From: a virus
Direction: 5' to 3' (one strand)
Length of the DNA stretch: 39,780 nt
Virus genome (UHGV): UHGV-1378608
Shown in pieces: positions 1-39,780 of this stretch. The notes beneath the pieces are model-generated. The model had not been told where the DNA came from. It searched no databases and was given only the letters and a program-made list of their open reading frames with translations. The position numbers and the translations under genes are program-made. How positions within the stretch are numbered: the stretch's first letter is position 1; the number at the start of each line of letters is the position of its first letter.

Positions 1-17
1 AATCATTCCCACTCAAT
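1..17 (+). repeat. Putative attL core (17-bp direct repeat aatcattcccactcaat)
   Basis: Exact 17-bp match with 39764-39780 at the opposite end of the element. Confidence 0.6.
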
Positions 18-94
18 TATTTACGACAAACATAACCAATTGAGTGATAACAACTTTCTCATAACTTACTTCCACCGTACCGTTCTATATACCG

Positions 95-595
95 TCACAG
101 GTTAATGGTGCCCCGCTTTTTCAGTGCGTCATACTGCTGCTCACAGGACTCACCTGCAACCCTATATCGCTCAGCTTCTTCTGCTGTTGCGACGTAAGCT
201 CGGTTGCTTTCTTCAAGCATGTCGGCGAGCACACTGATGACCTTGCTGGCTGGCGTGCCAGTGGGGAAAGTTCCGGTATAGTGTTCGGCGATTCGCTTGA
301 TCTTGTCAAGTTCTGACTGCAGGCGGCCAGAAGAGGCAGCAGCAAAATCAGCATCAGCCCGCGCAGACTCAATACGGGATAGCGCATCACGTTCAATTTG
401 TGTTTTCTCCTTATCTCGTTGTGCCCGGGCCTTATCATCAGCCTGTTTCTGATCTGACTGCGCCTGCGCGTACCCGGCGTCATACTGCCGGTCACCATGG
501 ATATTCCAGGCAACAACGCAACTGATAACCAACGCAGCAAGCATCACGACAATAAGCAACTGTTTCCAGTATGCTTTCACGAATACCCAGATCAT
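95..595 (-). CDS. Rz-like i-spanin (lysis protein)
   Basis: 166 aa; N-terminal transmembrane segment followed by charged coiled-coil-like periplasmic domain; last gene of lysis cassette directly after endolysin; contains embedded lipoprotein ORF in alternate frame. Confidence 0.6.
121..387 (-). CDS. Rz1-like o-spanin lipoprotein, embedded within the Rz-like gene in another frame
   Basis: ORF 121-540 contains an internal start giving [23 protein letters not shown]: positively charged n-region, hydrophobic core, lipobox LAAC, then a Pro/Ser-rich short mature part. Start choice (387 vs 354) uncertain. Confidence 0.45.
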   Translation of the reverse strand: MRYPVLSLRGLMLILLLPLLAACSQNLTRSSESPNTIPELSPLARQPARSSVCSPTCLKKATELTSQQQKKLSDIGLQVSPVSSSMTH

Positions 596-1218
596 AAAAG
601 CACCTTACTGGCGGTGATATACCGCGCGCGCCGGTCATCGATGCCGTTCTGCCCACCATTAATGATCTGCGTGACGCGCACCATATCGCCGGTGTACTTC
701 ATACAGCCCTTGGTGGCGAAGAACCACGCCGCGCTGCGGGCCGCATATTCGTCCTGCGTCAACAGCTCAGGATTCTCCAGCAGGTCCACTTTTAGACCGT
801 TTCCGCAGTCACGATAGTTATTCAAACCGGTAATCTGGATAAGCCCGCGCCCACGGTAAAACCAGCCGTCAGTCGGCCCGTTGTTCCCCATGCGCTTGCT
901 ATACACCAGATTGGCGATCGCACGCTGGCGCTCCAGCGGTAACGATGGCTCACCAGCACGACGGCCCAGCGCATTGGCCTGGCCCTGAGTGAGGCGCCCG
1001 GAACGGACGAATCCCGCCAGCCCGGTCACGCTGTAGTTGAAGTTCTCCTGCAGCCGGGTGAAGCCTCCAGACTCATGCCCGACCTGAGCAATAAACATTG
1101 CCTGATCTTCTGGTTTGCTGATACCAAACTCTTTCATCGCAGAAGTTATATGCGAGAACCAGCGTGCGGCCAGCGCCTCGCTAATACCAGCAGCTCGCTG
1201 GAATTGTTTAATCTCCAT
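592..1218 (-). CDS. Endolysin, glycoside hydrolase family 19-like (chitinase-like lysozyme)
   Basis: 208 aa; motifs [12 protein letters not shown] and [13 protein letters not shown] typical of GH19-type phage endolysins; sits between holin-like genes and the spanin. Confidence 0.8.
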
Positions 1219-1516
1219 GTTTAGACCTCGTTATTTTGAAAATCTGAACGACGTTACCGCGAGTTTTAAGAACCGCAGCAAGCATGACAGCATTGATAAT
1301 GACCTCAGATAAATCCACAGCCATTGGCGTGCGTAACCAGATTGCATAGACGACACGAACAGGAATACTGGCCGCAGCAACAATAAGGAAATAAGCAAGC
1401 CACCCTCCCCACCTTCGATGTTGTGAACCGTTACGCCGGAATGTGACAACACGAATTGCTATGCCAGTACAAATAAGTGCATTGGTGATAAGCAAAACAA
1501 GCTCATTAGTTACCAT
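1208..1516 (-). CDS. Small membrane protein, putative holin or antiholin
   Basis: 102 aa with hydrophobic helices ([39 protein letters not shown]); immediately upstream of endolysin. Confidence 0.5.
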
Positions 1517-1916
1517 CGCCTTTTCTCCCCGGAATTAACTCGCGTGGATTATCGGAACGGTGATAGAGCCAGATGCCAATTCGAACTGCAACGATTGCTG
1601 ACACGAATGCACCAGCAGAGAAAACAATCCCTTTCTCGAAAGAGTCCTGCGTGATGGTAGGGATCAGGCTGGCTACGCCGATAAGGATGGATGCAGTTGG
1701 TTTGTAGAAGAGAAGGCCGCAGAGAAAGCTGAGCATCGACAGGAGAACCCGGCGGCGGATCGGGTATTCGACAGCCGAGGTAACAAAGATTACCGCGCCT
1801 GCCAAAGACCCCAACGCCACTTCTGGCGGGACACCAGCGATTACCGCAGCGAGCGAACCCATACTAAGCCACTGATTTAAAGACTCACTTGTTAGCCCGG
1901 CTGACATAATGACCAC
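1506..1916 (-). CDS. Membrane protein, putative holin
   Basis: 136 aa, multiple predicted TM helices; first gene of lysis cassette downstream of tailspike terminator. Start uncertain (GTG at 1916 or ATG at 1907); a strong SD (taaggagg) at 1937-1944 precedes a 12-codon mini-ORF overlapping the start. Confidence 0.5.
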   Translation of the reverse strand: MVIMSAGLTSESLNQWLSMGSLAAVIAGVPPEVALGSLAGAVIFVTSAVEYPIRRRVLLSMLSFLCGLLFYKPTASILIGVASLIPTITQDSFEKGIVFSAGAFVSAIVAVRIGIWLYHRSDNPRELIPGRKGDGN

Positions 1917-1997
1917 CGTTTACTGTGCATAAAGAACCTCCTTAGTTGGTTCTCATATCATACACAATAAACCATATGTGTTTTAATTTGGTAACAA

Positions 1998-2037
1998 ATG
2001 AAAAAGCCCTTTAGTGAAAAACATTCATTAAAGGGCT
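1998..2037 (-). terminator. Rho-independent terminator-like hairpin after tailspike gene (minus strand)
   Basis: 9-bp perfect stem agcccttta/taaagggct with 15-nt loop, followed on the minus strand by TTTTTCATTTG. Confidence 0.5.
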
Positions 2038-2047
2038 AGATATTTAC

Positions 2048-4792
2048 TTAACCTTTAGAAAAAACAGACAGTAACGGAAGTGTAAAAGTCGACACACCAG
2101 TATTCATCATGCAGGTTTTACCACCTGAGTATCCAGATATGGTTTGCGAAACTGGACTTCCTGTTGTTGGGAAAATGGTGATTTCATCCCCCCCCTTCAA
2201 TACTCTAACTTTGCCTGTAACATCAACCGATGAACTTGAAACAGACGTGAGAGATCCATTGGTCATTGTATAAAAGTTTATAGTTCCTGTTGCTGTTCTG
2301 CTTACACCACATCCTGATTTTTGCTTCTGTTTATAGTTAAACAATACCAGCAGGCCAACAGGCATTGACTCAAGCTCAACTGCTGTAGACTGGTAGGTCT
2401 TACTGCCGTTTCTCATGTCAGGAGCCTCATCATCTGGATCAGAAAAATTATACCCAAGAGTTAAATCATTAACCGTGGCATTATTCCCTGTTATTCCTTT
2501 GACTTGATTAACACTTAACGGTATGTAATTAAACCCTGCAAAAAGCGGTGTTAACTTTTCTCTAAATAAAAGGCCTGGTGGGTATACTAACGAAGGTGTA
2601 CCATCATATGTCACTGAGATAATATTAAGTCCCTTTTTAAGGGTTCCAATGCACGTTGTTTGTTTGCCTGTAAATGATGTTAGCCCATTGCTGGCAACTT
2701 TACCTGATAGATAAGAAGAGTTCCTGATGTCATTGAGAATGACATTGAACTGGTTAACACGATCTGATGAAGTATAAGTTGGGTTATATGGCTCAAATAA
2801 TGTTACAGAGATATCGCTTGTATCACTCCATACAAAATACCGACAAATAACATTTTCATTTGAAGGCGTAATCCTTCCCCATCCACCAAGTGCATCAAGA
2901 TAATCACCTCCACTTAATATCGAAATTGATGGGTAGTATCTGGTATTTGAAGGGTATCCAATACCAATAAATGAAAGTTGCGTAGTAGGGATTAGGTTCT
3001 TATTTTTTACAGCTGTATAAACGCGCTCTTTTAATACCTCTTTTGCAGCATAAGCACCGATGTATGCATGTCCTATCGTTGATGGATGGCTCTGGTCAAA
3101 GACAGTACCGCCGTCACGTTTGGCAACATCAGATATAGAGTACGCGCCTATATCTGCATAAGCGTCAGTCGTGGCAATGGACAAATCCAAAAACTCGACC
3201 TTTGGGAAAAGGCGTTCGATACGCTTCTTAATGGCTGACTCCAGGAAAGCCTTTGGCGCATCGTTATTGTTTACAGTAACAAAGCATATCGGACAACCAT
3301 ATCCCCATGATTTTCTAATCAACTTTTCAAACTCATGAAAATACGCTTCAAATCCTATTGTTGGAAGTATTCCATTGTCATTAAAACCAAGGCTTATAAA
3401 AAGAACATCAGGAGCTTTTTTTCCATACGCAGCATTCTGGAAAAATCCATAGTCGAAGTTTTCATAACCCCAACCTGTCGCAAGTGACTTGCCAGACGAT
3501 CCGCAGTTATATGCTTTAAAAATATTATCCGTGCTGTCGGATAGCATATTGAGGCAATCAGTAAAAATTCTGAACCATGAATGCTTACCGCCATTTAAAT
3601 TATGATTGTAGTTGGTAGAGTTAAGATTTCCATCGCTACCAGTCGGGTTCGGGGTCCATCCTGAACTATAGGCTCCATCCGTTATAGAATCACCAATGAT
3701 ACCTACATGGCAATCTTCTACAGTTGATGGGTAACCCTGCTTATTTGCAAATTTAGCAATTGTTCCAAGAGCAGTAAAATCAGGGCCATTGTTAGATAGC
3801 CCAACATCAAAAACATGCTCATTACCCCATTTGTCTCTTGTGAGAATTTTACCTTCTCCAAGAAATTTAGTCACATCATCTGACGGTAAAAAATTACACC
3901 TGATGGTTACATCTTTTGGGATGTAAATCTGACCAGGGAAAGCATAAATTGCACTTCTGTTGTCAGTTGTCGTGTTAATAACGACATTTGGAACATAAAA
4001 TATTGACGTTGCGTCAGTTCTATATTGTCCGTTAACAAGCTCAGATCTGAGAACCGCATCCCCAACACCTCTCCAAGCGCCAGGACCAACACCACCAGTA
4101 GTGGTAGGAGTTGATCCTGGAGGAACTACTTTGGGCAGTGGCCCGTCCCATCTGTAGTATTCGCCGTTGCTTTCCCAGAGAAGAACATCGTTAAGATAGA
4201 TGATGGTATTACCCAACTCAAAAGATTTCTTCGTGTTATAGCCATACAATCCATTTTCTAAGGTTTCAATAATGGTGCTAAGTATGGTACTAAATTTTGC
4301 ATAAAGATCATCAGTATATTTTTTTGTAGCAGCATCTTGGGGAAGAGATGGATCACGAAGATTTCTAATATAATTTGAAAGCGCGTCATAAAAAATTGCT
4401 ACGTCATTTGGCTTTCTTAAAGCCAACTTATCATTTCTTAATGATTGTTGAATGAGCATAGTAAGTTTATCAAACGCATCCTCATGTACCTCAGCGAAGA
4501 ACTTACCCTGATTACGTAAATCCGTTTCCTGAGTAGCTGGTAGTTCTCGTGATATAGATATCTGATGACCGTTAGCCAACGCCTTCGAGAGAATTACATT
4601 ACCGCCGTTATATCCTCCAGCCCCGGTAACTGTGTAATCAGTATCAAGAGCCAGCACAGCGATATTTTCGTCAAGGTCAACCACCTGTACTACCAGATCA
4701 GATTTATTGAAAACCCTAAAGGTGTACGGAAATGATGTCGTAACGCCGTTACCTGTGTATTCGTTGTGGTCAACTTCGGTTGAGACCGTCAT
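2048..4792 (-). CDS. Tailspike/tail fibre protein with internal SGNH(GDSL)-type esterase domain
   Basis: 914 aa; N-terminal ~120 aa resembles the conserved podovirus tail-fibre anchor domain (NEYTGNGVTTSFPYTF...TDYTVT...AEVHEDAFDKLTMLIQ); residues ~360-585 carry SGNH blocks GIIGDSITDG, FISLGFNDNG and DQSHPS (Ser and Asp/His of catalytic triad). Confidence 0.8.
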   Translation of the reverse strand: MTVSTEVDHNEYTGNGVTTSFPYTFRVFNKSDLVVQVVDLDENIAVLALDTDYTVTGAGGYNGGNVILSKALANGHQISISRELPATQETDLRNQGKFFAEVHEDAFDKLTMLIQQSLRNDKLALRKPNDVAIFYDALSNYIRNLRDPSLPQDAATKKYTDDLYAKFSTILSTIIETLENGLYGYNTKKSFELGNTIIYLNDVLLWESNGEYYRWDGPLPKVVPPGSTPTTTGGVGPGAWRGVGDAVLRSELVNGQYRTDATSIFYVPNVVINTTTDNRSAIYAFPGQIYIPKDVTIRCNFLPSDDVTKFLGEGKILTRDKWGNEHVFDVGLSNNGPDFTALGTIAKFANKQGYPSTVEDCHVGIIGDSITDGAYSSGWTPNPTGSDGNLNSTNYNHNLNGGKHSWFRIFTDCLNMLSDSTDNIFKAYNCGSSGKSLATGWGYENFDYGFFQNAAYGKKAPDVLFISLGFNDNGILPTIGFEAYFHEFEKLIRKSWGYGCPICFVTVNNNDAPKAFLESAIKKRIERLFPKVEFLDLSIATTDAYADIGAYSISDVAKRDGGTVFDQSHPSTIGHAYIGAYAAKEVLKERVYTAVKNKNLIPTTQLSFIGIGYPSNTRYYPSISILSGGDYLDALGGWGRITPSNENVICRYFVWSDTSDISVTLFEPYNPTYTSSDRVNQFNVILNDIRNSSYLSGKVASNGLTSFTGKQTTCIGTLKKGLNIISVTYDGTPSLVYPPGLLFREKLTPLFAGFNYIPLSVNQVKGITGNNATVNDLTLGYNFSDPDDEAPDMRNGSKTYQSTAVELESMPVGLLVLFNYKQKQKSGCGVSRTATGTINFYTMTNGSLTSVSSSSVDVTGKVRVLKGGDEITIFPTTGSPVSQTISGYSGGKTCMMNTGVSTFTLPLLSVFSKG

Positions 4793-4896
4793 GTTAAATC
4801 TCCAGATAGTCGCAGCACCCGTTGCGCCGCATATCTGGTTATTCTATTACCAGAAAAACCATATATGGATATATAGCTCATGAATACGAACAGATA

Positions 4897-4911
4897 TTAC
4901 CTTTCAGGTGA
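4897..4911 (+). promoter_or_regulatory. Operator-like palindrome TTACCTTTCAGGTGA (TTACCT-N4-GGTAA family, 1 mismatch)
   Basis: Member of a recurring inverted-repeat motif; lies about 40 bp upstream of the LexA box. Confidence 0.4.
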
Positions 4912-4948
4912 TTCGCAAAACGTGCTGGATAGCAAACAAATTATTTGC

Positions 4949-4968
4949 TACTGTATATTTATACAGTT
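4949..4968 (+). promoter_or_regulatory. LexA (SOS) box TACTGTATATTTATACAGTT
   Basis: Perfect CTGT-N8-ACAG with AT-rich centre, near-identical to the E. coli consensus TACTGTATATATATACAGTA; 20 bp upstream of the ATG at 4988, with GGAGA RBS at 4975-4979. Confidence 0.75.
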
Positions 4969-4987
4969 ATTGCTTGGAGAAGATAAG

Positions 4988-5245
4988 ATGCAGCAGTATC
5001 ACTATCCACTGGAAGACGGATTTACCGAAAGGATTCACACGCCGGGAGGCGTCAGGTCACTGGTGGAGGGATCGCACTTGATGAAATTACTCCGGGCTCT
5101 CGATAAGGATGGATTTAATGTCGATGGCCCACTTGCCGAACTGACTGCACTGATTAACTACGTCACCAGCTCACAGATGTCTATGCAGGATCTGCAAACA
5201 CATCTCGACTATTGTGCCGAACAATTACGAAAACAAATCAGGTAA
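4988..5245 (+). CDS. Small LexA-controlled moron protein (85 aa), candidate SOS-inducible antirepressor
   Basis: In-frame internal ATG of ORF 4880-5245 preceded by RBS and LexA box; the ORF-track start at 4880 would place the LexA box and RBS inside coding sequence. No confident family match by eye. Confidence 0.5.
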   Translation: MQQYHYPLEDGFTERIHTPGGVRSLVEGSHLMKLLRALDKDGFNVDGPLAELTALINYVTSSQMSMQDLQTHLDYCAEQLRKQIR

Positions 5246-5252
5246 ATTTAAG

Positions 5253-5268
5253 GGCCGCGAAAGCGGCC
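5253..5268. other. GNRA-tetraloop hairpin ggccgc-gaaa-gcggcc
   Basis: 6-bp perfect stem with GAAA loop just 3' of the LexA-controlled gene and 1 nt before the 12-bp palindrome; no strong T-run on either strand. Confidence 0.4.
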
Positions 5269-5269
5269 T

Positions 5270-5281
5270 GTGACATGTCAC
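5270..5281. repeat. Perfect 12-bp palindrome GTGACATGTCAC (copy 1 of 3; 14-bp TGTGACATGTCACA here)
   Basis: Exact palindrome recurring at 22503-22514 and 25578-25589, each in an intergenic position. Confidence 0.6.
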
Positions 5282-5288
5282 ACTCAAG

Positions 5289-5429
5289 CTATGACAAACC
5301 TATGTACCCTGCTACACCAGATAATATCAAAACAACTGCTACAGCAAATTCACCGTCTTCAATGATACATTTACGATTCATAACGCCAAGGGCAACAAGC
5401 ACAAATACAACAAGAATAAAAGCAATCAT
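5289..5429 (-). CDS. Small hydrophobic peptide (46 aa, MIAFILVVFVLVALGVMNRKCIIEDGEFAVAVVLILSGVAGYIGLS)
   Basis: Not in the ORF track (under 60 aa); ATG at 5429 with AGGA 7 nt upstream; two hydrophobic segments; sits right after the 824-aa virion protein gene. Confidence 0.3.
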   Translation of the reverse strand: MIAFILVVFVLVALGVMNRKCIIEDGEFAVAVVLILSGVAGYIGLS

Positions 5430-5438
5430 TTCTCATCC

Positions 5439-7913
5439 TTATTGCGGAGTGACATCCTGTGGTCGCCACCAGTATGTCTGGTTAAACTCTTTCTTCGAAC
5501 GTTGCTCCATTTTACGCAAATAGCCTGGTGAAAAATACTCCTGCATCTGGTTAAAGATCATGTGATCAAGAGCTGCCTTCAAGTACCAGAGATTCGCACC
5601 TGGCATCAGCCCTTTCCCAAGTTTCACCAGATCACCACCAGTCTGCTCGTTCTTCCCTTCCACAGCATTTAATGGTATGCCCTGAGCTATCTTCACTACG
5701 TCATCAACCAGGCCAGCTACCGGGCCAAGCATCGACGCCAGCGCGCCGCTTCCGTATCTAGTGTGATCTGACAATAAAAAGTCACCGTAAAGGCCAAGAC
5801 CACCACCTTTCAGTAGAGCACCAAGCCAAAATTTAGCAGCATCTTCTCCTGTCATCTCGCGAGGATTACGACCAGACGCAAGGTCGTTAAGTTGCTGCGA
5901 CAAAGCGCCAAGAATGGTCGTACTAGCAATAAACGTCGCAATATATGCCGCACGCCCACCAGCAGACGGCATACCCATAGCGCGTGACCAGTGACGCATA
6001 ACCACCGAGATAGGGAACGATTTAAACAGGAAAACACTTCTCGTTAATTCACCTTTCCATGTTCCACGCTGAATACCAGAACCGGTTATCAGTTGCTCAC
6101 GTGCTCCCGGTGTAATAACAGCCATATCAACTTCTTCAGTTACGGCACCGAGCAGTTTACGCATTGCCTCAAATTTCACGCGTTCAGGCTCACCAAGATG
6201 TTTAACTGCTGAATCAGGGATACGCATAATGCTTTCCGGTGTCAGCATCGTATTATTACCGTTCCCCCAGTCCTCCTGTTGCGCCAGCTTCCATACGCTC
6301 CAGTCTGTGTCAGTAATCCCTTTGCTTTTCAGAATACGAAAATCAGAGTCATCGAGGCTACGAAGGTCTGGTGTCCGTGACACTACTTCTCCCAGGCTTC
6401 CCATCATGGTTACGCCATAGGCGCGCTTGTGCGCATCTGACCATGCTGTAAGCCCACTGGCACGCATTACCGCCGTTGCCGCCCAACGAGACACTGACGG
6501 CCCCATATTATCCATCGCCCAGCGGTTAACGCTGCCAAGTAGAGATTCCATCGCCAGACCAGCGCGTCGCGCCCGCGCAAGCTCAGTACGGTTCGTTGGG
6601 TCCATAGCTTCAAGCTGGTTGCGGAATAACTGGTTCATTGGAAGGTTGGTCACCTTCGCAGACAGATACATGGTTCCAAGATCAGAGAACGATGACAGCA
6701 ACGCGGATCCGAGTCTGCTGGCAACCAGCCAGTTGCGGATATTGTCAGACCATTGCGCGATGTGCGGATTCGCTACAGGCTGTGTCTTTCCGGAAATAAA
6801 GTTGTACAGATTCTCTGTGTTGTTCGCCAGCCGCTCGACTTTACCGGTTTTACTCGGGTTAGCTGTTGCCGTTTCTGCCTTAACCTGATCAAGAAGTGAG
6901 CGGAAAACATGATCGGGGTTTGGACCATATGTTTCCACCAGAGAAATATCTTTACTGATACCTTCCAGGTGACCGACCATGATTTCCCATAGAGAGCGAT
7001 CGCCATAAAGTTGTTGATATTGGAGATAGGAATCTGCATCTTTGAAATGTATCTGTCGTGATGCATTACCACGGTTAGCACGTGCGCCGGAAATTCGCAT
7101 TCCGGTATCAGTAAGCTTATTCAGCCCACCAGTAGCGATCGTGTTATAAGCCTCTCCAAGAAATGCAGACAACTCGGCATCGTTCATCAGTTGTCCATCG
7201 GATCGGGTATAATATTTGCGATCCAGCTTACCTATAACATCGCTAACCCACTTATCCTTTGATACCGCCCCAACCTTTTCCATAGAATGATGTTGAGGGA
7301 TCCCCCAGTTTTCGAGATAGCCAATGTCCCCACCAGCATCATTAAACCGGCGGCGCAGCAGCTCTGTAACTTCTCTCCACGCCTTAGCACCTTTTCTTGC
7401 TTTAGCATTGCCAGTATTTTGCCCCCGCATTTCATATACCAGGTCACGTACGCCCGCTTCATCTTCAAACAGACCAAAAAAGCGAGGATCAACTGCTTCA
7501 AATGCCTCCTGCAATTGACTCAATGCATAATCACGAGTGGCTTTTGTTCTGGATTCAACAGAGAGGAAATTCGATTTACCGTCTGCATTAAAAGCAATAG
7601 TACGGTTAAGAGCGCCAAGTTTCCCATCAGCCCCTTGATAGCTATTGATAAATTTATCCAATCTCTGACGTGCGGCTATAGTGAGAGCCACACGACGTTT
7701 CTTTAATGCCGCTTCTCGCTGTAATTCTTCAGATGCCAATTGTGCTGCACGATACAACCGTTCTGATTCGGAAAGTTGTCGCCACGACATCGGGTCATCA
7801 CGAGCAATGGAGCGCATATTTCGATAAATGCGGTCTTCAATGTTCTGTATTTCTCGCGCCGTTAACGTGCGCTGCGCCGCCTGCTGGACCGCTTGTATAC
7901 ATTCCTGTCTCAT
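5439..7913 (-). CDS. Large internal virion/ejection protein (824 aa)
   Basis: Size and position within a run of three large genes downstream of tail tubular genes, as in podovirus internal core/ejection proteins; no catalytic motif recognised. Confidence 0.55.
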   Translation of the reverse strand: MRQECIQAVQQAAQRTLTAREIQNIEDRIYRNMRSIARDDPMSWRQLSESERLYRAAQLASEELQREAALKKRRVALTIAARQRLDKFINSYQGADGKLGALNRTIAFNADGKSNFLSVESRTKATRDYALSQLQEAFEAVDPRFFGLFEDEAGVRDLVYEMRGQNTGNAKARKGAKAWREVTELLRRRFNDAGGDIGYLENWGIPQHHSMEKVGAVSKDKWVSDVIGKLDRKYYTRSDGQLMNDAELSAFLGEAYNTIATGGLNKLTDTGMRISGARANRGNASRQIHFKDADSYLQYQQLYGDRSLWEIMVGHLEGISKDISLVETYGPNPDHVFRSLLDQVKAETATANPSKTGKVERLANNTENLYNFISGKTQPVANPHIAQWSDNIRNWLVASRLGSALLSSFSDLGTMYLSAKVTNLPMNQLFRNQLEAMDPTNRTELARARRAGLAMESLLGSVNRWAMDNMGPSVSRWAATAVMRASGLTAWSDAHKRAYGVTMMGSLGEVVSRTPDLRSLDDSDFRILKSKGITDTDWSVWKLAQQEDWGNGNNTMLTPESIMRIPDSAVKHLGEPERVKFEAMRKLLGAVTEEVDMAVITPGAREQLITGSGIQRGTWKGELTRSVFLFKSFPISVVMRHWSRAMGMPSAGGRAAYIATFIASTTILGALSQQLNDLASGRNPREMTGEDAAKFWLGALLKGGGLGLYGDFLLSDHTRYGSGALASMLGPVAGLVDDVVKIAQGIPLNAVEGKNEQTGGDLVKLGKGLMPGANLWYLKAALDHMIFNQMQEYFSPGYLRKMEQRSKKEFNQTYWWRPQDVTPQ

Positions 7914-7918
7914 TTAAT

Positions 7919-9721
7919 TTAACCTCTCAAGAAACACGCCACAGCAACATCAAACAGGCTGGAATCCTGTATTGCCTGCTCACTTTCCCTGTTCGCTTCA
8001 TCCAGTACTTCACGCGCACTGCGCGATTGTGGATTACCATCATCATCCAGCACGGTGATTATCATGTCCGGAGATTCAAGCAGCGAGTCTTCAGCTATAC
8101 GCAGATCAATATCTCCTGCCGGATCTGCCATCATTTTTTGTTCTGTCTGTTGCAATATCTTACCGGGCTCAAAAGGAGCTACTTCGTCTGGCGTCCTGAC
8201 CTCTGCTGTTTTATAGAATGAAACAGCCTGAGCATTAAGTTCACTTTCTGCCTGCTGTCGTCGTGCCAGTTCTGCTCGAGCTTCAAAAAACTGACCGCCA
8301 GGCTCATGCGGTGCCAACGCGTTACGGGAAAATTCCAGGCGCTCTTGTGCCTGCCGGATTCGTTGGTCAATATCGCGAAGTCTGACCTGTTTATCTGATC
8401 GAGCACGAGACAAAGCTTTACCGCTACCGTTTGGCTCTTCTGCAAGAATTTGTGCGCGCTGTTCAGTGAGATTTTCAATAATTCGTTGGCTATTAGCGAT
8501 TTCAGACTGGTAAACCTGTCTATCGCCACGCGGCAAAAGCTGCGCGGCCTGTTCTTCAAGCAACCGATTTTCTATAGCGCGCGCCGTTACTCCATCATCT
8601 ACAGATGACAGAGCCTCATTAACTGCCTGAGACAGCAGACTCTTGCGCCCAGGAATTTCACTGAAAGATGCAGACTCAACAATGCTGGCAACGTCTACAG
8701 GTCTCCCCTCGCTAACATCAGACATAGCTTTTCTCAGAGCCTGAATGTGAGAATTGCGCGAAAGCACGTTGATCGGCACGCCGGGCGCAATATCAATTTC
8801 AGCATGATGAGCGGCATTCGCCGCCAGTGCAGCATCAACATCAACTGGTGAAAAATTTGCTGCGTTTGTAGACTCGCCGCGAGAGTTAATAAATCTGCCG
8901 ACACCACCAAACGCCACCCCAAGAACAGCATCAATAGCAATTGCCTGTCGATCCAACACATCATACTGGTTAGCCATTTCGCTATAGCCACCATCACGAA
9001 GCGTTTTTGCAGTAAGCCCACGCTGTGCCATACCGAACGCAATATTTGTACCTGCGGCATAGGCAATATCTGGCGTTGCACGTACTGCTGTTGCTGCGGC
9101 GCGTCGCACTGAACTCTCACCCGTCCGCGCAAGCTGAGCCGCCACACCTTCCGCCAGCGCACCACCAGCACGTAACCCGAGGCTCATAGGGATCAGTGTT
9201 CCGGCACCAGCAGTAATGCCCTGCACTAATCCCGCTTCCTGCGCCGTCCTGAAATCAACACCCTGTGCTGTCAGCCGTTCAAACTCAGAAAAACCCTGTA
9301 GCGAAGTTACCGCCGCTGCACCTCCGACAGGACCACCGAGCGTTGTACCGACAACAGCCTGCCCGCCCATATCGAACAACCCATAAAGAACCTGCCCGGC
9401 GGTTCCGGTTGTCGCGGCATCAGGCGTCAGCTGCTTAACCTGCTGCTCTGCTAGTTTTCTCTGCTCGGCAATGTATGAAACTGAAGTGTCATTGAGCGAG
9501 GTGTTTTCGTTAACAAACTGAGCAATCGGGGATACGATTTTATCCATCCCTGCCCAGAGCAACTGATCTGGCTTTGCCACCAGCCCGGAGTACAAACCAG
9601 ACAATGCCGCTCCTACAGCATTGTCGAAAAAACCAACATCGCTGTTAAAACCAGCTGGATTTGATGCTGCTTCGTCAAGCTGCTGATTCTGGTTTACTGG
9701 ATTAAGGCCAAAGTAACTCAT
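7919..9721 (-). CDS. Internal virion protein (600 aa), Ala/Gly-rich
   Basis: Position in core-protein run; long Ala/Gly-rich segments and a charged coiled-coil region. Confidence 0.5.
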   Translation of the reverse strand: MSYFGLNPVNQNQQLDEAASNPAGFNSDVGFFDNAVGAALSGLYSGLVAKPDQLLWAGMDKIVSPIAQFVNENTSLNDTSVSYIAEQRKLAEQQVKQLTPDAATTGTAGQVLYGLFDMGGQAVVGTTLGGPVGGAAAVTSLQGFSEFERLTAQGVDFRTAQEAGLVQGITAGAGTLIPMSLGLRAGGALAEGVAAQLARTGESSVRRAAATAVRATPDIAYAAGTNIAFGMAQRGLTAKTLRDGGYSEMANQYDVLDRQAIAIDAVLGVAFGGVGRFINSRGESTNAANFSPVDVDAALAANAAHHAEIDIAPGVPINVLSRNSHIQALRKAMSDVSEGRPVDVASIVESASFSEIPGRKSLLSQAVNEALSSVDDGVTARAIENRLLEEQAAQLLPRGDRQVYQSEIANSQRIIENLTEQRAQILAEEPNGSGKALSRARSDKQVRLRDIDQRIRQAQERLEFSRNALAPHEPGGQFFEARAELARRQQAESELNAQAVSFYKTAEVRTPDEVAPFEPGKILQQTEQKMMADPAGDIDLRIAEDSLLESPDMIITVLDDDGNPQSRSAREVLDEANRESEQAIQDSSLFDVAVACFLRG

Positions 9722-12231
9722 TGCGGAATATCTCCGGAGAATCTCTGACGCTTCTGTGTCAGATCAAGAACAACGGGAGAACCATCATCTTTTAGCAGAT
9801 AACCAGTACCAAGTTTCACCAGGTACTGACTATCGCCGTAACTTTGCAAACCATACTGACCAGGCGGTGTTTTTATCCCTGTGCCAACAACTTGTTCATT
9901 CCAAGCCTGATTAACCTGCTTATCGAATTGCTCTGCAGACATTCCCCACGGCAAAAGAACATTCCCCATTCCGTTATAGTCATGCACGCCACCTGTAGCT
10001 ACGTTAACAGCCTGTTTCCAGATATCATTGTCAATTTCGCCTGATACCACGCCTTTTTTCGCCATCACACCAGCGTAATAGTCCTTTGCGATCTCGTATG
10101 CCATTGATGCCCCCTGAGCATCACCAGCAAATGCATCCTTCACCATGTCAGAAAACTCAAGGCGAAGATCAGCATCTTTAGGCATCGGAATACCTTTCGC
10201 GTCATCAGTACCTTTACGAGCCGCCGCGCCAGCAAGAATTGTCTGCGCAGCGGTTTCAGGAGACACGGAAACATCCGGATTAAACCAGTTTTTTTCTGCC
10301 AAAATACCACCTGGCTTATCCATCAGTATCCCGGCAACGGCAGCAGATGGAGCGTTGGCACTGATCTGCTGTAGTGCTGACATATACACCTGCCCACCAC
10401 CAGTGCTCTGCCTGATGGTATCGAGATATGCTGCCTGTTGGGAAACGGGCGCATCACGAAAGAAAACACCGATCTGATTGGCCTCGTCTTTGGAAAAGAA
10501 CGTCAGTGGAGTGCCATATGACTTAGCAAGGTCACTGACCTGAGCAGCACGCAAGGCAACGCTCTGTCCAAAGTTATCCTTATTGCTCATGTCGATAGGC
10601 TTTGCCTGTCCGGCGGCAAGAGAGAACTGTACAGGATCAGCCTGTCGCTGCTTTATCACCTGACTTGCAGCCGACACAACGTTGTCATAAAGAGCGGCTC
10701 GTGCCGCATAACCCTCCCCTGTCTCACCAGTATCCGGGCGTAATTGCTCAACATATGCTGTAATGCTGCTTGTCGGCATGTTGCGGAAAGAGCCTATATA
10801 CTGTCCGGCGATTTGCGTATTTCTGAACTCGGTATATCGCAGGTTTCCTTCTCTGACTCCATAAGCTGCAATAAAATCAGCCTCACCAGGTGGGTTAGGA
10901 AATTCAACGCCACGCATATACGCAGCTGTCGCATCGCGAACCTGGCTGTCAATCATCGTTTTATATTCAGCCTGCTGCTGCCGACGCAGTTGATCCGCCT
11001 GTCGCATAAAACTTGCCTGCGCCTCAGAAGATGCCGCATCGAATGCTGCATTACCGGTATAGCGTTTGGTGTTGGTTGGAATTGTTGATAAACCAAGTGC
11101 TGCACTGACACCAGCAGTTAACTGCTGATCACTGTATGGCTGGCTACCGTTCTCATGATGGATAATGGCTGCACAAAGCGCCTTCAGGGTATCAGGATTA
11201 GATGCATCGAGAGGCTCATCAGCAGAAACGCCAAGTTGTTCGCACACTGCTTTGATATACGACATAGTGTCATTTTTATCAGTAGGCGGTGCCCAGCGAT
11301 TAATTATCTCGCTGACGGTATCGATACCCTGCCGCTGATACGACATCAGGTTACGCCCTAATGCACGAATCCCGTGCTCAGGTGTTTCGAATTTAGCAAA
11401 TCGACCATCATCACCGGTCTGGCCTACCCACGGATTAGTTTTGCTGTATTCGAGATTTCCTGGGTTATTGTTGCGTATGCCACGGGCACGCTCGGAAGAG
11501 TCACTATCTGCTACAGCACGGCGAGCTCCAGCAGCAATATCACTTAACTCGCCATTACTTTGGATGAATGCGGTCGCATTGTTTGCCGACCACTGGGACA
11601 ATGCGGCATCAGCAACCTTCTCTTTAAACTCGATTTTCTTGGCCTGTATTTGCTCGTCGCTCCAGCCATGCGCAATGCCATAATCCTCAATTTGCTGGAA
11701 AGTTTGCTTATTAGCCAATACGTATGCGGCGTTGTCGCCATACAATGCTGCGGCATTTTTACCATTGTTCAGCAGCGTCGCCTGAAACTGGCCTTCTTCG
11801 TAGGCATTTATTTGCCCTATCTCGTGCCGCCCGGCCTGCATAGTGAACTGAATACGCTGCTGCTGCGCCTGCTGCATGAAAGCATTACGAGCCTGTTCAT
11901 CCGGCAGCGACATAGCCAGTTGTTCGACCTGAGCATCAAACTGCTGCGTATACTCATGGCCTTTTCCAATAGCATTTTTCCCTTTCAGGTTAAGCAATCC
12001 TGTTTCAGGATTATTCAGCAGATCGCTGCTTATCTGACTGAGGTTAAGAGATGCCTCCTGAGCCAGAGCGATATTGGCACGCTGTTTTGCCTGCCCCAAA
12101 ACATCAATTGCCTCTGTCCCTGCCCGAACAAAAGCATCACCAATACCTTGCTGAGAAAACGTCTGCAAGCCTGCTGACTGAACTCCACGACTCTCAACCT
12201 GACGTCCGGATACTGTTGGTACGACTGGCAT
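9718..12231 (-). CDS. Internal virion protein (about 837 aa), possibly with a cell-wall-interacting domain
   Basis: ORF 9718-12306 with likely true start at Met 12231 (ATGA overlap with upstream gene); contains motif GIRNNNPGNL...RWAPP that I tentatively recall from virion-associated proteins, not verified. Confidence 0.5.
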   Translation of the reverse strand: MPVVPTVSGRQVESRGVQSAGLQTFSQQGIGDAFVRAGTEAIDVLGQAKQRANIALAQEASLNLSQISSDLLNNPETGLLNLKGKNAIGKGHEYTQQFDAQVEQLAMSLPDEQARNAFMQQAQQQRIQFTMQAGRHEIGQINAYEEGQFQATLLNNGKNAAALYGDNAAYVLANKQTFQQIEDYGIAHGWSDEQIQAKKIEFKEKVADAALSQWSANNATAFIQSNGELSDIAAGARRAVADSDSSERARGIRNNNPGNLEYSKTNPWVGQTGDDGRFAKFETPEHGIRALGRNLMSYQRQGIDTVSEIINRWAPPTDKNDTMSYIKAVCEQLGVSADEPLDASNPDTLKALCAAIIHHENGSQPYSDQQLTAGVSAALGLSTIPTNTKRYTGNAAFDAASSEAQASFMRQADQLRRQQQAEYKTMIDSQVRDATAAYMRGVEFPNPPGEADFIAAYGVREGNLRYTEFRNTQIAGQYIGSFRNMPTSSITAYVEQLRPDTGETGEGYAARAALYDNVVSAASQVIKQRQADPVQFSLAAGQAKPIDMSNKDNFGQSVALRAAQVSDLAKSYGTPLTFFSKDEANQIGVFFRDAPVSQQAAYLDTIRQSTGGGQVYMSALQQISANAPSAAVAGILMDKPGGILAEKNWFNPDVSVSPETAAQTILAGAAARKGTDDAKGIPMPKDADLRLEFSDMVKDAFAGDAQGASMAYEIAKDYYAGVMAKKGVVSGEIDNDIWKQAVNVATGGVHDYNGMGNVLLPWGMSAEQFDKQVNQAWNEQVVGTGIKTPPGQYGLQSYGDSQYLVKLGTGYLLKDDGSPVVLDLTQKRQRFSGDIPQ

Positions 12232-12776
12232 TATAATCCTCCGGGTAATCTGGTTCCTGCTGCTGCCACGATTGGCGCAGGAGTGCTTTGAGTAAACGGA
12301 CTCCACGTCCCACCAAACATCTGGTACGCACCGTATGCCTTCAGAGGCGCAGTGAGCAATGTTGTTGCTGCTCCCACATTCCCCTGTTTACGGGCTGAAC
12401 TGGCTTCTGCTTTATAGTTGGCAGCCTGAACCTGATAACCGTAAGCCTCGCGTTGCGCGTTATTCACCGTCGTCAGCGAATCAAGAGCGCCAAACTGAGC
12501 AGTGTCACCAAATATATCCAGCGCATTACCGGTAGATAAATCAGCGCCGGTAGCCCCCATTGTCGCCGCCTGTGTACCAAGCCGCTGTCGAGTCTCTCTG
12601 CGCCGTTGCTCAGCTTCAGCGTTACCCCTGTTTATTGCATCATTTGCCTGAGCTGTGGCTATATCTGCGTTCGCTTCTGCAGCCGTCGAGGCATACTTTC
12701 CCTGTTGGTACTGGGTGTATGCCTGAATGCCACTCATGGCGAGCATTGCGCCACCAGCAATAACCGGATCGCACAT
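12231..12776 (-). CDS. Internal virion protein (181 aa), Ala-rich
   Basis: Size and position analogous to small internal core protein of T7-like structural modules. Confidence 0.45.
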   Translation of the reverse strand: MCDPVIAGGAMLAMSGIQAYTQYQQGKYASTAAEANADIATAQANDAINRGNAEAEQRRRETRQRLGTQAATMGATGADLSTGNALDIFGDTAQFGALDSLTTVNNAQREAYGYQVQAANYKAEASSARKQGNVGAATTLLTAPLKAYGAYQMFGGTWSPFTQSTPAPIVAAAGTRLPGGL

Positions 12777-13240
12777 TATTTTCTCTCCATGTGAAATCTG
12801 TGGAAATTAAGACCAAGTGCACCATAAGGCGCGGCTTCTTCAAGCCTGAATCCAAGCCAGTGCAGCCATGCTTTGGCAACATGGTTTCGCTCATCGACAT
12901 AGTTTTCCAGGCGCGGATAAACTGCCAGCATCTGCTGCAATACAGGGCGGCAGTGGCGCAGAAATGTCTTCTGATATTTTTCAATACGGCTGGTCCCGAC
13001 CAGCCAGGGCGTACCATTGCCACCGATCATTGACGCCGGAGATACGCCAAACATGGTTGCCAGTTCTCCGTTCGCGAACCCTGACCAGGCCATAGTCGCA
13101 GTGCGCAGACCAACACGCAGCGCATCTTCGGTAGTCATCAGCGATACCGCATACAGTTCGTCAATATCAGCCTGACGAACATCCGGCAAAATCATCTGAA
13201 GATGCTCTTCGGTAGCGGGAATAATTTGAACGTCGATCAT
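12776..13240 (-). CDS. Hypothetical virion protein (154 aa)
   Basis: Translationally coupled (ATGA overlaps) within the structural operon. Confidence 0.45.
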   Translation of the reverse strand: MIDVQIIPATEEHLQMILPDVRQADIDELYAVSLMTTEDALRVGLRTATMAWSGFANGELATMFGVSPASMIGGNGTPWLVGTSRIEKYQKTFLRHCRPVLQQMLAVYPRLENYVDERNHVAKAWLHWLGFRLEEAAPYGALGLNFHRFHMERK

Positions 13241-15711
13241 CAGAATCCCCCAACAGTAAGGCGAGGAATAACGGCAAGAACAGACAGCGGCAACGGGTCA
13301 AGCTGACGGATTTTTACACGTCCGTTTTTGCCCCAGTTACTGTCAAGTTTCACTTCTACTTTTCCGGTAGCATCATCAACAGGATCATCGTAGAACTCGA
13401 ATTCACGCTGTGGATATTCGTACCATTTACCGCCGGGCGTAGTCGCCCAGATGCCGCGACTGGCATTCACAACCAGAGTAACGGACGGGTTCACCTGTTT
13501 TTTGTCCAGCAGCGTTTCCTGTCCGTTAATGTTGATATCCAGTGTTTCGAATTCAGCAGTTATTGGCAGGCCGATGTGCACTACAGCCCCCGGAGATTCC
13601 AGCGTGACGGCACCTCCGGAAACCACTTTCTGTGGTTCCACGTTCGCATCAGAGAGAATGTTTACGGTCTGGCCTTCAAGATGAGACAGGCCTCCAAATG
13701 TCCGGCGCGCCATCTGCCAGTTCGTGGTGGCCACATTCCTGAGGGATGGCGGGACGTTCCTGTTGGCACGAACCACTACAGCGGTATTGCTGGTTACAGA
13801 AATAATGTCGCAACGTAATTCTTTTGACACTTCATCGCCAGTATCAGGAACAGTTCCGGTATAAGGGAACTGTAGTTGCGCGCCGACATCACTACTGGTG
13901 AAGTACGCACCACCAGAAACACTGATTGTATATTCCGCACGGTAATCCCATTCACCAGAACCACCAGTGATGGTCATCGTTCTGTCAGACGTATTTCTTC
14001 CATCATAGCTAAGGCCAGAATCAACAAAGAAAGCATCTTCATCGCTGGTAAATAAACGGCTGGACAGTCTCTCGATGTATCTCACTGTTTTCCCGTTAAC
14101 GGTTCGGTTAACGACGAAATACACCGCATCTTCATTGCCTTCGCTGATACTGCATGTGCTTTCATATTTTCCGGTACTGGATTGTGGTGCCCATGCAAAA
14201 ACCTGCTGATCACGCAAATAGGTCATCACCAGTAATTTACCGTCATCACGAATGCAGAAGGCGCTGGAGTAAGGGACAATCGAGAAGCACCAGTCAACAA
14301 TGCTGTGCTTCTGAAAAAGATGATTGGCAAGGATGGTCAGGTCGTTCCCCTGATAGCCGTCAACATCGAATGAGTAGGCCAGATCACGGACAACACTGCC
14401 TTTCTCCTGGACGAACAGAGCAATATTCGCCACGGCAATTGGTGGGACATTGCTCGAGCCATTTGATCCCTGAGAGCTGAATGCAAATGATGATGGGGTA
14501 AGCACTTTGTTCTGGTCGCCAGTGATGACGTACTCACCTCCGGAAGTCAGCGCCACCAGCGAACCAACATCAATCAGGTGACGGATCTCATTAACCTGAC
14601 GCCCGGCATAGGTGTAGATAATTCTGTCGTCATCCTGCGTAGGATTGCTTTTGCCAAAATCCTTATAATCCCCGGTACGGCTGGCCCAGATAGTCTGAGG
14701 GAACGCAGTCGATGCGGCGAAGTAAAGGCGTTGTTGATAATAAACAACAGTGCCAGGATAACCGTTAATACTGTTCCAGGCATATTTAGCCCATTTATAG
14801 CTGGCATTATCCTCGCCAACTACCTGCGAAGGGATATAGGAAATCACCTCGGCAGTTGCAGTAGTTCCATTTGCAGCAGAGATACGGGCAATGCCAAAAC
14901 CACTGTGCAGATACTCCCACTCAATGCCGGTATCATCATCACCGGATCCGCCCCAGCCATCCCATGATGTGCCTTCTGTATGCGAAGGGCGCAAAGTGCC
15001 TGTTTTGCCTGCTGTAACGGCGCGATAGTAGTTACTGTCTGCACGGCGAATATCGCCAATCGACGTACTCTTACTGGTTTCCCATACCGGCACAGAATCC
15101 ACTGCAGGCTGTTCCAGATAGAACAATTTGCCTACCTGCTCCGCGCCAAAAATTGAGGCGCTTGCCGTTAACGTAATTGTCCCGGTGCTGGCGCTGGCAT
15201 AAACCGTCACTGACTCGTCAATATTGATATCTTCAAATGGCCCGTTCTTCGTTACCACATCAACCAGTTGCCAGTTGTCATGCGCATAGCGGCGCAACTC
15301 TTTCGGCGGGTATGCCGGGTGAACCAGCGTAAGCACGTCTGCGCTTTGCGTGAATTTAATTCGGAACAGATCGGCTTCAGTATATGGCGTGGCAATTTCA
15401 TAAATAACATTGCTGCTGTTCAGCACCAACGCACCATCTTTGATAACGCGCATGTACTGGTGTCCGAACTCCAGAGCGTAGGTCTGAACCGTCGAGAACT
15501 GGAACGGGATCAGGCGGCATTTCCGATTTGGGTATTTGGCGGCACCGACAAAACGCGTACCAGGTCGATTCTCAACGCCGCCATACTGCCGCACGATAAA
15601 GTTATCGCACTTGCGCAATGCCACCTGGTACTTCGCCATGTCGATACGACCGTACAACGACGGTCCAATCTCACCACCGGCAAAGCTGGGCTGGATCCAA
15701 CTGATAGCCAT
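13240..15711 (-). CDS. Tail tubular protein B-like (nozzle), 823 aa
   Basis: Size (about 800 aa) and position immediately after a roughly 200-aa protein mirrors the podovirus gp11/gp12 pair. Confidence 0.5.
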   Translation of the reverse strand: MAISWIQPSFAGGEIGPSLYGRIDMAKYQVALRKCDNFIVRQYGGVENRPGTRFVGAAKYPNRKCRLIPFQFSTVQTYALEFGHQYMRVIKDGALVLNSSNVIYEIATPYTEADLFRIKFTQSADVLTLVHPAYPPKELRRYAHDNWQLVDVVTKNGPFEDINIDESVTVYASASTGTITLTASASIFGAEQVGKLFYLEQPAVDSVPVWETSKSTSIGDIRRADSNYYRAVTAGKTGTLRPSHTEGTSWDGWGGSGDDDTGIEWEYLHSGFGIARISAANGTTATAEVISYIPSQVVGEDNASYKWAKYAWNSINGYPGTVVYYQQRLYFAASTAFPQTIWASRTGDYKDFGKSNPTQDDDRIIYTYAGRQVNEIRHLIDVGSLVALTSGGEYVITGDQNKVLTPSSFAFSSQGSNGSSNVPPIAVANIALFVQEKGSVVRDLAYSFDVDGYQGNDLTILANHLFQKHSIVDWCFSIVPYSSAFCIRDDGKLLVMTYLRDQQVFAWAPQSSTGKYESTCSISEGNEDAVYFVVNRTVNGKTVRYIERLSSRLFTSDEDAFFVDSGLSYDGRNTSDRTMTITGGSGEWDYRAEYTISVSGGAYFTSSDVGAQLQFPYTGTVPDTGDEVSKELRCDIISVTSNTAVVVRANRNVPPSLRNVATTNWQMARRTFGGLSHLEGQTVNILSDANVEPQKVVSGGAVTLESPGAVVHIGLPITAEFETLDININGQETLLDKKQVNPSVTLVVNASRGIWATTPGGKWYEYPQREFEFYDDPVDDATGKVEVKLDSNWGKNGRVKIRQLDPLPLSVLAVIPRLTVGGF

Positions 15712-16316
15712 CAGGACAACCTCGCAATGGTAAACTCGTCAACCGGTGGCTGTGGTTCCTGTGATTCATTCTGGCTATGCGAGCCAGCACTAAGAATCAC
15801 GCGATTGTACATATTGAGGGCAAACGTACCGAGGTCTGCATTCCCAGTCAGCGCCATGTTAATAGCTGCCGCAAGACGCCAGGCCAACGCCTCCATAAAA
15901 ATGGCATCAAACATGTTCACATCTGAAACGCGAGAGACATACTTGAGCCATGCCTGCGGCTGGTCTGTGTAGATCAACTTTCCTGTTCCGTTGGTGTCTG
16001 CACCAACTTCGTACTGAACGCGCATTGCTGCTGTTGGATTGCGTACACCAGGAAGCATAATTTCAGTAATGCGCAGACAATCGGACGGGTACTGGTACGC
16101 ATATTCCCAGTCAGGCGGTGGATTGCTCGTATCTGCAAGCGCCACGCGTTTGGTAGCAAAGTTCCAGTCAAAATCAGAAAGCACAGCATCACGGCAGGCC
16201 TCAAAGTGCAGCGAACATTCCCCCGCTTCCTTGCTGGCTTCCGTCAGGCTGTTAATGCTGCGGCTGTTGCCAATATTGGACAGCGCACGATTGCAGATCT
16301 CTACTACAGAGGCCAT
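15711..16316 (-). CDS. Tail tubular protein A-like (adaptor), 201 aa
   Basis: Size and synteny with the following 823-aa gene. Confidence 0.45.
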   Translation of the reverse strand: MASVVEICNRALSNIGNSRSINSLTEASKEAGECSLHFEACRDAVLSDFDWNFATKRVALADTSNPPPDWEYAYQYPSDCLRITEIMLPGVRNPTAAMRVQYEVGADTNGTGKLIYTDQPQAWLKYVSRVSDVNMFDAIFMEALAWRLAAAINMALTGNADLGTFALNMYNRVILSAGSHSQNESQEPQPPVDEFTIARLS

Positions 16317-16645
16317 TACTCACCCCCATTGCCGTACAGAGTTTCAGCCGCTGATTTTTCTACATCACCGGAAACAGGAGCGATTGCCATATCAGTGATC
16401 TGCAGATCGGCGCTGCGATTAACGCCATCGTCAGTTTCTCTGGCAGACAGGCCTCGAATAACAGCCTTTGCAGTTATCATCACTTCTGTTCCGACGCCCT
16501 GAGGTTGCGCCTTCAGCTTATTCAATGTGTCGTTATTCAGCGTGATGCACAGCCCCCATGGGTATTCATCGCGAGTTCTGGTTTCTCCGCTCTCATCCTG
16601 GTAGCTGTCAGTGCCGGTTTTGAGGTTTACGAGTTCCATATACAC
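16316..16645 (-). CDS. Hypothetical head-tail joining protein (109 aa)
   Basis: Coupled ORF within the structural operon between capsid-associated and tail tubular genes. Confidence 0.4.
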   Translation of the reverse strand: MYMELVNLKTGTDSYQDESGETRTRDEYPWGLCITLNNDTLNKLKAQPQGVGTEVMITAKAVIRGLSARETDDGVNRSADLQITDMAIAPVSGDVEKSAAETLYGNGGE

Positions 16646-16689
16646 TCCTGCAATAAAGGGGCCGAAGCCCCTTGTCTGATTCGCGAGGC

Positions 16690-17034
16690 TTACACGCCCA
16701 GTTCTTTACGCTTATCTGCGATCTTCTCGCGGAGCGTTTCAGCTTTGGCGTTATGGTGTGGCTTCTCGTTAAAGAGCAATTCGTACTCTTCACGGAGCTT
16801 ATCCAGTTCACCATCATCTGACACATCGTTGATGATTTTGGTGCTGGTTGCTGCCATTGACACCTTTCCTGCAACTTTTGCTTTTGCCTGTCTGGCTGCA
16901 TCGTTAACAGGTTCCAGTGCGCTACCAGGCTCACCTTCGTATTCGATTTCTGCCCCCTCCGGCCACAGAGTGTTATGGATATGAGAGAGGCGCAGAACGC
17001 GGTATCTTGGTTTCTCACCTGACATCGATATCAC
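16690..17034 (-). CDS. Hypothetical structural protein (about 110 aa)
   Basis: ORF in structural operon; likely true start at internal Met (MSGEKPRYRV). Confidence 0.4.
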   Translation of the reverse strand: MISMSGEKPRYRVLRLSHIHNTLWPEGAEIEYEGEPGSALEPVNDAARQAKAKVAGKVSMAATSTKIINDVSDDGELDKLREEYELLFNEKPHHNAKAETLREKIADKRKELGV

Positions 17035-17035
17035 C

Positions 17036-17473
17036 TTAACCAGTTACTTTTGAGCGGATCGGATACGGCGTATTGGCATCAACATCAAGACTGATACCAG
17101 CAGTGAATTCGCCAGCCGTTAGTGGGCCAGTTGCGACGGAGTAGTTAACACGCAGATATCGCTGAACACCGGCAGGCACCTTTGCAGAAACAACTCGTTT
17201 ACCTGCTGTCAGGGCGGTCTTTGCCAGTGCGCCACTATCATAAATAGTGGTCCATGAGCTGTTATCCTCACTCGTCTGCAACTGGATGTTTACAGTTGCA
17301 TCACCGCTTGCCGCGGCGGCTGTGTTAACCAGCGCCCAAAACTCAAGCGGGTAACCCACGCCGATATCACGACGTTTTCCGTCAATTGGACCGAGATCGA
17401 TTACGTCAGTAGAAGCCGCGGTATTCGTAACCGCCTGAGCTTCGGAGAACATCAACAGTTTGTCGGTGATCAT
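17036..17473 (-). CDS. Putative capsid decoration/accessory protein (145 aa)
   Basis: Small beta-rich protein directly downstream of major capsid gene. Confidence 0.45.
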   Translation of the reverse strand: MITDKLLMFSEAQAVTNTAASTDVIDLGPIDGKRRDIGVGYPLEFWALVNTAAAASGDATVNIQLQTSEDNSSWTTIYDSGALAKTALTAGKRVVSAKVPAGVQRYLRVNYSVATGPLTAGEFTAGISLDVDANTPYPIRSKVTG

Positions 17474-17524
17474 CTTCTTTCTCCATTAGTGGGTCTGTTA
17501 CGACCCACAGGTTAATAACAGGCG

Positions 17525-18517
17525 TTACACCACACGGGCTTCTGTTTCCAGAAGCGCATCAGTCTCACGGATTGGTACACCACGGAATGAAGTCCACCAC
17601 TCGCCTTCTGTCTCTTTTACGCTGATCGCCAGAGATGTTTTCTCCAGAGATTGCAGATCAAGAGCCTGGCCTACAGTGCGGTTCATGTAGAACACCGGGC
17701 GGCCCATGCCACGGTTTGGAATGCGATGCAGTGCTTTAACCATCAACTTCGCAATATTTGCTGCAGAGGAAGGTTCTGAAAGATTGCTGACATCGATGTT
17801 TGCAATGCGAACAACATAACGCCAGTCACGCAGAGCAAGCCCGTTGTCCCATTTGTAATGGGTACGGTAGCCTTCGTACTTGCCGCCATTCGCATCTTCC
17901 AGTGTCACCTGGCCTTTATCTTCCATCTGGATGCCAGCCTTCTGCCCTTTCGGGAAGATGCCATGCACGGTGTTTTCGCCCCACACCACTAACCAGATTG
18001 AGGTGTTATCTGTACCCGTGCCACCAGCATCAATGATGTTCTGAGCATTACCCGCAGACAGGCTGGAATAGCGGGAGGACAGTCCCATAAACTGCTGAGG
18101 GTTAACGCTGGAATCACCATAAAACAGCGTCTGCGCCATCTGCTGATTCATCGCTTCAATAAATGCGCGGTCTTCAGACAGGCGGAATTCGGCGGTATTG
18201 CCGTTCAGATCAGCCAGTGACTTATCGACTTCAGCATAGGTTTCCAGCATGCCAACGGAATCGGTTACCTGCACTGTGGTTGATTTGCTTGGCTGTACGC
18301 CATAGTTCAGCAAACGCCAGGTAGCTGAAGGTAAACCAGAACGAATGGTGGTTCGGTGTCCGGTAGGAAGGTTCCCTTCGACAAAAGGCATATCCTGAAG
18401 GATCGGGTTAGTTTGACCGAGAAGCTCGATAATCTTATCGACTTTCCCGTTTGGATCGACGCGCTTACCCCAGTCAGCCAGCGTTAGCGCAGTTAAGCCT
18501 TTAACAGCCATTGTCAT
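17525..18517 (-). CDS. Major capsid protein (HK97-fold type), 330 aa
   Basis: Size, composition and position after the scaffold gene. Confidence 0.7.
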   Translation of the reverse strand: MTMAVKGLTALTLADWGKRVDPNGKVDKIIELLGQTNPILQDMPFVEGNLPTGHRTTIRSGLPSATWRLLNYGVQPSKSTTVQVTDSVGMLETYAEVDKSLADLNGNTAEFRLSEDRAFIEAMNQQMAQTLFYGDSSVNPQQFMGLSSRYSSLSAGNAQNIIDAGGTGTDNTSIWLVVWGENTVHGIFPKGQKAGIQMEDKGQVTLEDANGGKYEGYRTHYKWDNGLALRDWRYVVRIANIDVSNLSEPSSAANIAKLMVKALHRIPNRGMGRPVFYMNRTVGQALDLQSLEKTSLAISVKETEGEWWTSFRGVPIRETDALLETEARVV

Positions 18518-18525
18518 TTCCTCTC

Positions 18526-19227
18526 TTATTTGCCATAGAGCACTTCGGCCGCACTACGCTGGCCTTCATTACCACCGGTGACCATGCCATCTTCAGACAT
18601 CGCCTTTCCGATTTTCACGAACGTCTTGACCAGATCAGGGTGATTACCCAGCCCGGTGGTGTTCAGATATTCTTTGAGTTCAGGTGTCCCGAACTGGTCA
18701 AGCGCACGCTGTGCGGCGCTAAGGTTAGAAATCAACTTGTCGCCACCGATTTCTTTGTCAGCTTTTACATCCGCAGCCCACTGCTCGGTTGTTTTCTGCC
18801 AGGCTTCTGCCTGGCGCTGCTGAACACCTGCCAGAATCTTCGGATAAGCATCAACCAGCTTTTGCGCTTGCTCGTTGGTCAGGTTAAGTTCTCGCGCCAC
18901 CGGCTCGAATTCCTTCAACGCTTCTGTATCCAGCTCTACGCCTTCGGCAGCCTGAAACTCGTACTTCTCCGGCGCACCCTCCGGTTTATCGTCGTCATTT
19001 TTTTCACCCTGCTTATCGCTTTCAGGCTTTTTGTCATCAGCAGGTTTATCGCCATCAGCAACAGGTTGTGGCTTATCACCTTCCTGTTGTGATGGATCAC
19101 CAACTGGAGCAGGGTTATCACCTGCAGGCGCTGACGGTTCTGACGCAGCCGGAGCTACTCCACCATCGACTGGTTGCTCATTGCAAAGACGGCGATACAG
19201 CAAACGCTCAAATAAACTCATGATCAC
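18526..19227 (-). CDS. Scaffolding protein
   Basis: Acidic, Pro/Ala/Glu/Lys-rich low-complexity N-half and helical C-half; located between portal and capsid genes. Confidence 0.6.
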   Translation of the reverse strand: MIMSLFERLLYRRLCNEQPVDGGVAPAASEPSAPAGDNPAPVGDPSQQEGDKPQPVADGDKPADDKKPESDKQGEKNDDDKPEGAPEKYEFQAAEGVELDTEALKEFEPVARELNLTNEQAQKLVDAYPKILAGVQQRQAEAWQKTTEQWAADVKADKEIGGDKLISNLSAAQRALDQFGTPELKEYLNTTGLGNHPDLVKTFVKIGKAMSEDGMVTGGNEGQRSAAEVLYGK

Positions 19228-19520
19228 TCCTGTTCACTGGCCTCTTTGGCCATCTTCAAATACTGTTCAGGGCAATGCGCCATAACGCGCTGAAACAGTT
19301 CCAGCGCCAGATTGCGTTGCCCCTCATTAAATGCCATTGCCATAGCGTCCATCGGCGAGATAGCGGAAAACACACGGCCTTTCTCCAGTACCGACCAGAC
19401 AACCCGACGCCCCTGTTCACAGCTCATGACAAAGCGAATGTCATCAATTTCACGCTGTGCCATGTCACGTTGCTTACGGGCGTTTTCTTCTTTCAGTTGA
19501 TCGTCTTCGTAATCTGTCAT
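19224..19520 (-). CDS. Hypothetical head protein (98 aa)
   Basis: Translationally coupled between portal and scaffold genes. Confidence 0.4.
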   Translation of the reverse strand: MTDYEDDQLKEENARKQRDMAQREIDDIRFVMSCEQGRRVVWSVLEKGRVFSAISPMDAMAMAFNEGQRNLALELFQRVMAHCPEQYLKMAKEASEQE

Positions 19521-21196
19521 TGTGATTGCCCACCCTGACCACTAACTGCATTCGCCATAGCTGACAAAACACTCGGATCCGAAGTTTTAGCTTCGCTTAG
19601 CGTCTTGGCCCCCTGTGCCGCCGCCATCCCCATCGCCATCATTTGTTGCTGCTGTTGCTGCTGTGCCCGTTGCTGGCGAGCCTGCTCAACCTGTTCCTGC
19701 GGAACAATGACGGTTGGAGACACTCCGGACATATCAGCGAATGCATCGATCGCCTGATCAACGTTGAGTTTGTCGAGAGCTTCTGGTTTCGCTTGCGCAA
19801 GTTGACCAATGAAGTTAACCGTGGACGCCAGACTGGACAGGCCGATAGACTTCTGCGCCTGAGCCATGACGGAAATGTATTCGACCTTCAGGGGCATGCC
19901 TTCCATCGCGTCAGGCGGTGGCGGCAGCATGTTTTTACGCACCATCATCGAGAAAGCGCGATCAATGAGAGGATTAAGACATTCGTCGTTCAGACGCTCC
20001 AGAACCGGCCCCAACATCAGAAGTTTTTCTTCTTTCATTTCGATCACCGCTTCAACAGGCATCGAGCGGGTATTGATGTTCTGCAACATCATGAACAGAT
20101 CGACAAAGTAGGCGCTGTTAATGATTTGGCGAGTGTCCTGAATGTCTGCCACCAGATCTGCTGTACTGGGGTTAACCAGATAAGCAGGCCTGAAACCATC
20201 CTGACCAGTAATCTGATCGATATACGTGATGTCGCCAGGAAGAAGGGAGGCGCGCTGATTCTTGAGGGAAGTCGGAGCAACCATCGGCGGATTGGTGGCT
20301 TTATCAATCAACTGCGACTTGCGCTTCTGGAGAAGCTGCAATGCCTTAACAGGTCCAAGCGCCAGCATACCCGGGCATGATGATCCATAAACATCTTCGC
20401 CGTTAACTTCCCAGCGCGGAGCCATAATTGGAAACTCATCGAATCCGGACTCACGCAACAACTTGTCGTTATCGCCACCAACCTCGTAATAAACCGATTT
20501 GAATGGCTTGTTCTTGCTATCCAGCTTCGATGTATCGCGGTCAATGTTCGGGTAAACCGAATGCATCACTTCGATCCACTTCTCGTAGGTGCCGCTTTCC
20601 CACATGCTTTTTACGGATTCGCTGACGTTATTTAGCCCGAACTCCTGAACAAGCTGACGAACAGTCATAGAGAACTTGCGAAAACAGGTGTCAACACTGC
20701 CACGAGGTGAGTTAGCCAGGTAGTAACTGCCTATCGGGAATGGCATTGTGCGAATGATGTCCTCATCATCCTCCAGTACCGCCATTGCACCGGTGCTGTA
20801 TGTGCCGAGGCTTCCGTATAACTGCGGCAGCGACTGATAGAGATTCGACTTATTGAACATATCGTTCATGCGGTTCTGCACCGCCTCAAGCCACAACTTA
20901 ACAGGGCCATAATCCATCATTTCAGGATCTGGCGTAGCCAGGCGAAACCACGGACGCGCGGGGCTTGTGATGCCTGACATCATGCCGCTGGCGAGAGTGC
21001 GCGCCGCCATAGTCCCGGTCGAATCAATAATGCGTGTATTGCGTCGATCGTTACGGTTGACCTCAGAAGTCAGAAAGCGGGAACCACGCGGGTTGATGTA
21101 ATCACTCAACTCGCGCCAGTGCGGCTCGAACGACTGACGCTCGCTTTCAAGTTGTGCGAACTGTTTGTTCAATCGCTCTTTAGTTGTTTCCGCCAT
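19517..21196 (-). CDS. Portal (head-to-tail connector) protein, 559 aa
   Basis: Size and position after terminase; Gln/Ala-rich C-terminus. Confidence 0.65.
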   Translation of the reverse strand: MAETTKERLNKQFAQLESERQSFEPHWRELSDYINPRGSRFLTSEVNRNDRRNTRIIDSTGTMAARTLASGMMSGITSPARPWFRLATPDPEMMDYGPVKLWLEAVQNRMNDMFNKSNLYQSLPQLYGSLGTYSTGAMAVLEDDEDIIRTMPFPIGSYYLANSPRGSVDTCFRKFSMTVRQLVQEFGLNNVSESVKSMWESGTYEKWIEVMHSVYPNIDRDTSKLDSKNKPFKSVYYEVGGDNDKLLRESGFDEFPIMAPRWEVNGEDVYGSSCPGMLALGPVKALQLLQKRKSQLIDKATNPPMVAPTSLKNQRASLLPGDITYIDQITGQDGFRPAYLVNPSTADLVADIQDTRQIINSAYFVDLFMMLQNINTRSMPVEAVIEMKEEKLLMLGPVLERLNDECLNPLIDRAFSMMVRKNMLPPPPDAMEGMPLKVEYISVMAQAQKSIGLSSLASTVNFIGQLAQAKPEALDKLNVDQAIDAFADMSGVSPTVIVPQEQVEQARQQRAQQQQQQQMMAMGMAAAQGAKTLSEAKTSDPSVLSAMANAVSGQGGQSQ

Positions 21197-21210
21197 TTCA
21201 ATGACTCCGG

Positions 21211-21417
21211 TTACTGACCAAGCAGCGTTTTACCGCTGGTATTAGCAGTTGATGTGTCGCCCTGAGAACCGGTAAGCAGCGTAGAACTACGACCAGCAGC
21301 AGCGCGACGGCGACGTGTTTCTTCGTCGCGGGCATCAACAACGGCGGCATCCTGCTCCTGTGGTGCTGCCTGAACTTCTGGTGTTGCAGGCACTGATGGT
21401 GAGCTACCCATGCACAT
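21211..21417 (-). CDS. Small hypothetical protein (68 aa)
   Basis: ORF immediately upstream of portal; Ala/Arg-rich; uncertain whether expressed. Confidence 0.3.
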   Translation of the reverse strand: MCMGSSPSVPATPEVQAAPQEQDAAVVDARDEETRRRRAAAGRSSTLLTGSQGDTSTANTSGKTLLGQ

Positions 21418-21507
21418 ATCAATGACTCCGTACGCAATTAAATTATTACCAATTTAACCATATATGATTTATTTATCGTAGGTAGTTGACATTTAACGCA
21501 CAAATTA

Positions 21508-21522
21508 TTACCTTTAAGGTAA
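21508..21522 (+). promoter_or_regulatory. Operator-like palindrome TTACCTTTAAGGTAA
   Basis: Perfect TTACCT-N4-GGTAA site in the non-coding gap between the late genes and the tRNA; a TTGACA hexamer lies at 21486-21491. Confidence 0.45.
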
Positions 21523-21845
21523 GCAAAGGGTTCATTCCGGTTATTAACCTGACTGGCTTGTCGTTAAATTGAACAGGTGGAGTGAGCTTTTATTTTGAGC
21601 AGTACGGCGTATGGCACATGCGCCGATAGCGGTATGGATACGTTTAAGGGGCACCCTCCCTTGCTCGGGCAAACGAACCAGGTAGCCGGAATGTGCAAGT
21701 CGAGCGGTTTTATTCCGCGCACGGGGATTCACCATCCCGGCGATTCGGTGTGACGCCTCGGAAGAGACGAGGGTACAACGATGAGAGCATTTATGGAGCT
21801 GCGACAAAGTGTGGCGCACTTAACAGGCTAAGTGCTCTCAGCGTT

Positions 21846-21922
21846 GTGGCATTAGCTCAGTTGGACAGAGCAACCGCCTTCTAAGCGGTTGGTCGCAGGT
21901 TCGAATCCTGCATGCCACGCCA
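21846..21922 (+). tRNA. tRNA-Arg, anticodon UCU
   Basis: 77 nt; acceptor stem GTGGCAT/ATGCCAC, D-arm GCTC-AGTTGGACA-GAGC, anticodon stem ACCGC/GCGGT with loop CTTCTAA, T-arm GCAGG-TTCGAAT-CCTGC, discriminator G and encoded CCA. Confidence 0.85.
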
Positions 21923-21965
21923 GAATCACGCCTAAGGACCGTGATGCCAGAAGTTCCAGGGGCTT

Positions 21966-22008
21966 GGCGGTGATGGTTTCCCTTGAAGGACTATCACCGC
22001 CCTTTTTA
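21966..22008 (+). terminator. Terminator-like hairpin downstream of tRNA
   Basis: 9-bp perfect stem ggcggtgat/atcaccgcc followed by CTTTTTA. Confidence 0.5.
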
Positions 22009-22085
22009 CAGCAGGACGCCATTGCGATGACTTCATGCTGTAAACCAGTACAGCCACGGAAGGCATAACTCATTGCTTCCAGTTT

Positions 22086-22109
22086 GCCCGGTTCGCCGGG
22101 CATTTTTTT
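22086..22109 (+). terminator. Rho-independent terminator (GC stem, TTCG tetraloop, T7 run)
   Basis: gcccgg-ttcg-ccgggc followed by ATTTTTTTA; ends 11 nt before the RBS and ATG of the next gene. Confidence 0.6.
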
Positions 22110-22120
22110 AAGGTGAGATT

Positions 22121-22498
22121 ATGAACGACCAGCAAATCGAAAAAGAAATCATTGAGAAAGGCAAAACGGCACCGCGAATCACCCCGCAGCACATCGAAGA
22201 CGTGATTATTAGTGAGCACTATTTCACGGCTGCAGAAGGGGTTCATGGCGCTAATGAGCTTTTAAAACCGCATGAAAGCCCAATTGACTATTACCAGGAA
22301 GCGCACCCTGCTGAGTCACTTCTGACCTTCTGCGTTCTGGTGCTGCGCAACGGATTTACTGTAACCGGAGAAAGCGCCTGTGCAAGCCATGAAAACTTTG
22401 ATGCAGAAATTGGTCGGAAGATTGCCCGGCAGAATGCTGTAAACAAAATCTGGATGCTCGAAGGTTACTTGCTGAAGCAGAAGCTAAGCGAGCAATAA
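22121..22498 (+). CDS. Gp49-like phage protein (125 aa), moron
   Basis: Motifs ITPQHIEDVI, HYFTAAEGV and FTVTGESACASHENFDAEIGRKIAR match my recollection of the phage Gp49/66 family; RBS aaggtgag. Confidence 0.55.
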   Translation: MNDQQIEKEIIEKGKTAPRITPQHIEDVIISEHYFTAAEGVHGANELLKPHESPIDYYQEAHPAESLLTFCVLVLRNGFTVTGESACASHENFDAEIGRKIARQNAVNKIWMLEGYLLKQKLSEQ

Positions 22499-22502
22499 CA
22501 CC

Positions 22503-22514
22503 GTGACATGTCAC
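22503..22514. repeat. Perfect 12-bp palindrome GTGACATGTCAC (copy 2 of 3)
   Basis: Exact repeat of the palindrome at 5270 and 25578; 5 bp after the stop of the Gp49-like gene. Confidence 0.6.
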
Positions 22515-22612
22515 AAACAGCCGGCCGATGAGCTGGCTTTGTTTTATCCTCATCAGAGGATATCAACGACATTATCCCCTCATAGGGATACGTTTTTCAT
22601 AATGACCGAAGA

Positions 22613-22627
22613 TTACCTTAAAGGTAG
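22613..22627 (+). promoter_or_regulatory. Operator-like palindrome TTACCTTAAAGGTAG (1 mismatch)
   Basis: TTACCT-N4-GGTAA family member about 30 bp upstream of the 22658 ATG. Confidence 0.4.
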
Positions 22628-22657
22628 AATCAGAAAAAAACCTAAAAGGGCCTGGAC

Positions 22658-23398
22658 ATGCTTGAATCACTTAAAGAATACCTATCTTCAACCGTTAATA
22701 CCGCTGCGCAAAGGGTCAGAAATCCAGTGTTTGGAGCGTTCGCACTGTCATGGTGCGCCTTTAACTGGAAGTCGATTTTATACTTACTCCTCAGCGACTC
22801 CAGCATCATCGACAAGATCACCTACATTTCCAGCAATAGCAGTTGGAAAACGGTATTAGCATTCCCATGTGTTTCAGCAATAATCCTGTGCGGCGGCATG
22901 CCCTGGATCAACAACGTGATTTCAAAGTGGCAAGCCAAACCTCTTGATAATTACGATTCGATAGAGAACCACCGGAAGGCCAAGCGCATTCATCGCGCCA
23001 CACGCCTGCAGCGCCTGAAGGCAAAGCACGATGTGACATACGACAAAGTTAAGACTGGCGCCGAAAAGGACATACAGGCTATGAAGGAAAGAATTACGGA
23101 GTCACAGGCCAGGATGGGTGAGCTAACGTCGGAAAGAGATAGGCTCTCCGATAAGGTTTTGGAATTGAATAAGAAGCTGGAAAACATGCAATCAGTGGCT
23201 GCAGCGTTAAAGATTGAGGCAGAAAAGTCCGCCAGAATGCTTGAAGATAGGGAGGCCAAAATAAATAATCTCATACAAGAATTAAAGGAAAAAGAAAAGG
23301 AAAGTATCGTATTGCATATGGGCCATGAACCCTTGCGAAAAACATATACATCACAGGCTGAGAGAATGATTGCTGAAGCCGTGAAAAATAAGCAATAA
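22658..23398 (+). CDS. Membrane-anchored coiled-coil protein (246 aa), moron of unknown function
   Basis: N-terminal hydrophobic segments, then a long charged heptad-like region; visibly AT-rich coding sequence; opposite strand to flanking late genes. Confidence 0.5.
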   Translation: MLESLKEYLSSTVNTAAQRVRNPVFGAFALSWCAFNWKSILYLLLSDSSIIDKITYISSNSSWKTVLAFPCVSAIILCGGMPWINNVISKWQAKPLDNYDSIENHRKAKRIHRATRLQRLKAKHDVTYDKVKTGAEKDIQAMKERITESQARMGELTSERDRLSDKVLELNKKLENMQSVAAALKIEAEKSARMLEDREAKINNLIQELKEKEKESIVLHMGHEPLRKTYTSQAERMIAEAVKNKQ

Positions 23399-23399
23399 A

Positions 23400-24875
23400 T
23401 CACGCAAACGGGTCGTAATCTGTGATGGCCTTGCCTTGCTGGTTCTGCTGACCGGGAATTCGCAGGCGCTTCGACACAGGGAAAGCAAACGTCAGCAATA
23501 GCGCATCGCCTTTCCCCGGCGAACGCCCAAGTCGTTCTTTGATATCTTCCTTCGGTTCGATAACGATTTTACCGTCCACGCGAACTTTGTACTCTGCCGT
23601 CGACAGGTCGTCCGCTGTTTCCTGGTCATCCAGCATACCGCCCAGCCTCAGCCATGTCTTACATGAGTTGAACATCTCCCCACGCTTGTTGAGCATCTGC
23701 GGGTCAGTAGACGCGCCACCGAACGGAACAAGTTGCCATGTCCTGCCCCAGCCGTCACCGATGGACTTCAGCCCGGTGCCGTAACCGAAGTCGATGAACA
23801 CCGCGTCAGCCTGGTACTGGTCTTCAAAGTCGGCGATTCGCTTAGCCATAATCAAATCGTCGGTGGTCTTGTTGCCGGTCCAGAGCACTTTGCTGTGCAG
23901 CCCCTGCCGCAGGTATATCACCGCGTCATCAACTCCGGAATACGCCGGGTCGACGCCGATAATCACAGGAGCGTGAGCAACCTGCCCGGCGGTAACCACC
24001 CGCTTCATGGCCTCGTCTGTAAGGCCTGTTGGGATAAACTGGAGTTCTGACGCGTCAGGGAAGATCCCCCGCACGCGGACCTTCACGAAGTCGCTGTCTT
24101 CCCCGTAGTCATCAACCCATTTCTGCAACTGCTGTTTGTTAGTGCCTTCCACCGTCCGGCTGTCAATCTGCGCAGTTTTCCAGCGGTGTTTATATTTGCG
24201 GAAACATTCGCGGAAACGCCCGGTATTACGCGTCGGGTTCCCGAACGCCACCCAGATGATTTCGGTGTCTTCGTCCGTAAGCGCACCCTCAGCAACTTCC
24301 CACACCAGATCCGCAATGTTCGACGCTTCATCGAATACCACGATGATGCGTTTGCGCTCGTTGTGTAGTCCGGCGAATGCCTCAGTGTTGTGCTCAGACC
24401 AGGGTATTGCGTCAGCCCGCCACCGCTTGTCGTGCCCAGGATCATTGCTGTACATCGCGGTAGCGGTACAGGTAAACCAGTCTTTCGTGATGGCAAGGTT
24501 CGACCACTTGATAATTTCCGGCCAGGTCTTCGTTCGTAGCTGGTTGTCGGTGTTGGCGGTCACCACGACCTTACAATCCTCGCAAGTGGACATGCCCCAG
24601 TTGATCAGCATTGAGATGAATGCGGATTTACCAATACCGTGACCAGAAGCGCGTGCCAGCATAAGCGGCTGATAGCGCGTCTCTGGATTCTGCAGGTGAT
24701 CACGTATCTCTCGGAACGCATCGGCCTGCCACTGACGTGGACCGGTGGCATGTGCCAGTTCAGTACCCTCTTCCCCCCACGGGAACGCATAGAGGGCATA
24801 GCCAAGCGGATCGTGAGTGAACCCTGCAATATCCTCGATCAACTGCTCTTCAGGAGATAACGCTGTATCTGTCAC
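23400..24875 (-). CDS. Terminase large subunit
   Basis: 491 aa; Walker A-like LARASGHGIGKS, ATPase N-half and nuclease C-half with conserved acidic residues; follows small subunit with overlap. Confidence 0.85.
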   Translation of the reverse strand: MTDTALSPEEQLIEDIAGFTHDPLGYALYAFPWGEEGTELAHATGPRQWQADAFREIRDHLQNPETRYQPLMLARASGHGIGKSAFISMLINWGMSTCEDCKVVVTANTDNQLRTKTWPEIIKWSNLAITKDWFTCTATAMYSNDPGHDKRWRADAIPWSEHNTEAFAGLHNERKRIIVVFDEASNIADLVWEVAEGALTDEDTEIIWVAFGNPTRNTGRFRECFRKYKHRWKTAQIDSRTVEGTNKQQLQKWVDDYGEDSDFVKVRVRGIFPDASELQFIPTGLTDEAMKRVVTAGQVAHAPVIIGVDPAYSGVDDAVIYLRQGLHSKVLWTGNKTTDDLIMAKRIADFEDQYQADAVFIDFGYGTGLKSIGDGWGRTWQLVPFGGASTDPQMLNKRGEMFNSCKTWLRLGGMLDDQETADDLSTAEYKVRVDGKIVIEPKEDIKERLGRSPGKGDALLLTFAFPVSKRLRIPGQQNQQGKAITDYDPFA

Positions 24876-25468
24876 TGATTACCATCCTGACGTTCTTTGA
24901 GTCGCTTCCTGGCTGCTGCTATGCGATCAGCAATTGTCACATTCACATTAACATCCAGGCGTTCTTTGAATGCGTTGACGTCGACGTGCTTACCAATCAG
25001 TTCTAGGTTCTTCACCTTGTCAGGCCATTTAATTTTTTTGAGGATTGTCTCTATCGAGTCCTCGTTCATGTTCATGATGGTCGATGACAGATCAAAGCCG
25101 CTAAGCGTAGTGCGCCATATTTTCGGCCACTCGCGGATTGGCTTAAGACTCCCATCGTCGTTGAGGATATCAATCACGTCCATCTGGTCGATCTCCACCA
25201 GGCGCATGAGAACGTAATCAGCACTGACGCGCATTCGTTTGTTGCGCTCCTCCATCAACTCGGCAATCCGTTTTTTAATGCGTTCATCACGCATCATGAC
25301 ACTGGCTTTAACTGCCGCTGTATTTGGGGAGAATCCTGCGTTAATCGCTGCCTGAGTCTGGTTTTCAGGCGTTTTGATGTATGACTGGCAATAAGCCTCC
25401 TGCATTGCTGTTAGTGGCTTAAATTGCGTTGATTTGCGTTTATAGGTTTTAGGTTCAGCAGACATCAT
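24872..25468 (-). CDS. Terminase small subunit
   Basis: Likely start at MMSAEP (25468) with GGTGG RBS; the ORF-track N-terminal extension to 25546 runs through a terminator hairpin and direct repeats and is probably not coding. Confidence 0.7.
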   Translation of the reverse strand: MMSAEPKTYKRKSTQFKPLTAMQEAYCQSYIKTPENQTQAAINAGFSPNTAAVKASVMMRDERIKKRIAELMEERNKRMRVSADYVLMRLVEIDQMDVIDILNDDGSLKPIREWPKIWRTTLSGFDLSSTIMNMNEDSIETILKKIKWPDKVKNLELIGKHVDVNAFKERLDVNVNVTIADRIAAARKRLKERQDGNQ

Positions 25469-25475
25469 AACCACC

Positions 25476-25509
25476 GTGGTAATAGTTACCGTTGTGGTAA
25501 TAGTACCAT
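25476..25509 (-). promoter_or_regulatory. Tandem direct repeats GTGGTAATAGT(T)ACC x2 immediately upstream of the terminase small subunit (candidate late promoter/activator site)
   Basis: Two adjacent copies, each also an inverted arrangement GGTAA-TAG-TTACC, between the terminator and the TerS start. Confidence 0.35.
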
Positions 25510-25510
25510 G

Positions 25511-25537
25511 CAAAATAAAGCCGCCATAGTTGGCGGC
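25511..25537 (-). terminator. Rho-independent terminator separating the early-left operon from the packaging genes (minus strand)
   Basis: Stem gccgcca/tggcggc with 4-nt loop, followed on the minus strand by TTTATTTTG. Confidence 0.55.
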
Positions 25538-25577
25538 AGTATTCAAAACCCATCAAATTCATCATGCATAATCTAAT

Positions 25578-25589
25578 CGTGACATGTCA
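25578..25589. repeat. Perfect 12-bp palindrome GTGACATGTCAC (copy 3 of 3)
   Basis: Overlaps the stop codon of the 113-aa Cys-rich gene, about 110 bp upstream of the TerS start. Confidence 0.6.
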
Positions 25590-25928
25590 CACTATTAATT
25601 TCGTTTCATGCCAGCCTTTAGTCACCCAGCATTGCAAGTCACCATTACACGGACATGAATTAACTGGAACTCTCTCGCCGCACTTACCGCAACATTTTCT
25701 GCTGATCGATTTTATACGCCCGCGCACGCGTGCATCATCCTGGCGGATCAGTAACGCTATATACTCACCAAATTCGTAAGGCGCACGCCCGGGGCGACGC
25801 GTGGCACAGTTACGCTCCAGCATTTCAATTTCCTGAGCATCAAGCACAATTTCCAGCTTACGCACACCAGATGCAGCTTGTCTGGCTCTCTGAGCGGCTT
25901 TGCGCTCTGCTGCTGATTTAGCCATCAA
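25587..25928 (-). CDS. Cys-rich (zinc-ribbon-like) basic protein, 113 aa; candidate late-gene regulator
   Basis: Basic helical N-half and C-terminal CCGKCGERVPVNSCPCNGDLQC; last gene before the late operon. Confidence 0.4.
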   Translation of the reverse strand: MMAKSAAERKAAQRARQAASGVRKLEIVLDAQEIEMLERNCATRRPGRAPYEFGEYIALLIRQDDARVRGRIKSISRKCCGKCGERVPVNSCPCNGDLQCWVTKGWHETKLIV

Positions 25929-26199
25929 TATTTACCTTTATCGCGTACACCTTTACCGGTTTATCGCCGAAGTGCGGATGTGTGATTGTCTTGATTTCAT
26001 ATCCGTCATACGGGACGTCTATTCTGCGGCTGGAATCGTCGCGCTTCGGATATCCCTTTGTGATAATCAGGCGGTCATACTCCCGGAACATAATTCGCTT
26101 ATTCCAGTAGTCATTACACAGGCGATACTCTTCCGTTTTCTCGCCTGACTTCATCTGGTCGAAATATTCACCGTTAACTGCCAGTTGAAGGTTAGCCAC
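25918..26199 (-). CDS. ASCH/DUF3850-like small protein (93 aa)
   Basis: Pattern EYFDQMKSGEKTEEYR...REYDRLIITKGY resembles ASCH-like DUF3850 phage proteins (from memory). Confidence 0.45.
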   Translation of the reverse strand: MANLQLAVNGEYFDQMKSGEKTEEYRLCNDYWNKRIMFREYDRLIITKGYPKRDDSSRRIDVPYDGYEIKTITHPHFGDKPVKVYAIKVNIDG

Positions 26200-27382
26200 G
26201 GTTAACCTCCTGCGGCGGTTCTGGTAGAGGCATCCAGTCGGTTACATTGCGGCTCTGCGTTTCGAAGAACTCCTCACCATTGCGGACAACATCAAAAAAC
26301 TCACCGTCTCGATATTGTGCATAAAGAACGAATGCACCATCACATAAAATAATTACGTGCTGACCATCATCAGGCATTTGCTCACTACAGCTTATCCAAC
26401 CATCCGGAGTTACCGGAGAATTGCCATTTACCAAGTCAGCTCGAACATATAGCGTGTCATCATGGTGCTGATTGTGGCTGCACCACGTTAATTCGCTTAA
26501 CTCGCCATCTTCTGGCCATACTCCAGCTGTTTGCAGCCAGATATGGGCTGGCGCATCCTGGCAAGGTGTATTAACTGGAAACTTGTAAGTTTGGCTTACA
26601 GGTTGGCTACCCTGAAGCATGGCAGCGTGGCAGGCTTCATCAACCATAGCTTCTACGTTTTCGAGAAGTACGTAACTGTACTGCTGCCCACTAACCCATT
26701 CTTTTCTGCGAGGTAATGCGCGTGGGTCCGCTACAATGGTTCGCAAACGTTCCAGAACAGCAGGCACTACCGGCTCTACTGCCAACCGACTGGCATATTT
26801 GTTAATGGTAACGATAAGCTCTTGCTCAGCCTCATCCAGACAATCACCGATACCTCGCCTGTCACCGTCAAAATCATCGAAATCGGCACGAATCTTGGCA
26901 ACCTTCAGGATTGCGGACAACACCTCACTAGGAATTACCGGATAGTTGGTTGACGTTTCCGCGATTTCCCGAAAATTATTGGTTGACGAATTCTTGTTTT
27001 CCCGAAAGTTTCCGGACTGAAGCATGGCGGCGCGGCAGGCGTTCCAGCCATCTGCGTAACAATCTCTGTGTGTCTTGAAATATGTCACCGCCCTTGGTAC
27101 ATCGTTTACGTCTATTTCATCCGGCACAACCGGCGCAGGTGAGTCAGCATAAACAGGAATAACGTCCGGTTGCTCTTTATTGCTTTCATCCGTTAAAGCC
27201 CAGAATAATTTCCCGGCCGGATGTTTGAAAATATAAGCAACTGGTTCTGCTTCCAGCGATGCCAGAGCAATTCGTGCCAGTTCTTCCGCTTCTTCTGCTG
27301 GCAGTACAACGTTGCTACCAGGTCCGTATGTTTCGCGCCACTGCTTGATTGTCAGTAGTCGCTCTTTGGTAATAGTGATCAT
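26192..27382 (-). CDS. DUF551-like protein (396 aa)
   Basis: C-terminal WMPLPEPP signature typical of DUF551 proteins in the nin-like regions of lambdoid phages. Confidence 0.5.
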   Translation of the reverse strand: MITITKERLLTIKQWRETYGPGSNVVLPAEEAEELARIALASLEAEPVAYIFKHPAGKLFWALTDESNKEQPDVIPVYADSPAPVVPDEIDVNDVPRAVTYFKTHRDCYADGWNACRAAMLQSGNFRENKNSSTNNFREIAETSTNYPVIPSEVLSAILKVAKIRADFDDFDGDRRGIGDCLDEAEQELIVTINKYASRLAVEPVVPAVLERLRTIVADPRALPRRKEWVSGQQYSYVLLENVEAMVDEACHAAMLQGSQPVSQTYKFPVNTPCQDAPAHIWLQTAGVWPEDGELSELTWCSHNQHHDDTLYVRADLVNGNSPVTPDGWISCSEQMPDDGQHVIILCDGAFVLYAQYRDGEFFDVVRNGEEFFETQSRNVTDWMPLPEPPQEVNRG

Positions 27383-27894
27383 GCCGCGTTTCCTTCTTTC
27401 TTATTAACAATTACACCGTCATATATTTCATTAAGGTGCCCTCTCAACTCCATGCGCCTTAATGCAGATAACATGTAATCGCATTCAACCTGCTTATTTC
27501 CAGTAAATGGCTTATCGTCAGGATTACCCCAACAGCAATTACCCTTGGGCCACCCATGTACCTTCCGTACTCTTCCGTTAACAACGTGAAGTAATCCCCA
27601 GCCAGGTGGTAAATCCTCAATTGAAATAATTCCCGGCTCACTAATAAAGAATCGCCAGTCGCCCATTCCAAGAGACGGATTTTTACGAAAACGCTTTTTT
27701 CTATCTGCCAACAAGTCAGCACGAGAACACTTCGCCTCTATCAGGCATGATGCTGAATTTCTGAATCCCATAGCATCTGGCTGTTCTCCGGTACTGGTTA
27801 CAGCTATAAAGCGGTCATGAAAACAAACCTTGAACCCGTTGCGCTTAAGGAACTTGTACGCAATCTGACAGAGTTCGCGGTGTGTTAACGCCAT
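27379..27894 (-). CDS. Hypothetical protein, possible PD-(D/E)xK-like nuclease fold (171 aa)
   Basis: Weak motif PDAMGF...CLIEAKCS; assignment is tentative. Confidence 0.35.
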   Translation of the reverse strand: MALTHRELCQIAYKFLKRNGFKVCFHDRFIAVTSTGEQPDAMGFRNSASCLIEAKCSRADLLADRKKRFRKNPSLGMGDWRFFISEPGIISIEDLPPGWGLLHVVNGRVRKVHGWPKGNCCWGNPDDKPFTGNKQVECDYMLSALRRMELRGHLNEIYDGVIVNKKEGNAA

Positions 27895-27895
27895 A

Positions 27896-28261
27896 TCACT
27901 CTCCTTTGATGCGAATGCCAGCGGCGCGGATTGCAGCGATGACTTCAGAAACTTTGTATGCCATTACCGTTTGGTAATCATCGTGAAAATCTGTTCGATG
28001 AAGCATGCTGCTACGTTCCGGGAGCGATATTTCCCGAGCATCCAGTTCCTTAACGCGTTCCTCCAGTTCGTAGACCCTGCATTGTTCTCTATCATCAATC
28101 AGATATAACCCAAGACATTCGCTTTCTACCCAACCGCCAAAATCATGATCGTAACGCTCACATGAAAACTCACCGTCACCGTCCTTTGTTGGAATGGTGT
28201 AACTATCTAATGGGCCACCATATGTCGGCACATTCCCCAATGTTGGATGCTCAATCCACAT
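27896..28261 (-). CDS. Hypothetical protein (121 aa); possibly the C-terminal part of a frameshifted longer gene
   Basis: The reading frame stays open about 300 nt upstream of the ATG with coiled-coil-like translation but no start codon, overlapping ORF 28372-28575 in another frame. Confidence 0.4.
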   Translation of the reverse strand: MWIEHPTLGNVPTYGGPLDSYTIPTKDGDGEFSCERYDHDFGGWVESECLGLYLIDDREQCRVYELEERVKELDAREISLPERSSMLHRTDFHDDYQTVMAYKVSEVIAAIRAAGIRIKGE

Positions 28262-28371
28262 GAAAAATGCACGTCCGGTTATTGGGCAAATATCTGGCCG
28301 CCATTGGTTACGAACAGCCTTGGTTTCGGATAATTCTTCAGCGTGTTGTTTTACTTCCTCAAGCTCAACTC

Positions 28372-28575
28372 TCAGCTTCCCAACCGTAAGAGCAATATCC
28401 TCGTTCTCCTGGTCACGGCGTTTGATGTATTGCTGGTTTCTTTCCCGTTCATCCAGTAGTGCAGTGCCACCGATGGCGTGAACGCCATACGAAACGCCAC
28501 AAAATTTTGATGCATAGGTTCTGTTTCTACTGCAACTGCCGCATCTCGCAGTGCCTGATAGTCAATTTCGCTCAC
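28372..28575 (-). CDS. Hypothetical small protein (67 aa, GTG start); possibly the N-terminal part of a frameshifted gene
   Basis: C-terminal 25 residues look non-protein-like while the overlapping frame looks coding. Confidence 0.3.
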   Translation of the reverse strand: MSEIDYQALRDAAVAVETEPMHQNFVAFRMAFTPSVALHYWMNGKETSNTSNAVTRRTRILLLRLGS

Positions 28576-28879
28576 TGGTTGTCTCCTTTGCTTGGCCTTC
28601 TAACTTCTGAGTGGTTGTATCAAACTCAAACAACTTAACCACGTCATCAAACAGGACATAATCGCCATCAGAATCTTCAGTCATGTCAGCGCCACAATCC
28701 TGACCGCACGAGTCGCAACCTCCCATATCAAGCTCGTATCGCTTCAGGTTTGCGATATTTGATAAATTCAGCGCCAGTACAGCTAGGTCATAAACCTCGT
28801 CAGCGGTATACCCTGCACCATGTCCATACATTTCAATGCGGGATATGATTTCTTCTAACCGTTGTTTTGTGATCGTCAT
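28562..28879 (-). CDS. Hypothetical acidic protein with Cys cluster (105 aa)
   Basis: ORF in early-left operon; CDSCGQDCG motif. Confidence 0.4.
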   Translation of the reverse strand: MTITKQRLEEIISRIEMYGHGAGYTADEVYDLAVLALNLSNIANLKRYELDMGGCDSCGQDCGADMTEDSDGDYVLFDDVVKLFEFDTTTQKLEGQAKETTSERN

Positions 28880-28881
28880 TT

Positions 28882-29439
28882 TTACTCACCTTCCTGTTCT
28901 TCCAGAAAAATACGCATAGCCTCAAGCATCTCTTCGGTGTCATACGGAGACAGCTTGTCACGCAGGATGTGTTCAATGCTGTTAATGAACTTTCGGATTG
29001 CTTTGCGTTCAATTTCAGTCAGGAAAGCATCGGTGGCTGGGGTGTCTGATTGCAGAGACTTTGCGCGATAGTCATTCCACCCTCTTGCATACATGGGATT
29101 AACTCGCACTCCATCTTTTACGCAATATGCCTGACCTCCACGGTTGATAACCTTGATTTCGTCCATAGCGCCAGACTTCAGCCCCGCATTCTCCGCCGCC
29201 AGCGCTGAAAACTTCTCGTGTGCCAACTTAACAGCCGAATCAGCCTGCTTAATTGACTCAATCGCTTTCTGCTGGTCTTCGGCCAGCGCATTAGCACGCA
29301 CCAGTTGCACTTCCAGTTGCGTTGCCAAATCGCTGATCAGCTTTGCCACACTACGCATATCAACGGCACCACATTCTGCTTTCAGTTCCGAAGCCATCTC
29401 ATGCCCGGCGGAAACTAACCATTTGATATTACTTTCCAT
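28882..29439 (-). CDS. Ea22/Ead-like early protein (185 aa)
   Basis: Coiled-coil-rich protein in the position typical of Ea22-like genes; family assignment from memory. Confidence 0.4.
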   Translation of the reverse strand: MESNIKWLVSAGHEMASELKAECGAVDMRSVAKLISDLATQLEVQLVRANALAEDQQKAIESIKQADSAVKLAHEKFSALAAENAGLKSGAMDEIKVINRGGQAYCVKDGVRVNPMYARGWNDYRAKSLQSDTPATDAFLTEIERKAIRKFINSIEHILRDKLSPYDTEEMLEAMRIFLEEQEGE

Positions 29440-29500
29440 CTTTACCCTCGCTTATCCACATAACTTATTGATTACATTGATAACTAAAAAGATCGTCGAT

Positions 29501-29848
29501 TCAGAACTCTTCGATGTTCCAGCCGCCACCTGCTTTCTTTGGTTTAACCGTTACCCCGATGATTCGGAACGGATACTGATCTGCGGCTACTTTGGTTTTC
29601 ACCCTGGCGTCGTCGGTCCAGAATCCCCCTTTCACTTCGTGCAGTTCCATCTCTCCGGTGGCGAGCATCACAGCGAAATCGGGCGTATAGAACGTGTTGT
29701 CAGCTAACCGCAGCTTGATACCCTCGAATCGATACCAGGCGATTTCCCCTGCACGTTTACGCTGCTCAAGGTGCTGGCAATACGCAGATTCTGTTTTGTT
29801 CATCTGGCCTGTTTTGAGTCGACCAAGAGCCTGTATCTGTTTTCTCAT
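29501..29848 (-). CDS. DUF1064-like phage protein (115 aa)
   Basis: Pattern AYCQHLE...WYRFEGIKLRLADNTFYTPDF...HEVKGG.WTDDARVK matches my recollection of DUF1064 proteins found next to phage replication genes. Confidence 0.45.
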   Translation of the reverse strand: MRKQIQALGRLKTGQMNKTESAYCQHLEQRKRAGEIAWYRFEGIKLRLADNTFYTPDFAVMLATGEMELHEVKGGFWTDDARVKTKVAADQYPFRIIGVTVKPKKAGGGWNIEEF

Positions 29849-29851
29849 GAT

Positions 29852-29866
29852 TTACCTCTAAGGTAA
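29852..29866 (+). promoter_or_regulatory. Operator-like palindrome TTACCTCTAAGGTAA
   Basis: Perfect TTACCT-N4-GGTAA site 4 bp upstream of the minus-strand ATG at 29848. Confidence 0.45.
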
Positions 29867-29913
29867 TTAAAAACCACATAAGACACGAAATCAATAGAGT
29901 TTAGAATATTTTG

Positions 29914-29928
29914 TTACCTCATAGGTAA
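29914..29928 (+). promoter_or_regulatory. Operator-like palindrome TTACCTCATAGGTAA
   Basis: Second perfect site in the same intergenic gap, about 60 bp from the first. Confidence 0.45.
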
Positions 29929-29965
29929 TTGTTGAGGCGTAAAAAAATGCGCTATCGCGCTGGTA

Positions 29966-30766
29966 TTACTTGATAAATCCTGCCGCCTTTCCCCGCCTGT
30001 ATTCCTCCATCAGCCACTGCGCCGGTGTTATTCCCCCAAGGGTGGCGGCGTTAGGCATGCACCCGAAACTTCGCCCTGGTGGATGGTAAACGTCTCTCCC
30101 TGTGTCCGGAGGTGTACTCATGGGCTCTGGCTTTGCCTGTATGCTGATCACCGGATCGGGTATCTGCTGTCCGGAAGCCACCTTTTTCGCCCAATCATCG
30201 AGCAGCCTGCGCGCGTGTTTCTCAACCTCAATCTCGCTAAGCTGGCGCTGATACATTGCACGGCGGGTATCACATACGACCCAGTACATAACCGGATGCC
30301 GCCACGGGAATCTTTCGGGACCACCAGGATATAAACTTTTTTCCTTGCTGTACCGGTGAAACTCCGCCATCACATCGTCAATGGTGACGCCAAGAACCAT
30401 CTTGCTGTCTTTGCACCACTTGATGAATTGCCCTGGCGACGGCCAGAACGGAGATTCACTGGCGCGGGCGTGGCGCATACCAGCAGAAACCTGTTCACGG
30501 GTTCGGATCCCACCTTCGGCAAACGCAGCAATCCACTGCTGTTTTGCAGCGACTTCCTGCTCTGGCGTCTTCAGGTTGGTTACCACTGCCGCCGGAAACA
30601 GTTGTTTCAGCTGTTTGAAAAGGGCATCAACAAGCCTCTCTGCTGACATGTTCACCACGTTGTCATTGTTGGTGTACTGATGCTCATAACCTGACATGCG
30701 AGAAAGGGCTTCTCCGTCACGGTTTTGTATCGCGGTAAAAACGTTGTTCACAAGAAATCCTCCCAT
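29966..30766 (-). CDS. Replication protein P-like (lambda P family helicase loader)
   Basis: Collinear similarity to lambda P as I recall it: QWIAAFAEGGIRTREQVSAGMRHAR, FWPSPGQFIKWC, SLYPGG..FPWRHPVMYWVV, IPDPV. Confidence 0.7.
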   Translation of the reverse strand: MGGFLVNNVFTAIQNRDGEALSRMSGYEHQYTNNDNVVNMSAERLVDALFKQLKQLFPAAVVTNLKTPEQEVAAKQQWIAAFAEGGIRTREQVSAGMRHARASESPFWPSPGQFIKWCKDSKMVLGVTIDDVMAEFHRYSKEKSLYPGGPERFPWRHPVMYWVVCDTRRAMYQRQLSEIEVEKHARRLLDDWAKKVASGQQIPDPVISIQAKPEPMSTPPDTGRDVYHPPGRSFGCMPNAATLGGITPAQWLMEEYRRGKAAGFIK

Positions 30767-31563
30767 GCTTCAGGGCTGTTCCAGTGCGGAACGTTGTTAT
30801 CAGGTAATGTTGATTGCTTCTGTCTGCTAATCTGCAGCCGCCTTGCCAGCTTCTGCTCCCACTGTGCCTGATGGTATGCCTTACCCTCAGCCATCCAGTA
30901 AATTCTGAACTCTGCAAGTTCCTGTGCCGTTGGCAGACTGTCCAGGTAGATCCCCTGCAATGAGCTTTTCCGAAGAAAGTCATCTGATGGCTGCCATTGT
31001 TCATGCATGACAAATTTGCCTAATTGCCCTGGCCCACCAGGAGGAACAAAGTTATTCATCACGGCGTTGTTTGCGCCGGGGTCATGAGGCACAGAATCCC
31101 CGCTTTTTGTCCTGCTCTCCCTCTCTTGGTTAAATGACTGGTTATATGACTGGTTCTGGATCCCGTTTTTGGGATCATTCAACATCCCGTTTTTGGGATC
31201 ATTCAACATCCCGTTTTTGGGTATATTCCCGTTTTCGGTAACATTACCGTTTTCGGGTTCATTACCCCCTTCCCGGTTGCCTTTAATGTTCCCGTTTTTG
31301 GTTATATTAAGAGAGAAAACCCGCACTCTTTTCGTCGCTCCCTTTCTCTCTCCGGTATCTGAAATAAGCCCCATTTTCATGAGCGATATAAGCCCGGCCT
31401 GCACGGTTTTTTTGTTCAGGCAAGTGTCTTTAACGAGGCGTTCTATGCTGGGGTAGCAGAGGTTATATTCATCGGCTCTGTCAGCCATCGAGAGCAGTAT
31501 GAGCTTTAATGACGAGCTACCTGGATCTGTCTCCCAGGCCCAATCTGTTGCATGTCTGCTCAT
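30748..31563 (-). CDS. Replication initiator O-like protein with internal iteron-containing origin
   Basis: N-terminal winged-helix-like DNA-binding region; central Asn/Gly-rich repetitive segment encoded by DNA iterons; immediately upstream of the P-like gene. Confidence 0.65.
   Translation of the reverse strand: MSRHATDWAWETDPGSSSLKLILLSMADRADEYNLCYPSIERLVKDTCLNKKTVQAGLISLMKMGLISDTGERKGATKRVRVFSLNITKNGNIKGNREGGNEPENGNVTENGNIPKNGMLNDPKNGMLNDPKNGIQNQSYNQSFNQERESRTKSGDSVPHDPGANNAVMNNFVPPGGPGQLGKFVMHEQWQPSDDFLRKSSLQGIYLDSLPTAQELAEFRIYWMAEGKAYHQAQWEQKLARRLQISRQKQSTLPDNNVPHWNSPEAWEDFL
31158..31310. repeat. Origin-like iteron array (about 6 copies of ATCCCGTTTTTGGGATCATT-like repeat) with GATC sites
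   Basis: Two exact 24-bp tandem copies atcccgtttttgggatcattcaac followed by diverged copies (cccgttttcggtaacatt, accgttttcgggttcatt, ttcccgtttttggttatatt) and an AT-rich stretch. Confidence 0.65.
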
Positions 31564-31578
31564 GATTAATCTCCGCTA

Positions 31579-31842
31579 TCAGCTTGAATGTTGTGGGGAG
31601 GAATTAATCATGATCTGCTTAATCTCTGCCCTGATACGACGGTTTGATTCCATGGTGCACTCAACACAGTGTCCGTTGTAAACCCAGCGTTCACTGTCAT
31701 GTCCGTGCTTACATGTTTTTCCGGTGTAGTAGCGTTTAAGTCCGCGCTTTGCGGCATCAATACGTGTAATGATTTCCATGGTAAGCCCTGCTATTAGTAT
31801 TGGGATTACGGTCATTTTGTGCTGACACAAAAAAAAGATCAA
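31579..31842 (-). CDS. Small zinc-ribbon protein in CII-equivalent position
   Basis: TCKHGHDSERWVYNGHCVEC motif; first gene after the Cro-like gene and terminator; start uncertain (31842, 31815 or 31779). Confidence 0.4.
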   Translation of the reverse strand: MIFFLCQHKMTVIPILIAGLTMEIITRIDAAKRGLKRYYTGKTCKHGHDSERWVYNGHCVECTMESNRRIRAEIKQIMINSSPQHSS

Positions 31843-31859
31843 CCAGATTTGGTTTTTTA

Positions 31860-31874
31860 TTACCTTTGAGGTAC
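31860..31874 (+). promoter_or_regulatory. Operator-like palindrome TTACCTTTGAGGTAC (1 mismatch)
   Basis: Between the tR1-like terminator and the next minus-strand gene. Confidence 0.4.
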
Positions 31875-31880
31875 GAATAG

Positions 31881-31907
31881 ATATGAAAAGACCGCCGGGT
31901 GGCGGTC
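31881..31907 (-). terminator. tR1-like terminator after the Cro-like gene (minus strand)
   Basis: Perfect 7-bp stem gaccgcc/ggcggtc with 4-nt loop followed on the minus strand by TTTTC. Confidence 0.5.
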
Positions 31908-31929
31908 TACAGAGGGTTGTAGCTGGATA

Positions 31930-32160
31930 TCATGAGTAGAAGAAGTATGCCAGTTCTGCTTTTGAGCGCAGCCATTGTCTTGTTTTACAGGCTTTAAAAA
32001 GCCCATTCATCAATACTTTACCTGGCATTTTGCGCTTACCTGTTAAGTGAGTCTGGATATAGTGACTCGTCGTTCCGGCTTCCTGTGCGAAGGCTTCACG
32101 CTCATCCGGAGTAAGTGCAAGCCAGTGCTTTTTGAAATCGAAATGTTCGTTATCGCTCAT
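31930..32160 (-). CDS. Cro-like HTH regulator (76 aa)
   Basis: Small protein with HTH-like segment REAFAQEAGTTSHYIQTHL; first gene of the leftward operon, divergent from the repressor gene. Confidence 0.5.
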   Translation of the reverse strand: MSDNEHFDFKKHWLALTPDEREAFAQEAGTTSHYIQTHLTGKRKMPGKVLMNGLFKACKTRQWLRSKAELAYFFYS

Positions 32161-32185
32161 AGCTATTGCCTGATATTTATTTCAG

Positions 32186-32214
32186 ATAATAAATATTCAC
32201 CCATAAGGTAACAA
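32186..32214 (-). promoter_or_regulatory. PR-like promoter for the leftward operon (TTGTTA-17-TATTAT on minus strand)
   Basis: -35 and -10 hexamers with 17-bp spacer that contains an operator half-palindrome; about 20 nt upstream of the Cro-like start. Confidence 0.45.
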
Positions 32215-32259
32215 AAATCAAGGATAGTTACCTATGGGGTGCATTTACCTGTTGGGTAA
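32197..32259. promoter_or_regulatory. OR-like tripartite operator (three TTACCT-N4-GGTAA-type sites)
   Basis: Sites at 32197-32211 (tcacccataaggtaa), 32228-32242 (degenerate) and 32245-32259 (ttacctgttgggtaa, perfect) in the divergent region between the Cro-like and repressor genes. Confidence 0.55.
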
Positions 32260-32314
32260 TATTGCTTTAAATTGAATCATCTACTGATTCATATATGAGG
32301 CGATTTTCCAGAAA

Positions 32315-32899
32315 ATGAAAAGTATCCAGGACGTCCGCAGGCAAAATCTCAACGACTTGATCGACCGTGAATTCAATGGTGTTCAGACGCGGATGGCAGA
32401 AAAACTTGGAACTCAGGCAAATCTGGTAAACCGCTGGGCTCTTGGCAAGAAGGTTATCGGCGACCAGGTTGCGCGAAAAATTGAAGCTGCCGCCAATAAA
32501 CCACGTAACTGGCTTGATATCGATCGCTCGCTTTCTCAGGAAGGTTTTCAGCCTGTCGGCCCGAGCGATATAGGTCAGCTGGCGGCTCACAACCTGGAAC
32601 GCTGGATGAGCGAAAGCCGCGACCTTTCAACACAGGGAAAACTTCACCGCGCATCCGGCGTCGCCCAGGTGACAATCAGCCGCCTGTTAAACAATGAAGT
32701 CAGCGTTTCCATTTCCACCCTGGAGAATGTTGCATCCGCATTCGGGCGTCACGGCTATGAATTACTGATTCACCCGCACGACCCTGCGACTATCAACTAT
32801 GATCGCTCGCGCTACGCATTGTTACCTGAAACAGAGAAGGCAAAGATCGAAAGTTACATTGAATTTGTCATCAACCAGAACGAAAAAAGCAAACAATAA
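32315..32899 (+). CDS. Phage repressor candidate, tandem XRE-type HTH, no recognisable S24 peptidase domain
   Basis: 194 aa; two HTH-like segments (VQTRMAEKLGTQANLVNRW and GVAQVTISRLLNNEVSVSISTLENVASAF); transcribed from the OR-like region toward the OL-like region, as lambda cI is. Confidence 0.55.
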   Translation: MKSIQDVRRQNLNDLIDREFNGVQTRMAEKLGTQANLVNRWALGKKVIGDQVARKIEAAANKPRNWLDIDRSLSQEGFQPVGPSDIGQLAAHNLERWMSESRDLSTQGKLHRASGVAQVTISRLLNNEVSVSISTLENVASAFGRHGYELLIHPHDPATINYDRSRYALLPETEKAKIESYIEFVINQNEKSKQ

Positions 32900-32920
32900 A
32901 ATCATATTTTTCAGTAAGTA

Positions 32921-32946
32921 AGCCGCCTCATGGCGGCTTTTTTATT
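32921..32946 (+). terminator. Rho-independent terminator after the repressor gene
   Basis: Stem agccgcc/ggcggct followed by TTTTTTATT. Confidence 0.6.
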
Positions 32947-32956
32947 GCCTATGCGA

Positions 32957-33033
32957 TTACCTTATGGGTAATTTTTTTAACTCATATCTATTGACATCAA
33001 ACCAGATACGCATAATTATTACCTCAACGGTAA
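32957..33033 (+). promoter_or_regulatory. OL/PL-like region: two perfect operator palindromes flanking a TTGACA -35 hexamer
   Basis: ttaccttatgggtaa (32957-32971), TTGACA (32991-32996), AATTAT-like -10 about 17 bp downstream, ttacctcaacggtaa (33019-33033) overlapping the -10/+1 region. Confidence 0.55.
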
Positions 33034-33052
33034 CAGACCGAGGTAACAAGTT

Positions 33053-33202
33053 ATGCAGTGGAAAATCATCAACGGTTGGTACTGCGTTACTGCATGCGGA
33101 TTCATGAGCTGGAAGTTCCGCACCTTACAGGAAGGCATTAAGTGGGCTTTCGTCAGCAAAGAAGCTCGCGATGTAGCCAACGATAACGAGATATGGGAGT
33201 AG
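33053..33202 (+). CDS. Small ORF (49 aa) at head of rightward early operon
   Basis: ATG with GAGG RBS 10 nt upstream; below ORF-track size cutoff; coding status unverified. Confidence 0.3.
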   Translation: MQWKIINGWYCVTACGFMSWKFRTLQEGIKWAFVSKEARDVANDNEIWE

Positions 33203-33210
33203 GTTAGCAA

Positions 33211-34245
33211 ATGAGTGAATTATCAATCATCGAAATCACACCAGACATGGCACCAAGAATTTACGTTGAAAAAGGGCTGGAAAAGTTTCTCGAGCAGATC
33301 CGTGAAGGTGTTAATGAAGTGCCTGACATTAGCACAGACAAAGGCAGAAAGCGCATTGCATCTCTGGCTGCGAAGGTTTCAAGAAGTAAAACAGCGGTAG
33401 AAAAACCAGGACGTGATTATCTGAAACGCCTGAAAGAACAGCCGAAAGTAGTTGAAGCAGAGTTACGACGCTTCGTAACCGAATGCGATCGGCTTCGTGA
33501 TGAAGTACGCCGCCCACTCACCGAGTGGGAAAATGCTGAGAAATTACGCACTGAAGCACTGCAACAACGCCTGACAAATTTGCGAGCACTAGCTGACGTG
33601 ATCGATCTCTCCGGAAACTACTTGCCATCATCTGATATTCAGGAACGAATTCAAGAGGCTAAATCAGTAGCACTTGATGAAAGTTGGCAGGAGTACGCAG
33701 CAGAAGCTGGAGTAGCCAAGGATTCAACCATCCAGAAACTGGAAGAATCACTCGCAGTAGCTCAAAAACGCGAGCGTGAAGCCGCTGAGCTGGAGCGACT
33801 TCGCAAAGAAGCGGAGGAAAAAGCGCGCATTGAGCGAGAAGAGAATATCCGCCGGGAAGCTGCTGAACAGGCCAGGCTCGAAGCTGAACAAAAAGCGAAA
33901 GCTGAAATTGAGGCTGCGGCACGCCTGGCGGCGGAAGAAAAAGCACGTGCAGAAGTAGCAGAACGTCAGCGAATTGAAGCAGAGCAGCGTGCACGACGCG
34001 AAAAAGAAGAAGCCGTTGCCGAGGAACGCCGACGCCAAGAGGCGGCAGAAAAAGCCCGCCTTGACGAACAGAAGCGTATCGCCGACGAAGAAGCGCGCCG
34101 AGCTGCAGATAAAGAGCATCGCCGTACCGTTAACCGCAGAGTAATCGCAGATCTGATAGCCCAAGGCATTCACGAAGAATTCGCGCAGAAAGCAATGTTG
34201 GCTATCGCTGGCGGCAAAGTGCAGGACGCGTATATCAAATATTGA
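33211..34245 (+). CDS. Large coiled-coil protein with Glu/Ala/Arg/Lys-rich repetitive region (344 aa)
   Basis: N-terminal globular part then about 150 aa of EAERxRxEAEQ-type repeats; first large gene of the recombination module. Confidence 0.45.
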   Translation: MSELSIIEITPDMAPRIYVEKGLEKFLEQIREGVNEVPDISTDKGRKRIASLAAKVSRSKTAVEKPGRDYLKRLKEQPKVVEAELRRFVTECDRLRDEVRRPLTEWENAEKLRTEALQQRLTNLRALADVIDLSGNYLPSSDIQERIQEAKSVALDESWQEYAAEAGVAKDSTIQKLEESLAVAQKREREAAELERLRKEAEEKARIEREENIRREAAEQARLEAEQKAKAEIEAAARLAAEEKARAEVAERQRIEAEQRARREKEEAVAEERRRQEAAEKARLDEQKRIADEEARRAADKEHRRTVNRRVIADLIAQGIHEEFAQKAMLAIAGGKVQDAYIKY

Positions 34246-34246
34246 G

Positions 34247-34552
34247 GTGGGTATGAACGTTAATCAGCAGAAAAATCTTCAAAAAATCATGCTGGCATTC
34301 GACAAGGACTACCGTCTGTCAGAACAGCTATATGACCGACAAGTTGAACTGATTGAGAGTATCCGGCTTCATCAACTGGCATCAACTTTCGACGTTGTAA
34401 CAGTTAAAGGCGTTCGCCAGGAAGTACTGGAGGCCGCTAAAGACAGCCCTGAGTTCGAAGAACTAATGGATGCCTACCGGCGCGAGGCAATGGCAATTAT
34501 CGCCCGCTGGGATCTGGCTGATCAGCTTGATGGGCAGAGGGACGCGGCATGA
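34247..34552 (+). CDS. Hypothetical protein (101 aa)
   Basis: Translationally coupled ORF between the coiled-coil gene and the exonuclease. Confidence 0.45.
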   Translation: MGMNVNQQKNLQKIMLAFDKDYRLSEQLYDRQVELIESIRLHQLASTFDVVTVKGVRQEVLEAAKDSPEFEELMDAYRREAMAIIARWDLADQLDGQRDAA

Positions 34553-35370
34553 AACCGGGAATTTATTTCGACATCAGCAACGAAGACTACCACGCCGGTG
34601 ACGGCGTGAGTAAGTCGCAACTGGACATGGTTGCCAAGAATCCGGCGCTTCTTAAATGGGTTCAGGCAGCACCAGAAGACGAAGAGAAAAAGTCTGCACT
34701 GGATATGGGAACCGCATTGCACTGTCTGCTTCTGGAGCCTGGAGAGTTCGACAAACGCTTCATTGTTTCACAGAAATTCGATCGTCGGACGAAACAAGGT
34801 AAAGCTGACGAAGAGGAATTTCTTCGTGATGTGGCGGATATGGGGATTACGGTACTTGATGCCGAGCAGTGGCGGAAACTGGAGCTGATGCGTGATAGCG
34901 CAATGGCTCACCCGGCGGCACGCTGGATGCTGGAAGCACCTGGTTACTGCGAAGCATCAATGTACTGGAACGATGAAGAGACGGGGGAGTTGTGCCGAAT
35001 TCGTCCAGACAAATGGCTGAACGAGCACAACGTGATCGTCGACGTGAAAAAGGTTGCAGATATGGACCGTTTTGCACGCCACATCGAGGAATTCCGCTAC
35101 CACGTGCAGGACGCAATGTACCGCGAAGGCGCAATGAGGGTTACTGGTCAGCCGCATGGTTTTTTCTTTCTTGCCGTGAGCGAAAGCATTGATTGTGGTC
35201 GGTATCCGGTACGCGTGTTCGAGCTGGATGCGCAGGATGTCGATGCCGGGCACGCTCTGTTCCGCCGGGATCTGAATACCTATCACGAATGCCGCATCAA
35301 TGATGAATGGGGCGGTGTGGAAATCATTAAACGCCCTGAGTGGGCACGCAAACAGGATATGTACATATGA
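34549..35370 (+). CDS. PD-(D/E)xK exonuclease (YqaJ/RecE-like recombination exonuclease)
   Basis: 273 aa; candidate PD-(D/E)xK motif IRPDKW...VIVDVKK; directly upstream of and overlapping a RecT-like gene. Confidence 0.7.
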   Translation: MKPGIYFDISNEDYHAGDGVSKSQLDMVAKNPALLKWVQAAPEDEEKKSALDMGTALHCLLLEPGEFDKRFIVSQKFDRRTKQGKADEEEFLRDVADMGITVLDAEQWRKLELMRDSAMAHPAARWMLEAPGYCEASMYWNDEETGELCRIRPDKWLNEHNVIVDVKKVADMDRFARHIEEFRYHVQDAMYREGAMRVTGQPHGFFFLAVSESIDCGRYPVRVFELDAQDVDAGHALFRRDLNTYHECRINDEWGGVEIIKRPEWARKQDMYI

Positions 35371-36308
35371 GCAACGACATCGCAAACATCAACGCACCAG
35401 TAGACACAGCAATCGCTGGAACTGCTGCAACTATTTTCAGCCCAGACGGCTTGAACCAACTGATGAAATTCGCCGAGGTAATGGCGCAAAGCCGCGTAAC
35501 GGTACCGGCGCACCTCGCCGGGAAACCAGCTGATTGCATGGCCGTGGCAATGCAGGCTGCGCAGTGGGGAATGAACCCGTTTGCCGTGGCTCAGAAAACC
35601 CATGTTGTGAACGGCACGCTAGGTTATGAAGCCCAATTAGTAAACGCAGTTATCTCAACGATGTCGCCAACAAAAGATCGCATCAACTACGAGTGGTTTG
35701 GGCCGTGGGAACGCGTGATCGGTAAGTTTGTTGAGAAAACATCCAAAAACGGCAATCCATATATCGCACCAGGCTGGACTCTAAAAGACGAAGAAGGCTG
35801 CGGTGTTCGCGTATGGGCAACCATGAAGGGCGAGGATCAACCTCGAGTGCTTGAGTTAATGCTGTCTCAAGCACAGGTAAGAAACTCCACACTTTGGGCC
35901 AGTGATCCGAAACAACAACTCGCATACCTTGCGACAAAACGCTGGTCTCGCCTGCACTGTCCTGACGTAATCATGGGCGTCTACACCCCAGACGAATTAC
36001 AGGAAACGGCACCGCGCGTTGAGCGAGACATTACTCCGCAAACGACAACTGCTGCGGGAATGAACAGTCTGATCAACGCTAAAACAGTGAAAAAGCCTGA
36101 TGAGCAAACGCGTAAAGCGGATAGCCGTGATCCAGAAGAAATGCTGATGGCCTTTACCAGCGCAGCGATGAATTACAGCACTGTCTCCGAACTGGATAAG
36201 GCTTACAAATACATTGCACAAAAACTTTCAGATGATGACGAACTGCTGGCAAAAGCCACCGACGTTTACAGCGTTCGTCGGGAAGAATTAAACGAAACAT
36301 CTATGTAA
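35367..36308 (+). CDS. RecT-family single-strand annealing recombinase
   Basis: Synteny with the exonuclease (ATGA overlap); size and composition consistent with RecT; start taken at MSNDIANINA. Confidence 0.6.
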   Translation: MSNDIANINAPVDTAIAGTAATIFSPDGLNQLMKFAEVMAQSRVTVPAHLAGKPADCMAVAMQAAQWGMNPFAVAQKTHVVNGTLGYEAQLVNAVISTMSPTKDRINYEWFGPWERVIGKFVEKTSKNGNPYIAPGWTLKDEEGCGVRVWATMKGEDQPRVLELMLSQAQVRNSTLWASDPKQQLAYLATKRWSRLHCPDVIMGVYTPDELQETAPRVERDITPQTTTAAGMNSLINAKTVKKPDEQTRKADSRDPEEMLMAFTSAAMNYSTVSELDKAYKYIAQKLSDDDELLAKATDVYSVRREELNETSM

Positions 36309-36357
36309 CCACCACCGCGGCGCCACGCGCGCCGCACTGCAACCAAGAGAGGTATTT

Positions 36358-36606
36358 ATGAAAGGTGCATTAGGTAAGAAGGAACTCCTGGCGGTGGTGC
36401 CACTGTCATGGAGCACTATCGACCGTATGGAGCGCGCAGGTGAATTTCCTAAACGCTGGTATATCACTGACAAACGCTGCGCATGGAACCGTGACGAAGT
36501 TGAGCGTTGGCTTGATGAACGTCAGGCAGCAAGCCCGGCAGAGTTCCAGGGTAAAAAGCCTCCTGTTCAGCAACGTGTATATCGTCCTGTGAGCAACGCT
36601 GCATGA
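36358..36606 (+). CDS. AlpA-family DNA-binding protein, candidate excisionase
   Basis: 82 aa; pattern STIDRMERAGEFPKRWYITDKRCAWNRDEVERWL resembles AlpA/Xis-like regulators. Confidence 0.55.
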   Translation: MKGALGKKELLAVVPLSWSTIDRMERAGEFPKRWYITDKRCAWNRDEVERWLDERQAASPAEFQGKKPPVQQRVYRPVSNAA

Positions 36607-36715
36607 GTGCGCTGCTAAGGCACTGGAGCAAATGGTCAGGATGGTACTTATTCCTGGCCTCTGTTTCAGCATGGCTTTATCTGCTGGCATTAATTTTCAG
36701 AGAGGGTTGGATTAA

Positions 36716-37015
36716 GTGAGAAAGTTAAGCCGACTTGAAAAATATCACATGAACAAGGTTTCAATGCGCAGCCCTTCAAAGATTGTCGCCGTTACTCCTG
36801 CGGCGATAGAGATCGAAAAACGCGCGATTGAAAGAGAGAAAAAAGGGCAATTCCGCATTGCCGCTCACCTTTGGCTTCAGTGTATGGATGTTGCTTCTGG
36901 TGATGTTGAACGTGCAAGGATCGCGGTTCGCAGGGACCAATGTATCACAAAAGGTAACGGCCTTCGCCGTGGCGACTATAGCGGCATAGGATGTTGTGGG
37001 GTGGTTTATGACTAA
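36716..37015 (+). CDS. Hypothetical protein (start uncertain)
   Basis: ORF immediately upstream of the methyltransferase; no family recognised. Confidence 0.35.
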   Translation: MRKLSRLEKYHMNKVSMRSPSKIVAVTPAAIEIEKRAIEREKKGQFRIAAHLWLQCMDVASGDVERARIAVRRDQCITKGNGLRRGDYSGIGCCGVVYD

Positions 37016-37658
37016 GAAATACACACTAATCTATGCAGATCCACCCTGGGTATACCGGGACAAAGCCGCAGATGGTAATCGCGGTGCCAGTTTTAAATAT
37101 CCGGTTATGAGTGTGATGGATATCTGCCGCCTTCCTGTGTGGGATTTGGCCGATGAAAACTGTCTGTTGGCCATGTGGTGGGTGCCAACACAACCACTCG
37201 AAGCGCTAAAAGTTGTTGAAGCCTGGGGATTCCGTCTGATGACCATGAAGGGCTTCACGTGGATAAAATGTGGTAGTCGACAACCAGATAAACTGGTTAT
37301 GGGTATGGGGCACATGACTCGCGCCAATAGTGAAGATTGCCTGTTTGCGGTAAAGGGAAAGCTACCTACGCGCATTAATGCAGGGATCGTTCAGTCATTT
37401 ACCGCACCGCGGCTTGAGCATTCAAGAAAACCAGATATCGTTCGTGAAAAACTTGTGCAATTGTTAGGCGATGTTTCTCGCATTGAACTGTTCGCCCGCC
37501 AGACGTCTCATGGCTTCGATGTTTGGGGTAATCAGTGCGAAGACCCGGCAGTGCAACTACACCCTGGATACGCGTTGGATATTGGCGGATTAACAAATGC
37601 ATTCAGCAATGCTCCGGTGTCACCAATAGACAACCAGGGGCGGGAGCGTGCAGCATGA
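37008..37658 (+). CDS. MT-A70-family N6-adenine DNA methyltransferase
   Basis: DPPW catalytic motif ([10 protein letters not shown]); start taken at ATG 37008 (MTKKYT) rather than the GTG at 36996. Confidence 0.75.
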
Positions 37659-38314
37659 ACCTATATCAACGCATCAATGGCGCTGACTGGTGCAATATCT
37701 TCGTCGTCGGCGATCTGCATGGGTGCTACACGCTGCTGATGAACGAACTCGACAAAGTTTCATTCGACCCGGCGCGCGATTTACTTATTTCCGTTGGTGA
37801 CCTTGTTGACCGCGGCGCTGAAAACGTCGAATGCCTGGATTTGATTACTATGCCGTGGTTCCGAGCTGTTCGTGGCAACCATGAGCAGATGATGCTGGAT
37901 GCACTGGTCAACGGCGGAAGTTTCGGACATTGGATGTCAAACGGCGGTGGATGGTGGCACCAACTTGATTCTGAGCAGGATGTGCAACTCAAATACCTTC
38001 TGCCAAAGATTACCAACCTCCCGATGATTATCGAACTGGTTACCGGCAATAAGAAGGTCGTCATCTGTCACGCAGACTACCCGCACAACGAATACGCATT
38101 CGATAAGCAAGTACCAGAAGAAATGGTGATATGGAATCGTGAGCGGGTTAGCGACGCGCAGGACGGTATTGTCTCGGAGATAACCGGTGCCGATTTGTTC
38201 ATCTTCGGTCATACGCCAGCACATCACCCACTGGTGTATGCAAACCAGATGTACATCGACACCGGCGCAGTGTTCTGCGGAAATCTGACGCTTACCAAAG
38301 TCCAGGAAGGATAG
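37655..38314 (+). CDS. Ser/Thr protein phosphatase (lambda-type metallophosphatase)
   Basis: Metallophosphatase motifs GDLHG, GDLVDRG, GNHE; start MNLYQRING overlaps the methylase stop. Confidence 0.75.
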
Positions 38315-38316
38315 AA

Positions 38317-39573
38317 TTATTTATTACTGTCTTCCATCCACCTCTCAAACTTCGACGGGGAGAACGGAATCAGATCCGTATGCTCCCCGTTAATCCAGGA
38401 ATCAATCATATCGGCCCACTGCTGCAACATGTAGGCGCGCTGTCTGGCGTATTCCGCTTTGTTATATACGGCGCGCACACCTTTCTGCTCATGTGCCAGA
38501 GCCTTTTCAATCCAGTCTGAAGGATAACCAGCCTCATGCAACAACGTACTTGCTGTACGGCGCATATCGTGTACGGTGAAGTCCTGAATATGCTCACCAT
38601 CTTCATTTATTATTTTCACCGTTCTGTCGATCAGAGAGTTCAGCGCGGCATTAGATAATGGCTTCCGGAAATTGTAACGACCAGGAACCAGATATTCACT
38701 TCCACCAGCGCACATCTGCAACCCAACCAATATATCCTGTGCCTGTTTAGGCAGGTAAATAACGTGCGCCCGGCTTCCCTTCATGCGGTCTGGAGGAATT
38801 GTCCATGTCCATTTTTTAAAATCTATTTCATCCCACGTTGCATTGGTGAATTCGCCCTTACGAACCATAGTGATAAGCACCAGTTTTAAAGCCATTTTCA
38901 TAGTGCCCATAGCACCAATGGCATCCAGCGTGCGGAAGAACAGGCCAATTTCTTCTGGTGTCAGTGTTCGCTCTCGTGGTTTAAATATGGCGATAGACGA
39001 AGGTTTAATGTCAGCCGCAGGATTAAACAAACCATGACCACGGTCATTGGCGTGACGGTATACGCTACTGATGATCTCCCTGGCCTGCACTGCTGTTGCC
39101 CGGCCACCGCGTTCGACAATCCGGTCACACAAATCACGAACCATCGATGTGGTAATTTCAGCCATCATTTTATTGCCAAGAACCGGAAGTATGTCACGGT
39201 CGATCACCGCCTGTTTCATTGCGCGGGTACTGTCAGCCAGGATGACGTGTTTCATATAACTGTCGGTATGTACCGCAAACGTCTCGGCACCACGAATCTT
39301 TTTGATACCGTCACGTTTAGCCGCAGCCGGTGACTGGCCTGCTTTAAGCAGCTTCTTTGCAGCAATCAGTTCTTCTCGCGCTTCTGCCAGGCTGATACCG
39401 TCACGCCCATACTGCCCGATTACCAGTGTTTCGCGGCGACCGTTGATACGGTAGTCATAGCGAAACGAGACCGTGCCTGACGTAAGCACAGCTACATACA
39501 GCCCGTCACGATCGGAGACCTTGTACAGTTTGTCCTGCGGCTTGAGGCTTTTTAATTTTGTATCGGTAAGCAC
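38317..39573 (-). CDS. int: Tyrosine integrase
   Basis: 418 aa; N-terminal arm-binding-like domain and C-terminal catalytic domain (HDMRRTASTLL, ALAHE, terminal Tyr region); adjacent to right attachment repeat. Confidence 0.85.
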   Translation of the reverse strand: MLTDTKLKSLKPQDKLYKVSDRDGLYVAVLTSGTVSFRYDYRINGRRETLVIGQYGRDGISLAEAREELIAAKKLLKAGQSPAAAKRDGIKKIRGAETFAVHTDSYMKHVILADSTRAMKQAVIDRDILPVLGNKMMAEITTSMVRDLCDRIVERGGRATAVQAREIISSVYRHANDRGHGLFNPAADIKPSSIAIFKPRERTLTPEEIGLFFRTLDAIGAMGTMKMALKLVLITMVRKGEFTNATWDEIDFKKWTWTIPPDRMKGSRAHVIYLPKQAQDILVGLQMCAGGSEYLVPGRYNFRKPLSNAALNSLIDRTVKIINEDGEHIQDFTVHDMRRTASTLLHEAGYPSDWIEKALAHEQKGVRAVYNKAEYARQRAYMLQQWADMIDSWINGEHTDLIPFSPSKFERWMEDSNK

Positions 39574-39615
39574 AATTCACCCGTATAGAAACCATTTTCA
39601 TGACGGTATGAGAGT

Positions 39616-39630
39616 ATACCTTTAAGGTAA
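39616..39630 (+). promoter_or_regulatory. Operator-like palindrome ATACCTTTAAGGTAA upstream of int, nested in a longer inverted repeat
   Basis: Flanked by tgacggtat (39601-39609) and ataccgtca (39630-39638); about 45 bp upstream of the int start. Confidence 0.45.
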
Positions 39631-39695
39631 TACCGTCACCTGTACCGACGAAAAATATGGTGTAGAGTGAATAGAAATGAATACATAAAAACAAA

Positions 39696-39719
39696 AACCC
39701 TCTGTAAAAACAGAGGGTT
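39696..39719 (-). terminator. Terminator-like hairpin between attR and int (could block read-in from the host flank)
   Basis: 9-bp stem aaccctctg/cagagggtt with 6-nt loop, followed on the minus strand by TTTTTGTTTTTATG. Confidence 0.45.
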
Positions 39720-39763
39720 AAATTAGTATCTGAATAGGAATGAGTTGCTATGAGTTAGCTGTT

Positions 39764-39780
39764 AATCATTCCCACTCAAT
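39764..39780 (+). repeat. Putative attR core (17-bp direct repeat aatcattcccactcaat)
   Basis: Exact match with 1-17. Confidence 0.6.

Follow-up and report, generated by a model that had tools for sequence, protein, structure and literature searches.

A probable phiV10-like prophage cut exactly at its 17-bp att cores, with the 3' end of guaA as its target

The window, i.e. the whole stretch of 39,780 nt analysed here, is with little doubt an integrated Uetakevirus prophage that appears, from sequence comparison, to be cut exactly at the cores of attL and attR and to have the 3' end of guaA as its target. A direct repeat of 17 bp had been claimed at both extreme ends by a sequence-only reading of this DNA, and it was borne out. 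The 17-mer AATCATTCCCACTCAAT occurs exactly twice in the window, at 1-17 (attL core, with the yfgI side of the host just outside the window) and at 39764-39780 (attR core, the minus strand of which reads ATT GAG TGG GAA TGA TT), both copies being on the plus strand. No further copy was found in the window when up to 2 mismatches were allowed; the chance expectation was 0.01, and none of 100 shuffles gave 2 matches. The unit genome of the phage is 39,763 bp. The same reading had placed the integrase about 190 bp inside the right repeat, with a terminator-like hairpin between them, and both features were found there: the int ORF (38317-39573, minus strand) starts 190 bp from the right copy of the core, and an intrinsic terminator lies at 39696-39719 on the minus strand.

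The integration target had been considered unidentifiable from the window, but it can now be named. The reverse complement of the core, ATTGAGTGGGAATGATT, consists of the last four guaA codons (I-E-W-E), the stop codon and 2 more bases, and this coding match, together with the flanks of lysogens and the empty attB, locates the site at the guaA 3' end, between this gene and yfgI. In 561 complete E. coli genomes carrying int (counted at a coverage of at least 80%), the core and the annotated 3' end of guaA overlap. Approximately 10% of the complete E. coli genomes carry int, which adjoins guaA wherever checked, and as GIsul2-type islands share the site, the guaA 3' end is thus a recurrent hotspot. 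The 15 core bases that lie within guaA encode the nearly universal C-terminus of GuaA, which may explain why the target is stable.

The host DNA flanking the repeats, which the sequence-only reading had proposed to inspect, was found in E. coli lysogens with exactly the arms of the window: their left flank is yfgI-yfgH-yfgG-pdeF, and their right flank is guaA, followed by guaB. In lysogens L132-L139, ...GGGTCA or ...GGGATTAA directly precedes the attL core, which is followed by a phage arm identical to that of the window, and in L001 and L140-L145 the attR core is directly followed by GGTAGCTGGCGG..., which is guaA, and then by guaB. As the window contains no host DNA, its own flanks were deduced from these lysogens with identical arms and proteins, and are expected to be ...CAGAGGGTTTTGTTCATTCATAGTGCAGGG(TCA or ATTAA) on the left and GGTAGCTGGCGGCTTGCC (guaA) on the right. 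In only one lysogen could both ends be traced to one contig; its prophage measures 37,668 bp versus 39,780 bp, and because of this difference in length it is a relative and not the source. The left 2 kb of the window showed at best ~86% identity in complete E. coli genomes, and an exact 46-mer across attL had no match in the GTDB species representatives. The exact P' arm is also present in IMG/VR contig L007, but joined to the phosphatase gene.

The four att configurations and the exact limits of the core are established here by comparing the sequences of the occupied, empty and free forms. Host DNA lies directly outside each copy of the core in the lysogens with identical arms, and both the empty site and the free phage contain one copy; the empty attB of K-12 has different bases on the flanks of this single copy. 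Immediately left of the core, attB and attL have A where attP and attR have T; immediately right of it, attB and attR have G where attP and attL have T. Since the identity between phage and host spans exactly 17 bp and the flanking bases mismatch, the core ends at the window edges. The possibility that the true core extends beyond these edges was therefore not sustained, a core longer than 17 bp being ruled out by the mismatching bases on either side, and the limits agree with the published core (PMC9782041). The prophage can thus be delimited to a single base, and guaA is left intact.

Virion genomes and a 41-kb circular replicon contain one copy of the core, located between the spanin gene and int. 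When the ends of the window were joined at one core, the joined sequence was contiguous at 89-92% identity in the phage records Tyrion and PAT1 (800 nt compared) and phiV10 (484 nt compared), and it was also contiguous in the circular pHL15EC-2. The view that the whole window is one prophage between attL and attR was upheld by this contiguity in virion genomes and in a circular replicon, by a gene content collinear with that of phiV10-like phages, and by the host DNA outside the repeats of lysogens with identical arms.

A terminal repeat may also arise when a free circular phage genome is assembled or circularised with overlapping ends, and the window, which contains phage genes only and starts and ends exactly on the repeat, would fit such an origin, as would the existence of circular assemblies of such phages. 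However, the repeat is exactly the att core published for the genus (PMC9782041), a 17-mer on which an arbitrary break would not land. Free or circular forms hold a single copy, and in them int is the neighbour of the spanin gene. Host DNA is found outside both copies in the lysogens with identical arms, and the GenBank prophage record phiv142-3 has the same start and end, which makes an assembly overlap very improbable. Still harder to maintain, to the point of being nearly negligible, is a composite or tandem array in which the prophage is accompanied by another element that targets guaA, for instance a satellite or an island of the GIsul2 type. Unrelated elements do share the guaA 3' end, e.g. 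GIsul2, which recombines at GAGTGGGA (PMC9376610), but only two copies of the core were found at up to 2 mismatches, the genes follow the order of one phiV10 genome of similar size (39,763 bp vs 39,104-39,565 bp), and the window contains no second integrase, each large ORF having a match to a phage family. Neither a third core copy nor a foreign element was seen inside the window.

The prophage might also be a defective, cryptic remnant that is no longer able to excise or to form particles, since the related copies found in complete genomes frequently show degradation, as in strain 214-4, where the copy is disrupted by IS66. We consider this unlikely, though less so than the two preceding explanations, as the modules are all full length, the integrase motifs are intact and both att cores are present. 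By analogy, the close relative ZX5, which is spontaneously induced from lysogens, also argues for a functional prophage.

The int product is a P4/CP4-like tyrosine recombinase with an arm-binding domain. It matches the Pfam families Arm-DNA-bind_3, Phage_int_M and Phage_integrase (PF13356, PF22022 and PF00589), all above the cut-offs, as well as the phrog_1 integrase (1.7e-87), and its N-terminal domain matches the solved arm domains of CP4-like integrases 3ju0 and 3jtz. The translation contains VRKGE, HDMRR and AHEQKGVRAVY, corresponding to the Arg, His-x-x-Arg and His/Tyr signature; these catalytic motifs were assigned by eye against the family pattern and not from a structure, and the window's own copy would be expected to catalyse recombination. 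A promoter scan of 39300-39780 found no sigma-70-like int promoter. The gene at 36358-36606 (plus strand) codes for a small DNA-binding protein of the AlpA family (Pfam Phage_AlpA; phrog_66 excisionase and transcriptional regulator), which is likely to act as an excisionase or directionality factor.

The window holds the complete and apparently intact genome of a temperate Uetakevirus podophage (phiV10/epsilon15 group), as judged from BLAST summaries of the whole genome and from PHROG/Pfam annotation. Every large ORF matched a phage family, and all phage modules are present at full length. On the minus strand are the lysis cassette (95-1916; an Rz-like spanin, a GH19 endolysin and two holins), the tailspike (2048-4792; an epsilon15-type N-terminal adaptor with G7C gp63.1-like SGNH esterase and galactose-binding-like domains), the virion module (5439-21196; structural, internal and tail proteins, major head protein, protease and portal), the large and small terminase subunits (23400-25546), and a replication initiator with a P-like helicase loader (29966-31563). 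The plus strand carries a tRNA-Arg (UCU) at 21846-21919 (ARAGORN; Rfam RF00005 at 73.3 bits), which is also found in phiV10 and is annotated in relatives, an HTH repressor (32315-32899), an exonuclease VIII-like protein with a RecT-like annealing protein (34549-36308), an MT-A70 DNA methyltransferase next to the int region (36996-37658) and a NinI-like Ser/Thr phosphatase adjoining int (37655-38314). PADLOC gave no convincing match to a defence system among the accessory ORFs.

Compared with phiV10, PAS61 and phiv142-3, the window showed 96-97% identity over 82-86% of positions 1-25000, and 65-73% of positions 25000-39780 were covered at 96-97% identity. The core ATTGAGTGGGAATGATT lies 190 bp 5' of int and attB is at the guaA 3' end, as in Uetakevirus. 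The phiV10 genome (NC_007804) shares with the window the identical 17-bp core, its 190-bp spacing to a P4-type int, the P-arm terminator, the module order and the tRNA-Arg, at 96-98% identity over most of the genome. The two differ, however, in the tail fibre and in an O-acetyltransferase (oac): phiV10 encodes oac, whereas the window lacks it and has the G7C-like esterase tailspike; a DUF1382 gene stands next to int in phiV10 in place of the NinI-like phosphatase, and RecE-RecT, annotated as fused in phiV10, are two ORFs in the window. Prophage phiv142-3 of the APEC strain DE142 (MN187550) is ~97% identical over 73-82% and, as its GenBank record begins and ends at the window's positions, shares its attL/attR boundaries; it differs in a lysis-end variant and in accessory genes. 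For vB_EcoP_ZX5 (MW722083), the attP was shown to be attgagtgggaatgatt, located 190 bp 5' of int, by PCR and Sanger sequencing of attB, attL and attR (PMC9782041). According to that paper, phiV10 and epsilon15 also have this 17-mer as their proven attP/attB. A phiV10-like phage inserted in guaA has also been described (PMC3293862). ZX5 and Salmonella phage epsilon15 have the attP/attB sequence at the guaA 3' end like the window, but differ in host serotypes and tailspikes. The epsilon15 repressor has only 42% homology with that of ZX5 (PMC9782041), and the epsilon15-type record VB_ST_E15 is ~84% identical to the window across the att region. The boundaries, the guaA target, the core sequence and the phage group were thus already known, and the finding, although correct, is an ordinary one, mainly of use for correct annotation.

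The P4/CP4-57-type integrases, which target tRNA/tmRNA 3' ends, have the same domain architecture as the window's int and, in both cases, the target gene is restored on integration by the 3' end that attP supplies. In contrast to these types, the target of the window is the end of a protein-coding gene, and no more than 15 nt of coding sequence are duplicated. GIsul2, a resistance island and not a phage, encodes int and alpA and integrates at the guaA 3' end, its crossover GAGTGGGA lying inside the window's 17-mer (PMC9376610). Integrases with arm domains were found on Acinetobacter plasmids at ~25% identity, and their link to GIsul2 is putative.

Integration would start from circular phage DNA with attP between the spanin gene and int, the 17-bp core being 190 bp upstream of int. 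Int would carry out recombination between this core and its identical 17-bp counterpart at the chromosomal guaA 3' end, and guaA would retain its last four codons and stop, because the exchange falls inside the identity. The prophage would then lie between guaA and yfgI, flanked on both sides by a copy of the core, moving the native guaA terminator ~39.8 kb away and replacing it by a phage look-alike, which may end guaA transcription and shield int from read-through. Excision would be the reverse reaction, probably assisted by the AlpA-family protein. In close relatives the junctions have been demonstrated by PCR and Sanger sequencing (PMC9782041).

The P-arm terminator (39719 to 39696, minus strand) consists of a 10-bp stem with a 4-nt loop, AACCCTCTGT-TTTT-ACAGAGGGTT, followed by the T-run TTTGTTTTT, and scores as an intrinsic terminator. 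The minus strand of 39670-39780 folds with a dG of -36.2 kcal/mol (z = -7.1). In a lysogen the hairpin comes 46 nt after the guaA stop codon and stands upstream of int. It is listed as a terminator in the phiV10 annotation and is kept in the attP of relatives from E. coli, Enterobacter, Salmonella and Klebsiella. Its only counterpart in E. coli chromosomes is the native guaA/yfgI terminator, 24 nt from attB, with which it matches at 25 of 27 aligned bases, the 10-bp stem being identical; other Enterobacterales, namely Raoultella, Citrobacter, Erwinia and Tatumella, have an unrelated GCCCGCG-type terminator at the guaA site, and yet the phage hairpin is conserved in relatives whose listed hosts are Salmonella, Klebsiella and Enterobacter. 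Tentatively, and with more doubt than confidence, we suggest that the hairpin in the P arm is homologous to the guaA/yfgI terminator specific to E. coli, and that DNA passed in the past between the attB flank and attP. If true, either the phage took up the terminator of its host or a phage left it in E. coli as a scar, and the phage, on integrating, actively replaces the 3' UTR and terminator of guaA. No account of such an exchange was found in the accessible literature, and this likeness is the only, mildly new point, a small evolutionary footnote.

Candidate sites for Int were also found on both arms of attP, which may be a complex site of the lambda type, with arm-type sites around a core. 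The motif ATACCGTCAC occurs in 5 exact copies in the window (0.04 expected) and is conserved across four host genera; one copy lies in the P arm (39630-39639, plus strand) and one in the P' arm (89-98, plus strand), where it overlaps the spanin stop codon. These copies are putative arm-type sites, as is an inverted copy of ATACCGTCA in the P arm (39601-39609, minus strand), which was suggested by the repeat search and by its conservation in relatives. Two core-like 13-mers lie on the plus strand: TGAATAGAAATGA (39668-39680), inverted relative to the core and in a block conserved among relatives, and TGAATAGGAATGA (39731-39743), which is 85% complementary to the core bases TCATTCCCACTCA and makes up an inverted repeat with them. 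A further conserved inverted repeat, CACTCAATTATTTA / TAACCAATTGAGTG (10-46), bridges the core's right edge and the P' arm.

The 17-bp sequence AATCATTCCCACTCAAT occurs twice in the window, at 1-17 and 39764-39780, against a chance expectation of 0.01, and a search of the window with up to two mismatches tolerated returned no third copy. The large ORF at 38317-39573 on the minus strand, whose start lies 190 bp inside the right copy, encodes a tyrosine integrase (phrog_1) with arm-binding, central and catalytic domains and the Arg, His-x-x-Arg and His/Tyr motifs. A hairpin located between int and the core (39719..39696, minus strand), with a 10-bp stem and a T-run, was scored as an intrinsic terminator and folds far more stably than shuffled sequence (z = -7.1). 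The terminal direct repeat, the adjacent integrase and the terminator-like hairpin described in the sequence-only reading were thus all confirmed.

The reverse complement of the repeat, ATTGAGTGGGAATGATT, reads I-E-W-E-stop plus two bases. When the int-to-end segment was compared with complete E. coli genomes, matches were found in 564 genomes, with a coverage of at least 80% in 561, and guaA was annotated under the match in 20/20 among the matches listed. The gene order in strain 214-4 is phosphatase fragment, int, guaA, guaB and xseA, and the left end of related prophages adjoins yfgI-yfgH-yfgG-pdeF. K-12, which has no prophage at the site, carries the 17-mer once, at the stop codon of guaA in the guaA/yfgI interval. 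The window alone could indeed not name the integration target, as had been stated, but these comparisons identify it as the 3' end of guaA. This att system is that of a known phage genus, and its target was already known. The pattern CCNCCNGCNACNATTGAGTGGGAATGA (PPATIEWE-stop) was found at at least 120 loci in species-representative genomes (L011-L130), including, among the matches listed, Pseudomonas, Burkholderiales, Bacillota, Bacteroidota, Planctomycetota and Actinomycetota. Among available gene ends, the coding segment of the core therefore ranks with the most conserved. The part of the core inside guaA, …CCN CCN GCN ACN ATT GAG TGG GAA TGA, uses the same codons across many bacterial phyla (at least 120 loci).

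The flanks were read from contigs encoding the exact spanin or the exact phosphatase of the window, which itself contains no host DNA. In eight lysogen contigs the same spanin, endolysin, holins and 914-aa tailspike are followed by yfgI, yfgH, yfgG and pdeF, and in six contigs the same phosphatase and a 418-aa integrase are followed by guaA and guaB. By alignment, attL (left copy) is host ...GGGTCA or ...GGGATTAA, core, TATTTACGACAAAC..., and attR (right copy) is ...GAGTTAGCTGTT, core, GGTAGCTGGCGG.... The base preceding the core is A in attL and in attB, the empty chromosomal site, and T in attR and in attP of the free phage; the following base is G in attB and attR and T in attP and attL. 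As the flanking bases differ on both sides, the common core is exactly 17 bp long and ends at the window edges. The suggested inspection of flanking host sequence, made on these lysogens, thus located the prophage at the guaA 3' end/yfgI, and the idea that the core might extend past the window edges was not upheld. The attL of one metagenomic lysogen (ENA ERZ28604242 scaffold_21) has an additional C in the core, TCATTCCCCACTCAAT, attributable either to a sequencing error or to variation in the core.

Phage ZX5 inserts at the guaA 3' end; its attP core, attgagtgggaatgatt, lies 190 bp from the int 5' end and is identical to attB at the guaA 3' end, and attB, attL and attR were amplified and Sanger sequenced (PMC9782041). 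According to the same paper, the sequence was previously proven to be attP in phiV10 (Perry 2009) and in epsilon15 (Kropinski 2007). A phiV10-like phage is present in guaA of an O103:H25 outbreak strain (PMC3293862), and the genomic island GIsul2 likewise uses the guaA 3' end (PMC9376610), its recombination sequence GAGTGGGA (PMC9376610) falling within the 17-bp phage core. The att configurations are documented by sequence here and by experiment in relatives. In the phage circle, attP sits between the lysis genes and int. In the proposed mechanism, Int would recombine the 17-bp core of attP with the identical sequence at the end of guaA, leaving GuaA unchanged because the exchange lies within identity and placing the prophage in the guaA-yfgI interval. 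Excision would be the reverse reaction, in which the AlpA-family protein (36358-36606) probably serves as directionality factor. We infer both catalysis by the window's own Int copy and the Xis role of the AlpA-family protein.

The right end of the window was joined to its left end via one core copy (800 nt). The resulting sequence is found uninterrupted in the deposited genomes of Enterobacter phage Tyrion (92%) and Salmonella phages PAT1, 65FD and 66FD (89%), and the joined ends are unbroken across the core in phiV10, ZX5, PAS61 and others. The annotated order in phiV10 and Tyrion is Rz-like spanin, attP region with terminator, and integrase. The same joined arrangement is found in pHL15EC-2 (NZ_CP079771.1), a 41,027-bp circle deposited as an E. 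coli plasmid. An excised circular phage genome would have this appearance in an assembly. Most probably, pHL15EC-2 represents an excised Uetakevirus genome and not a plasmid. Its gene order is Rz, attP, int, DUF1382 and methyltransferase.

A 5.1-kb viral contig (IMGVR_UViG_3300029074_000008) matches the window without a difference in the stretches read either side of a junction, at 5017-5040, where window positions 37757-37770 are joined to 11-17. The phosphatase gene (...GTTTCATTCGACCC) is joined directly to ACTCAAT and the P' arm (spanin side of attP), and 37771-39773, comprising the rest of that gene together with int and the P arm (int side), is missing. The junction falls within the att core, at a pseudo-core (TCATTCgaCCC vs TCATTCCC), and may stem from a deletion, either by aberrant Int action or through microhomology, or from chimeric assembly.

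Conserved blocks emerged when the attP regions of phages with E. coli, Enterobacter, Salmonella and Klebsiella as recorded hosts were aligned. A repeated conserved motif, ATACCGTCAC, is present at 39630-39639 (+) and 89-98 (+) and as an inverted copy at 39601-39609; with further copies within the int ORF, the exact copies number five in all, versus 0.04 expected. Core-like 13-mers, TGAATAGRAATGA, inverted relative to the core, are located at 39668-39680 and 39731-39743, and an inverted repeat at 10-23/33-46. Together these elements extend over ~275 bp and could plausibly serve as arm-type and accessory sites.

The phage hairpin (39696-39719), AACCCTCTGT-TTTT-ACAGAGGGTT, has a 10-bp stem identical to that of the K-12 guaA/yfgI terminator, AACCCTCTGT-TACT-ACAGAGGGTT (read on the guaA, minus, strand; 1909-1932 of L003, the K-12 guaA region), which lies 24 nt from attB. 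In a sensitive search with the 49-nt phage segment, 5377 of the 5426 E. coli genomes gave a match, at a median of one site per genome and typically over 25/27 bases; in the one non-lysogen example examined, this site is the yfgI-guaA spacer. The native terminator therefore appears to be the sole chromosomal counterpart of the phage hairpin in E. coli. An unrelated GCCCGCG-type terminator is found 3' of guaA in Raoultella, Citrobacter, Erwinia and Tatumella. Given the E. coli-type match and the unrelated terminator of the other genera, a resemblance by chance is unlikely, which suggests that DNA was exchanged in the past between the attB flank and attP. The phage copy would end guaA transcription and shield int.

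The first 25 kb of the window are 96-97% identical over 82-85% to PAS61, phiV10, typing phages 9 and 10, ZX5 and phiv142-3, and the remainder is 97-98% identical over 65-73% to phiv142-3, PAS61 and phiV10; the unit genome measures 39,763 bp, compared to 39,104 bp for phiV10. PHROG and Pfam scans assigned a lysis module (spanin, endolysin, holins), the tailspike, a virion module (virion, internal and tail proteins, major head protein, protease, portal), terminase subunits, a replication initiator and P-like loader, an HTH repressor, exonuclease VIII-like and RecT-like recombination proteins, an AlpA-family protein and PerC, and, near att, an MT-A70 methyltransferase, a NinI-like phosphatase and the integrase. 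With this full module set, no second recombinase in the window by these scans and no third core, the proposal of a single prophage bounded by att repeats holds, and this prophage appears intact.

GC content is even except for the tailspike segment (2-4 kb), the lowest in the window at 39%. In the tailspike (2048-4792, minus strand), an N-terminal adaptor of the epsilon15 type is joined to G7C gp63.1-like domains, among them an SGNH/GDSL esterase. The gp63.1-type tailspike deacetylates O-antigen in G7C. An O-acetyltransferase gene lies beside the tail fibre in phiV10, whereas the window has none. The NinI-like Ser/Thr metallophosphatase gene (37655-38314, plus strand) adjoins int, a position occupied in phiV10 and pHL15EC-2 by a DUF1382 gene; this amounts to a swap of cargo at the att-proximal end. 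Two further plus-strand ORFs are without counterpart at their positions in phiV10: 33211-34245 (344 aa, phrog_1376), just 3' of the repressor region, to which neither Pfam nor PADLOC gave an assignment, and 22658-23398 (246 aa, phrog_4780), in the interval between terL and the Sf6 gp66-like gene, with only weak matches to Pfam PEARLI-4 (below cut-off) and LmuB (E = 4e-4). A tRNA-Arg (UCU) gene (21846-21919, plus strand; Rfam 73 bits) overlaps the 3' end of the opposite-strand ORF 21852-22103, which is homologous to the hypothetical protein phiV10p04. The tRNA carries an annotation in typing phages 9 and 10 and phiv142-3, is present but unannotated in the phiV10 RefSeq record, and probably explains the BLAST matches to Synechococcus phages.

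Follow-up and report, generated by a model that had tools for sequence, protein, structure and literature searches.

The window (the whole stretch of DNA that was analysed, 39,780 nucleotides of the virus genome UHGV-1378608) encodes a tailspike in which an SGNH/GDSL hydrolase domain lies between an epsilon15/phiV10-type virion anchor and two β-sandwich domains. Taken as a whole, the evidence is best explained, with a probability of roughly 0.8, if this protein serves a temperate, phiV10/epsilon15-like E. coli podophage as its only receptor-binding tailspike and if it removes acetyl groups from an O-acetylated polysaccharide of the bacterial surface, probably O-antigen, without cleaving the chain; the function is predicted from the sequence, a structural model and the analogy to gp63.1 of phage G7C. 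The tailspike is a fairly ordinary addition to the known G7C class of esterase spikes and involves no new mechanism. What it adds is a clean G7C-type esterase receptor-binding module on a temperate epsilon15/phiV10-type podophage, with its junctions mapped precisely.

Gene position and domain architecture

The 914-residue open reading frame that an earlier note had called a tailspike is present on the (-) strand (Table 1), and an identical protein is encoded by 13 public contigs. The gene is flanked by the genes for internal/ejection proteins and by the holin–lysis cassette, as in phiV10, and the likeness to phiV10 and epsilon15 (Uetakevirus) extends to both the anchor type and this position upstream of the holins. 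The terminator-like hairpin beyond the stop codon (ΔG -16.3 kcal/mol, z -4.7, with 0 of 200 shuffles equally stable) occupies the slot where oac sits on the phiV10 map. A second spike gene was found neither among the ORFs scanned in the window nor in the phiV10 map.

Table 1. Features of the tailspike gene and its product, in window coordinates.
Feature	Position	Strand	Evidence or remark
Tailspike gene	2048..4792	(-)	914 aa + stop codon; ATG preceded by GGAG ribosome-binding site, 9 nt upstream
Terminator-like hairpin and U-run	2001..2037	(-)	just 3' of the spike stop codon
epsilon15/phiV10-type virion anchor, residues 1–165	4298..4792	(-)	phiV10 nucleotide identity, PHROGs, PDB matches
Tail_spike_N (PF18668; CBA120 TSP1 / G7C gp66 type), residues 183–252	4037..4246	(-)	Pfam 65 bits
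G7C gp63.1 domain 3 (PF21562, Gp63_3rd_G7C), residues 267–335	3788..3994	(-)	Pfam 108 bits, E 2e-31
SGNH/GDSL hydrolase domain, residues 360–586	3035..3715	(-)	AlphaFold secondary structure, Foldseek
Ser369 codon, block I GDS, predicted nucleophile	3686..3688	(-)	invariant 30/30; aligns with gp63.1 S276
Gly434 codon, block II, predicted oxyanion-hole glycine	3491..3493	(-)	≥90% conserved
Asn471 codon, block III GxND, predicted oxyanion-hole asparagine	3380..3382	(-)	G469, N471, D472 invariant
Asp566-Gln-Ser-His569, block V DxxH, predicted acid/base pair	3086..3097	(-)	H569 invariant, D566 ≥90%
G7C galactose-binding-like β-sandwich (PF21988, G7C_GBD), residues 600–744	2561..2995	(-)	Pfam 34.9 bits; inside 4QNL alignment
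C-terminal β-sandwich, residues 745–914	2051..2560	(-)	pLDDT 82–96

The conserved anchor that the earlier note had placed ahead of the SGNH domain is of epsilon15/phiV10 type and comprises residues 1–165. It matches phrog_1640 and related families as well as the tail-fibre N-termini of PDB entries 28lx and 8ck1 (E 2e-25), and the anchor region is 86.8% identical to phiV10 in nucleotide sequence over window positions 4309–5245. In the AlphaFold model of the whole chain (a monomer, mean pLDDT 84.5) the anchor begins with a β-rich head (residues 9–82), which continues into a long helical neck (residues 94–179, low confidence as a monomer). The domains that follow are set out in Table 1; the Pfam cut-off is 27 bits for both PF21562 and PF21988. 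The C-terminal region of about 330 residues described previously corresponds to residues 587–914 and contains two β-sandwich domains, the second of which (residues 745–914) is the most variable part of the protein and its likely specificity determinant. The whole-chain Foldseek query, for which matched residues are not given, also returns CBM66, galectin and β-glucanase β-sandwich folds.

Searches of Pfam, PHROGs and NCBIfam, the last without any match, found no β-helix, lyase or glycosidase (GH/PL) family in the tailspike. The galactocerebrosidase, fructofuranosidase and β-glucanase structures returned by Foldseek might suggest a depolymerase, that is a glycosidase or lyase, with incidental SGNH motifs. 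However, most of these matches have a TM of about 0.1–0.2 on either normalisation, and the β-glucanases do not exceed 0.37 of the target, in an alignment of about 145 columns, with at most one domain matched; such partial matches are attributed to shared β-sandwich or lectin modules. Moreover, gp63.1, with which the entire distal part can be aligned, is reported to spare the sugar backbone. Given the partial nature of the Foldseek matches and the lack of a GH or PL family match, the glycosidase reading was rejected, and a depolymerase is considered extremely improbable.

The SGNH domain and its predicted catalytic residues

The SGNH domain is modelled as a three-layer α/β/α fold in which five parallel strands (residues 361–366, 425–429, 463–468, 502–506 and 533–536) are flanked by helices. 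The pLDDT of the domain is mostly 82–97, with dips to 72–78 around residues 471–480 and 511–520. Foldseek matches include the stand-alone SGNH esterases 4rsh (TM 0.80 of target), 9otv (0.72), 2wao, 4h08 and 3dt6. Structure prediction and Foldseek comparison, one of the checks proposed in the earlier note, bear out the fold. The sequence blocks that had been listed are also in place: GDSITDG at residues 367–373 (window 3674–3694), directly after strand 361–366, GFNDNG at 469–474 (3371–3388) and DQSH at 566–569 (3086–3097). The block II glycine, which was missing from that list, lies within CGSSGK (residues 430–435, window 3488–3505). G434 and the G469/N471/D472 group follow strands 425–429 and 463–468, respectively. 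The span originally given for the domain, 3037–3715, is correct at its end but one base out at its start, residues 360–585 corresponding to window 3038–3715.

Conservation was assessed over 30 sequences, which include G7C gp63.1 and share 30–96% overall identity with the query. G367, D368 and S369 are invariant throughout, and S369, previously singled out as the residue to mutate, is the correct nucleophile position. H569 and D566 align with gp63.1 H473 and D470, the gp63.1 residue numbers (S276, D470 and H473) being taken from the alignment made here. In the homologue P0085 a serine replaces Asp566, which indicates that an aspartate at this position is no absolute requirement within the family. 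The conservation of the catalytic Ser, Gly, Asn and His, together with the modelled fold and the lack of a glycosidase or lyase domain, supports the original prediction of an SGNH esterase.

The generic GDSL models of Pfam score below their curated cut-offs (PF13472, 24.6 against 32.9 bits; PF00657, 21.2 against 23.6 bits), and there is a 30-residue insert after block I. The domain belongs to a divergent subfamily, for which PF13472 and PF00657 remain under cut-off. The close relative P0001 gives only a faint PF13472 match. The sub-threshold scores could be read as a sign that the SGNH domain has been kept solely as a binding or scaffold module and that infection does not need catalysis; some phage receptor-binding proteins do retain enzyme folds for binding alone. 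This is very improbable for the present spike, as all catalytic positions show little or no variation even among sequences with as little as 30% overall identity, a sign of selection for catalysis, and the activity of the G7C spike is reported to be essential for infection (PMC10743462). An active esterase is therefore the preferred interpretation.

Relation to G7C gp63.1 and proposed function

The comparison with G7C gp63.1 made in the earlier note holds for both sequence and fold. A phmmer search against PDB sequences identifies 4QNL (G7C gp63.1) as the closest solved structure (E 1.2e-103, residues 190–744), a similarity much too strong to have arisen by chance, and it is also the best Foldseek match of the AlphaFold model (E 2.1e-66, TM 0.65/0.70, 799 columns of 847 target residues). 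The two proteins share the domain order Tail_spike_N, domain 3, SGNH, galactose-binding-like and C-terminal domain, and S369/D566/H569 correspond to S276/D470/H473. From domain 3 through the SGNH and binding domains to the C-terminal domain, identity drops from 61% to 38%, 27% and finally 12%, as would be predicted were receptor specificity to reside in the distal domains. BLASTP of residues 745–914 against gp63.1 gives no match, and only the fold-level alignment reaches this region. The low identities of the SGNH, binding and C-terminal domains suggest that the receptor is probably a different one.

The two spikes also differ in their attachment and in the lifestyle of their phages. Whereas gp63.1 joins the G7C virion through gp66, the present tailspike carries its own epsilon15/phiV10-type anchor and is presumably attached directly to the tail, rather than in the branched arrangement mediated by gp66. 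The present phage is temperate, while G7C is a virulent, N4-like phage (Gamaleyavirus).

G7C gp63.1 is reported to strip acetyl groups from the O-antigen of E. coli 4s while leaving the chain uncut, an activity that the phage needs in order to infect (PMC10743462; PMC13123978). By analogy, the N-terminal 165 residues of the present spike, presumably a trimer, would dock it to the tail and residues ~183–914 would act as a gp63.1-type esterase module. The two C-terminal β-sandwiches, together with a groove around the SGNH domain, may bind the O-acetylated polysaccharide, most probably O-antigen. His569 and Asp566 would then activate Ser369, the oxyanion hole being contributed by Gly434 and Asn471, and Ser369 would strip O-acetyl groups while the sugar backbone stays intact. 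Through repeated cycles of binding and deacetylation, attachment could become reversible and the virion could advance to the outer membrane, a route that has been put forward for G7C.

The identity of the glycan is not marked anywhere in the sequence, and an active esterase spike could instead act on O-acetylated capsule (K antigen), colanic acid or another surface glycan. The SGNH receptor-binding proteins of Klebsiella prophages are active esterases tied to capsule types (PMC13123978), and E. coli spikes with the same anchor include endosialidases that target the K1 capsule. Nevertheless, such a substrate is considered unlikely, as G7C gp63.1, Pectobacterium phage PP99 gp55 and the spikes of Shigella phages Moo19 and B2 all act on or depend on O-antigen, and Uetakevirus receptor-binding proteins are generally associated with host O serogroup (PMC10408124). 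O-antigen is thus retained as the probable target. Experiments have shown that PP99 gp55 deacetylates O-polysaccharide and that the spikes of Moo19 and B2 are active esterases dependent on O-acetylation of the O-antigen. These phages belong to other families and infect other hosts; the Moo19/B2 chains (9d84 and 9d81) are the next Foldseek matches after 4QNL (11–13% identity, TM 0.3–0.4), while PP99 gp55 is likened from the literature.

Mosaic origin and distribution of the esterase module

The tailspike gene is mosaic in origin. The structural-gene backbone of the phage is 97–98% identical to phiV10 at the nucleotide level, but window positions 1987–4308 have no counterpart in phiV10, which carries a different receptor-binding part and oac at this site. 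As the earlier note had observed, the gene is more AT-rich than its neighbours, with a GC content of 0.402 (GC3 0.32) compared with 0.49–0.57 in the adjoining genes and 0.491 in the window. The exchange of the receptor-binding module that was read from this composition stands, but the composition is a poor marker of it, as the low GC covers the whole gene including the anchor part (0.406). Stronger evidence of exchange comes from the point where similarity to phiV10 breaks off and from the module junctions, which lie at residues 183, 252–254 and 267, the last of these being seen with spikes that have a P22-type anchor. The same distal module is also found on P22-type, T7-type and tail-collar anchors, and travels among Uetakevirus-, P22-, T7/SP6- and N4-like phages and tail-collar fibres, which is of use for host-range prediction and the engineering of receptor-binding proteins. 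No complete E. coli genome was found to carry the distal module by megablast, and a more distant search mode gave even an 80-nt match in only 4 of 5426; all occurrences of the identical protein and of its 96% relative are on contigs from metagenomes or draft assemblies, among them the draft E. coli assembly GCA_012449825.2, which carries the relative.

In phiV10 the gene for the O-acetyltransferase Oac (seroconversion) adjoins the spike gene, whereas it is absent from the present phage, and neither AT3 acyltransferase nor Gtr seroconversion genes were found among the 20 window ORFs scanned. On the phiV10 backbone, the esterase module would have replaced the original distal part of the spike together with the adjoining oac gene. 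It is conceivable, though quite improbable, that the module is a counter-move to O-antigen seroconversion. If so, the phage would specifically target O-acetyl marks and remove them; as some of these marks are written by resident prophages against superinfection, it would preferentially enter such ‘locked’ hosts, and its own lysogen would lack any exclusion system based on acetylation.

The closest deposited phage proteins are those of the SP6-like coliphages Schulenburg, Snoke, Sciku and Shashou, with 51% identity over residues ~212–909, which indicates that the whole esterase module is common to these spikes. They come from another phage lineage with another anchor and are annotated as tail spikes or fibres, in one case as an endosialidase. 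By contrast, the deposited spikes of phiV10-like and epsilon15-like phages and prophages have distal parts annotated as right-handed β-helix or eliminase. According to a 2026 preprint, the epsilon15 spike bears an esterase domain as an accessory.

Esterase spikes had been described as much rarer than glycosidase or lyase spikes. They are not especially rare in the present setting, as at least 6 of the 60 evenly sampled E. coli genomes with a phiV10-type anchor have prophage spikes annotated as SGNH/GDSL, and SGNH receptor-binding proteins are reported to be prevalent in Klebsiella prophages (PMC13123978). The present spike supports the view, now gaining ground, that deacetylation rather than depolymerisation is often used by the temperate phages of enterobacteria. 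Two of the SGNH/GDSL-annotated spikes, WP_001546907.1 (868 aa) and WP_046123179.1 (664 aa), have the same anchor and locus with no adjoining oac. BLASTP similarity of spikes of these types to the present one is confined to the anchor, and they therefore represent at least two further, separate SGNH lineages.

Domain organization and fold of the tailspike

The tailspike gene is preceded by a GGAG ribosome-binding site and followed by a strong terminator-like hairpin. The protein consists of an N-terminal anchor of the epsilon15/phiV10 type and a distal module (residues ~183–914) that contains the SGNH motifs. Pfam domains named after G7C flank these motifs; both GDSL lipase families score below their cut-offs, and the spike yielded neither a beta-helix nor any lyase or glycoside hydrolase family.

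Features of the window and of the compared loci
Feature	Residues	Nucleotides	Remark
Rz-like DUF2514		95-595	lysis cassette
GH19 endolysin		592-1218	lysis cassette
Two holins		1208-1916	lysis cassette
Tailspike ORF	1-914	2048-4792 (-)	914 aa
Tyrosine integrase		38317-39573	
Tail_spike_N (PF18668)	185-245		Pfam 65.3 bits
G7C tail fibre domain 3 (PF21562)	267-330		Pfam 108 bits
Lipase_GDSL (PF00657)	364-579		Pfam 21.2 bits (cut-off 23.6)
Lipase_GDSL_2 (PF13472)	366-576		Pfam 24.6 bits (cut-off 32.9)
G7C galactose-binding-like domain (PF21988)	611-743		Pfam 34.9 bits
GDSITDG	367-373	3674-3694	
CGSSGK	430-435	3488-3505	
GFNDNG	469-474	3371-3388	
DQSH	566-569	3086-3097	
Lysis cassette		1-1986	79.5% identity to phiV10
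Distal part of spike		1987-4308	no match to phiV10
Spike anchor and upstream ORF		4309-5245	86.8% identity to phiV10
Structural genes		5253 onward	97% nt identity to phiV10
SGNH/GDSL-annotated tailspike, 868 aa		L007 5001-7607	E. coli chromosome, phiV10-type anchor
SGNH/GDSL-annotated tailspike, 664 aa		L008 5001-6995	E. coli chromosome, phiV10-type anchor

The earlier note had placed an SGNH/GDSL esterase domain at 3037-3715 and likened the protein to gp63.1, the esterase tailspike of coliphage G7C. The motifs do lie at the residues it named, and the interval corresponds to residues 360-585, its lower bound being one base off. Among solved structures the best sequence match is gp63.1 (PDB 4QNL; E 1.2e-103, spike residues 190-744). 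An AlphaFold2 model built from an alignment of 75 sequences has a mean pLDDT of 84.5 and a pTM of 0.72, low confidence being confined to a helical neck (residues 87-164), and residues 360-586 form five parallel strands alternating with helices. Comparing this model with the PDB using Foldseek again gives 4QNL first (E 2.1e-66, TM 0.65/0.70, 799 aligned columns), followed by 9d84 and 9d81, spikes of N4-like Shigella phages. Later, partial matches include the stand-alone SGNH esterases 4rsh (TM 0.80 of target), 9otv, 2wao (family CE2), 4h08 and 3dt6, together with CBM66, galectin and beta-glucanase beta-sandwich folds, which are attributed to the C-terminal beta-sandwich domains of the spike.

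Aligning 30 proteins of 30–96% overall identity to the spike, gp63.1 included, leaves G367-D368-S369, G469, N471, D472 and H569 invariant and G434 and D566 at least 90% conserved, D566 being replaced by Ser in one homologue. S369, D566 and H569 are in register with S276, D470 and H473 of gp63.1. Also invariant are W441, N445, D447, F450, F451, N453 and Y456, between blocks II and III, and L390, H397, G401 and G402 in an insert after block I; these probably represent family-specific substrate-site or interface elements. With 4QNL as best match and the catalytic residues conserved, the esterase-type reading stands, and the data support an esterase tailspike of the gp63.1 type that a temperate phage carries on a new anchor.

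Mosaic origin and genome setting

The window is an essentially complete temperate phage, an epsilon15/phiV10-type podophage (Uetakevirus), with the lysis cassette at one end and the integrase at the other, and shares 97.7% nucleotide identity with phiV10 and several E. coli phages over 5000-25000. The identical tailspike is present on 13 public contigs. On one of these the phage is integrated beside yfgI/yfgH and ppx/ppk, taken to be E. coli chromosome, and another, on which the integrase comes next after the Rz gene, represents the circular or phage form. The entire spike–lysis end belongs to a lineage other than the rest of the genome, having 79.5% and 86.8% identity to phiV10 as against 97%. 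The spike gene is AT-rich, as had been noticed (GC 0.402, GC3 0.32; window 0.491), and the anchor region alone is similarly low (0.406).

At the protein level the junctions are sharp. E. coli proteins are 95% identical over residues 1-252, after which a different GDSL domain takes over. Where the N-terminus is of the P22 head-binding type, identity is 87–94% from residue 267 to the end, and Enterobacter, Citrobacter and Cedecea proteins share 77–83% from residue 183 to the end; T7-type and tail-collar N-termini also bear this distal module. Domain by domain, identity to gp63.1 is 61% (domain 3), 38% (SGNH domain), 27% (binding domain) and 12% (C-terminal domain). Identity to relatives likewise drops towards the C-terminus, a decay that fits a distal specificity determinant. 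The rule of 30% identity and 60% coverage applied in PMC10408124 would place the distal module in the G7C '4s/O22' subtype; its unrelated C-terminal domain speaks against taking the serogroup to be the same.

Upstream of the spike and divergent from it lies an ORF (4880-5245, +) of 121 aa, called as 85 or 121 aa depending on the public contig; it has no Pfam match and is the counterpart of phiV10p24 and epsilon15p19. A 246-aa ORF (22658-23398, +) adjoins the large terminase gene in a low-GC stretch (~0.46), its sole family match being sub-threshold, to a plant family, and not credible. A tRNA-Arg gene (anticodon TCT; 21846-21922, +) lies between a gp49/66-family ORF and a small ORF (21544-21819) that follows the portal (head-to-tail connector) gene, a placement matching the annotation of related O157 typing phages. 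Adjoining the integrase are genes for an MT-A70 family methyltransferase and a calcineurin-like metallophosphoesterase (36996-38314, +); phiV10 has an adenine methylase and no annotated phosphoesterase at this position.

Distribution of the predicted esterase module

Among the 1.84 billion cluster representatives searched, just 43 clusters match residues 267-914 at E <= 1e-30, rising to 129 at E <= 0.001. The full-length matches are nearly all of tailspike-like length (~580–1000 aa), with about a dozen shorter fragments, and close relatives are already annotated as 'SGNH/GDSL hydrolase' or 'tail fiber/spike domain-containing protein'. The distal module was found in none of the deposited phage genomes of the phiV10 group. 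The best phage matches are SP6-like coliphages (51% identity), with weaker ones in N4-like Pectobacterium phages, Pisces, Penshu1, an Aeromonas phage and G7C. At megablast level it is absent from complete E. coli genomes; a relative with 50% identity is present in four P22-like prophages, one of them that of strain STEC711.

Esterase spikes, which the earlier note had called much rarer than glycosidase or lyase spikes, are as a class not rare on this anchor: classing the spikes of 60 evenly sampled E. coli genomes with a phiV10-type anchor by product name gives six SGNH/GDSL, 13 endosialidase, eight GH28-related and four beta-helix proteins, the other 29 being 28 uninformative names and one match without an annotated feature. 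Two of the six SGNH/GDSL spikes (L007 and L008) have the anchor alone in common with the window protein, with no BLASTP-detectable similarity past it; it therefore seems that the phiV10-type anchor has acquired esterase modules several times. SGNH receptor-binding proteins are also described as prevalent among prophages of Klebsiella, and two of them have confirmed esterase activity (PMC13123978).

Predicted function and the oac locus

For gp63.1, deacetylation is reportedly indispensable to infection and probably processive (PMC10743462). PP99 gp55 is a deacetylase of its host O-polysaccharide, and the spikes of Moo19 and B2, phages that both need O-antigen O-acetylation, are esterases. Judging from its homology to gp63.1, the most likely function of the window protein is deacetylation: it would bind an O-acetylated surface polysaccharide, presumably O-antigen rather than capsule, and strip acetyl groups from their ester linkage, leaving the chain uncut. 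The spike is probably a trimer that serves in host entry.

The phiV10 slot matching the unmatched stretch of the window holds a different distal part and the O-acetyltransferase gene oac, which gives superinfection immunity and sits between spike and holins (L002 14453-15469). The corresponding gap in the window (1917-2047) contains a terminator hairpin only, and oac is likewise absent there from 96%-identical relatives and from three further prophages with SGNH spikes, all in complete E. coli genomes. On a more novel but unlikely reading, gp63.1-type spikes would exploit O-acetyl marks that seroconverting prophages write; that oac has been lost at the spike locus is suggestive in this respect but is not evidence.

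As a separate observation, the P22-like prophage of E. coli STEC711 (NZ_CP041416.1, L010 3449-8080) carries a gp63.1-type esterase spike that is 50% identical to the window protein over its residues 267-907. Genes for gtr-type glucosyltransferases follow directly, so that this locus pairs an esterase spike with glucosylation-based seroconversion.

What the first reader, a model, noticed from the sequence alone, without database searches (positions are those of the whole stretch)
4897..5245. Perfect LexA box in front of a small moron gene beside the tailspike: candidate SOS-triggered antirepressor
TACTGTATATTTATACAGTT (4949-4968) is a textbook CTGT-N8-ACAG SOS box 20 bp upstream of an RBS and ATG (4988) for an 85-aa protein, on the opposite strand from the surrounding late genes. 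The phage repressor candidate (32315-32899) shows no S24 autopeptidase motif, so direct RecA-mediated cleavage is unlikely. Temperate phages with non-cleavable repressors are known to use LexA-controlled antirepressors encoded far from the immunity region (coliphage 186 Tum, Gifsy-type prophages). A TTACCT-N4-GGTGA operator-like site (4897-4911) sits just upstream, suggesting dual control.
Basis: partly seen in the sequence, partly recalled or inferred. Interest (0 to 1): 0.72.

Follow-up and report, generated by a model that had tools for sequence, protein, structure and literature searches.

The report
Known LexA-controlled phage antirepressor gene (ant)

Summary
The window is a phiV10/epsilon15-like (Uetakevirus) temperate phage genome.

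- **Ant.** ORF 4988-5245 (+) encodes an 85-aa protein about 88% identical to Ant of Salmonella phage SPC32H (PDB 5D50 chain E, E=4e-46).
- **LexA box.** The box at 4949-4968 sits in the same column as the SPC32H box. SPC32N differs from SPC32H there by one base, C to A in the ACAG arm. As I recall the paper, that change makes Ant constitutive. The box is the only LexA-like site in the window and outscores 20 E. coli boxes that I listed from memory. It is conserved in nine related phages and five prophages.
- **Repressor.** ORF 32315-32899 is the ortholog of SPC32H Rep (5D50 chain A, E=3.5e-42, 43% identity). It has helix-turn-helix domains only and no S24 peptidase domain.
- **Palindrome.** The site at 4897-4911 is one of 14 TTACC-N5-GGTAA operator-type sites (0.6 expected). 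Its context ties it to the divergent tailspike late promoter, so "dual control" of ant is unproven.

Untested here: LexA binding, and Ant action on this diverged Rep.

The parts
4949..4968 (+). LexA (SOS) box TACTGTATATTTATACAGTT, the operator of the ant promoter
   Evidence: 18/20 match to the consensus and unique in the window. It scores 27.1 bits, above 20 recalled E. coli boxes. It is aligned with the SPC32H box, where SPC32N carries C to A in the ACAG arm. It is conserved in 9 phages and 5 prophages.
4926..4954 (+). Inferred ant promoter: -35 TGGATA (4926-4931), 17-bp spacer, extended -10 TGcTACTGT (4946-4954) overlapping the left arm of the LexA box
   Evidence: This is an inference from the sequence. 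CTGGA (4925-4929), TG (4946-4947) and TA (4949-4950) are invariant in the 9-phage alignment while the sequence between them varies. The simple sigma-70 consensus scan did not call it.
4976..4979 (+). Ribosome-binding site GGAG, 8 nt before the ATG
   Evidence: Read directly from the sequence. A GGAG is present at or near this position in all 14 related sequences.
4988..5245 (+). ant, an 85-aa antirepressor and ortholog of SPC32H Ant
   Evidence: tblastn gives 87.8% identity to KC911856 'ant: anti-repressor protein'. PDB 5D50_E 'Anti-repressor protein' matches at E=4e-46. phrog_450 matches at E=5e-47.
5253..5268 (.). GC-rich hairpin GGCCGC-GAAA-GCGGCC between the convergent ant and 46-aa membrane-protein genes; a likely terminator
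   Evidence: The terminator scan calls it on the minus strand. It forms a stable hairpin on both strands. The equivalent element is annotated as a rho-independent terminator in epsilon15. There is no U-tract on the ant strand.
4897..4911 (.). Operator-type palindrome TTACCTTTCAGGTGA, one copy of the genome-wide TTACC-N5-GGTAA family
   Evidence: There are 14 copies with at most 1 mismatch against 0.59 expected. The copies lie at matching positions in SPC32H and epsilon15. The equivalent site is annotated 'protein_bind: repressor' in the epsilon15 record. ATTACC-N5-GGT(A/G)A is present in all 14 related sequences.
4845..4867 (-). Late-promoter-like motif CATATATGG-N6-TGGTAATA upstream of the tailspike gene; it contains a GGTAA operator half-site
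   Evidence: It occurs exactly twice in the window, here and upstream of the portal operon (21444-21466), against 0.03 expected. The same two places carry it in SPC32H and epsilon15. Each copy lies 29-41 bp downstream of a full palindrome.
32315..32899 (+). rep, a 194-aa lysogeny repressor without a self-cleavage domain; the presumed target of Ant
   Evidence: PDB 5D50_A 'Repressor' matches at E=3.5e-42. It is 43% identical to SPC32H Rep. Pfam finds HTH_3 and related families only, with no S24.
32197..32259 (.). Two operator palindromes in the rep/cro-like divergent promoter region
   Evidence: Located. A minus-strand sigma-70-like promoter overlaps the palindrome at 32197-32211.
32957..33033 (.). 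Two operator palindromes 62 bp apart flanking the early promoter TTGACA-17-AATTAT

Best explanation
This is the ant locus of an SPC32H-type antirepression switch in a phiV10-like E. coli Uetakevirus.

In the lysogen, host LexA binds the near-consensus SOS box at 4949-4968. The box overlaps the -10 and start region of the ant promoter, so the 85-aa Ant is not made. The prophage repressor Rep (32315-32899) has no self-cleavage domain. It holds the lytic promoters shut through TTACC-N5-GGTAA operators.

DNA damage activates RecA and LexA cleaves itself. Ant is then transcribed, binds Rep and takes it off the DNA. In SPC32H an Ant tetramer binds the C-terminal domains of two Rep dimers and breaks up the DNA-binding Rep tetramer. 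Lytic genes are then derepressed.

Shown here: the sequence features, the orthology of both proteins, and the conservation and position of the box.
Shown elsewhere for the SPC32H ortholog: LexA control, Ant-Rep binding and the structure.
Inferred: that this holds for this phage, whose Rep is only 43% identical to SPC32H Rep.
For: - Ant is 87.8% identical to the annotated ant of SPC32H and SPC32N. It matches PDB 5D50 chain E 'Anti-repressor protein' at E=4e-46.
- Rep matches 5D50 chain A at E=3.5e-42 and 5D4Z, and has no S24 domain.
- Gene order and strand are the same as in SPC32H: tailspike (minus), ant (plus), small membrane protein (minus), large virion protein (minus).
- The LexA box aligns column for column with the SPC32H box. 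The only difference between SPC32H and SPC32N in the 213 aligned bases is C to A in the ACAG arm, a base that is C in the window.
- The box is unique in the window and stronger than my recalled E. coli boxes.
- Footprint: the box stays conserved while its flanks diverge in 9 phages of E. coli, Salmonella, Enterobacter and Klebsiella. The same holds in prophages of Citrobacter, Erwinia, Superficieibacter and Klebsiella.
- The Rep recognition helix (NLVNRW) and the C-terminal domain described as binding Ant are among its conserved stretches across lineages.
- Literature: a LexA-dependent Ant that inhibits the repressor by protein-protein contact, citing Kim and Ryu 2013 (PMC7380047). An Ant tetramer binds two Rep dimers and breaks the Rep tetramer (PMC9638917). 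The C-terminal tetramerisation domain of Rep is also its Ant-binding domain (PMC9986798).
Against: - Nothing was tested experimentally for this phage.
- Rep is only 43% identical to SPC32H Rep while Ant is 88% identical. The Ant-Rep fit for this pair is therefore assumed.
- The ant promoter hexamers are weak, and the consensus scan did not call them.
- I could not read the two primary papers. The SPC32N phenotype and some mechanistic details rest on my recollection of their abstracts and on secondary citations.
Confidence: 0.9

Rival explanations
1. Dual control. Rep bound at the palindrome 4897-4911 represses ant together with LexA, so ant is shut by two repressors.
For: - The palindrome is a true member of the operator family: 14 copies against 0.59 expected.
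- It lies 15 bp upstream of the inferred ant -35 and is present in all 14 related sequences.
- Elsewhere in the genome, upstream operators 62 bp from a second operator flank repressed promoters.
Against: - It does not overlap the inferred ant promoter. No second operator or half-site lies on the ant side.
- On the tailspike side there is a GGTAA half-site, about 50 bp away, inside a late-promoter-like motif. That motif occurs only at the tailspike and portal operons, each time downstream of a palindrome. The site therefore looks like part of a tailspike promoter module.
- SPC32N keeps the palindrome intact. Yet, as I recall from Kim and Ryu 2013, its single LexA-box change makes Ant constitutive.
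- A Rep lock on ant would also work against induction.
Confidence: 0.2
2. Ant of this phage does not act on its own Rep, which is only 43% identical to SPC32H Rep. It acts mainly in trans on other prophage repressors, or on another target.
For: - Ant is 88% conserved between the E. coli and Salmonella lineages, while Rep is 43%.
- Trans-acting antirepressors are known in Gifsy and Fels prophages (PMC7380047).
Against: - ant and rep co-occur across the Uetakevirus phages returned by the two searches.
- The C-terminal Ant-binding region of Rep is one of its more conserved stretches.
- Operator specificity is also conserved across lineages.
Confidence: 0.05
3. The ORF is an SOS-regulated accessory gene with a function other than antirepression, for example a DinI-like modulator of RecA or a lysogenic-conversion moron.
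For: - It is small, has its own promoter and lies on the opposite strand to its neighbours.
- No Pfam or NCBIfam family covers it.
Against: - There is no DinI or other family hit.
- It is 88% identical to a protein crystallised in complex with the repressor.
- It is conserved as a core gene of the genus rather than being variable cargo.
Confidence: 0.03
4. The LexA-like sequence is a chance AT-rich palindrome without function.
For: The intergenic region is AT-rich.
Against: - No match is expected by chance.
- The site scores far above the rest of the window.
- It is conserved across genera while its flanks diverge.
- SPC32H and SPC32N differ at a base of the box. As I recall Kim and Ryu 2013, that difference changes the phage's lifestyle.
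Confidence: 0.01

Closest known systems
Ant/Rep antirepression system of Salmonella phage SPC32H (Kim and Ryu 2013, J Virol 87:11775; Kim et al. 2016, PNAS 113:E2480; PDB 5D50, 5D4Z)
   Same: - Same genus (Uetakevirus), same gene order and same strand arrangement.
- Ant is about 88% identical.
- The LexA box is at the same position relative to the start codon.
- Rep has the same architecture: an N-terminal HTH DNA-binding domain, a middle HTH-like domain and a C-terminal tetramerisation/Ant-binding domain, with no S24 peptidase.
- The same TTACC-N5-GGTAA palindromes lie at matching positions.
   Different: - The host is E. coli (phiV10 lineage) rather than Salmonella.
- Rep is only 43% identical.
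- The box is closer to consensus: TATATTTATA spacer here against TATGTTTATA in SPC32H.
- No experiment exists for this lineage as far as I could find. RefSeq annotates the gene as 'hypothetical protein' in the listed E. coli matches, out of 531 of 5426 complete genomes that carry the locus.
Coliphage 186 Tum and the Gifsy/Fels-2 LexA-controlled antirepressors (Shearwin 1998; Lemire 2011)
   Same: The logic is the same. A repressor that is not cleaved is inactivated by a small protein whose gene is repressed by LexA and lies away from the immunity region (PMC7380047).
   Different: - No sequence relationship was detected. Pfam shows no DinI/Tum-type domain.
- The phage type differs: a podovirus here against myo- and siphoviruses there.
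- As I recall, Kim and Ryu described SPC32H Ant as structurally distinct from those antirepressors.
Bro-N/KilA-type large antirepressors (P22 Ant-like; phiV10 p23 'putative anti-immunity protein')
   Same: - Weak local similarity exists. Ant residues 2-32 align with residues 150-180 of phiV10 p23 (45% identity, E=1e-6 for the pair).
- Ant residues 27-75 match the C-terminal end of phrog_1760 'anti-repressor' (E=1.6e-6).
   Different: - Ant has no Bro-N domain.
- The Bro-N gene that follows ant in phiV10, Tyrion and a Klebsiella prophage is absent from this window.

Membership tests
SPC32H-type Ant/Rep antirepression system | A small (about 86 aa) Ant protein homologous to SPC32H Ant | tested here: met
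   87.8% identity over 96% of the protein. PDB 5D50_E matches at E=4e-46.
SPC32H-type Ant/Rep antirepression system | A LexA box overlapping the ant promoter, directly upstream of ant | tested here: met
   The box at 4949-4968 aligns with the SPC32H box, and the base mutated in SPC32N is conserved. It scores 27.1 bits and is unique in the window. The promoter overlap itself is inferred.
SPC32H-type Ant/Rep antirepression system | A Rep homolog with an HTH DNA-binding domain and a C-terminal oligomerisation/Ant-binding domain, and no self-cleavage (S24) domain | tested here: met
   5D50_A matches at E=3.5e-42 over residues 1-190. Identity is 43%. Pfam finds HTH families only. The C-terminal motifs are conserved.
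SPC32H-type Ant/Rep antirepression system | Synteny: ant lies on the opposite strand between the tailspike gene and the virion/membrane-protein genes, far from rep | tested here: met
SPC32H-type Ant/Rep antirepression system | LexA binds the box, and ant expression depends on the SOS response | not testable with these tools
   This needs a gel-shift assay or a reporter in lexA(Ind-) and lexA(Def) hosts.
SPC32H-type Ant/Rep antirepression system | Ant binds Rep and releases it from operator DNA | not testable with these tools
   This is known for SPC32H (PDB 5D50; PMC9638917). It is not known for this Rep, which is 43% identical.
186 Tum / DinI-like antirepressors | Sequence homology to Tum, or a DinI domain | tested here: not met
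   A Pfam scan at E up to 1 gave only a sub-threshold DUF724 hit. NCBIfam gave nothing.
Bro-N / KilA-C antirepressors (P22 Ant type) | A Bro-N or ANT domain | tested here: not met
   There is no Bro-N hit in Ant, whereas phiV10 p23 has one. Only a short local similarity exists.

The most novel reading that the evidence does not exclude
Two readings are not excluded, and both go somewhat beyond what I know to be published.

(a) The palindrome at 4897-4911 and the GGTAA half-site inside the tailspike promoter motif, about 50 bp away, are bridged by one Rep tetramer. Full operator pairs elsewhere sit exactly 62 bp apart. Rep would then directly lock the late (tailspike and portal) promoters in this genus, and one intergenic region would combine host LexA control of ant with Rep control of a late gene.

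(b) Ant is 88% conserved while Rep has diverged to 43%. Ant of E. coli and Salmonella Uetakeviruses may therefore cross-induce each other's prophages.
Probability: 0.25. Interest if true: 0.35.

Novelty: already known. Interest (0 to 1): 0.15.

Why it matters
The switch itself is textbook for this phage genus, so its value here is for annotation rather than discovery.

- The ant locus is present in 531 of 5426 complete E. coli genomes. The 12 records listed annotate it as 'hypothetical protein'.
- Ant has no Pfam or NCBIfam model.
- Recognising it tells us that these phiV10-like prophages are SOS-inducible through LexA and Ant rather than through repressor cleavage. They occur in O157, O26 and O103 strains among others.
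- This matters for predicting prophage induction by DNA-damaging antibiotics, and for engineering phiV10-type reporter phages.

Tried and rejected
- **Primary papers.** I tried to read Kim and Ryu 2013 (DOI and PMC3807360), Kim et al. 2016 (PMC4983836) and the epsilon15 genome paper (PMC2698709). None is held. I used secondary citations, GenBank annotation and PDB entries instead.
- **ant promoter.** The sigma-70 consensus scan found no promoter for ant. The promoter given in the report is inferred from conservation only.
- **Late-promoter motif.** My first pattern had a miscounted spacer and found nothing relevant. The corrected pattern worked.
- **Species-representative genomes.** The scan gave only 6 loci, one of them a dubious Clostridiaceae hit (38% identity over 32 residues) that I did not use.
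- **121-aa ORF from ATG 4880.** Rejected. It would place the LexA box and the RBS inside the coding sequence, and the related records that cover the full-length gene annotate the downstream start.
- **Other CTGT-N8-ACAG matches (17495, 22038).** Rejected as LexA boxes because of their low scores.
- **DinI, Tum and Bro-N membership.** Rejected.
- **Rfam.** It found only the tRNA.
- **Not run.** I made no structure prediction because a crystal structure of an 88%-identical ortholog exists.

Full report
**What is there**

The window is a temperate phage genome of the genus Uetakevirus, the epsilon15/phiV10 group. Its first 25 kb are about 96.5% identical over about 85% of their length to Escherichia phages PAS61 and phiV10.

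Region 4793-5438 lies between the minus-strand tailspike gene (2048-4792) and a minus-strand 46-aa membrane-protein gene (5289-5429). The membrane-protein gene is followed by large virion genes. Between them, on the plus strand, is one ORF (4988-5245, 85 aa). GGAG at 4976-4979 precedes it, and the 20-mer TACTGTATATTTATACAGTT lies at 4949-4968.

**Is the LexA box more than chance?**

- The 20-mer differs from the E. coli consensus TACTGTATATATATACAGTA at two positions. It is the only match in the window with up to 3 mismatches, and none is expected in shuffles.
- The loose core CTGT-N8-ACAG occurs three times against 0.51 expected. The other two copies score badly.
- I built a symmetrised weight matrix from 20 E. 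coli LexA boxes. That list was recalled from the literature and not retrieved by a tool. The site scores 27.1 bits, above every one of the 20 (12.3-26.9). The next best site in the window scores 10.7.

**What the ORF is**

- tblastn against phage genomes finds the protein in 35 records, most of them classified as Uetakevirus. Among them are Salmonella phages SPC32H and SPC32N, where the gene is annotated 'ant: anti-repressor protein' (87.8% identity over 96% of the protein).
- Against the PDB it matches a single sequence, chain E of 5D50, 'Anti-repressor protein' (E=4e-46).
- Pfam and NCBIfam have no model for it. PHROGs places it in phrog_450, of unknown function. There is also a weak match to the C-terminal end of an 'anti-repressor' family, phrog_1760.

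**The repressor**

- ORF 32315-32899 (194 aa) hits only helix-turn-helix families in Pfam, with no S24 peptidase.
- It matches chain A of the same crystal entry 5D50, 'Repressor', at E=3.5e-42 over nearly its full length. It also matches 5D4Z, the Rep C-terminal part.
- Identity to SPC32H Rep is 43%.
- A five-way alignment across lineages shows conserved stretches at the N-terminal recognition helix (NLVNRW) and in the C-terminal region I-YD-Y-LP-EK-KI-I-F-QN.
- The literature describes that C-terminal region as both the tetramerisation domain and the Ant-binding domain (PMC9986798).

**Same regulatory DNA as the characterised system**

I aligned the tailspike-ant intergenic region of the window, phiV10, SPC32H and SPC32N. 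The box falls in the same columns in all four. SPC32H and SPC32N differ in those 213 aligned bases by a single base, C to A in the ACAG arm. The window has the wild-type C. As I recall the abstract of Kim and Ryu 2013, this is the mutation that abolishes LexA control, makes Ant constitutive and drives SPC32N lytic. I could not open the paper.

Secondary sources confirm the model:
- After LexA self-cleavage, an Ant is made that inhibits the repressor by protein-protein interaction (PMC7380047).
- Rep binds DNA as a tetramer, and a tetrameric Ant binds two Rep dimers and breaks the tetramer (PMC9638917).

**Footprint across relatives**

In nine phages of E. coli, Salmonella, Enterobacter and Klebsiella, the right arm ATACAGT and the left arm TGT are invariant while the neighbouring sequence diverges. 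The same holds in five prophages of Citrobacter, Erwinia, Superficieibacter and Klebsiella. The Klebsiella/Superficieibacter clade has ATGT instead of CTGT in the left arm.

CTGGA (4925-4929) and a TG-n-TA just before the box are also invariant. This suggests a promoter with -35 TGGATA, a 17-bp spacer and an extended -10 TGcTACTGT that overlaps the left arm of the box. That promoter is my inference. The consensus scan did not call it.

**The second site (4897-4911)**

- With at most one mismatch the palindrome occurs 14 times in the window (0.59 expected), 18 times in SPC32H and 15 times in epsilon15.
- The copies sit at matching places in the three genomes: in the rep/cro-like divergent region, just downstream of rep flanking an early promoter, before a further gene on the cro side (the RuvC-type endonuclease gene in epsilon15), before the small terminase gene, before the portal operon, between ant and the tailspike gene, and near int.
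- In the immunity region they overlap or flank sigma-70-like promoters.
- Pairs are repeatedly exactly 62 bp apart.
- The epsilon15 GenBank record annotates these sites as 'protein_bind: repressor', including the one next to gp19, the ant ortholog.

So the site is a real operator-type element, most plausibly bound by Rep.

**Which gene does that site serve?**

On the minus strand, 29 bp downstream of the palindrome, lies the 23-bp motif CATATATGG-N6-TGGTAATA (4845-4867).

- The motif occurs exactly twice in the window. The other copy (21444-21466) is upstream of the portal operon and is again preceded by a perfect palindrome.
- SPC32H and epsilon15 have the motif at the same two places.
- The motif ends in a GGTAA operator half-site. 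The centre of an operator-length span anchored on that half-site lies about 50 bp (tailspike) or 62 bp (portal) from the centre of the full palindrome.

The palindrome therefore looks like part of an 'operator plus late promoter' module for the tailspike gene, which is divergent from ant. No partner site lies on the ant side. In addition, SPC32N keeps the palindrome intact, yet the box mutation alone reportedly releases ant. I therefore rate 'dual control of ant' as possible but unproven (about 0.2).

**Other context**

- A GC-rich hairpin (5253-5268) lies between the convergent ant and membrane-protein genes. It is annotated as a terminator in epsilon15.
- phiV10, Tyrion and a Klebsiella prophage carry an extra Bro-N antirepressor gene downstream of ant. 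The window does not.
- The ant locus is present in 531 of 5426 complete E. coli genomes. The 12 records listed annotate it as 'hypothetical protein'.

**Verdict**

It is the SPC32H-type LexA/Ant/Rep switch in an E. coli member of the same genus. It is a functional analogue of 186 Tum and the Gifsy antirepressors, not a homologue.

What remains untested for this phage:
- LexA binding to the box.
- Action of this Ant on its own Rep, which is 43% diverged from SPC32H Rep.
- The role of the neighbouring operator.

Interest is low (0.15). The residual novelty lies in the possible direct Rep control of late promoters and in possible cross-lineage Ant activity.

Noticed in passing
window 4845-4867 (-) and 21444-21466 (-): A 23-bp motif CATATATGG-N6-TGGTAATA occurs exactly twice, upstream of the tailspike gene and of the portal operon. 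Each copy lies 29-41 bp downstream of a TTACC-N5-GGTAA palindrome. The same two places carry it in SPC32H and epsilon15. It is a candidate late promoter with an embedded operator half-site.
   Followed up: partly
window 29852/29914, 32957/33019; SPC32H (L011) 33604/33666, 35972/36034; epsilon15 (L010) 32555/32617, 35907/35969: Operator palindromes come in pairs spaced exactly 62 bp apart that flank promoters. This would fit one Rep tetramer bridging two sites. In all, 14-18 palindromes per genome lie at matching positions, including in front of late operons.
   Followed up: partly
window 4988-5245 versus 32315-32899: Ant is 84-88% identical between the E. coli and Salmonella lineages, whereas Rep is only 43% identical. 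The operator sequence is nevertheless the same. This raises the possibility of cross-induction between lineages.
   Followed up: partly
L007, L008, L009, L015, L016 (Klebsiella and Superficieibacter loci), about 30 bp upstream of ant: In this clade the left arm of the LexA box is ATGT instead of CTGT, with a one-base shift relative to the promoter. The right arm is perfect. LexA repression may be weaker there.
   Followed up: no
L003 2071-2655 (phiV10 p23); also Tyrion gp20 and Klebsiella ST11-OXA245phi3.2: Several relatives carry a second, larger Bro-N antirepressor gene just downstream of ant. The window lacks it. Residues 150-180 of phiV10 p23 resemble Ant residues 2-32.
   Followed up: partly
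window 2048-4792 (-): The tailspike carries G7C gp63.1-type domains and a GDSL/SGNH esterase domain. It is probably an O-antigen deacetylase rather than a glycanase.
   Followed up: no
window 21846-21922 (+): A tRNA-Arg (anticodon TCT) lies between the terminase and portal gene blocks. SPC32H has a tRNA-Arg annotated at the equivalent place.
   Followed up: no
L010 29898-29913 and L011 30771-30786: Epsilon15 and SPC32H each have a second CTGT-N8-ACAG in the operon downstream of rep. In SPC32H it lies inside SPC32H_035, a 'putative transcriptional regulator'. The window has no equivalent strong site.
   Followed up: no
E. coli complete genomes: The ant locus is found in 531 of 5426 complete E. 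coli genomes. The 12 records listed annotate it as 'hypothetical protein'. No Pfam or NCBIfam model exists for Ant.
   Followed up: yes

Follow-up and report, generated by a model that had tools for sequence, protein, structure and literature searches.

Dispersed TTACC-N5-GGTAA palindromes in a Uetakevirus prophage as probable operators of its immunity repressor

The DNA analysed here (the window, 39,780 bp) is a complete Uetakevirus (phiV10/epsilon15-like) prophage with a 17-bp att core at its bounds. Its genes and sites of interest are collected in Table 1. In a Pfam search, Rep shows a YdaS/Cro-like HTH at residues 21-61 and HTH_3 at residues 106-147, and no S24 peptidase domain was found. 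The protein begins with a DNA-binding HTH, continues with a middle domain that is again HTH-like, and ends in a tail for tetramerisation and Ant binding. It matches SPC32H Rep (PDB 5D50) over the full length with an E value of 3.5e-42 and is 99.5% identical to phiV10 gp40 and ZX5 ORF21. The small cro-like regulator encoded divergently from rep is without a match in the Pfam search; it is 77% identical to SPC32H_042 and 58-84% identical across the genus.

Table 1. Palindromic sites, promoter elements and genes in the window
Feature	Position	Strand	Basis or remark
Site in divergent ant/tail-fibre control region	4897-4911		Motif scan; alignment A1
LexA box CTGTATATTTATACAG	4951-4966		Perfect; directly upstream of ant; conserved in 6/6 aligned phages
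ant, small antirepressor, 85 aa	4988-5245	+	88% identity to SPC32H Ant, E 5e-56; PHROG 450
Single perfect site, gp3 region	21508-21522		Motif scan; alignment A2
Site in spacer of predicted promoter ATGACC-17-TAGAAT	22613-22627		Motif scan
terS pair	25468-25482 and 25486-25500		18 bp apart; half-sites TTACCA, TTACCG
Second module, downstream operator (predicted)	29852-29866		Ends 3 nt before DUF1064 ATG
Second module, upstream operator (predicted)	29914-29928		Module on minus strand, downstream of replication gene P
Single post-cro operator (predicted)	31860-31874		After cro terminator (31908-31889, minus strand)
cro-like small regulator	31930-32160	-	PHROG 35 'transcriptional repressor', E 5.7e-13
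OR site nearest cro, TCACCCATAAGGTAA	32197-32211		Motif scan
OR middle site, degenerate, TTACCTATGGGGTGC	32228-32242		2 mismatches
OR site nearest rep, TTACCTGTTGGGTAA	32245-32259		Motif scan
rep, prophage repressor	32315-32899	+	Pfam HTH_3, YdaS/Cro-like HTH, SPC32H Rep match
OL upstream operator (predicted)	32957-32971		19 nt before -35 of leftward-operon promoter
PL-like promoter TTGACA-17-AATTAT	32991-33019	+	10/12 consensus matches, best in region
OL downstream operator (predicted)	33019-33033		Overlaps end of -10 and expected transcription start
int, tyrosine integrase	38317-39567	-	Synteny and annotation in relatives
Site near int, ATACCTTTAAGGTAA	39616-39630		About 50 bp upstream of int, within attP arm

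A scan with TTACCNNNNNGGTAA at up to one mismatch gives 14 matches in the window, against 0.59 ± 0.84 expected from 100 dinucleotide-preserving shuffles, the highest of which contained 4. The stricter TTACCTNNNNGGTAA, the form in which an earlier note on this DNA had described the repeat, occurs at 6 perfect sites (9 strand matches vs. 0.00 expected). On a gene map taken from annotated relatives, intergenic DNA makes up only 6.6% of the window, yet it holds 13 of the 14 matches (binomial P = 6.5e-15). The remaining match, at 2700, falls within the tail-fibre gene and is probably due to chance. A-C-C is unchanged in 28 of 28 half-sites, and position 6 is T in 19 of them. In the alignments with relatives (A1 and A2), the dyad cores form conserved islands while the spacers vary. 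These data support the view that the TTACC-N5-GGTAA palindromes are one dispersed family of regulatory sites. The repeat reported in the earlier note is confirmed as real, and every copy in its list is present, including the degenerate one at 32228; the list had left out the pair upstream of terS.

The note had placed three copies between the divergent cro-like and repressor genes, two around a promoter after the repressor gene, and others upstream of the int, zinc-ribbon and DUF1064 genes, and all of these were confirmed. In the three-site OR region, the predicted promoter of cro (TTGTTA-17-TATTAT, 32214 to 32186 on the minus strand) has the copy nearest that gene within its spacer. The middle copy has perfect syntenic counterparts in epsilon15, SPC32H, and Klebsiella phage BUCT711, located 17 bp from the rep-proximal site, and the spacing of the trio (17 + 31 bp) is conserved in relatives (17 + 30 bp). 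Directly behind the rep terminator (32920-32939), two dyads flank the PL-like promoter, which is predicted to drive recombination, xis-like, and methylase genes. Their centre-to-centre distance of 62 bp is kept in all relatives examined (63 in BUCT711). The 62-bp spacing of the second module is likewise conserved in all relatives; here the upstream operator is followed after 19 nt by the promoter TTGATT-17-TTTAAT (minus strand), and the GAGG of the downstream operator also serves as the DUF1064 ribosome-binding site. The single post-cro dyad is followed after 19 nt by the promoter TTGATC-17-CAAAAT, which serves the zinc-ribbon, DnaT-like, and P genes. It is shared with phiV10, phiv142-3, UTME-9, EC.W1-9, Tyrion, and BUCT711, and at up to one mismatch it is absent from epsilon15 and SPC32H.

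The dyad at 4897 occupies an intergenic region that heads the tail-fibre/lysis operon as well as ant, and its core appears in alignment A1 (6 phages) as a conserved island beside the LexA box. The gene behind it, previously interpreted as a moron, turned out to be the antirepressor gene ant. Kim and Ryu (2013) reportedly found that LexA represses ant. In the window, the tail-fibre and lysis genes run co-linearly and no site was found upstream of the lysis genes; a site is present in those relatives that carry an opposite-strand insert (oac or serotype-conversion genes) before the lysis genes. This pattern fits one operator set per transcription unit. The 21508 dyad separates the gp3-portal structural operon (minus strand, ATG 21417) from tRNA-Arg(UCU) and a Gp49-family gene (plus strand), with a plus-strand TTGACA 16 nt upstream of the site. 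In alignment A2 its core is kept, the spacer is variable, and the tRNA-side DNA is not alignable. The dyad at 22613 precedes a plus-strand gene of unknown function (22658-23398, 246 aa), and both the site and the gene occur in E. coli UTME-9 too. The terS pair, which overlaps the ribosome-binding site, is preceded on the minus strand by a terminator (25537-25520) and followed by the terS ATG (25465). Its 18-bp spacing is kept in phiV10, phiv142-3, UTME-9, EC.W1-9, Tyrion, and epsilon15.

We consider it likely, with a probability of about 0.8, that the 15-bp palindromes are operators of the immunity repressor Rep, which is of the SPC32H/epsilon15 type. They are probably shared between Rep and the small Cro-like protein. 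The dyads lie in promoter spacers (the cro promoter and 22613), over the -10 or start (33019 and 29852), or on a leader (terS), i.e., in positions that fit repression. The same core, loci, and spacings (62, 18, OR) recur in Escherichia, Enterobacter, Klebsiella, and Salmonella relatives, also in those whose Rep proteins are only 43-78% identical. CI and Cro of lambdoid phages bind common operators, and one can imagine that the dyads serve mainly the Cro-like protein, or both proteins equally, the dispersed copies being used for lytic-phase down-tuning and not for lysogenic silencing. The HTH-like stretch AGTTSHYIQ.HLT of the Cro-like protein is invariant across the genus and, together with the identity range given above, fits an invariant dyad core more closely than does Rep, which is more divergent. 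However, the Rep stretch NLVNRW, a candidate recognition helix, is likewise invariant across relatives; since both HTHs are equally invariant, covariation cannot separate the two binders. Besides the missing Pfam match, data on related repressors make this reading improbable. Later papers that summarise the SPC32H work describe Rep as a tetramer that binds palindromic sites, takes its DNA-binding pairs from different dimers, and is inactivated by Ant (PMC9638917; PMC9986798). Overexpression of ZX5 ORF21 alone blocked lytic growth, abolished free phage, and cut the endolysin and holin transcripts by >99.9% (PMC9782041).

A more restricted scheme would count as working operators only the clusters at OR (three sites), OL (two), and DUF1064 (two), with the int, gp3, ant/tail-fibre, 22613, 31860, and terS copies being weak, vestigial or devoted to another role. 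We regard it as possible but rather doubtful. The gp3 and tail-fibre dyads are situated roughly 30-50 bp upstream of a conserved promoter-like block, which is unusual for simple occlusion. The terS half-sites carry atypical bases at position 6 in place of the T of TTACCT, and the pair, given its overlap with the ribosome-binding site, could be a packaging or translational signal; the post-cro copy is the one missing from epsilon15 and SPC32H. Inverted repeats (GACGGTA and TACCGTC) enclose the int dyad, the attP arm around them is strongly conserved, and the dyad could be one element of an Int/Xis arm-site array. Its assignment to Rep appears the least secure of all, because the epsilon15 record calls the 10-mer flanking this site integrase-binding. 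Nevertheless, the isolated copies are syntenic across four Rep subtypes while their spacer letters are free to vary, and the 22613 copy sits squarely inside a promoter spacer. The annotators of epsilon15 named the terS (first copy), gp3, and tail-fibre equivalents repressor sites. In addition, a tetramer with two DNA-binding pairs can loop to distant single sites (PMC9986798).

It is very unlikely that the motif belongs to another factor (a host regulator, or a PerC-like, AlpA-like or 113-aa gp49-like protein) or is a recombination sequence at module boundaries. In phiv142-3, UTME-9, and EC.W1-9, extra copies flank exchangeable accessory cassettes with BRO-N antirepressors or the YafO toxin, which would agree with such a role, as would the differing gene content between dyads among relatives. 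Yet the copies are packed most densely and most regularly at the rep/cro switch and immediately behind rep, a separate palindrome, GTGACATGTCAC, is available for another regulator, and in the flanking E. coli chromosome of L002 the motif does not occur over about 6 kb. To our knowledge, no E. coli regulator has a TTACC-N5-GGTAA consensus.

If the palindromes are indeed Rep operators, one pair of Rep N-terminal domains would read one dyad, the middle domain would dimerise, and the C-terminal tail would form the tetramer, so that one tetramer could hold two dyads. This would fit the three-site OR, the two 62-bp modules, and the 18-bp terS pair. Each 62-bp pair, spanning roughly six turns of the helix, brackets its promoter (PL or the DUF1064 promoter); single dyads stand at the remaining transcription-unit heads, namely the post-cro replication promoter, gp3/portal, ant/tail fibre, the 246-aa accessory gene, and int. 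Rep would occupy each of the peripheral sites and repress the adjoining promoter. In the lysogen, Rep would then directly shut almost every promoter, including those for packaging, structural genes, and int. Upon DNA damage, LexA would leave the box before ant, and Ant would strip Rep from the DNA; since Rep is without an S24 domain, induction would proceed without RecA cleavage. A 2023 paper remarks that the structural repression mechanism of Rep 'has not been extensively characterized' (PMC9986798). The earlier note proposed that one protein coordinates immunity, integration, and morons. A single repressor-type protein is indeed the best explanation; its scope, however, would extend to every transcription unit, because the terS pair and the gp3 site bring in the packaging and structural units.

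That note also judged the layout far more dispersed than that of lambda. Dispersed it is, but not new in kind, because the epsilon15 RefSeq record (NC_004775.2) already labels seven copies of the core 'protein_bind repressor / lysogeny', as predictions from Kropinski et al. 2007. The operator set described here is thus a correct but ordinary rediscovery. Epsilon15, of the same genus, shares with the window the core, the 62-bp and 18-bp spacings, and the syntenic copies: those of terS, gp3, and ant/tail fibre, those that follow the repressor gene (OL), and those preceding the gene that comes after the replication module. Its record marks 7 of roughly 14 intergenic copies (at terS, gp3, ant/tail fibre, OL, and ruvC) and leaves the OR trio and the int copy unmarked. 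The two phages differ in that the epsilon15 repressor is only 43% identical and its half-sites favour TTACCA, whereas those of the window favour TTACCT; the window has the post-cro copy and the copy before the 246-aa gene in addition and lacks the lysis-cassette copy.

The SPC32H work (Kim & Ryu 2013; Kim et al. 2016) deals, as summarised in later papers, with the Rep-Ant switch itself (PDB 5D50, 5D4Z) and not with a genome-wide site set, whereas the window is known from sequence. The two phages have in common a full-length homologous Rep, a closely similar Ant, ant beside the tailspike gene, a LexA box before ant, and dyads at the same loci. The window Rep, however, is of the phiV10 subtype, 43% identical, and of the two phenylalanines at the tetramer interface, one is replaced by Tyr (SYIEF vs. 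SFINF in SPC32H). The C1 operators of P1, the conserved inverted repeats (CIRs) of phiC31, and the gp71 stoperators of mycobacteriophage L5 are systems in which one repressor uses many dispersed short intergenic sites. As in the window, these sites are genome-wide and not just two beside the repressor gene. The repressor families are unrelated, though, and P1 and L5 sites are asymmetric, the L5 stoperators being orientation-dependent elongation blocks, whereas the window has palindromes placed at promoters, many of which form pairs of fixed spacing. Lambda resembles the window in that three operators separate its divergently transcribed repressor and cro genes and that a second operator cluster follows the repressor gene, at the leftward early promoter. 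It differs in that its OL consists of three tandem operators, not of a dyad on each side of the promoter, and in that the window Rep is without the S24 autocleavage domain, a LexA-controlled antirepressor being the proposed route of induction. The window goes beyond lambda with predicted operators also at int, replication, packaging, structural units, and ant. If this is true, Rep silences nearly all promoters directly, and not only two early ones as in lambda.

The window was scanned for TTACCNNNNNGGTAA with at most one mismatch, and 14 matches were obtained against 0.59 ± 0.84 in dinucleotide-preserving shuffles, while the stricter TTACCT form occurs at six perfect sites versus 0.00 expected. 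Thirteen of the 14 matches fall in intergenic DNA, which amounts to 6.6% of the window (P = 6.5e-15) on a gene map transferred from annotated relatives. The bases A-C-C are unchanged in 28/28 half-sites, and position 6 is T in 19/28. The only coding match, at 2700 in the tail-fibre gene, was dismissed as a chance occurrence, with ~0.6 expected. These data bear out the earlier note, which had described a repeated, intergenic palindrome spread more widely than the two operator loci of lambda: all eleven of its coordinates and its degenerate copy at 32228 are present, and nine separate loci carry sites. Its placement also proved right for the three-site cluster between the divergent cro-like gene and the repressor gene rep, for the two dyads flanking a TTGACA promoter behind rep, and for the sites upstream of the int, zinc-ribbon and DUF1064 genes; the list itself stood except that it overlooked the pair upstream of terS (Table).

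The 17-bp sequence ATTGAGTGGGAATGATT, reported as the attP/attB core of phiV10, epsilon15 and ZX5 (PMC9782041), was found at both ends of the window, which is therefore exactly one integrated prophage, attL to attR. Megablast assigned it to the genus Uetakevirus, the immunity region being 98% identical to that of Escherichia phage phiv142-3 and ~98% to those of phiV10, ZX5 and others. A related E. coli lysogen carries the prophage at the 3' end of guaA.

The prophage repressor, Rep, is 99.5% identical to phiV10 gp40 and ZX5 ORF21; overexpression of the latter abolished free phage and lowered holin and endolysin transcripts by >99.9% (PMC9782041). A phmmer search of the PDB aligned residues 1-190 of Rep on 2-197 of 5D50_A, the Rep of SPC32H (E 3.5e-42). 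A Pfam scan revealed two HTH-like regions (HTH_XRE-type matches) and only HTH families, with no Peptidase_S24. According to secondary accounts, SPC32H Rep has an N-terminal DNA-binding, a middle dimerisation and a C-terminal tetramerisation/Ant-binding domain, binds palindromic sites as a tetramer whose DNA-binding pairs come from different dimers, and is inactivated by Ant (PMC9638917; PMC9986798). A 2023 paper describes the repression mechanism of the tetrameric Rep as not well characterised (PMC9986798). The idea that one two-HTH polypeptide reads the dyad as a monomer was excluded, the second HTH-like domain of SPC32H Rep being its dimerisation domain (PMC9986798). The divergently encoded Cro-like regulator (76 aa, PHROG 35) is 77% identical to its SPC32H counterpart. 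Rep identity is 43–78% across four subtypes, and since HTH-like stretches are invariant in both proteins (NLVNRW in Rep, AGTTSHYIQ.HLT in the Cro-like protein), covariation does not tell one from the other. We conclude that the dyads are most likely Rep operators and that the Cro-like protein probably uses them too. What was observed is their enrichment and placement, the protein homologies and the conservation; from these we infer that the peripheral sites are occupied and serve in repression.

Table. Coordinates of operator dyads (named by first coordinate) and neighbouring features in the window, with dyads and annotated sites of related phages
Feature	Coordinates	Strand	Arrangement	Location
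att core	1-17; 39764-39780		ATTGAGTGGGAATGATT	window ends
Conserved block, tail fibre	4846-4870	minus		upstream of tail-fibre gene
Site 4897	4897			between tail-fibre gene (minus) and ant
LexA box	4951-4966		CTGTATATTTATACAG	ant promoter
ant	4988-5245	plus		
Second palindrome	5270-5281; 22503-22514; 25579-25590; 19457 (1 mismatch)		GTGACATGTCAC	
Conserved block, gp3	21445-21469	minus		upstream of gp3
Site 21508	21508			between gp3-portal structural operon (minus) and tRNA-Arg(UCU) + Gp49-family gene (plus)
tRNA-Arg(UCU)	21846-21922	plus		
Site 22613	22613		fills spacer of ATGACC-17-TAGAAT	before 246-aa gene
246-aa gene	22658-23398	plus		
terS, long version	24872-25546	minus	TTG start, 675 bp	
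terS pair	25468 (25468-25482); 25486	minus	terminator 25537-25520, then both dyads, 18 bp apart	directly upstream of terS ATG at 25465
DUF1064 promoter module	29928-29914; 29866-29852	minus	dyad, 19 nt, TTGATT-17-TTTAAT, dyad	after replication gene P
DnaT-like gene	30748-31563			
Tandem repeats	31127-31266		24 bp x 2.6 (100% identical); 18 bp x 3.1; 12 bp x 2.4	in DnaT-like gene
Post-cro site	31874-31860		cro terminator 31908-31889, dyad, 19 nt, TTGATC-17-CAAAAT	before zinc-ribbon/DnaT-like/P genes
Cro-like gene	31930-32160	minus		
OR trio	32197; 32228; 32245			between cro-like gene and rep
rep	32315-32899	plus		
OL pair	32957; 33019		rep terminator, 32957, 19 nt, TTGACA-17-AATTAT, its last base the start of 33019	behind rep
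Int-proximal repeat	39609-39645		GACGGTA-N24-TACCGTC	
Site 39616	39616			~50 bp upstream of int
Extra accessory dyads, related locus L001	5138; 6153			
Extra accessory dyads, related locus L002	1489; 1582; 2622; 4676			
Extra accessory dyads, related locus L006	26831; 27891; 28016			
epsilon15 repressor features	12-27; 2931-2947; 19895-19911; 32479-32494; 32554-32570; 32616-32632; 35906-35922			before terS; before gp3; gp19 (ant homologue)/tail fibre; three behind repressor gene; one before ruvC

Within the immunity region, the predicted cro promoter, TTGTTA-17-TATTAT, has OR site 32197 in its spacer, and the OL dyads lie 62 bp apart, centre to centre. The promoter module of the DUF1064 gene repeats the OL layout, its dyads again being 62 bp apart, and the post-cro site corresponds to the upstream half of such a module, without the downstream dyad. 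Because the DUF1064 ATG lies 3 nt past the second dyad, the operator GAGG serves as the ribosome-binding site of this gene, the right half (A/G)GGT of the dyad being its Shine-Dalgarno sequence as well. The terS dyads reach into the start codon and overlap the terS ribosome-binding site, so that at both loci one DNA carries a transcriptional operator and a translation signal. In the PGAP annotation and the phiV10 record terS starts at an upstream TTG, a version that includes the terminator hairpin and both dyads; since the epsilon15-style ATG (594 bp) fits better, the long version was probably misannotated.

Two further elements were noticed near these loci. A second perfect 12-bp palindrome is present in three copies versus 0.11 expected; each copy stands at the 3' end of a transcription unit, at most ~40 nt from a same-strand intrinsic terminator, and one overlaps the stop codon of a 113-aa gene just upstream of terS. 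It occurs in 8/8 related loci, at syntenic places in those compared, and may be bound by another regulator or serve to control read-through. The tandem repeats in the DnaT-like gene look, by analogy with lambda O, like origin iterons inside a replication-initiator gene.

The 246-aa gene behind site 22613 belongs to PHROG 4780, which has no assigned function, and encodes a predicted coiled coil; Pfam, NCBIfam and PADLOC returned only weak coiled-coil/SMC-like/LmuB-like matches, all below cut-offs. The gene is common to the E. coli UTME-9 prophage and is not in phiV10 or phiv142-3. As a Rep dyad forms its promoter spacer, it is probably a lytic-phase accessory gene and not a lysogenic-conversion moron. 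At site 21508, 338 bp downstream of the dyad and a TTGACA, tRNA-Arg(UCU) is encoded on the opposite strand to the structural genes; no closer promoter is obvious, and hence the repressor may control this tRNA, which reads the rare AGA codon. The divergent tRNA arrangement recurs in SPC32H, and epsilon15 is without the tRNA. The int-proximal dyad sits inside a larger inverted repeat kept in five phages, a 10-mer of which is annotated as an integrase-binding site in the epsilon15 record, and on the attP arm Rep and Int may be either rivals or partners. As the whole region upstream of int is 86% identical, the conservation of its dyad carries little information.

The gene behind site 4897, taken for a moron in the earlier note, turned out to be the antirepressor gene ant: its product is 88% identical to SPC32H Ant, it is divergent from the tail-fibre gene, just as it lies beside the tailspike gene in SPC32H, and its promoter has a perfect LexA box conserved in six phages. 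The observation made in that note is right and its interpretation largely so. Kim and Ryu reportedly found in 2013 that Rep is not cleaved in the SOS response and is inactivated by Ant, LexA repressing the ant promoter. Upon DNA damage, LexA would leave the ant promoter, Ant would be made, and Rep would be released.

Alignment of the ant/tail-fibre intergenic region of six phages (58% mean identity) reveals three conserved blocks: the LexA box; the core of the dyad, whose spacer is free to vary; and, before the tail-fibre gene, a promoter-like block that ends in GGTAATAGAAT. The alignment of the gp3 upstream region also keeps the dyad core, and the DNA on one side of it is not alignable. The tail-fibre and gp3 regions share the block CATATA(T/G)GGTT-N4-(T/G)GGTAATA(G/A)(A)AT, nearly invariant in the six phages, which includes a Rep-like half-site, TGGTAA. 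An exact search of the relatives for the element as it stands in the window, CATATATGGTT-N4-TGGTAATA, gave no match; in both alignments it is kept with small changes. The block resembles a promoter with a good -10, and its poor -35 means that it may be activator-dependent (late). At both genes the dyad lies roughly 30–50 bp upstream of this block, which makes simple occlusion unlikely; the dyad may act there by looping or by interfering with an activator.

The dyads were then sought in eight genomes: phiV10, phiv142-3, the E. coli UTME-9 prophage, EC.W1-9, Enterobacter phage Tyrion (Rep 78% identical to that of the window), Klebsiella phage BUCT711 (44%), epsilon15 and SPC32H (both 43%). Each relative has 13–18 dyads versus 0.4–0.8 expected, at the same loci. 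The 62-bp spacing at PL, the promoter of the OL pair, and at the post-replication-gene promoter is found in every genome scanned (63 bp once, in BUCT711), that of the terS pair is fixed at 18 bp, and OR spacing is 17 + 30 or 17 + 31 bp. A site precedes the lysis cassette where an opposite-strand gene separates it from the tail-fibre gene, namely oac in phiV10, SPC32H and Tyrion and the serotype-conversion genes in epsilon15; in the window, where the two are co-linear, the lysis cassette has no dyad. Tracking the insertion in this way, the site fits one operator set per transcription unit. Extra dyads precede accessory cassettes beside ant in relatives (BRO-N antirepressors, YafO-family toxin), which suggests that the repressor controls these cassettes and that the lysogen does not express them. 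Among the records searched, no heteroimmune relative with a changed motif was found, every Uetakevirus having a Rep homologue and the same core; EC.W1-9 was dropped as a differing relative, its genome being only opened at another point. The cI of Pseudomonas phage PseuP_224 has only the N-terminal domain in common with Rep (39% over residues 4-68); one suggestive TTACC-N4-GGTAA-like site lies 35 bp upstream of it, but the genome shows no enrichment, with 5 matches versus 1.8 expected at 2 mismatches.

With the peripheral sites presumably occupied, the prophage would silence nearly every promoter directly. A more far-reaching possibility, less likely than not at a probability of about 0.35, is that tetrameric Rep directly silences every Uetakevirus transcription unit, with bridging or looping between dyads and possible cross-repression. 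Packaging, structural, int and accessory-cassette promoters would be among those silenced, and two DNA-reading heads would bridge the fixed pairs (18, 48, 62 bp) and loop between distant single dyads. If so, a cassette gaining a dyad would be wired into immunity automatically. Since neither the core nor the candidate recognition helix varies between Rep proteins that are only 43% identical, Escherichia, Enterobacter, Klebsiella and Salmonella phages might cross-repress; specificity would then come from position 6 together with the spacer, or from Ant-Rep pairing, not from the operator core. As annotation, the analysis identifies the immunity circuit, replaces a "moron" with an SOS-controlled antirepressor gene and favours the short terS start. 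The genus-wide operator map, with its fixed 62-, 18- and 17-bp geometries, could guide work on repression by tetrameric Rep.

The window resembles lambda in that its divergent repressor and cro genes have three operators between them. The lambda CI/Cro operators, however, lie at two loci flanking the repressor gene, and the lambda repressor carries a C-terminal S24 autoprotease; with no S24 domain in Rep and operators at nine loci, the switch is not lambda-type. L5 stoperators are asymmetric, have one orientation relative to transcription, and many lie inside transcription units, whereas the sites of the window are palindromic and, in 13 of 14 cases, intergenic, at promoters or leaders, which places them outside the stoperator definition. 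In the P1 C1, phiC31 CIR and L5 systems, one repressor serves many operators dispersed over the genome. The sites of the window are likewise dispersed, and a single protein presumably occupies them; since Rep (HTH_XRE-type matches only) shows no evident relationship to either C1 or the repressor of phiC31, the likeness is a functional analogy only. The SPC32H/epsilon15 Rep-Ant family is matched in each feature compared: the window has a Rep homologue without S24, an Ant homologue, a LexA box and the same operator core at the same loci. In epsilon15, seven RefSeq features are labelled "protein_bind, repressor, lysogeny", and 7/7 contain TTACC-N5-GGTAA; their window counterparts are at terS, gp3, ant/tail fibre, OL and DUF1064. 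The annotators of epsilon15 had thus already predicted the dispersed layout. The discovery value is accordingly small, the motif, repressor assignment and dispersed placement being annotated in epsilon15 and the Rep-Ant-LexA switch characterised in SPC32H: the motif of the window rediscovers what had already been annotated in the group's type phage.

Follow-up and report, generated by a model that had tools for sequence, protein, structure and literature searches.

The 39,780-nucleotide window that we analysed (UHGV virus genome UHGV-1378608) is the genome of an epsilon15/phiV10-like (Uetakevirus) temperate phage and contains three exact copies of a perfect palindrome, GTGACATGTCAC (5270–5281, 22503–22514 and 25579–25590), which, judging from sequence comparison, are probably the cognate operators of a small Cys-rich protein encoded at 25587–25925 on the minus strand. 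We tentatively suggest that the bound protein would affect termination as an antiterminator, a proposal that we hold with considerably less confidence than the binding itself. Exact copies averaged 0.01 in 100 dinucleotide-preserving shuffles of the window, and none of the 100 reached the three observed, which bears out the preliminary description of a palindrome present three times, far beyond chance. Its 14-bp form at the first copy, TGTGACATGTCACA, is likewise correct, and the third copy, previously given as 25578–25589, lies one nucleotide further on. All three copies fit a 14-bp dyad, Y-GTGACATGTCAC-R, the full motif being Y-GTGAC-NN-GTCAC-R. When up to two mismatches are allowed, four matches are observed against 1.8 expected, which is not significant, so that only the exact copies carry signal; the fourth match (one mismatch) falls within coding sequence at 19457. 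The consensus is TGTGA-N6-TCACA for CRP and TTGAT-N4-ATCAA for FNR. As had been remarked, the half-sites are CRP-like but wrongly spaced (TGTGA-N4-TCACA, not N6), and a site of the CRP/FNR type was rejected on this spacing; one further GTGA-N4-TCAC occurs in the window (19089), and no N6, CRP-spaced form stands beside the sites there.

The copies lie at gene boundaries, as the preliminary description held, two of them 25 nt and 4 nt past the stops of plus-strand genes and the third spanning the TGA of the Cys-rich gene. Stem-loops had been noted beside two of the copies; the adjacency holds, but all three are near stem-loops, the third at a distance of ~40 nt. This third copy, dyad A (cGTGACATGTCACa, 25578–25591, from the exact-copy scan), spans the TGA stop (25587–25589) of the gene for the 112-aa Cys-rich protein (epsilon15 gp49/N15 gp46 family, phrog_536), the proposed dyad binder, at the end of the early-right operon. 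Downstream of it by ~40 nt on the late strand is intrinsic terminator tA (GCCGCCaactatGGCGGC plus TTTATTTT, 25520–25537, minus strand), followed by terS, and an annotated terminator occupies the equivalent place in the epsilon15 record. The order of gene stop, dyad, terminator (25520–25537) and terS at site A recurs as gene stop, dyad, terminator and late gene in epsilon15, Rouxiella L096 and Omnitron. Dyad B (cGTGACATGTCACa, 22502–22515) is convergent with terL and lies 4 nt past the stop of a plus-strand accessory (moron) gene of the Phage_gp49_66 family (N4 gp49/Sf6 gp66; 22121–22498; PF13876, E 2e-35) and 4 nt before an intrinsic terminator (AGCCGGCcgatgaGCTGGCT plus TTGTTTTA, 22519–22538, plus strand) that is oriented for this gene and whose equivalent hairpin is annotated as a terminator in the phiV10 record. 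In the window, the terminase operon has site A on one side and site B on the other. Dyad C (tGTGACATGTCACa, 5269–5282) is 7 nt past the stop, on the minus (late) strand, of the last gene of the structural operon, which encodes a 46-aa membrane protein (5289–5429, minus strand; equivalent of phiV10 p21/epsilon15 gp18), and 25 nt past the stop of a plus-strand gene (4880–5245). It abuts intrinsic terminator tC (GGCCGCtttcGCGGCC plus CTTAAATTT, 5253–5268, minus strand), which follows it immediately on the late strand and is annotated as a terminator in both phiV10 and epsilon15.

Positional conservation in related phages, a check that the preliminary description had proposed, proved positive. In each of the eight Uetakevirus genomes compared, whose hosts are Escherichia, Salmonella, Enterobacter and Klebsiella, sites A and C are found at the corresponding positions; the place of site A is occupied in epsilon15, Tyrion, SPC32H, 65FD and BUCT711 and, with one mismatch, in phiV10. 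The DNA flanking the conserved sites is merely 70–82% identical, or cannot be aligned. Site B, which follows terL, is variable, being present in six of the eight genomes (kept in phiV10, epsilon15, Tyrion and SPC32H, and with the centre CT in 65FD). Among phiV10-like loci of IMG/VR, site A is exact in 75 of 78 and site B in 50 of 73, with B missing or degraded in ~30%. The search of IMG/VR with the phrog_536 family alignment returned close phiV10-like loci only, and the wider diversity considered below was drawn from phage records and a species-level genome scan. In different phages, dyad B follows the ends of at least four mutually unrelated accessory genes, each time by exactly 4 nt, and a dependence of site B on the adjoining Sf6 gp66-like gene was rejected on this ground.

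The motif travels with one gene, that of the phrog_536 family, which occurs in podo-, myo- and siphophages, in phage-plasmids (N15, phiKO2) and in P2-like prophages, and which we have seen only in phages of Enterobacterales, Vibrio and Aeromonas. The TGA stop of this gene usually lies inside the palindrome, whether the carrier is a podo-, myo- or siphophage and whether its host belongs to Enterobacterales or Vibrio, and GTGAC-NN-GTCAC overlaps or abuts the stop of the homologue in N15, a Yersinia P2-like phage, Pantoea AH07, Pectobacterium ZF40 and a Rouxiella lambdoid prophage. Thirty-two of 33 species-level Enterobacterales loci contain the motif, 21 with the TGA stop within the palindrome, and the 33 loci carry 50 copies in their 611 kb, against ~0.6 expected. 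Lambda-terL loci give the converse: the 77 of 80 that lack the gene (1.39 Mb) contain no motif, and the three that have it contain exactly one each, at the gene's stop. The site normally includes the gene's TGA stop, and for this reason the two are passed on together as a single module. Across 107 distinct contexts the half-sites are invariant and their spacing is fixed at 2, the centre of the dyad differs between lineages (AT, TG, CG, AC, CT), and the flanking bases mirror each other, 98% of contexts having Y at −1 and 98% R at +13. On the sequence, such invariant half-sites, fixed spacing and symmetric flanks have the form of a dimer operator. A scan of spacings 0–8 in 11 genomes yielded a single copy with any spacing other than N2, one N3 form in Vibrio K303.

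The protein appears suited to such a site. Its predicted layout is an N-terminal basic helix, a ribbon-helix-helix (RHH) core, a long helix and a 4-Cys cluster, the basic helix being invariant and the four cysteines conserved across the family. In an AF2 model (pLDDT 72.5) it models as an RHH DNA binder, with MatP bound to matS as the best structural match. Searches for homology to MatP were negative: hhalign against Escherichia coli MatP gave a probability of 0.2%, Foldseek against the PDB gave no support, and a protein search queried with MatP matched only near-identical E. coli MatP. Thirty family members had no Pfam match at E≤0.01, nor any to PF06303 or PF17414 at E≤10, two domains that real MatP proteins, searched as a control, do show. 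A profile search of the PDB with the family came back empty, Foldseek against viral structures matched only a fragment of the phrog_536 family itself, and membership of a Q family found no Pfam or NCBIfam match. With respect to membership in the MatP/matS system, the half-sites agree, but the spacer is 2 and not 3 and the protein has no sequence homology to MatP. Our literature searches found nothing on the phrog_536 family or on the 12-mer, the ZX5 and telomere-phage literature is silent on both gene and site, and in the epsilon15 GenBank record, where sites for repressor, IHF, RNase III and integrase are marked, the palindrome is not.

Placement of the sites points to the ends of transcription units. 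Within −3 to +5 nt of the end of an open reading frame of at least 100 aa lie 59% of sites, against 2.1% of random positions, and for 50% a terminator-like hairpin with a T-run starts at most 40 nt away (4.8% for random positions, 7.3% for ORF ends in general). These percentages overstate the number of independent events because the distinct contexts are phylogenetically related. The polarity is 4:1, the palindrome preceding the terminator in 54 cases and following it in 13. The distance from dyad to hairpin ranges from 0 to ~40 nt, and this variability argues against strict geometric coupling. Some sites are intragenic (in gp08 and a cII-like gene of ZF40, repA of N15, the Q-like gene of AH07 and a structural gene of BUCT711), and Vibrio K303 has two that each precede a start codon by 19 nt. 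Across sites, −10-like hexamers at 16–18 nt are not enriched (6.6% of site-directions against 3.9% at random), and GTGACA paired with a −10-like hexamer occurs at site A of Uetakeviruses only, so that a promoter −35 element or late-activator site was rejected. The late-activator site raised in the preliminary description survives as a regulator site tied to the adjacent Cys-rich gene, a tie not proposed there, and not as a promoter element in general, and the RNA processing or termination element raised with it survives as a statistical link with termination, the 12-mer itself having no credible RNA structure and its flanks no covariation. Folded as RNA, the 12-mer reaches −1.2 kcal/mol and lacks a U-run, and no compensatory changes keeping a stem were seen in the 107 contexts; it was ruled out as an intrinsic terminator, the neighbouring hairpins being the terminators.

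Our preferred reading would join these observations as follows. One RHH dimer would read the 14-bp dyad Y-GTGAC-NN-GTCAC-R; the protein, whose gene closes the early-right operon, would once made occupy the dyads, where it would act on RNA polymerase arriving at the end of a transcription unit, most likely enabling it to read through the adjoining terminator. It would, in effect, be a Q-like factor loaded from a DNA site with no dedicated promoter. Such read-through would couple early transcription to terS–terL and carry late transcription past the accessory-gene islands, further copies of the site being placed a few bases past stops and, in about half of contexts, just before a terminator. Several unrelated phages have the palindrome–terminator composite followed by co-oriented essential late genes (terS in the window, the major capsid gene in Serratia prophage L183, where the scaffold-like and major capsid genes of a single late operon flank the composite), and control by read-through fits this order better than a block. 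Conservation, the linkage of gene and site, the predicted fold class of the protein and the placement statistics are what the analysis shows; binding, and above all the sign of its effect on termination, is what we infer from them. We know of no RHH protein that is an antiterminator, those known to us being repressors, antitoxins or architectural proteins, so that the fold as a prior favours a block or an architectural role; and as the terminator at site B faces the accessory gene, read-through there would give antisense terL RNA. The sites away from terminators, the frequent loss or decay of site B and the presence of a Q-like antiterminator in carriers such as N15 and AH07 also count against this reading.

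An effect of the opposite sign, with the bound protein as a roadblock or insulator at unit ends that feeds back on its own gene, seems to us unlikely. A stable block would cut essential late genes at the composite inside the L183 late operon and at that ahead of terS in the window, and a terminator is already present to do the stopping; yet repression is the usual role of RHH proteins, a site that covers the stop codon of the protein's own gene would cut that gene's message short and so provide autoregulation, the sites within early genes of ZF40 and within repA of N15 could shut off early functions, and sites B and C lie at boundaries between convergent units. Improbable, too, is an RNA element, that is, a 3′-UTR hairpin GUGA(CNNG)UCAC, next to the terminator, that alone or together with a protein tunes termination, processing or the stability of the mRNA. 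The palindrome would be transcribed as the last part of the message, a few nucleotides past the stop and before the terminator hairpin, and the arginine-rich N-terminal helix is like that of RNA-binding ARM peptides, but the hairpin has four pairs only (−1.2 kcal/mol) and does not form consistently in context, the half-sites do not vary, the −1/+13 flanks are non-pairing (C..A 17 times), copies exist within genes and before ATG codons, and an exact dyad whose centre is free to vary is characteristic of a protein that binds DNA as a dimer. Least probable of all is a recombination or module-junction sequence exchanging accessory-gene cassettes, an idea already raised in the preliminary description and weak on our data. 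Sites B and C do border variable accessory-gene islands, the unrelated genes that end 4 nt ahead of dyad B would suit such exchange, and insertions relative to phiV10 occur within 10–65 nt of dyad–hairpin units; however, the mosaic breakpoints against phiV10 (5245/5253, 22579) lie beside the hairpins and outside the palindrome, site A has a conserved gene on either side, the motif has no recombinase associated with it, and both the strict linkage to one small DNA-binding gene and the intragenic copies would go unexplained.

It is also conceivable, although we think it rather unlikely, that the same binder belongs to a MatP/matS-like system for organizing or tethering the phage genome, which would loop 2–4 sites together or recruit or exclude MukBEF or divisome proteins, gene ends being merely where a TGA-containing palindrome is tolerated. 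The half-sites are identical to those of matS (GTGACRNYGTCAC; consensus GTGAC-RNY-GTCAC; PMC6907758), an identity that the preliminary description had not noted. Copy number is low, the sites are scattered and include intragenic ones, and A and B lie on either side of the terminase operon. The gene is limited, as far as seen, to phages of Enterobacterales, Vibrio and Aeromonas, a host range that we take to coincide with the MatP-bearing clade. Against this stand the lack of sequence homology to MatP (hhalign 0.2%; neither PF06303 nor PF17414 at E≤10), the absence from the protein of MatP's four-helix bundle and coiled-coil, the many single-site carriers, given which bridging cannot be general, and the fourfold excess of sites lying 5′ of the terminator over those lying 3′ of it, which neutral placement leaves unexplained. 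A host protein (MatP, SlmA or a CRP/FNR-family factor) might instead bind the palindromes, the phage gene being linked incidentally, which we regard as improbable although the half-sites equal those of matS, TGTGA/TCACA resembles the CRP half-sites, and the site of SlmA, a TetR-family host protein of nucleoid occlusion, GTGAGTACTCAC, has the same length and outer bases. The spacing is N2 and not the N3 of matS, the sole N3 copy among the 11 scanned genomes being that in Vibrio K303, and CRP needs N6. True matS is, moreover, absent from 500 Escherichia and Salmonella prophages and apparently counter-selected (PMC3603311). The motif's absence from 1.39 Mb of coliphage DNA without the gene, and its presence at the gene's stop when the gene is there, would be unexpected for a host-factor site.

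Phages used for O157 typing and Salmonella phages that convert the serotype both belong to the epsilon15/phiV10 group, and by naming a concrete candidate regulator and its sites the analysis opens late-gene control in this group to direct testing. For phrog_536, a family labelled ‘transcriptional regulator’ whose function has not been described, it provides a probable ligand. It is uncommon for a putative protein site to stand regularly between a stop codon and an intrinsic terminator, and the arrangement could reveal a new control of termination; half-sites identical to those of matS, in prophages that avoid true matS, raise the question of a shared origin or of interference between phage and host systems.

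Among known systems, MatP/matS is close in its half-sites (GTGAC/GTCAC in both), in having a short dyad, bound in the case of MatP by one RHH dimer, and in its few, scattered sites. It differs in that matS is 13 bp with an N3 spacer whereas the phage site is 12 bp with N2, its half-sites 1 bp closer together; MatP has a four-helix bundle and coiled-coil where the phage protein has a 4-Cys cluster; and, unlike in MatP/matS, the phage gene is physically fused to one site and the sites lie at gene ends before terminators. The SlmA site is likewise a 12-bp palindrome with the outer bases GTGA....TCAC and a 5+2+5 layout, but differs at positions 5 and 8 and in the centre. RHH repressors (Arc, Mnt, CopG, MetJ, antitoxins) are similar in predicted fold, in their short dyad operators and in being small phage- or plasmid-borne proteins; the phage site, however, covers its gene's stop codon at the 3′ end and not its own promoter, the protein adds a C-terminal Cys cluster, there is no partner toxin, and the sites are terminator-associated. 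The lambdoid Q/QBE (qut) system shares the position of the regulator gene, last before the late genes, the DNA site just downstream of that gene followed by an intrinsic terminator and terS, and a small protein with zinc-type cysteines and a proposed action on polymerase rather than on initiation. Yet the phage protein is without homology to any Q family, its dyad is generally not embedded in a promoter, several sites occur per genome, some of them intragenic, and no sigma-dependent pause element was identified at the sites; N15 and AH07, moreover, carry a Q-like gene of their own alongside the module. It is possible, although we would lean against it, that in temperate phages of Enterobacterales and Vibrio site and protein form a self-contained module, a ‘phage matS’ shorter by 1 bp than that of the host and read by an RHH–zinc protein without sequence kinship to MatP. 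The module would be either an antiterminator of a new class, loaded from a DNA site, that takes the place of Q in epsilon15-like phages and acts at the particular terminators that its sites mark, or a system that imitates or competes with the host's chromosome-organizing MatP/MukBEF and serves to structure or shield phage DNA.

The palindrome GTGACATGTCAC occurs exactly three times in the window, a complete genome of an epsilon15/phiV10-like temperate podophage (genus Uetakevirus) that is 97-98% identical to phiV10 across the structural genes and carries its late genes on the minus strand. The copies lie at 5270-5281 (copy C), 22503-22514 (copy B) and 25579-25590 (copy A); the preliminary description had the number and the first two positions right, and placed the third 1 nt too low. 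Dinucleotide-preserving shuffles of the window contain a mean of 0.01 exact copies and none of 100 reaches three, so the earlier judgement that three exact 12-mers are far beyond chance holds, as do the gene-boundary contexts described for all three. Copy C is flanked on one side by the stop of a 46-aa membrane-protein gene (5289-5429, minus strand) and on the other by a hairpin at 5253-5268, and lies 25 nt past a plus-strand gene (4880-5245); copy B is 4 nt past the stop of a plus-strand gene (22121-22498) and 4 nt ahead of a hairpin and T-run (22519-22538); copy A holds the TGA stop of a Cys-rich gene (25587-25925, minus strand) and is followed, in minus-strand order, by a terminator (25520-25537) and then terS. 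A relaxed count is not significant (four occurrences in the window at up to 2 mismatches, 1.8 expected), so that the signal resides in the exact copies. The fourth, one-mismatch copy, GTGCCATGTCAC at 19457-19468, is within the coding sequence of a gp5-like gene, where phiV10 and many IMG/VR relatives have GTGACATGGCAC on the opposite strand, and is probably a coding coincidence and no site.

Positional conservation, which had been proposed as a check, is found in epsilon15, phiV10, Tyrion, SPC32H and 65FD, all of which carry the 12-mer at the same three syntenic places (copy B of 65FD reads GTGACCTGTCAC), while BUCT711 keeps copies A and C; the hosts of these phages are Escherichia, Salmonella, Enterobacter and Klebsiella. 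Copy A of phiV10 has one mismatch, GTGACATGTTAC, once the genome is circularised: the linear GenBank record (DQ126339.2) is cut within this palindrome, just past the stop of gene 55, into pieces at 39101-39104 and 1-8, and a scan of that record therefore yields only two copies. Because the surroundings of the sites are merely 70-82% identical among these relatives, or unalignable, the exact 12-mer must be under selection. Of 78 phiV10-like IMG/VR loci, 75 have an exact copy A and the other three a copy with one mismatch. For copy B, 50 of 73 loci match exactly, about nine differ at one base and about 13 lack it, and its presence is independent of the identity of the preceding accessory gene.

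The shape of the site was judged from 107 distinct contexts. In all of them the half-sites are unchanged and the spacer is 2, and in 98% position -1 is Y and position +13 is R, which defines the element as a 14-bp dyad, Y-GTGAC-NN-GTCAC-R; its centre is AT in most contexts and TG, CG, AC or CT in other lineages. The flanks lack RNA-type pairing (C..A occurs 17 times in the 107 contexts) and the 12-mer folds as a hairpin of only -1.2 kcal/mol, so that the pattern points to a dimeric DNA-binding protein rather than to an RNA structure.

The dyad travels with the Cys-rich gene. The 112-aa product, hereafter the gp49-like protein after its epsilon15 homologue, belongs to phrog_536, labelled 'transcriptional regulator', and is without a Pfam family. 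Homologues are found in unrelated phages, and such genomes hold 1-3 copies of GTGAC-NN-GTCAC each where about 0.04 are expected, usually with the TGA stop of the gene inside. Thus GTGACTGGTCAC spans the homologue's stop in N15, which has two further copies; GTGACGCGTCAC does so, as the sole copy, in a Yersinia P2-like phage; and GTGACCTGTCAC does so in Pantoea AH07, which has one exact copy within a Q-like gene. Pectobacterium ZF40 has an exact copy 2 nt past the stop and two further copies, and a Rouxiella lambdoid prophage has an exact copy over the stop, followed by a terminator, and no others in the 10-kb flanks read. The stop is without a site in Serratia P2-like prophages (one exact copy 1.5 kb downstream) and in Vibrio K303 (three copies elsewhere). 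Scanning bacterial genomes at species level yielded 33 loci, one from a MAG labelled only Pseudomonadota and the rest from Enterobacterales; 32 carry the motif (50 copies in 611 kb, about 0.6 expected), and in 21 loci the palindrome includes the stop codon. In the reverse control of 80 lambda-terL loci from IMG/VR, the motif is absent from the 77 loci without the gene (1.39 Mb), and the three with an N15-gp46-like gene have exactly one motif each, at that gene's stop. Members of this small family number 218 among 1.84 billion cluster representatives (E<=0.001). In one protein of 7287 aa (P0279), six stretches match positions 61-96 of the family profile, where the Cys cluster lies (E 1e-52); this may be a giant protein in which that zinc module is repeated.

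Sites also cluster at the ends of transcription units. In 59% of cases a site is positioned -3 to +5 nt relative to an ORF end (ORFs of 100 aa or more), as are 2.1% of random positions. A terminator-like hairpin with T-run starts within 40 nt of 50% of distinct sites; the figure is 4.8% for random positions and 7.3% for ordinary ORF ends (ORFs of 150 aa or more). The commonest gap between dyad and hairpin is 4 nt, and the palindrome precedes the terminator 54 times and follows it 13 times; these placement counts are drawn from related sequences and represent fewer independent events than they imply. A composite of stop, dyad, hairpin and T-run, with 2 to 4 nt from stop to dyad and 0 to 4 nt from dyad to hairpin, recurs behind many unrelated accessory genes, and in a Serratia prophage it separates the scaffold-like gene from the major capsid gene within one late operon. 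Exceptions to the gene-end rule are two sites in Vibrio K303 that precede start codons by 19 nt, in one case that of terS, and intragenic sites in ZF40, N15 repA (GTGACTGGTCAC, 33237-33248), the Q-like antitermination gene of Pantoea AH07 (exact, 34430-34441) and an internal virion gene of the Uetakevirus BUCT711 (exact, 26462-26473). The intragenic dyads of AH07, N15 and BUCT711 are too rare by chance to dismiss and are unexplained by a terminator-linked model.

A second dyad, ATTACC-N5-GGTAAT, is annotated as the prophage-repressor operator in the epsilon15 record and occurs 15 times in the window at up to 2 mismatches (0.9 expected), 11 of these at 4896-4912, 21507-21523, 22612-22628, 25467-25483, 25485-25501, 29851-29867, 29913-29929, 31859-31875, 32244-32260, 32956-32972 and 33018-33034. 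It marks the 5' ends of units, in the immunity region and upstream of the ant-like gene, gp3, an inserted 246-aa gene and terS (there as a tandem pair), so several units have a repressor operator at the start and a GTGAC dyad at the end. The longest terS ORF (minus strand) has TTG 25546 as its start codon, the one also chosen in the phiV10 annotation, and would take in both repressor-type operators and the terminator adjoining copy A; the real start is more likely ATG 25466 or 25463, in agreement with the shorter terS of epsilon15. The inserted gene (22658-23398, plus strand, phrog_4780) occupies about 820 bases that are extra relative to phiV10 (22580-23403), between the terminator adjoining copy B and the end of terL; the operator-like dyad at 22612-22628 lies upstream of it, and it ends 2 nt from the terL stop. 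Between terL and gp3, the accessory-gene island holds a plus-strand tRNA-Arg (anticodon TCT, 21846-21922) that several relatives have too.

Given the linkage of gene and site, the shape of the dyad and the protein's predicted fold, the dyads are probably the cognate operators of the gp49-like protein, whose family is without a described function. A host factor binding the dyads is quite improbable, given the linkage to the gene and the lambda-terL control. Two candidates from the preliminary description also fit less well: a classical late-activator site is unlikely, as promoter hexamers at suitable distances show no enrichment, and a recombination junction is very unlikely, as the breakpoints relative to phiV10 (5245/5253 and 22579) adjoin the hairpins. 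The gene of the protein is last in the early-right operon, one site is fused to that gene's stop codon, and the others mark the 3' ends of units, immediately ahead of terminators; on these grounds the protein may act on RNA polymerase reaching such ends. The effect we tentatively favour is antitermination, in which the protein would be a Q-like factor, loaded on DNA without a promoter of its own, that allows conditional read-through. Co-oriented genes lie downstream of the flagged terminator in the window, Rouxiella, Omnitron and the Serratia prophage, and are essential late genes in the window and the Serratia prophage; we lean to read-through because such genes follow and a stable block would cut them off. 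The same consideration weighs against an effect of opposite sign, with the bound protein as a roadblock or insulator, which the fold prior favours and which we consider unlikely.

A MatP-like architectural system is only slightly easier to entertain. The host signal matS, GTGACRNYGTCAC (PMC6907758), has half-sites identical to those of the phage dyad and one extra central base. Four parts make up the gp49-like protein: its N-terminal helix is basic and conserved (ERKxAQRxR), its core is strand-helix-helix, and it has in addition a long helix and four conserved cysteines; unlike MatP, it has neither a four-helix bundle nor a coiled-coil. The two align by hhalign at a probability of 0.2%, 30 family members give no match to the MatP Pfam domains even at E<=10, and a PDB profile search and a Foldseek search were both empty. 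True matS was absent from the 500 prophages of Escherichia and Salmonella covered by one published survey (PMC3603311), and the 12-bp phage form is accordingly a distinct signal. Among the gene-bearing genomes scanned for other spacings, the sole GTGAC-N3-GTCAC, the true matS spacing, is at 19491 in Vibrio K303, alongside three N2 copies and a ParA-like partition gene, the latter suggesting a phage-plasmid. We did not find the 12-mer in the literature, and the epsilon15 record, though richly annotated, has no feature for the palindrome. What appears to be new, as far as sequence and fold prediction can indicate, is the terminator-linked, gene-fused layout, which would be unusual for a ribbon-helix-helix protein and an operator with matS-like half-sites.

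What the first reader, a model, noticed from the sequence alone, without database searches (positions are those of the whole stretch)
21438..23398. Plus-strand moron island splitting the late operon between terminase and portal: tRNA-Arg(UCU), Gp49-like gene and a membrane-anchored coiled-coil protein
About 2 kb of opposite-strand cargo interrupts the otherwise contiguous minus-strand late operon. It contains a tRNA reading the rare AGA codon, a Gp49-like protein and a 246-aa protein with N-terminal hydrophobic helices and a long charged coiled coil encoded by conspicuously AT-rich DNA. The island is preceded by an operator-like palindrome and the two protein genes are separated by the GTGACATGTCAC palindrome and a second operator-like site. 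A membrane-anchored coiled-coil protein in a lysogen-expressed moron is a reasonable candidate for superinfection exclusion or abortive-infection function, but nothing in the sequence identifies a known defence family.
Basis: inference. Interest (0 to 1): 0.65.

Follow-up and report, generated by a model that had tools for sequence, protein, structure and literature searches.

The report
Repressor-controlled accessory-gene hotspot in a prophage
The opposite-strand island is real, but it looks like a repressor-controlled early unit (a new structured leader RNA, a tRNA, and an anti-CBASS sponge gene) followed by a separately acquired gene for an uncharacterised membrane-anchored coiled-coil protein, rather than cargo expressed in the lysogen.

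Summary
A plus-strand island (21438-23398) lies between portal and terminase of a phiV10/epsilon15-like (Uetakevirus) prophage. It holds tRNA-Arg(UCU), a PF13876 gene and a 246-aa gene.

Three things change the interpretation.

1. PF13876 is now the Acb4 anti-CBASS sponge family, so the "Gp49-like" gene is a counter-defence gene.
2. The "operator-like" palindromes match TTACC-N5-GGTAA. The motif has 14 copies in the window against 0.6 expected, clustered at the cI/cro region. One copy overlaps the island promoter. Another lies in the 17-nt spacer of the 246-aa gene's own promoter. This geometry predicts silencing in the lysogen, not expression.
3. The tRNA leader is a conserved pseudoknotted RNA of about 180 nt that is absent from Rfam. 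It occurs in 1840 of 5426 complete E. coli genomes, in P1/P7, and at the pL position of lambdoid phages where no N gene is annotated. I propose it is a put-like antiterminator.

The slot is a true hotspot. In 79 of 80 relatives it holds at most one real cargo gene, or none; only this window has Acb4 plus the 246-aa gene.

The 246-aa family (PHROG 4780) has no Pfam, PDB, PADLOC or fold match. It was found only in temperate or chronic phages. Its function is unresolved; I favour exclusion or abortive infection at the membrane.

The parts
21486..21522 (+). Island promoter: -35 TTGACA (21486-21491), then after 16 nt the operator TTACCTTTAAGGTAA (21508-21522), which covers the -10/+1 region
   Evidence: Perfect match to the operator consensus. 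TTGAC and ATTACCTTTNAGGTAA are invariant in the E. coli, Salmonella, Klebsiella and Citrobacter relatives. The -10 (TACCTT) is weak, so the promoter assignment is an inference.
21601..21778 (+). Core of a conserved pseudoknotted leader RNA, absent from Rfam 15
   Evidence: Covariance model hit of 140.6 bits. 91.5% of cells paired against at most 42% in slid controls; covariation 0.195 against 0.099, 0 of 500 shuffles. No Rfam hit. Present in 1840 of 5426 E. coli genomes and never annotated.
21779..21845 (+). Long closing hairpin of the leader (CAACGATGAGAGCA ... TGCTCTCAGCGTTG) abutting the tRNA
   Evidence: The two arms co-vary between relatives: GATGAGAGC/GCTCTCAGC against GGTAAGAGC/GCTCTTTCC (read from the sequences).
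21846..21922 (+). tRNA-Arg, anticodon UCU
   Evidence: ARAGORN; Rfam RF00005 73.3 bits. AGA codons are concentrated in the tailspike (16 of 29 Arg) and in the 246-aa gene (5 of 15).
21966..22109 (+). Two intrinsic-terminator-like hairpins (21966-22001 and 22085-22102, each followed by a T run) flanking an inverted repeat (22005-22044)
   Evidence: The second terminator plus an RBS directly precedes the cargo gene in nearly all relatives.
22121..22498 (+). Acb4-family (PF13876) gene, a putative cyclic-dinucleotide sponge; it has no promoter of its own
   Evidence: PF13876 at 121.6 bits against a cutoff of 27. Direct hit to SPO1 Acb4, PDB 9E4W, E 0.007. PF13876 = Acb4 according to bioRxiv 10.1101/2024.12.30.630793 and 10.1101/2025.07.12.664507.
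22503..22545 (.). GTGACATGTCAC palindrome (22503-22514) followed by a terminator hairpin (22519-22538 plus T run), probably bidirectional
   Evidence: phiV10 annotates the same hairpin as a terminator on the late strand.
22602..22630 (+). Cassette promoter: -35 ATGACC, 17-nt spacer holding operator TTACCTTAAAGGTAG (22613-22627), -10 TAGAAT
   Evidence: promoter scan; operator. The same geometry is conserved upstream of homologues in EC.W1-9, BUCT711, Citrobacter L091 and L072. One half-site has decayed in two lambdoid hosts while the -10 is kept.
22658..23398 (+). 246-aa protein: N-terminal amphipathic helix, two hydrophobic helices, basic juxtamembrane helix, long coiled coil (PHROG 4780, function unknown)
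   Evidence: The stretch from about 22585 to 23399 is an insertion relative to phiV10.
32315..32899 (+). Prophage repressor (two HTH motifs), the presumed binder of the TTACC-N5-GGTAA operators; it lies outside the finding but controls it
   Evidence: 99% identical to phiV10 p40. Pfam HTH_3. The ZX5 ORF21 repressor, reported as identical in sequence to the phiV10 one, blocks the lytic cycle when overexpressed (PMC9782041). Three operator copies lie in the adjacent cI/cro intergenic region.

Best explanation
The region is the accessory-gene hotspot of a phiV10-like temperate phage. It is built as two transcription units, both controlled by the prophage repressor.

Unit 1:
- A TTGACA promoter overlapped by a repressor operator.
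- A conserved pseudoknotted leader RNA of about 180 nt plus a long hairpin.
- tRNA-Arg(UCU).
- Two intrinsic terminators.
- An Acb4-family anti-CBASS sponge gene that has only an RBS and no promoter.
- A further terminator.

I infer that the repressor (32315-32899) keeps this unit off in the lysogen and that it fires on infection or induction. I also infer that the leader RNA acts in cis on RNA polymerase, like HK022 put RNA, so that transcription reads through the terminators into the cargo gene.

Unit 2 is a separately acquired insertion of about 810 bp. It carries its own sigma-70 promoter with the same operator in the spacer. It encodes an inner-membrane-anchored protein (N-in, C-in hairpin) with a cytoplasmic coiled coil.

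This protein family has a conserved N-terminal module of about 160 residues and a hypervariable coiled-coil tail. It travels as a solitary, counter-oriented gene in temperate and filamentous phages. My best guess is that it acts at the membrane against competing phages, by exclusion or abortive infection. That would resemble SieB in architecture but not in ancestry. I expect expression to be low in the lysogen and to rise on derepression.

Shown: the anatomy, the family assignments, the operator enrichment and geometry, the RNA structure and its distribution, and the hotspot variability.

Inferred: who binds the operator, silencing in the lysogen, antitermination by the leader, and the function of the 246-aa protein.
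For: Operators:
- TTACC-N5-GGTAA has 14 copies with at most 1 mismatch against 0.59 expected.
- Two scanned copies plus a weaker one seen by eye lie between the repressor gene and a divergent cro-like ORF. Two flank a TTGACA promoter after the repressor's terminator. Others lie upstream of int, by the antirepressor-region ORF, in tandem before terS, and at 21508 and 22613.
- phiV10 shows the same pattern (14 copies against 1.3 expected).
- The repressor is 99% identical to phiV10 p40. Its ZX5 counterpart, reported as identical in sequence to p40, blocks the lytic cycle when overexpressed.

Promoter geometry:
- The arrangement -35 / 17 nt with operator / -10 is conserved upstream of cassette homologues in five Uetakevirus-type contexts.
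- One half-site is degraded in two lambdoid hosts that have other repressors.

Acb4.

Hotspot:
- Among 80 loci with TerL at least 98% identical, the cargo is Acb4 in 37, phrog_4846 in 19, the 246-aa family in 15, phrog_27507 in 5, phrog_3163 in 2, and none in 4.
- Only the window holds Acb4 together with the 246-aa gene.
- Acb4 and the other promoter-less cargo genes start directly after the terminator plus RBS.

Leader RNA:
- Structure and covariation are supported.
- It is one of 37 sequence clusters.
- It lies about 35-45 nt downstream of a pL-like promoter in cdtI, and 150-160 nt downstream of the repressor gene in two Stx-phage relatives. In all three no N gene is annotated.
- It lies in the C1-controlled ban operon of P7.

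246-aa family:
- 204 close and about 1700 distant relatives.
- Mean pairwise identity 0.79 for residues 1-160 against 0.20 for the tail.
- Always solitary and counter-oriented.
- Only 5 carriers were found among 50,697 phage genomes, all temperate or chronic.
Against: - No experiment or transcript data were available. Binding of the repressor to these sites is inferred from location only.
- In phiV10 an operator also lies 40 nt upstream of oac, a gene that must be expressed in lysogens. So the presence of an operator does not by itself prove silencing.
- A single operator with one mismatch may repress only partly.
- The island promoter's -10 is weak.
- The leader RNA has no detectable similarity to the HK022 or HK639 put RNAs. 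About 40% of its copies have no tRNA nearby, and no read-through assay exists.
- For the 246-aa protein, sharing a slot with an anti-defence gene argues for counter-defence as much as for defence.
- In lambdoid prophages the operator is decayed, so there the gene may be constitutive.
- The first hydrophobic helix is only marginally hydrophobic.
Confidence: 0.5

Rival explanations
1. The island is a lysogen-expressed moron, and the 246-aa membrane coiled-coil protein constitutively protects the lysogen by superinfection exclusion or abortive infection.
For: - The gene is solitary, counter-oriented and has its own promoter.
- The family was found only in temperate, induced-prophage and filamentous phages.
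- In two lambdoid hosts the operator has decayed while the promoter is kept, so there it is probably constitutive.
- The membrane anchor and hypervariable tail fit a conflict protein.
- phiV10 oac shows that a gene with a nearby operator can be lysogen-expressed.
Against: - In every Uetakevirus context the operator sits intact in the promoter spacer.
- The same operator marks the integrase and antirepressor-region promoters, which must be off in a stable lysogen.
- There is no match to any PADLOC model beyond coiled-coil noise.
- There is no homology to SieB.
Confidence: 0.25
2. The 246-aa protein is a counter-defence or host-takeover factor used by the phage itself early in lytic growth, for example by neutralising a membrane-bound defence effector or sensor. 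On this view the whole slot is an anti-defence island.
For: - It occupies exactly the slot that Acb4 occupies in relatives, and in 14 of 15 carriers it is there instead of Acb4.
- Its promoter is repressor-operated in the same way as the phage's other transcription-unit boundaries.
- The conserved juxtamembrane region (residues 96-160, nearly invariant across genera) suggests a conserved host partner.
Against: - It was not found in any virulent phage among 50,697 genomes, whereas Acb4 occurs in virulent phages such as SPO1.
- None of the other slot cargos has a known anti-defence relative.
- It persists in lambdoid prophages with a decayed operator.
Confidence: 0.15
3. The leader is not an antiterminator. 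It is a stable small RNA released by tRNA processing (regulatory or decoy RNA), or simply a processing or stability element for the tRNA. The cargo genes are then expressed only by leaky read-through.
For: - 75 of 144 distinct copies are followed by tRNA-Arg at a fixed distance of about 65 nt.
- The covariance model finds no relation to put RNAs.
- The two pseudoknots and invariant loops would equally fit a protein- or ligand-binding RNA.
Against: - 60 of 144 copies have no tRNA nearby.
- In lambdoid phages it heads the leftward early operon directly after the pL-like promoter, where N or put act in other phages, and no N gene is annotated.
- Promoter-less cargo genes sit behind two terminators.
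Confidence: 0.3

Closest known systems
Acb4 (anti-CBASS 4) sponge family, Pfam PF13876 (founder: Bacillus phage SPO1 Acb4, PDB 9E4W)
   Same: The 125-aa gene scores 121.6 bits on PF13876. It aligns directly to SPO1 Acb4 over the beta-sheet core and helix alpha4, keeping the ENF-x-EIGR motif and the contacts F48, F62 and I66.
   Different: It has an N-terminal extension of about 30 residues. Several ligand contacts differ (E49->T, Y57->A, T70->I). Ligand binding and tetramer formation were not tested here.
SieB of lambda and P22 (superinfection exclusion / abortive infection)
   Same: Lambda sieB is a solitary gene on the opposite strand to its flanking PL-operon genes in the record, as the 246-aa gene is to its neighbours. 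From my own knowledge, not tested here: SieB has two N-terminal hydrophobic helices and a cytoplasmic C-terminal part.
   Different: No sequence or profile similarity (hhalign probability 1.8%; no PF14163 hit). The 246-aa family has a long, variable coiled coil, and in Uetakeviruses its promoter is operator-controlled.
put antiterminator RNAs of HK022 and HK639
   Same: The leader lies just downstream of a repressor-controlled early promoter in phages where no N gene is annotated. It is followed by terminators that must be read through. It is a structured RNA with invariant loops.
   Different: It is about 180 nt with two pseudoknots, against about 70 nt (HK022) to about 126 nt (HK639 annotation). 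There is no BLAST or covariance-model similarity. It is also found in P1/P7 and in podoviruses. Its activity is untested.
Phage P1/P7 C1-controlled ban operon (scattered C1 operators; tRNAs under repressor control)
   Same: A repressor operator sits in front of tRNA genes and accessory genes, and many operators are scattered over the genome. The same leader RNA lies in the P7 ban operon between tRNA-Ile and ban.
   Different: The operator sequence and the repressor are different, and here the cargo is a counter-defence gene.
Morons / accessory-gene hotspots of temperate phages
   Same: The cassette is an insertion between genes that are adjacent in relatives. It has its own promoter, lower GC and a rare-codon bias (9 of 15 Arg codons are AGA or AGG), and it occurs in unrelated phage backbones.
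   Different: The promoter carries the resident repressor's operator. There is no terminator of its own: the gene ends one base from the convergent TerL stop codon.

Membership tests
Acb4 / PF13876 | Match to the family HMM above Pfam's gathering score | tested here: met
   121.6 bits against a cutoff of 27, E 2e-35, covering profile positions 1-82 of 82.
Acb4 / PF13876 | Conservation of the cyclic-dinucleotide contact residues of SPO1 Acb4 | tested here: inconclusive
   Mapped through the alignment onto the residues listed. F48, F62 and I66 are kept and N63->D (a backbone contact). E49->T, Y57->A and T70->I differ. K36 and K81 lie outside the aligned stretch.
Acb4 / PF13876 | Homotetramer that binds 3'3'-cGAMP and blocks CBASS | not testable with these tools
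   Needs EMSA or SEC-MALS and CBASS plaque assays.
SieB (PF14163) | Sequence or profile similarity to lambda/P22 SieB | tested here: not met
   No Pfam hit at E <= 0.1. hhalign of the family alignment against lambda SieB gives probability 1.8%.
Known anti-phage defence proteins (PADLOC-DB 2.0) | Significant match to any defence-system model outside the coiled coil | tested here: not met
   Only weak hits (at most 17.6 bits) of residues 94-241 to the coiled-coil parts of LmuB, JetC and PbeC. NCBIfam gives only SMC/Rad50 coiled-coil noise.
Any solved or predicted fold | Structural match of the 246-aa model | tested here: not met
put-type processive antiterminator RNA | Location in the leader just downstream of an early, repressor-controlled promoter, with terminators downstream | tested here: met
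   Window: operator at 21508, RNA from 21601, terminators at 21966, 22085 and 22519. cdtI and two Stx-phage relatives: downstream of the repressor gene, with the pL-like promoter read in cdtI.
put-type processive antiterminator RNA | Sequence or structure similarity to HK022 putL/putR or the HK639 putL-like RNA | tested here: not met
   No BLAST match in HK022. The covariance model finds nothing in HK022 or HK639 at E <= 1.
put-type processive antiterminator RNA | Cis-acting suppression of termination | not testable with these tools
   Needs a read-through reporter or in vitro transcription.
Moron (independent transcription unit inserted in a phage operon) | Absent from close relatives at the same junction; own promoter; deviant composition | tested here: met
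   About 810 bp are absent from phiV10. Only 5 of 5426 complete E. coli genomes carry it. It has a promoter at 22602-22630, GC 44.8%, and 9 of 15 Arg codons are AGA or AGG.
Moron (independent transcription unit inserted in a phage operon) | Expression from the repressed prophage | tested here: inconclusive
   An operator in the promoter spacer predicts repression. No expression data were available.

The most novel reading that the evidence does not exclude
The leader at 21601-21845 may be the founding example of a new, very common class of pseudoknotted cis-acting RNA. On this reading it makes RNA polymerase termination-resistant, like put RNA but unrelated to it in sequence. It would be used by Uetakeviruses, by P1-like phages, and by a large group of lambdoid prophages where no N gene is annotated. 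Here it would drive a promoter-less, exchangeable counter-defence cargo slot through two terminators. The 246-aa gene would then be one member of a set of swappable conflict genes that plug into this repressor-gated slot.
Probability: 0.3. Interest if true: 0.85.

Novelty: new variant of a known kind. Interest (0 to 1): 0.66.

Why it matters
- It recasts a 'moron' as a repressor-gated slot. Such a slot would deliver a tRNA and one exchangeable conflict gene at the moment of infection or induction. That is a testable design for how temperate phages deploy counter-defence genes such as Acb4.
- It defines the operator set of phiV10/epsilon15-type phages, which are used for O157 typing and detection.
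- It exposes a structured RNA present in about a third of complete E. coli genomes that no annotation or Rfam model covers. Its position suggests RNA-mediated antitermination well beyond HK022.
- It singles out a large, unstudied family of membrane-anchored coiled-coil proteins confined to temperate and filamentous phages, as a candidate for exclusion assays.

Tried and rejected
- Pfam, NCBIfam, PADLOC and PHROGs scans of the 246-aa protein gave only coiled-coil noise or 'unknown function'. Pfam on ten distant homologues gave nothing.
- PDB sequence searches with the full family profile and with the N-terminal profile gave noise only.
- A profile search with the N-terminal domain alone in the word-indexed database returned only fragments.
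- Lambda SieB homology was rejected.
- The idea that the leader is an HK022/HK639 put RNA was rejected at the sequence and covariance-model level.
- Rfam found nothing in the island except the tRNA. A weak RyhB-like hit at 22055-22109 is just the terminator.
- Literature searches for PHROG numbers, protein accessions, put-like RNAs and coiled-coil exclusion proteins found nothing relevant. King et al. 2011 on HK639 could not be read.
- The other slot cargos have no Pfam or PDB relatives. The 'anti-defence island' idea therefore rests on Acb4 alone.
- The minus-strand ORFs over the tRNA (21852-22103, annotated in phiV10 as p04) and over the leader are treated as spurious.
Full report
**1. What is there**

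The window is a phiV10/epsilon15-like (Uetakevirus) prophage. Megablast of 21198-23399 finds phiV10, ZX5, the O157 typing phages and others at 96-98% identity, but only over the first 1380 bases or so.

On the minus strand lie TerS (24872-25546), TerL (23400-24875), a 68-aa epsilon15p03-like gene (21211-21417) and the portal (19517-21196; PF12236, E 1.6e-187).

Between TerL and the 68-aa gene, on the plus strand, lie three features:
- tRNA-Arg(UCU) at 21846-21922;
- a 125-aa PF13876 gene at 22121-22498;
- a 246-aa ORF at 22658-23398.

GC falls from about 52-56% in the flanking late genes to 44.8% in the 246-aa gene, and to 41% in its last 300 nt. The window mean is 49.1%.

**2. The 'Gp49-like' gene is an Acb4-family gene**

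PF13876 (Phage_gp49_66) was shown in 2024-2025 to be the Acb4 family of anti-CBASS sponges. These are tetramers that sequester 3'3'-cGAMP and related signals. All eight homologues tested bound cGAMP, and those from phages of Gram-negative hosts also bound cAA (bioRxiv 10.1101/2024.12.30.630793; PF13876 = Acb4 is also used in 10.1101/2025.07.12.664507).

The window protein hits the SPO1 Acb4 crystal-structure sequence (9E4W) directly (E 0.007). The alignment runs across the beta-sheet core and helix alpha4.
- Kept: F48, F62, I66 and the EIGR motif.
- Changed: E49, Y57 and T70.

Family membership is therefore firm, but ligand specificity is open.

**3. The slot is a genuine hotspot**

I compared 80 loci whose TerL is at least 98% identical to the window's. 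The TerL-portal interval ranges from 1044 to 2206 bases. Its cargo after the tRNA is as follows:

| Cargo | Loci |
|---|---|
| Acb4 | 37 |
| 140-aa phrog_4846 protein | 19 |
| 246-aa family | 15 |
| phrog_27507 | 5 |
| phrog_3163 | 2 |
| none | 4 |

- One locus (L044) holds two of these genes, so the counts sum to more than 80. Only the window combines Acb4 with the 246-aa gene.
- Salmonella SPN9TCW holds yet another gene in this slot.
- None of the other cargos has a Pfam or PDB relative.
- Relative to phiV10, the 246-aa gene is an insertion of about 810 bp. It lies between a hairpin (22573-22590) and the TerL stop codon.
- Only 5 of 5426 complete E. coli genomes carry it.

**4. The palindromes are the phage's operators**

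TTACC-N5-GGTAA occurs 14 times in the window with at most 1 mismatch, against 0.59 expected. In phiV10 it occurs 14 times against 1.3 expected. The copies lie as follows:
- two scanned copies, plus a weaker third seen by eye, between the repressor gene (32315-32899) and a divergent cro-like ORF;
- two around a TTGACA promoter after the repressor's terminator;
- two between the replication genes and the next operon;
- two in tandem just before the real start of terS;
- one 45 nt upstream of int;
- one by the counter-oriented ORF next to the tailspike (the antirepressor region in phiV10);
- one at 21508 and one at 22613.

The repressor has two HTH motifs and is 99% identical to phiV10 p40. The ZX5 repressor, which the authors report as identical in sequence to phiV10's, blocks the lytic cycle when overexpressed (PMC9782041). 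That this protein binds the palindrome is an inference from location.

At 21508 the operator starts 16 nt after a TTGACA box and covers the -10/+1 region. TTGAC and ATTACCTTTNAGGTAA are invariant across the E. coli, Salmonella, Klebsiella and Citrobacter relatives.

At 22613 the operator fills the 17-nt spacer of a promoter: ATGACC, 17 nt, TAGAAT. The same layout recurs upstream of cassette homologues in EC.W1-9, BUCT711, a Citrobacter prophage and L072. In two lambdoid hosts with other repressors, one half-site has decayed while the -35 and -10 are kept. A third non-Uetakevirus host still has the palindrome.

An operator in the spacer is a repression geometry. I therefore expect both units to be off, or low, in the lysogen. 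One caveat: phiV10 also has a copy 40 nt upstream of oac, which is expressed in lysogens. Presence alone is therefore not proof.

**5. A structured leader RNA**

Between the operator and the tRNA lie blocks that are conserved across genera and separated by indels. The same element, at about 80% identity, is found in several other settings:
- in the lambdoid cdtI phage and two Stx-phage relatives, 120-160 nt downstream of the repressor gene;
- in cdtI, about 35-45 nt after a TTGACA-17-TAATGT promoter, heading a leftward operon in which no N-like gene is annotated;
- in the C1-controlled ban operon of P7, between tRNA-Ile and ban;
- in Klebsiella, Salmonella, Citrobacter and Stenotrophomonas phages.

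It occurs in 1840 of 5426 complete E. coli genomes, at 2474 places, and is never annotated. Rfam 15 finds nothing there.

I aligned 22 diverse copies (A6). A hand-drawn structure with four helices and two loop-to-strand pseudoknots pairs 91.5% of cells, against at most 42% when partners are slid. The covariation score is 0.195 against 0.099, reached by 0 of 500 shuffles. One of the four helices (the 129-144 hairpin) was drawn one column off and pairs poorly in that count; RNAalifold's register for it is better. Compensatory changes occur in four places:
- the first hairpin (G-C to A-U in 8 sequences);
- the second helix;
- the CACC/GGUG pseudoknot (3 sequences);
- the GAAGAGA hairpin (three pairs).

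The GCACAU/AUGUGC pairing is invariant, so it can be neither confirmed nor refuted.

A covariance model finds one copy each in the window (21601-21778, 140.6 bits), phiV10, cdtI and P7. It finds none in HK022, HK639 or lambda.

Of 144 distinct copies, 75 are followed by tRNA-Arg at about 65 nt, and 60 have no tRNA nearby.

Acb4 and the other promoter-less cargo genes begin directly after two terminator-like hairpins (21966-22001 and 22085-22102 plus T runs). The same RNA heads early operons where no N gene is annotated. I therefore propose a put-like, cis-acting antiterminator. This is an inference; the main rival is a processed small RNA.

**6. The 246-aa protein**

*Sequence features.* The protein consists of these parts:
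- an amphipathic N-terminal helix;
- two hydrophobic helices (24-46, marginal; 63-85, clear);
- a very basic stretch (residues 89-130, net charge +7), which by the positive-inside rule places the C-terminus in the cytoplasm;
- a long helix over residues 134-223.

*Family.* It is PHROG 4780, function unknown.
- 204 close relatives, all unnamed Enterobacteriaceae proteins.
- About 1700 cluster representatives at E <= 0.001, and 269 at E <= 1e-10.
- Lengths of 200-514 aa, with no fused domain.
- R19, W32, N36 and P70 are invariant in distant members.
- Residues 1-160 average 79% pairwise identity; the tail averages 20%.

*Context.* The gene is always solitary and counter-oriented. It occurs in three kinds of place:
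- the Uetakevirus slot;
- between the replication and ninB genes of lambdoid prophages;
- the variable region of a Vibrio filamentous phage.

Four tblastn queries against 50,697 phage genomes found five carriers, all temperate or chronic.

*Matches.* No known defence, exclusion or structural family matches.

*Codon use.* Nine of its 15 Arg codons are AGA or AGG. The other heavy AGA user in the window is the tailspike, with 16 of 29 Arg codons.

**7. Verdict**

The region is best described as a repressor-gated accessory slot:
- a leader RNA, a tRNA and one exchangeable gene, here the counter-defence gene Acb4;
- plus an additional, self-promoted and operator-controlled cassette of unknown function.

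For the 246-aa protein I favour a membrane-level exclusion or abortive role. Its restriction to temperate phages, its membrane anchor, its hypervariable tail and its SieB-like layout all point that way. A counter-defence or host-takeover role is not excluded.

The most novel element is the leader RNA.

Noticed in passing
window 21601-21845: A conserved pseudoknotted leader RNA upstream of the tRNA. It is absent from Rfam 15, unannotated, and present in 1840 of 5426 complete E. coli genomes. It also occurs in P1/P7 (ban operon) and at the pL position of lambdoid phages where no N gene is annotated. It is a candidate new antiterminator RNA.
   Followed up: yes
window 5270-5281, 22503-22514, 25579-25590: The perfect palindrome GTGACATGTCAC occurs exactly three times (0.11 expected). 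Each copy lies next to a terminator hairpin at the end of a transcription unit. In phiV10 it occurs at 2262 and 19493. It could be the binding site of a second regulator or part of bidirectional terminators.
   Followed up: partly
window 25468-25500: Two tandem operator copies (TAACCACCGTGGTAA tag TTACCGTTGTGGTAA) lie inside the annotated 5' end of terS. The odd N-terminus 'TITTTVTITTVV' of the 224-aa ORF is probably untranslated, and the real start is probably MMSAEPK (as annotated in EC.W1-9).
   Followed up: partly
window 4880-5245 (+), operator at 4897-4911: A second counter-oriented unit inside the late region, next to the tailspike (the Bro-N antirepressor region in phiV10), also carries the operator. 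All plus-strand insertions in the minus-strand late region are therefore operator-marked.
   Followed up: partly
window 22005-22109; L004 about 3300-3450: An inverted repeat (22005-22044) plus the terminator 22085-22109 form a conserved block between the tRNA and the cargo. A recognisable, partly decayed copy lies upstream of the cassette in the lambdoid phage KO-TP1, so the cassette moved together with this flank. It could encode a small RNA. The only Rfam signal is a weak RyhB-like hit that I attribute to the terminator.
   Followed up: no
window 2048-4792 (-): The tailspike gene is 40% GC and uses AGA for 16 of its 29 Arg codons, whereas head and terminase genes use none. This is a plausible reason for the phage to carry tRNA-Arg(UCU).
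   Followed up: partly
L005/L006 (E. coli UTME-9 prophage and an IMG/VR contig): The closest carriers of the 246-aa gene (99.6% identical) lack Acb4 and have a short unrelated sequence in its place. The window's Acb4 plus cassette arrangement therefore looks like a recombinant of two slot types.
   Followed up: partly
L010, L019, L049, L096 (slot cargos in relatives): The alternative slot genes have no Pfam or PDB relatives: phrog_4846 (140 aa), phrog_27507 (about 110 aa), phrog_3163 (115 aa, repeat-rich, with a faint bactofilin-like hit) and a 138-aa protein with a hydrophobic N-terminal stretch in SPN9TCW. They are untested candidates for conflict genes delivered by the same slot.
   Followed up: partly
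L091 5269-6005 (Citrobacter prophage): In this relative the tRNA region downstream of the leader aligns poorly with the window's tRNA-Arg and seems to hold a different or additional tRNA-like sequence. I did not run a tRNA scan on it.
   Followed up: no
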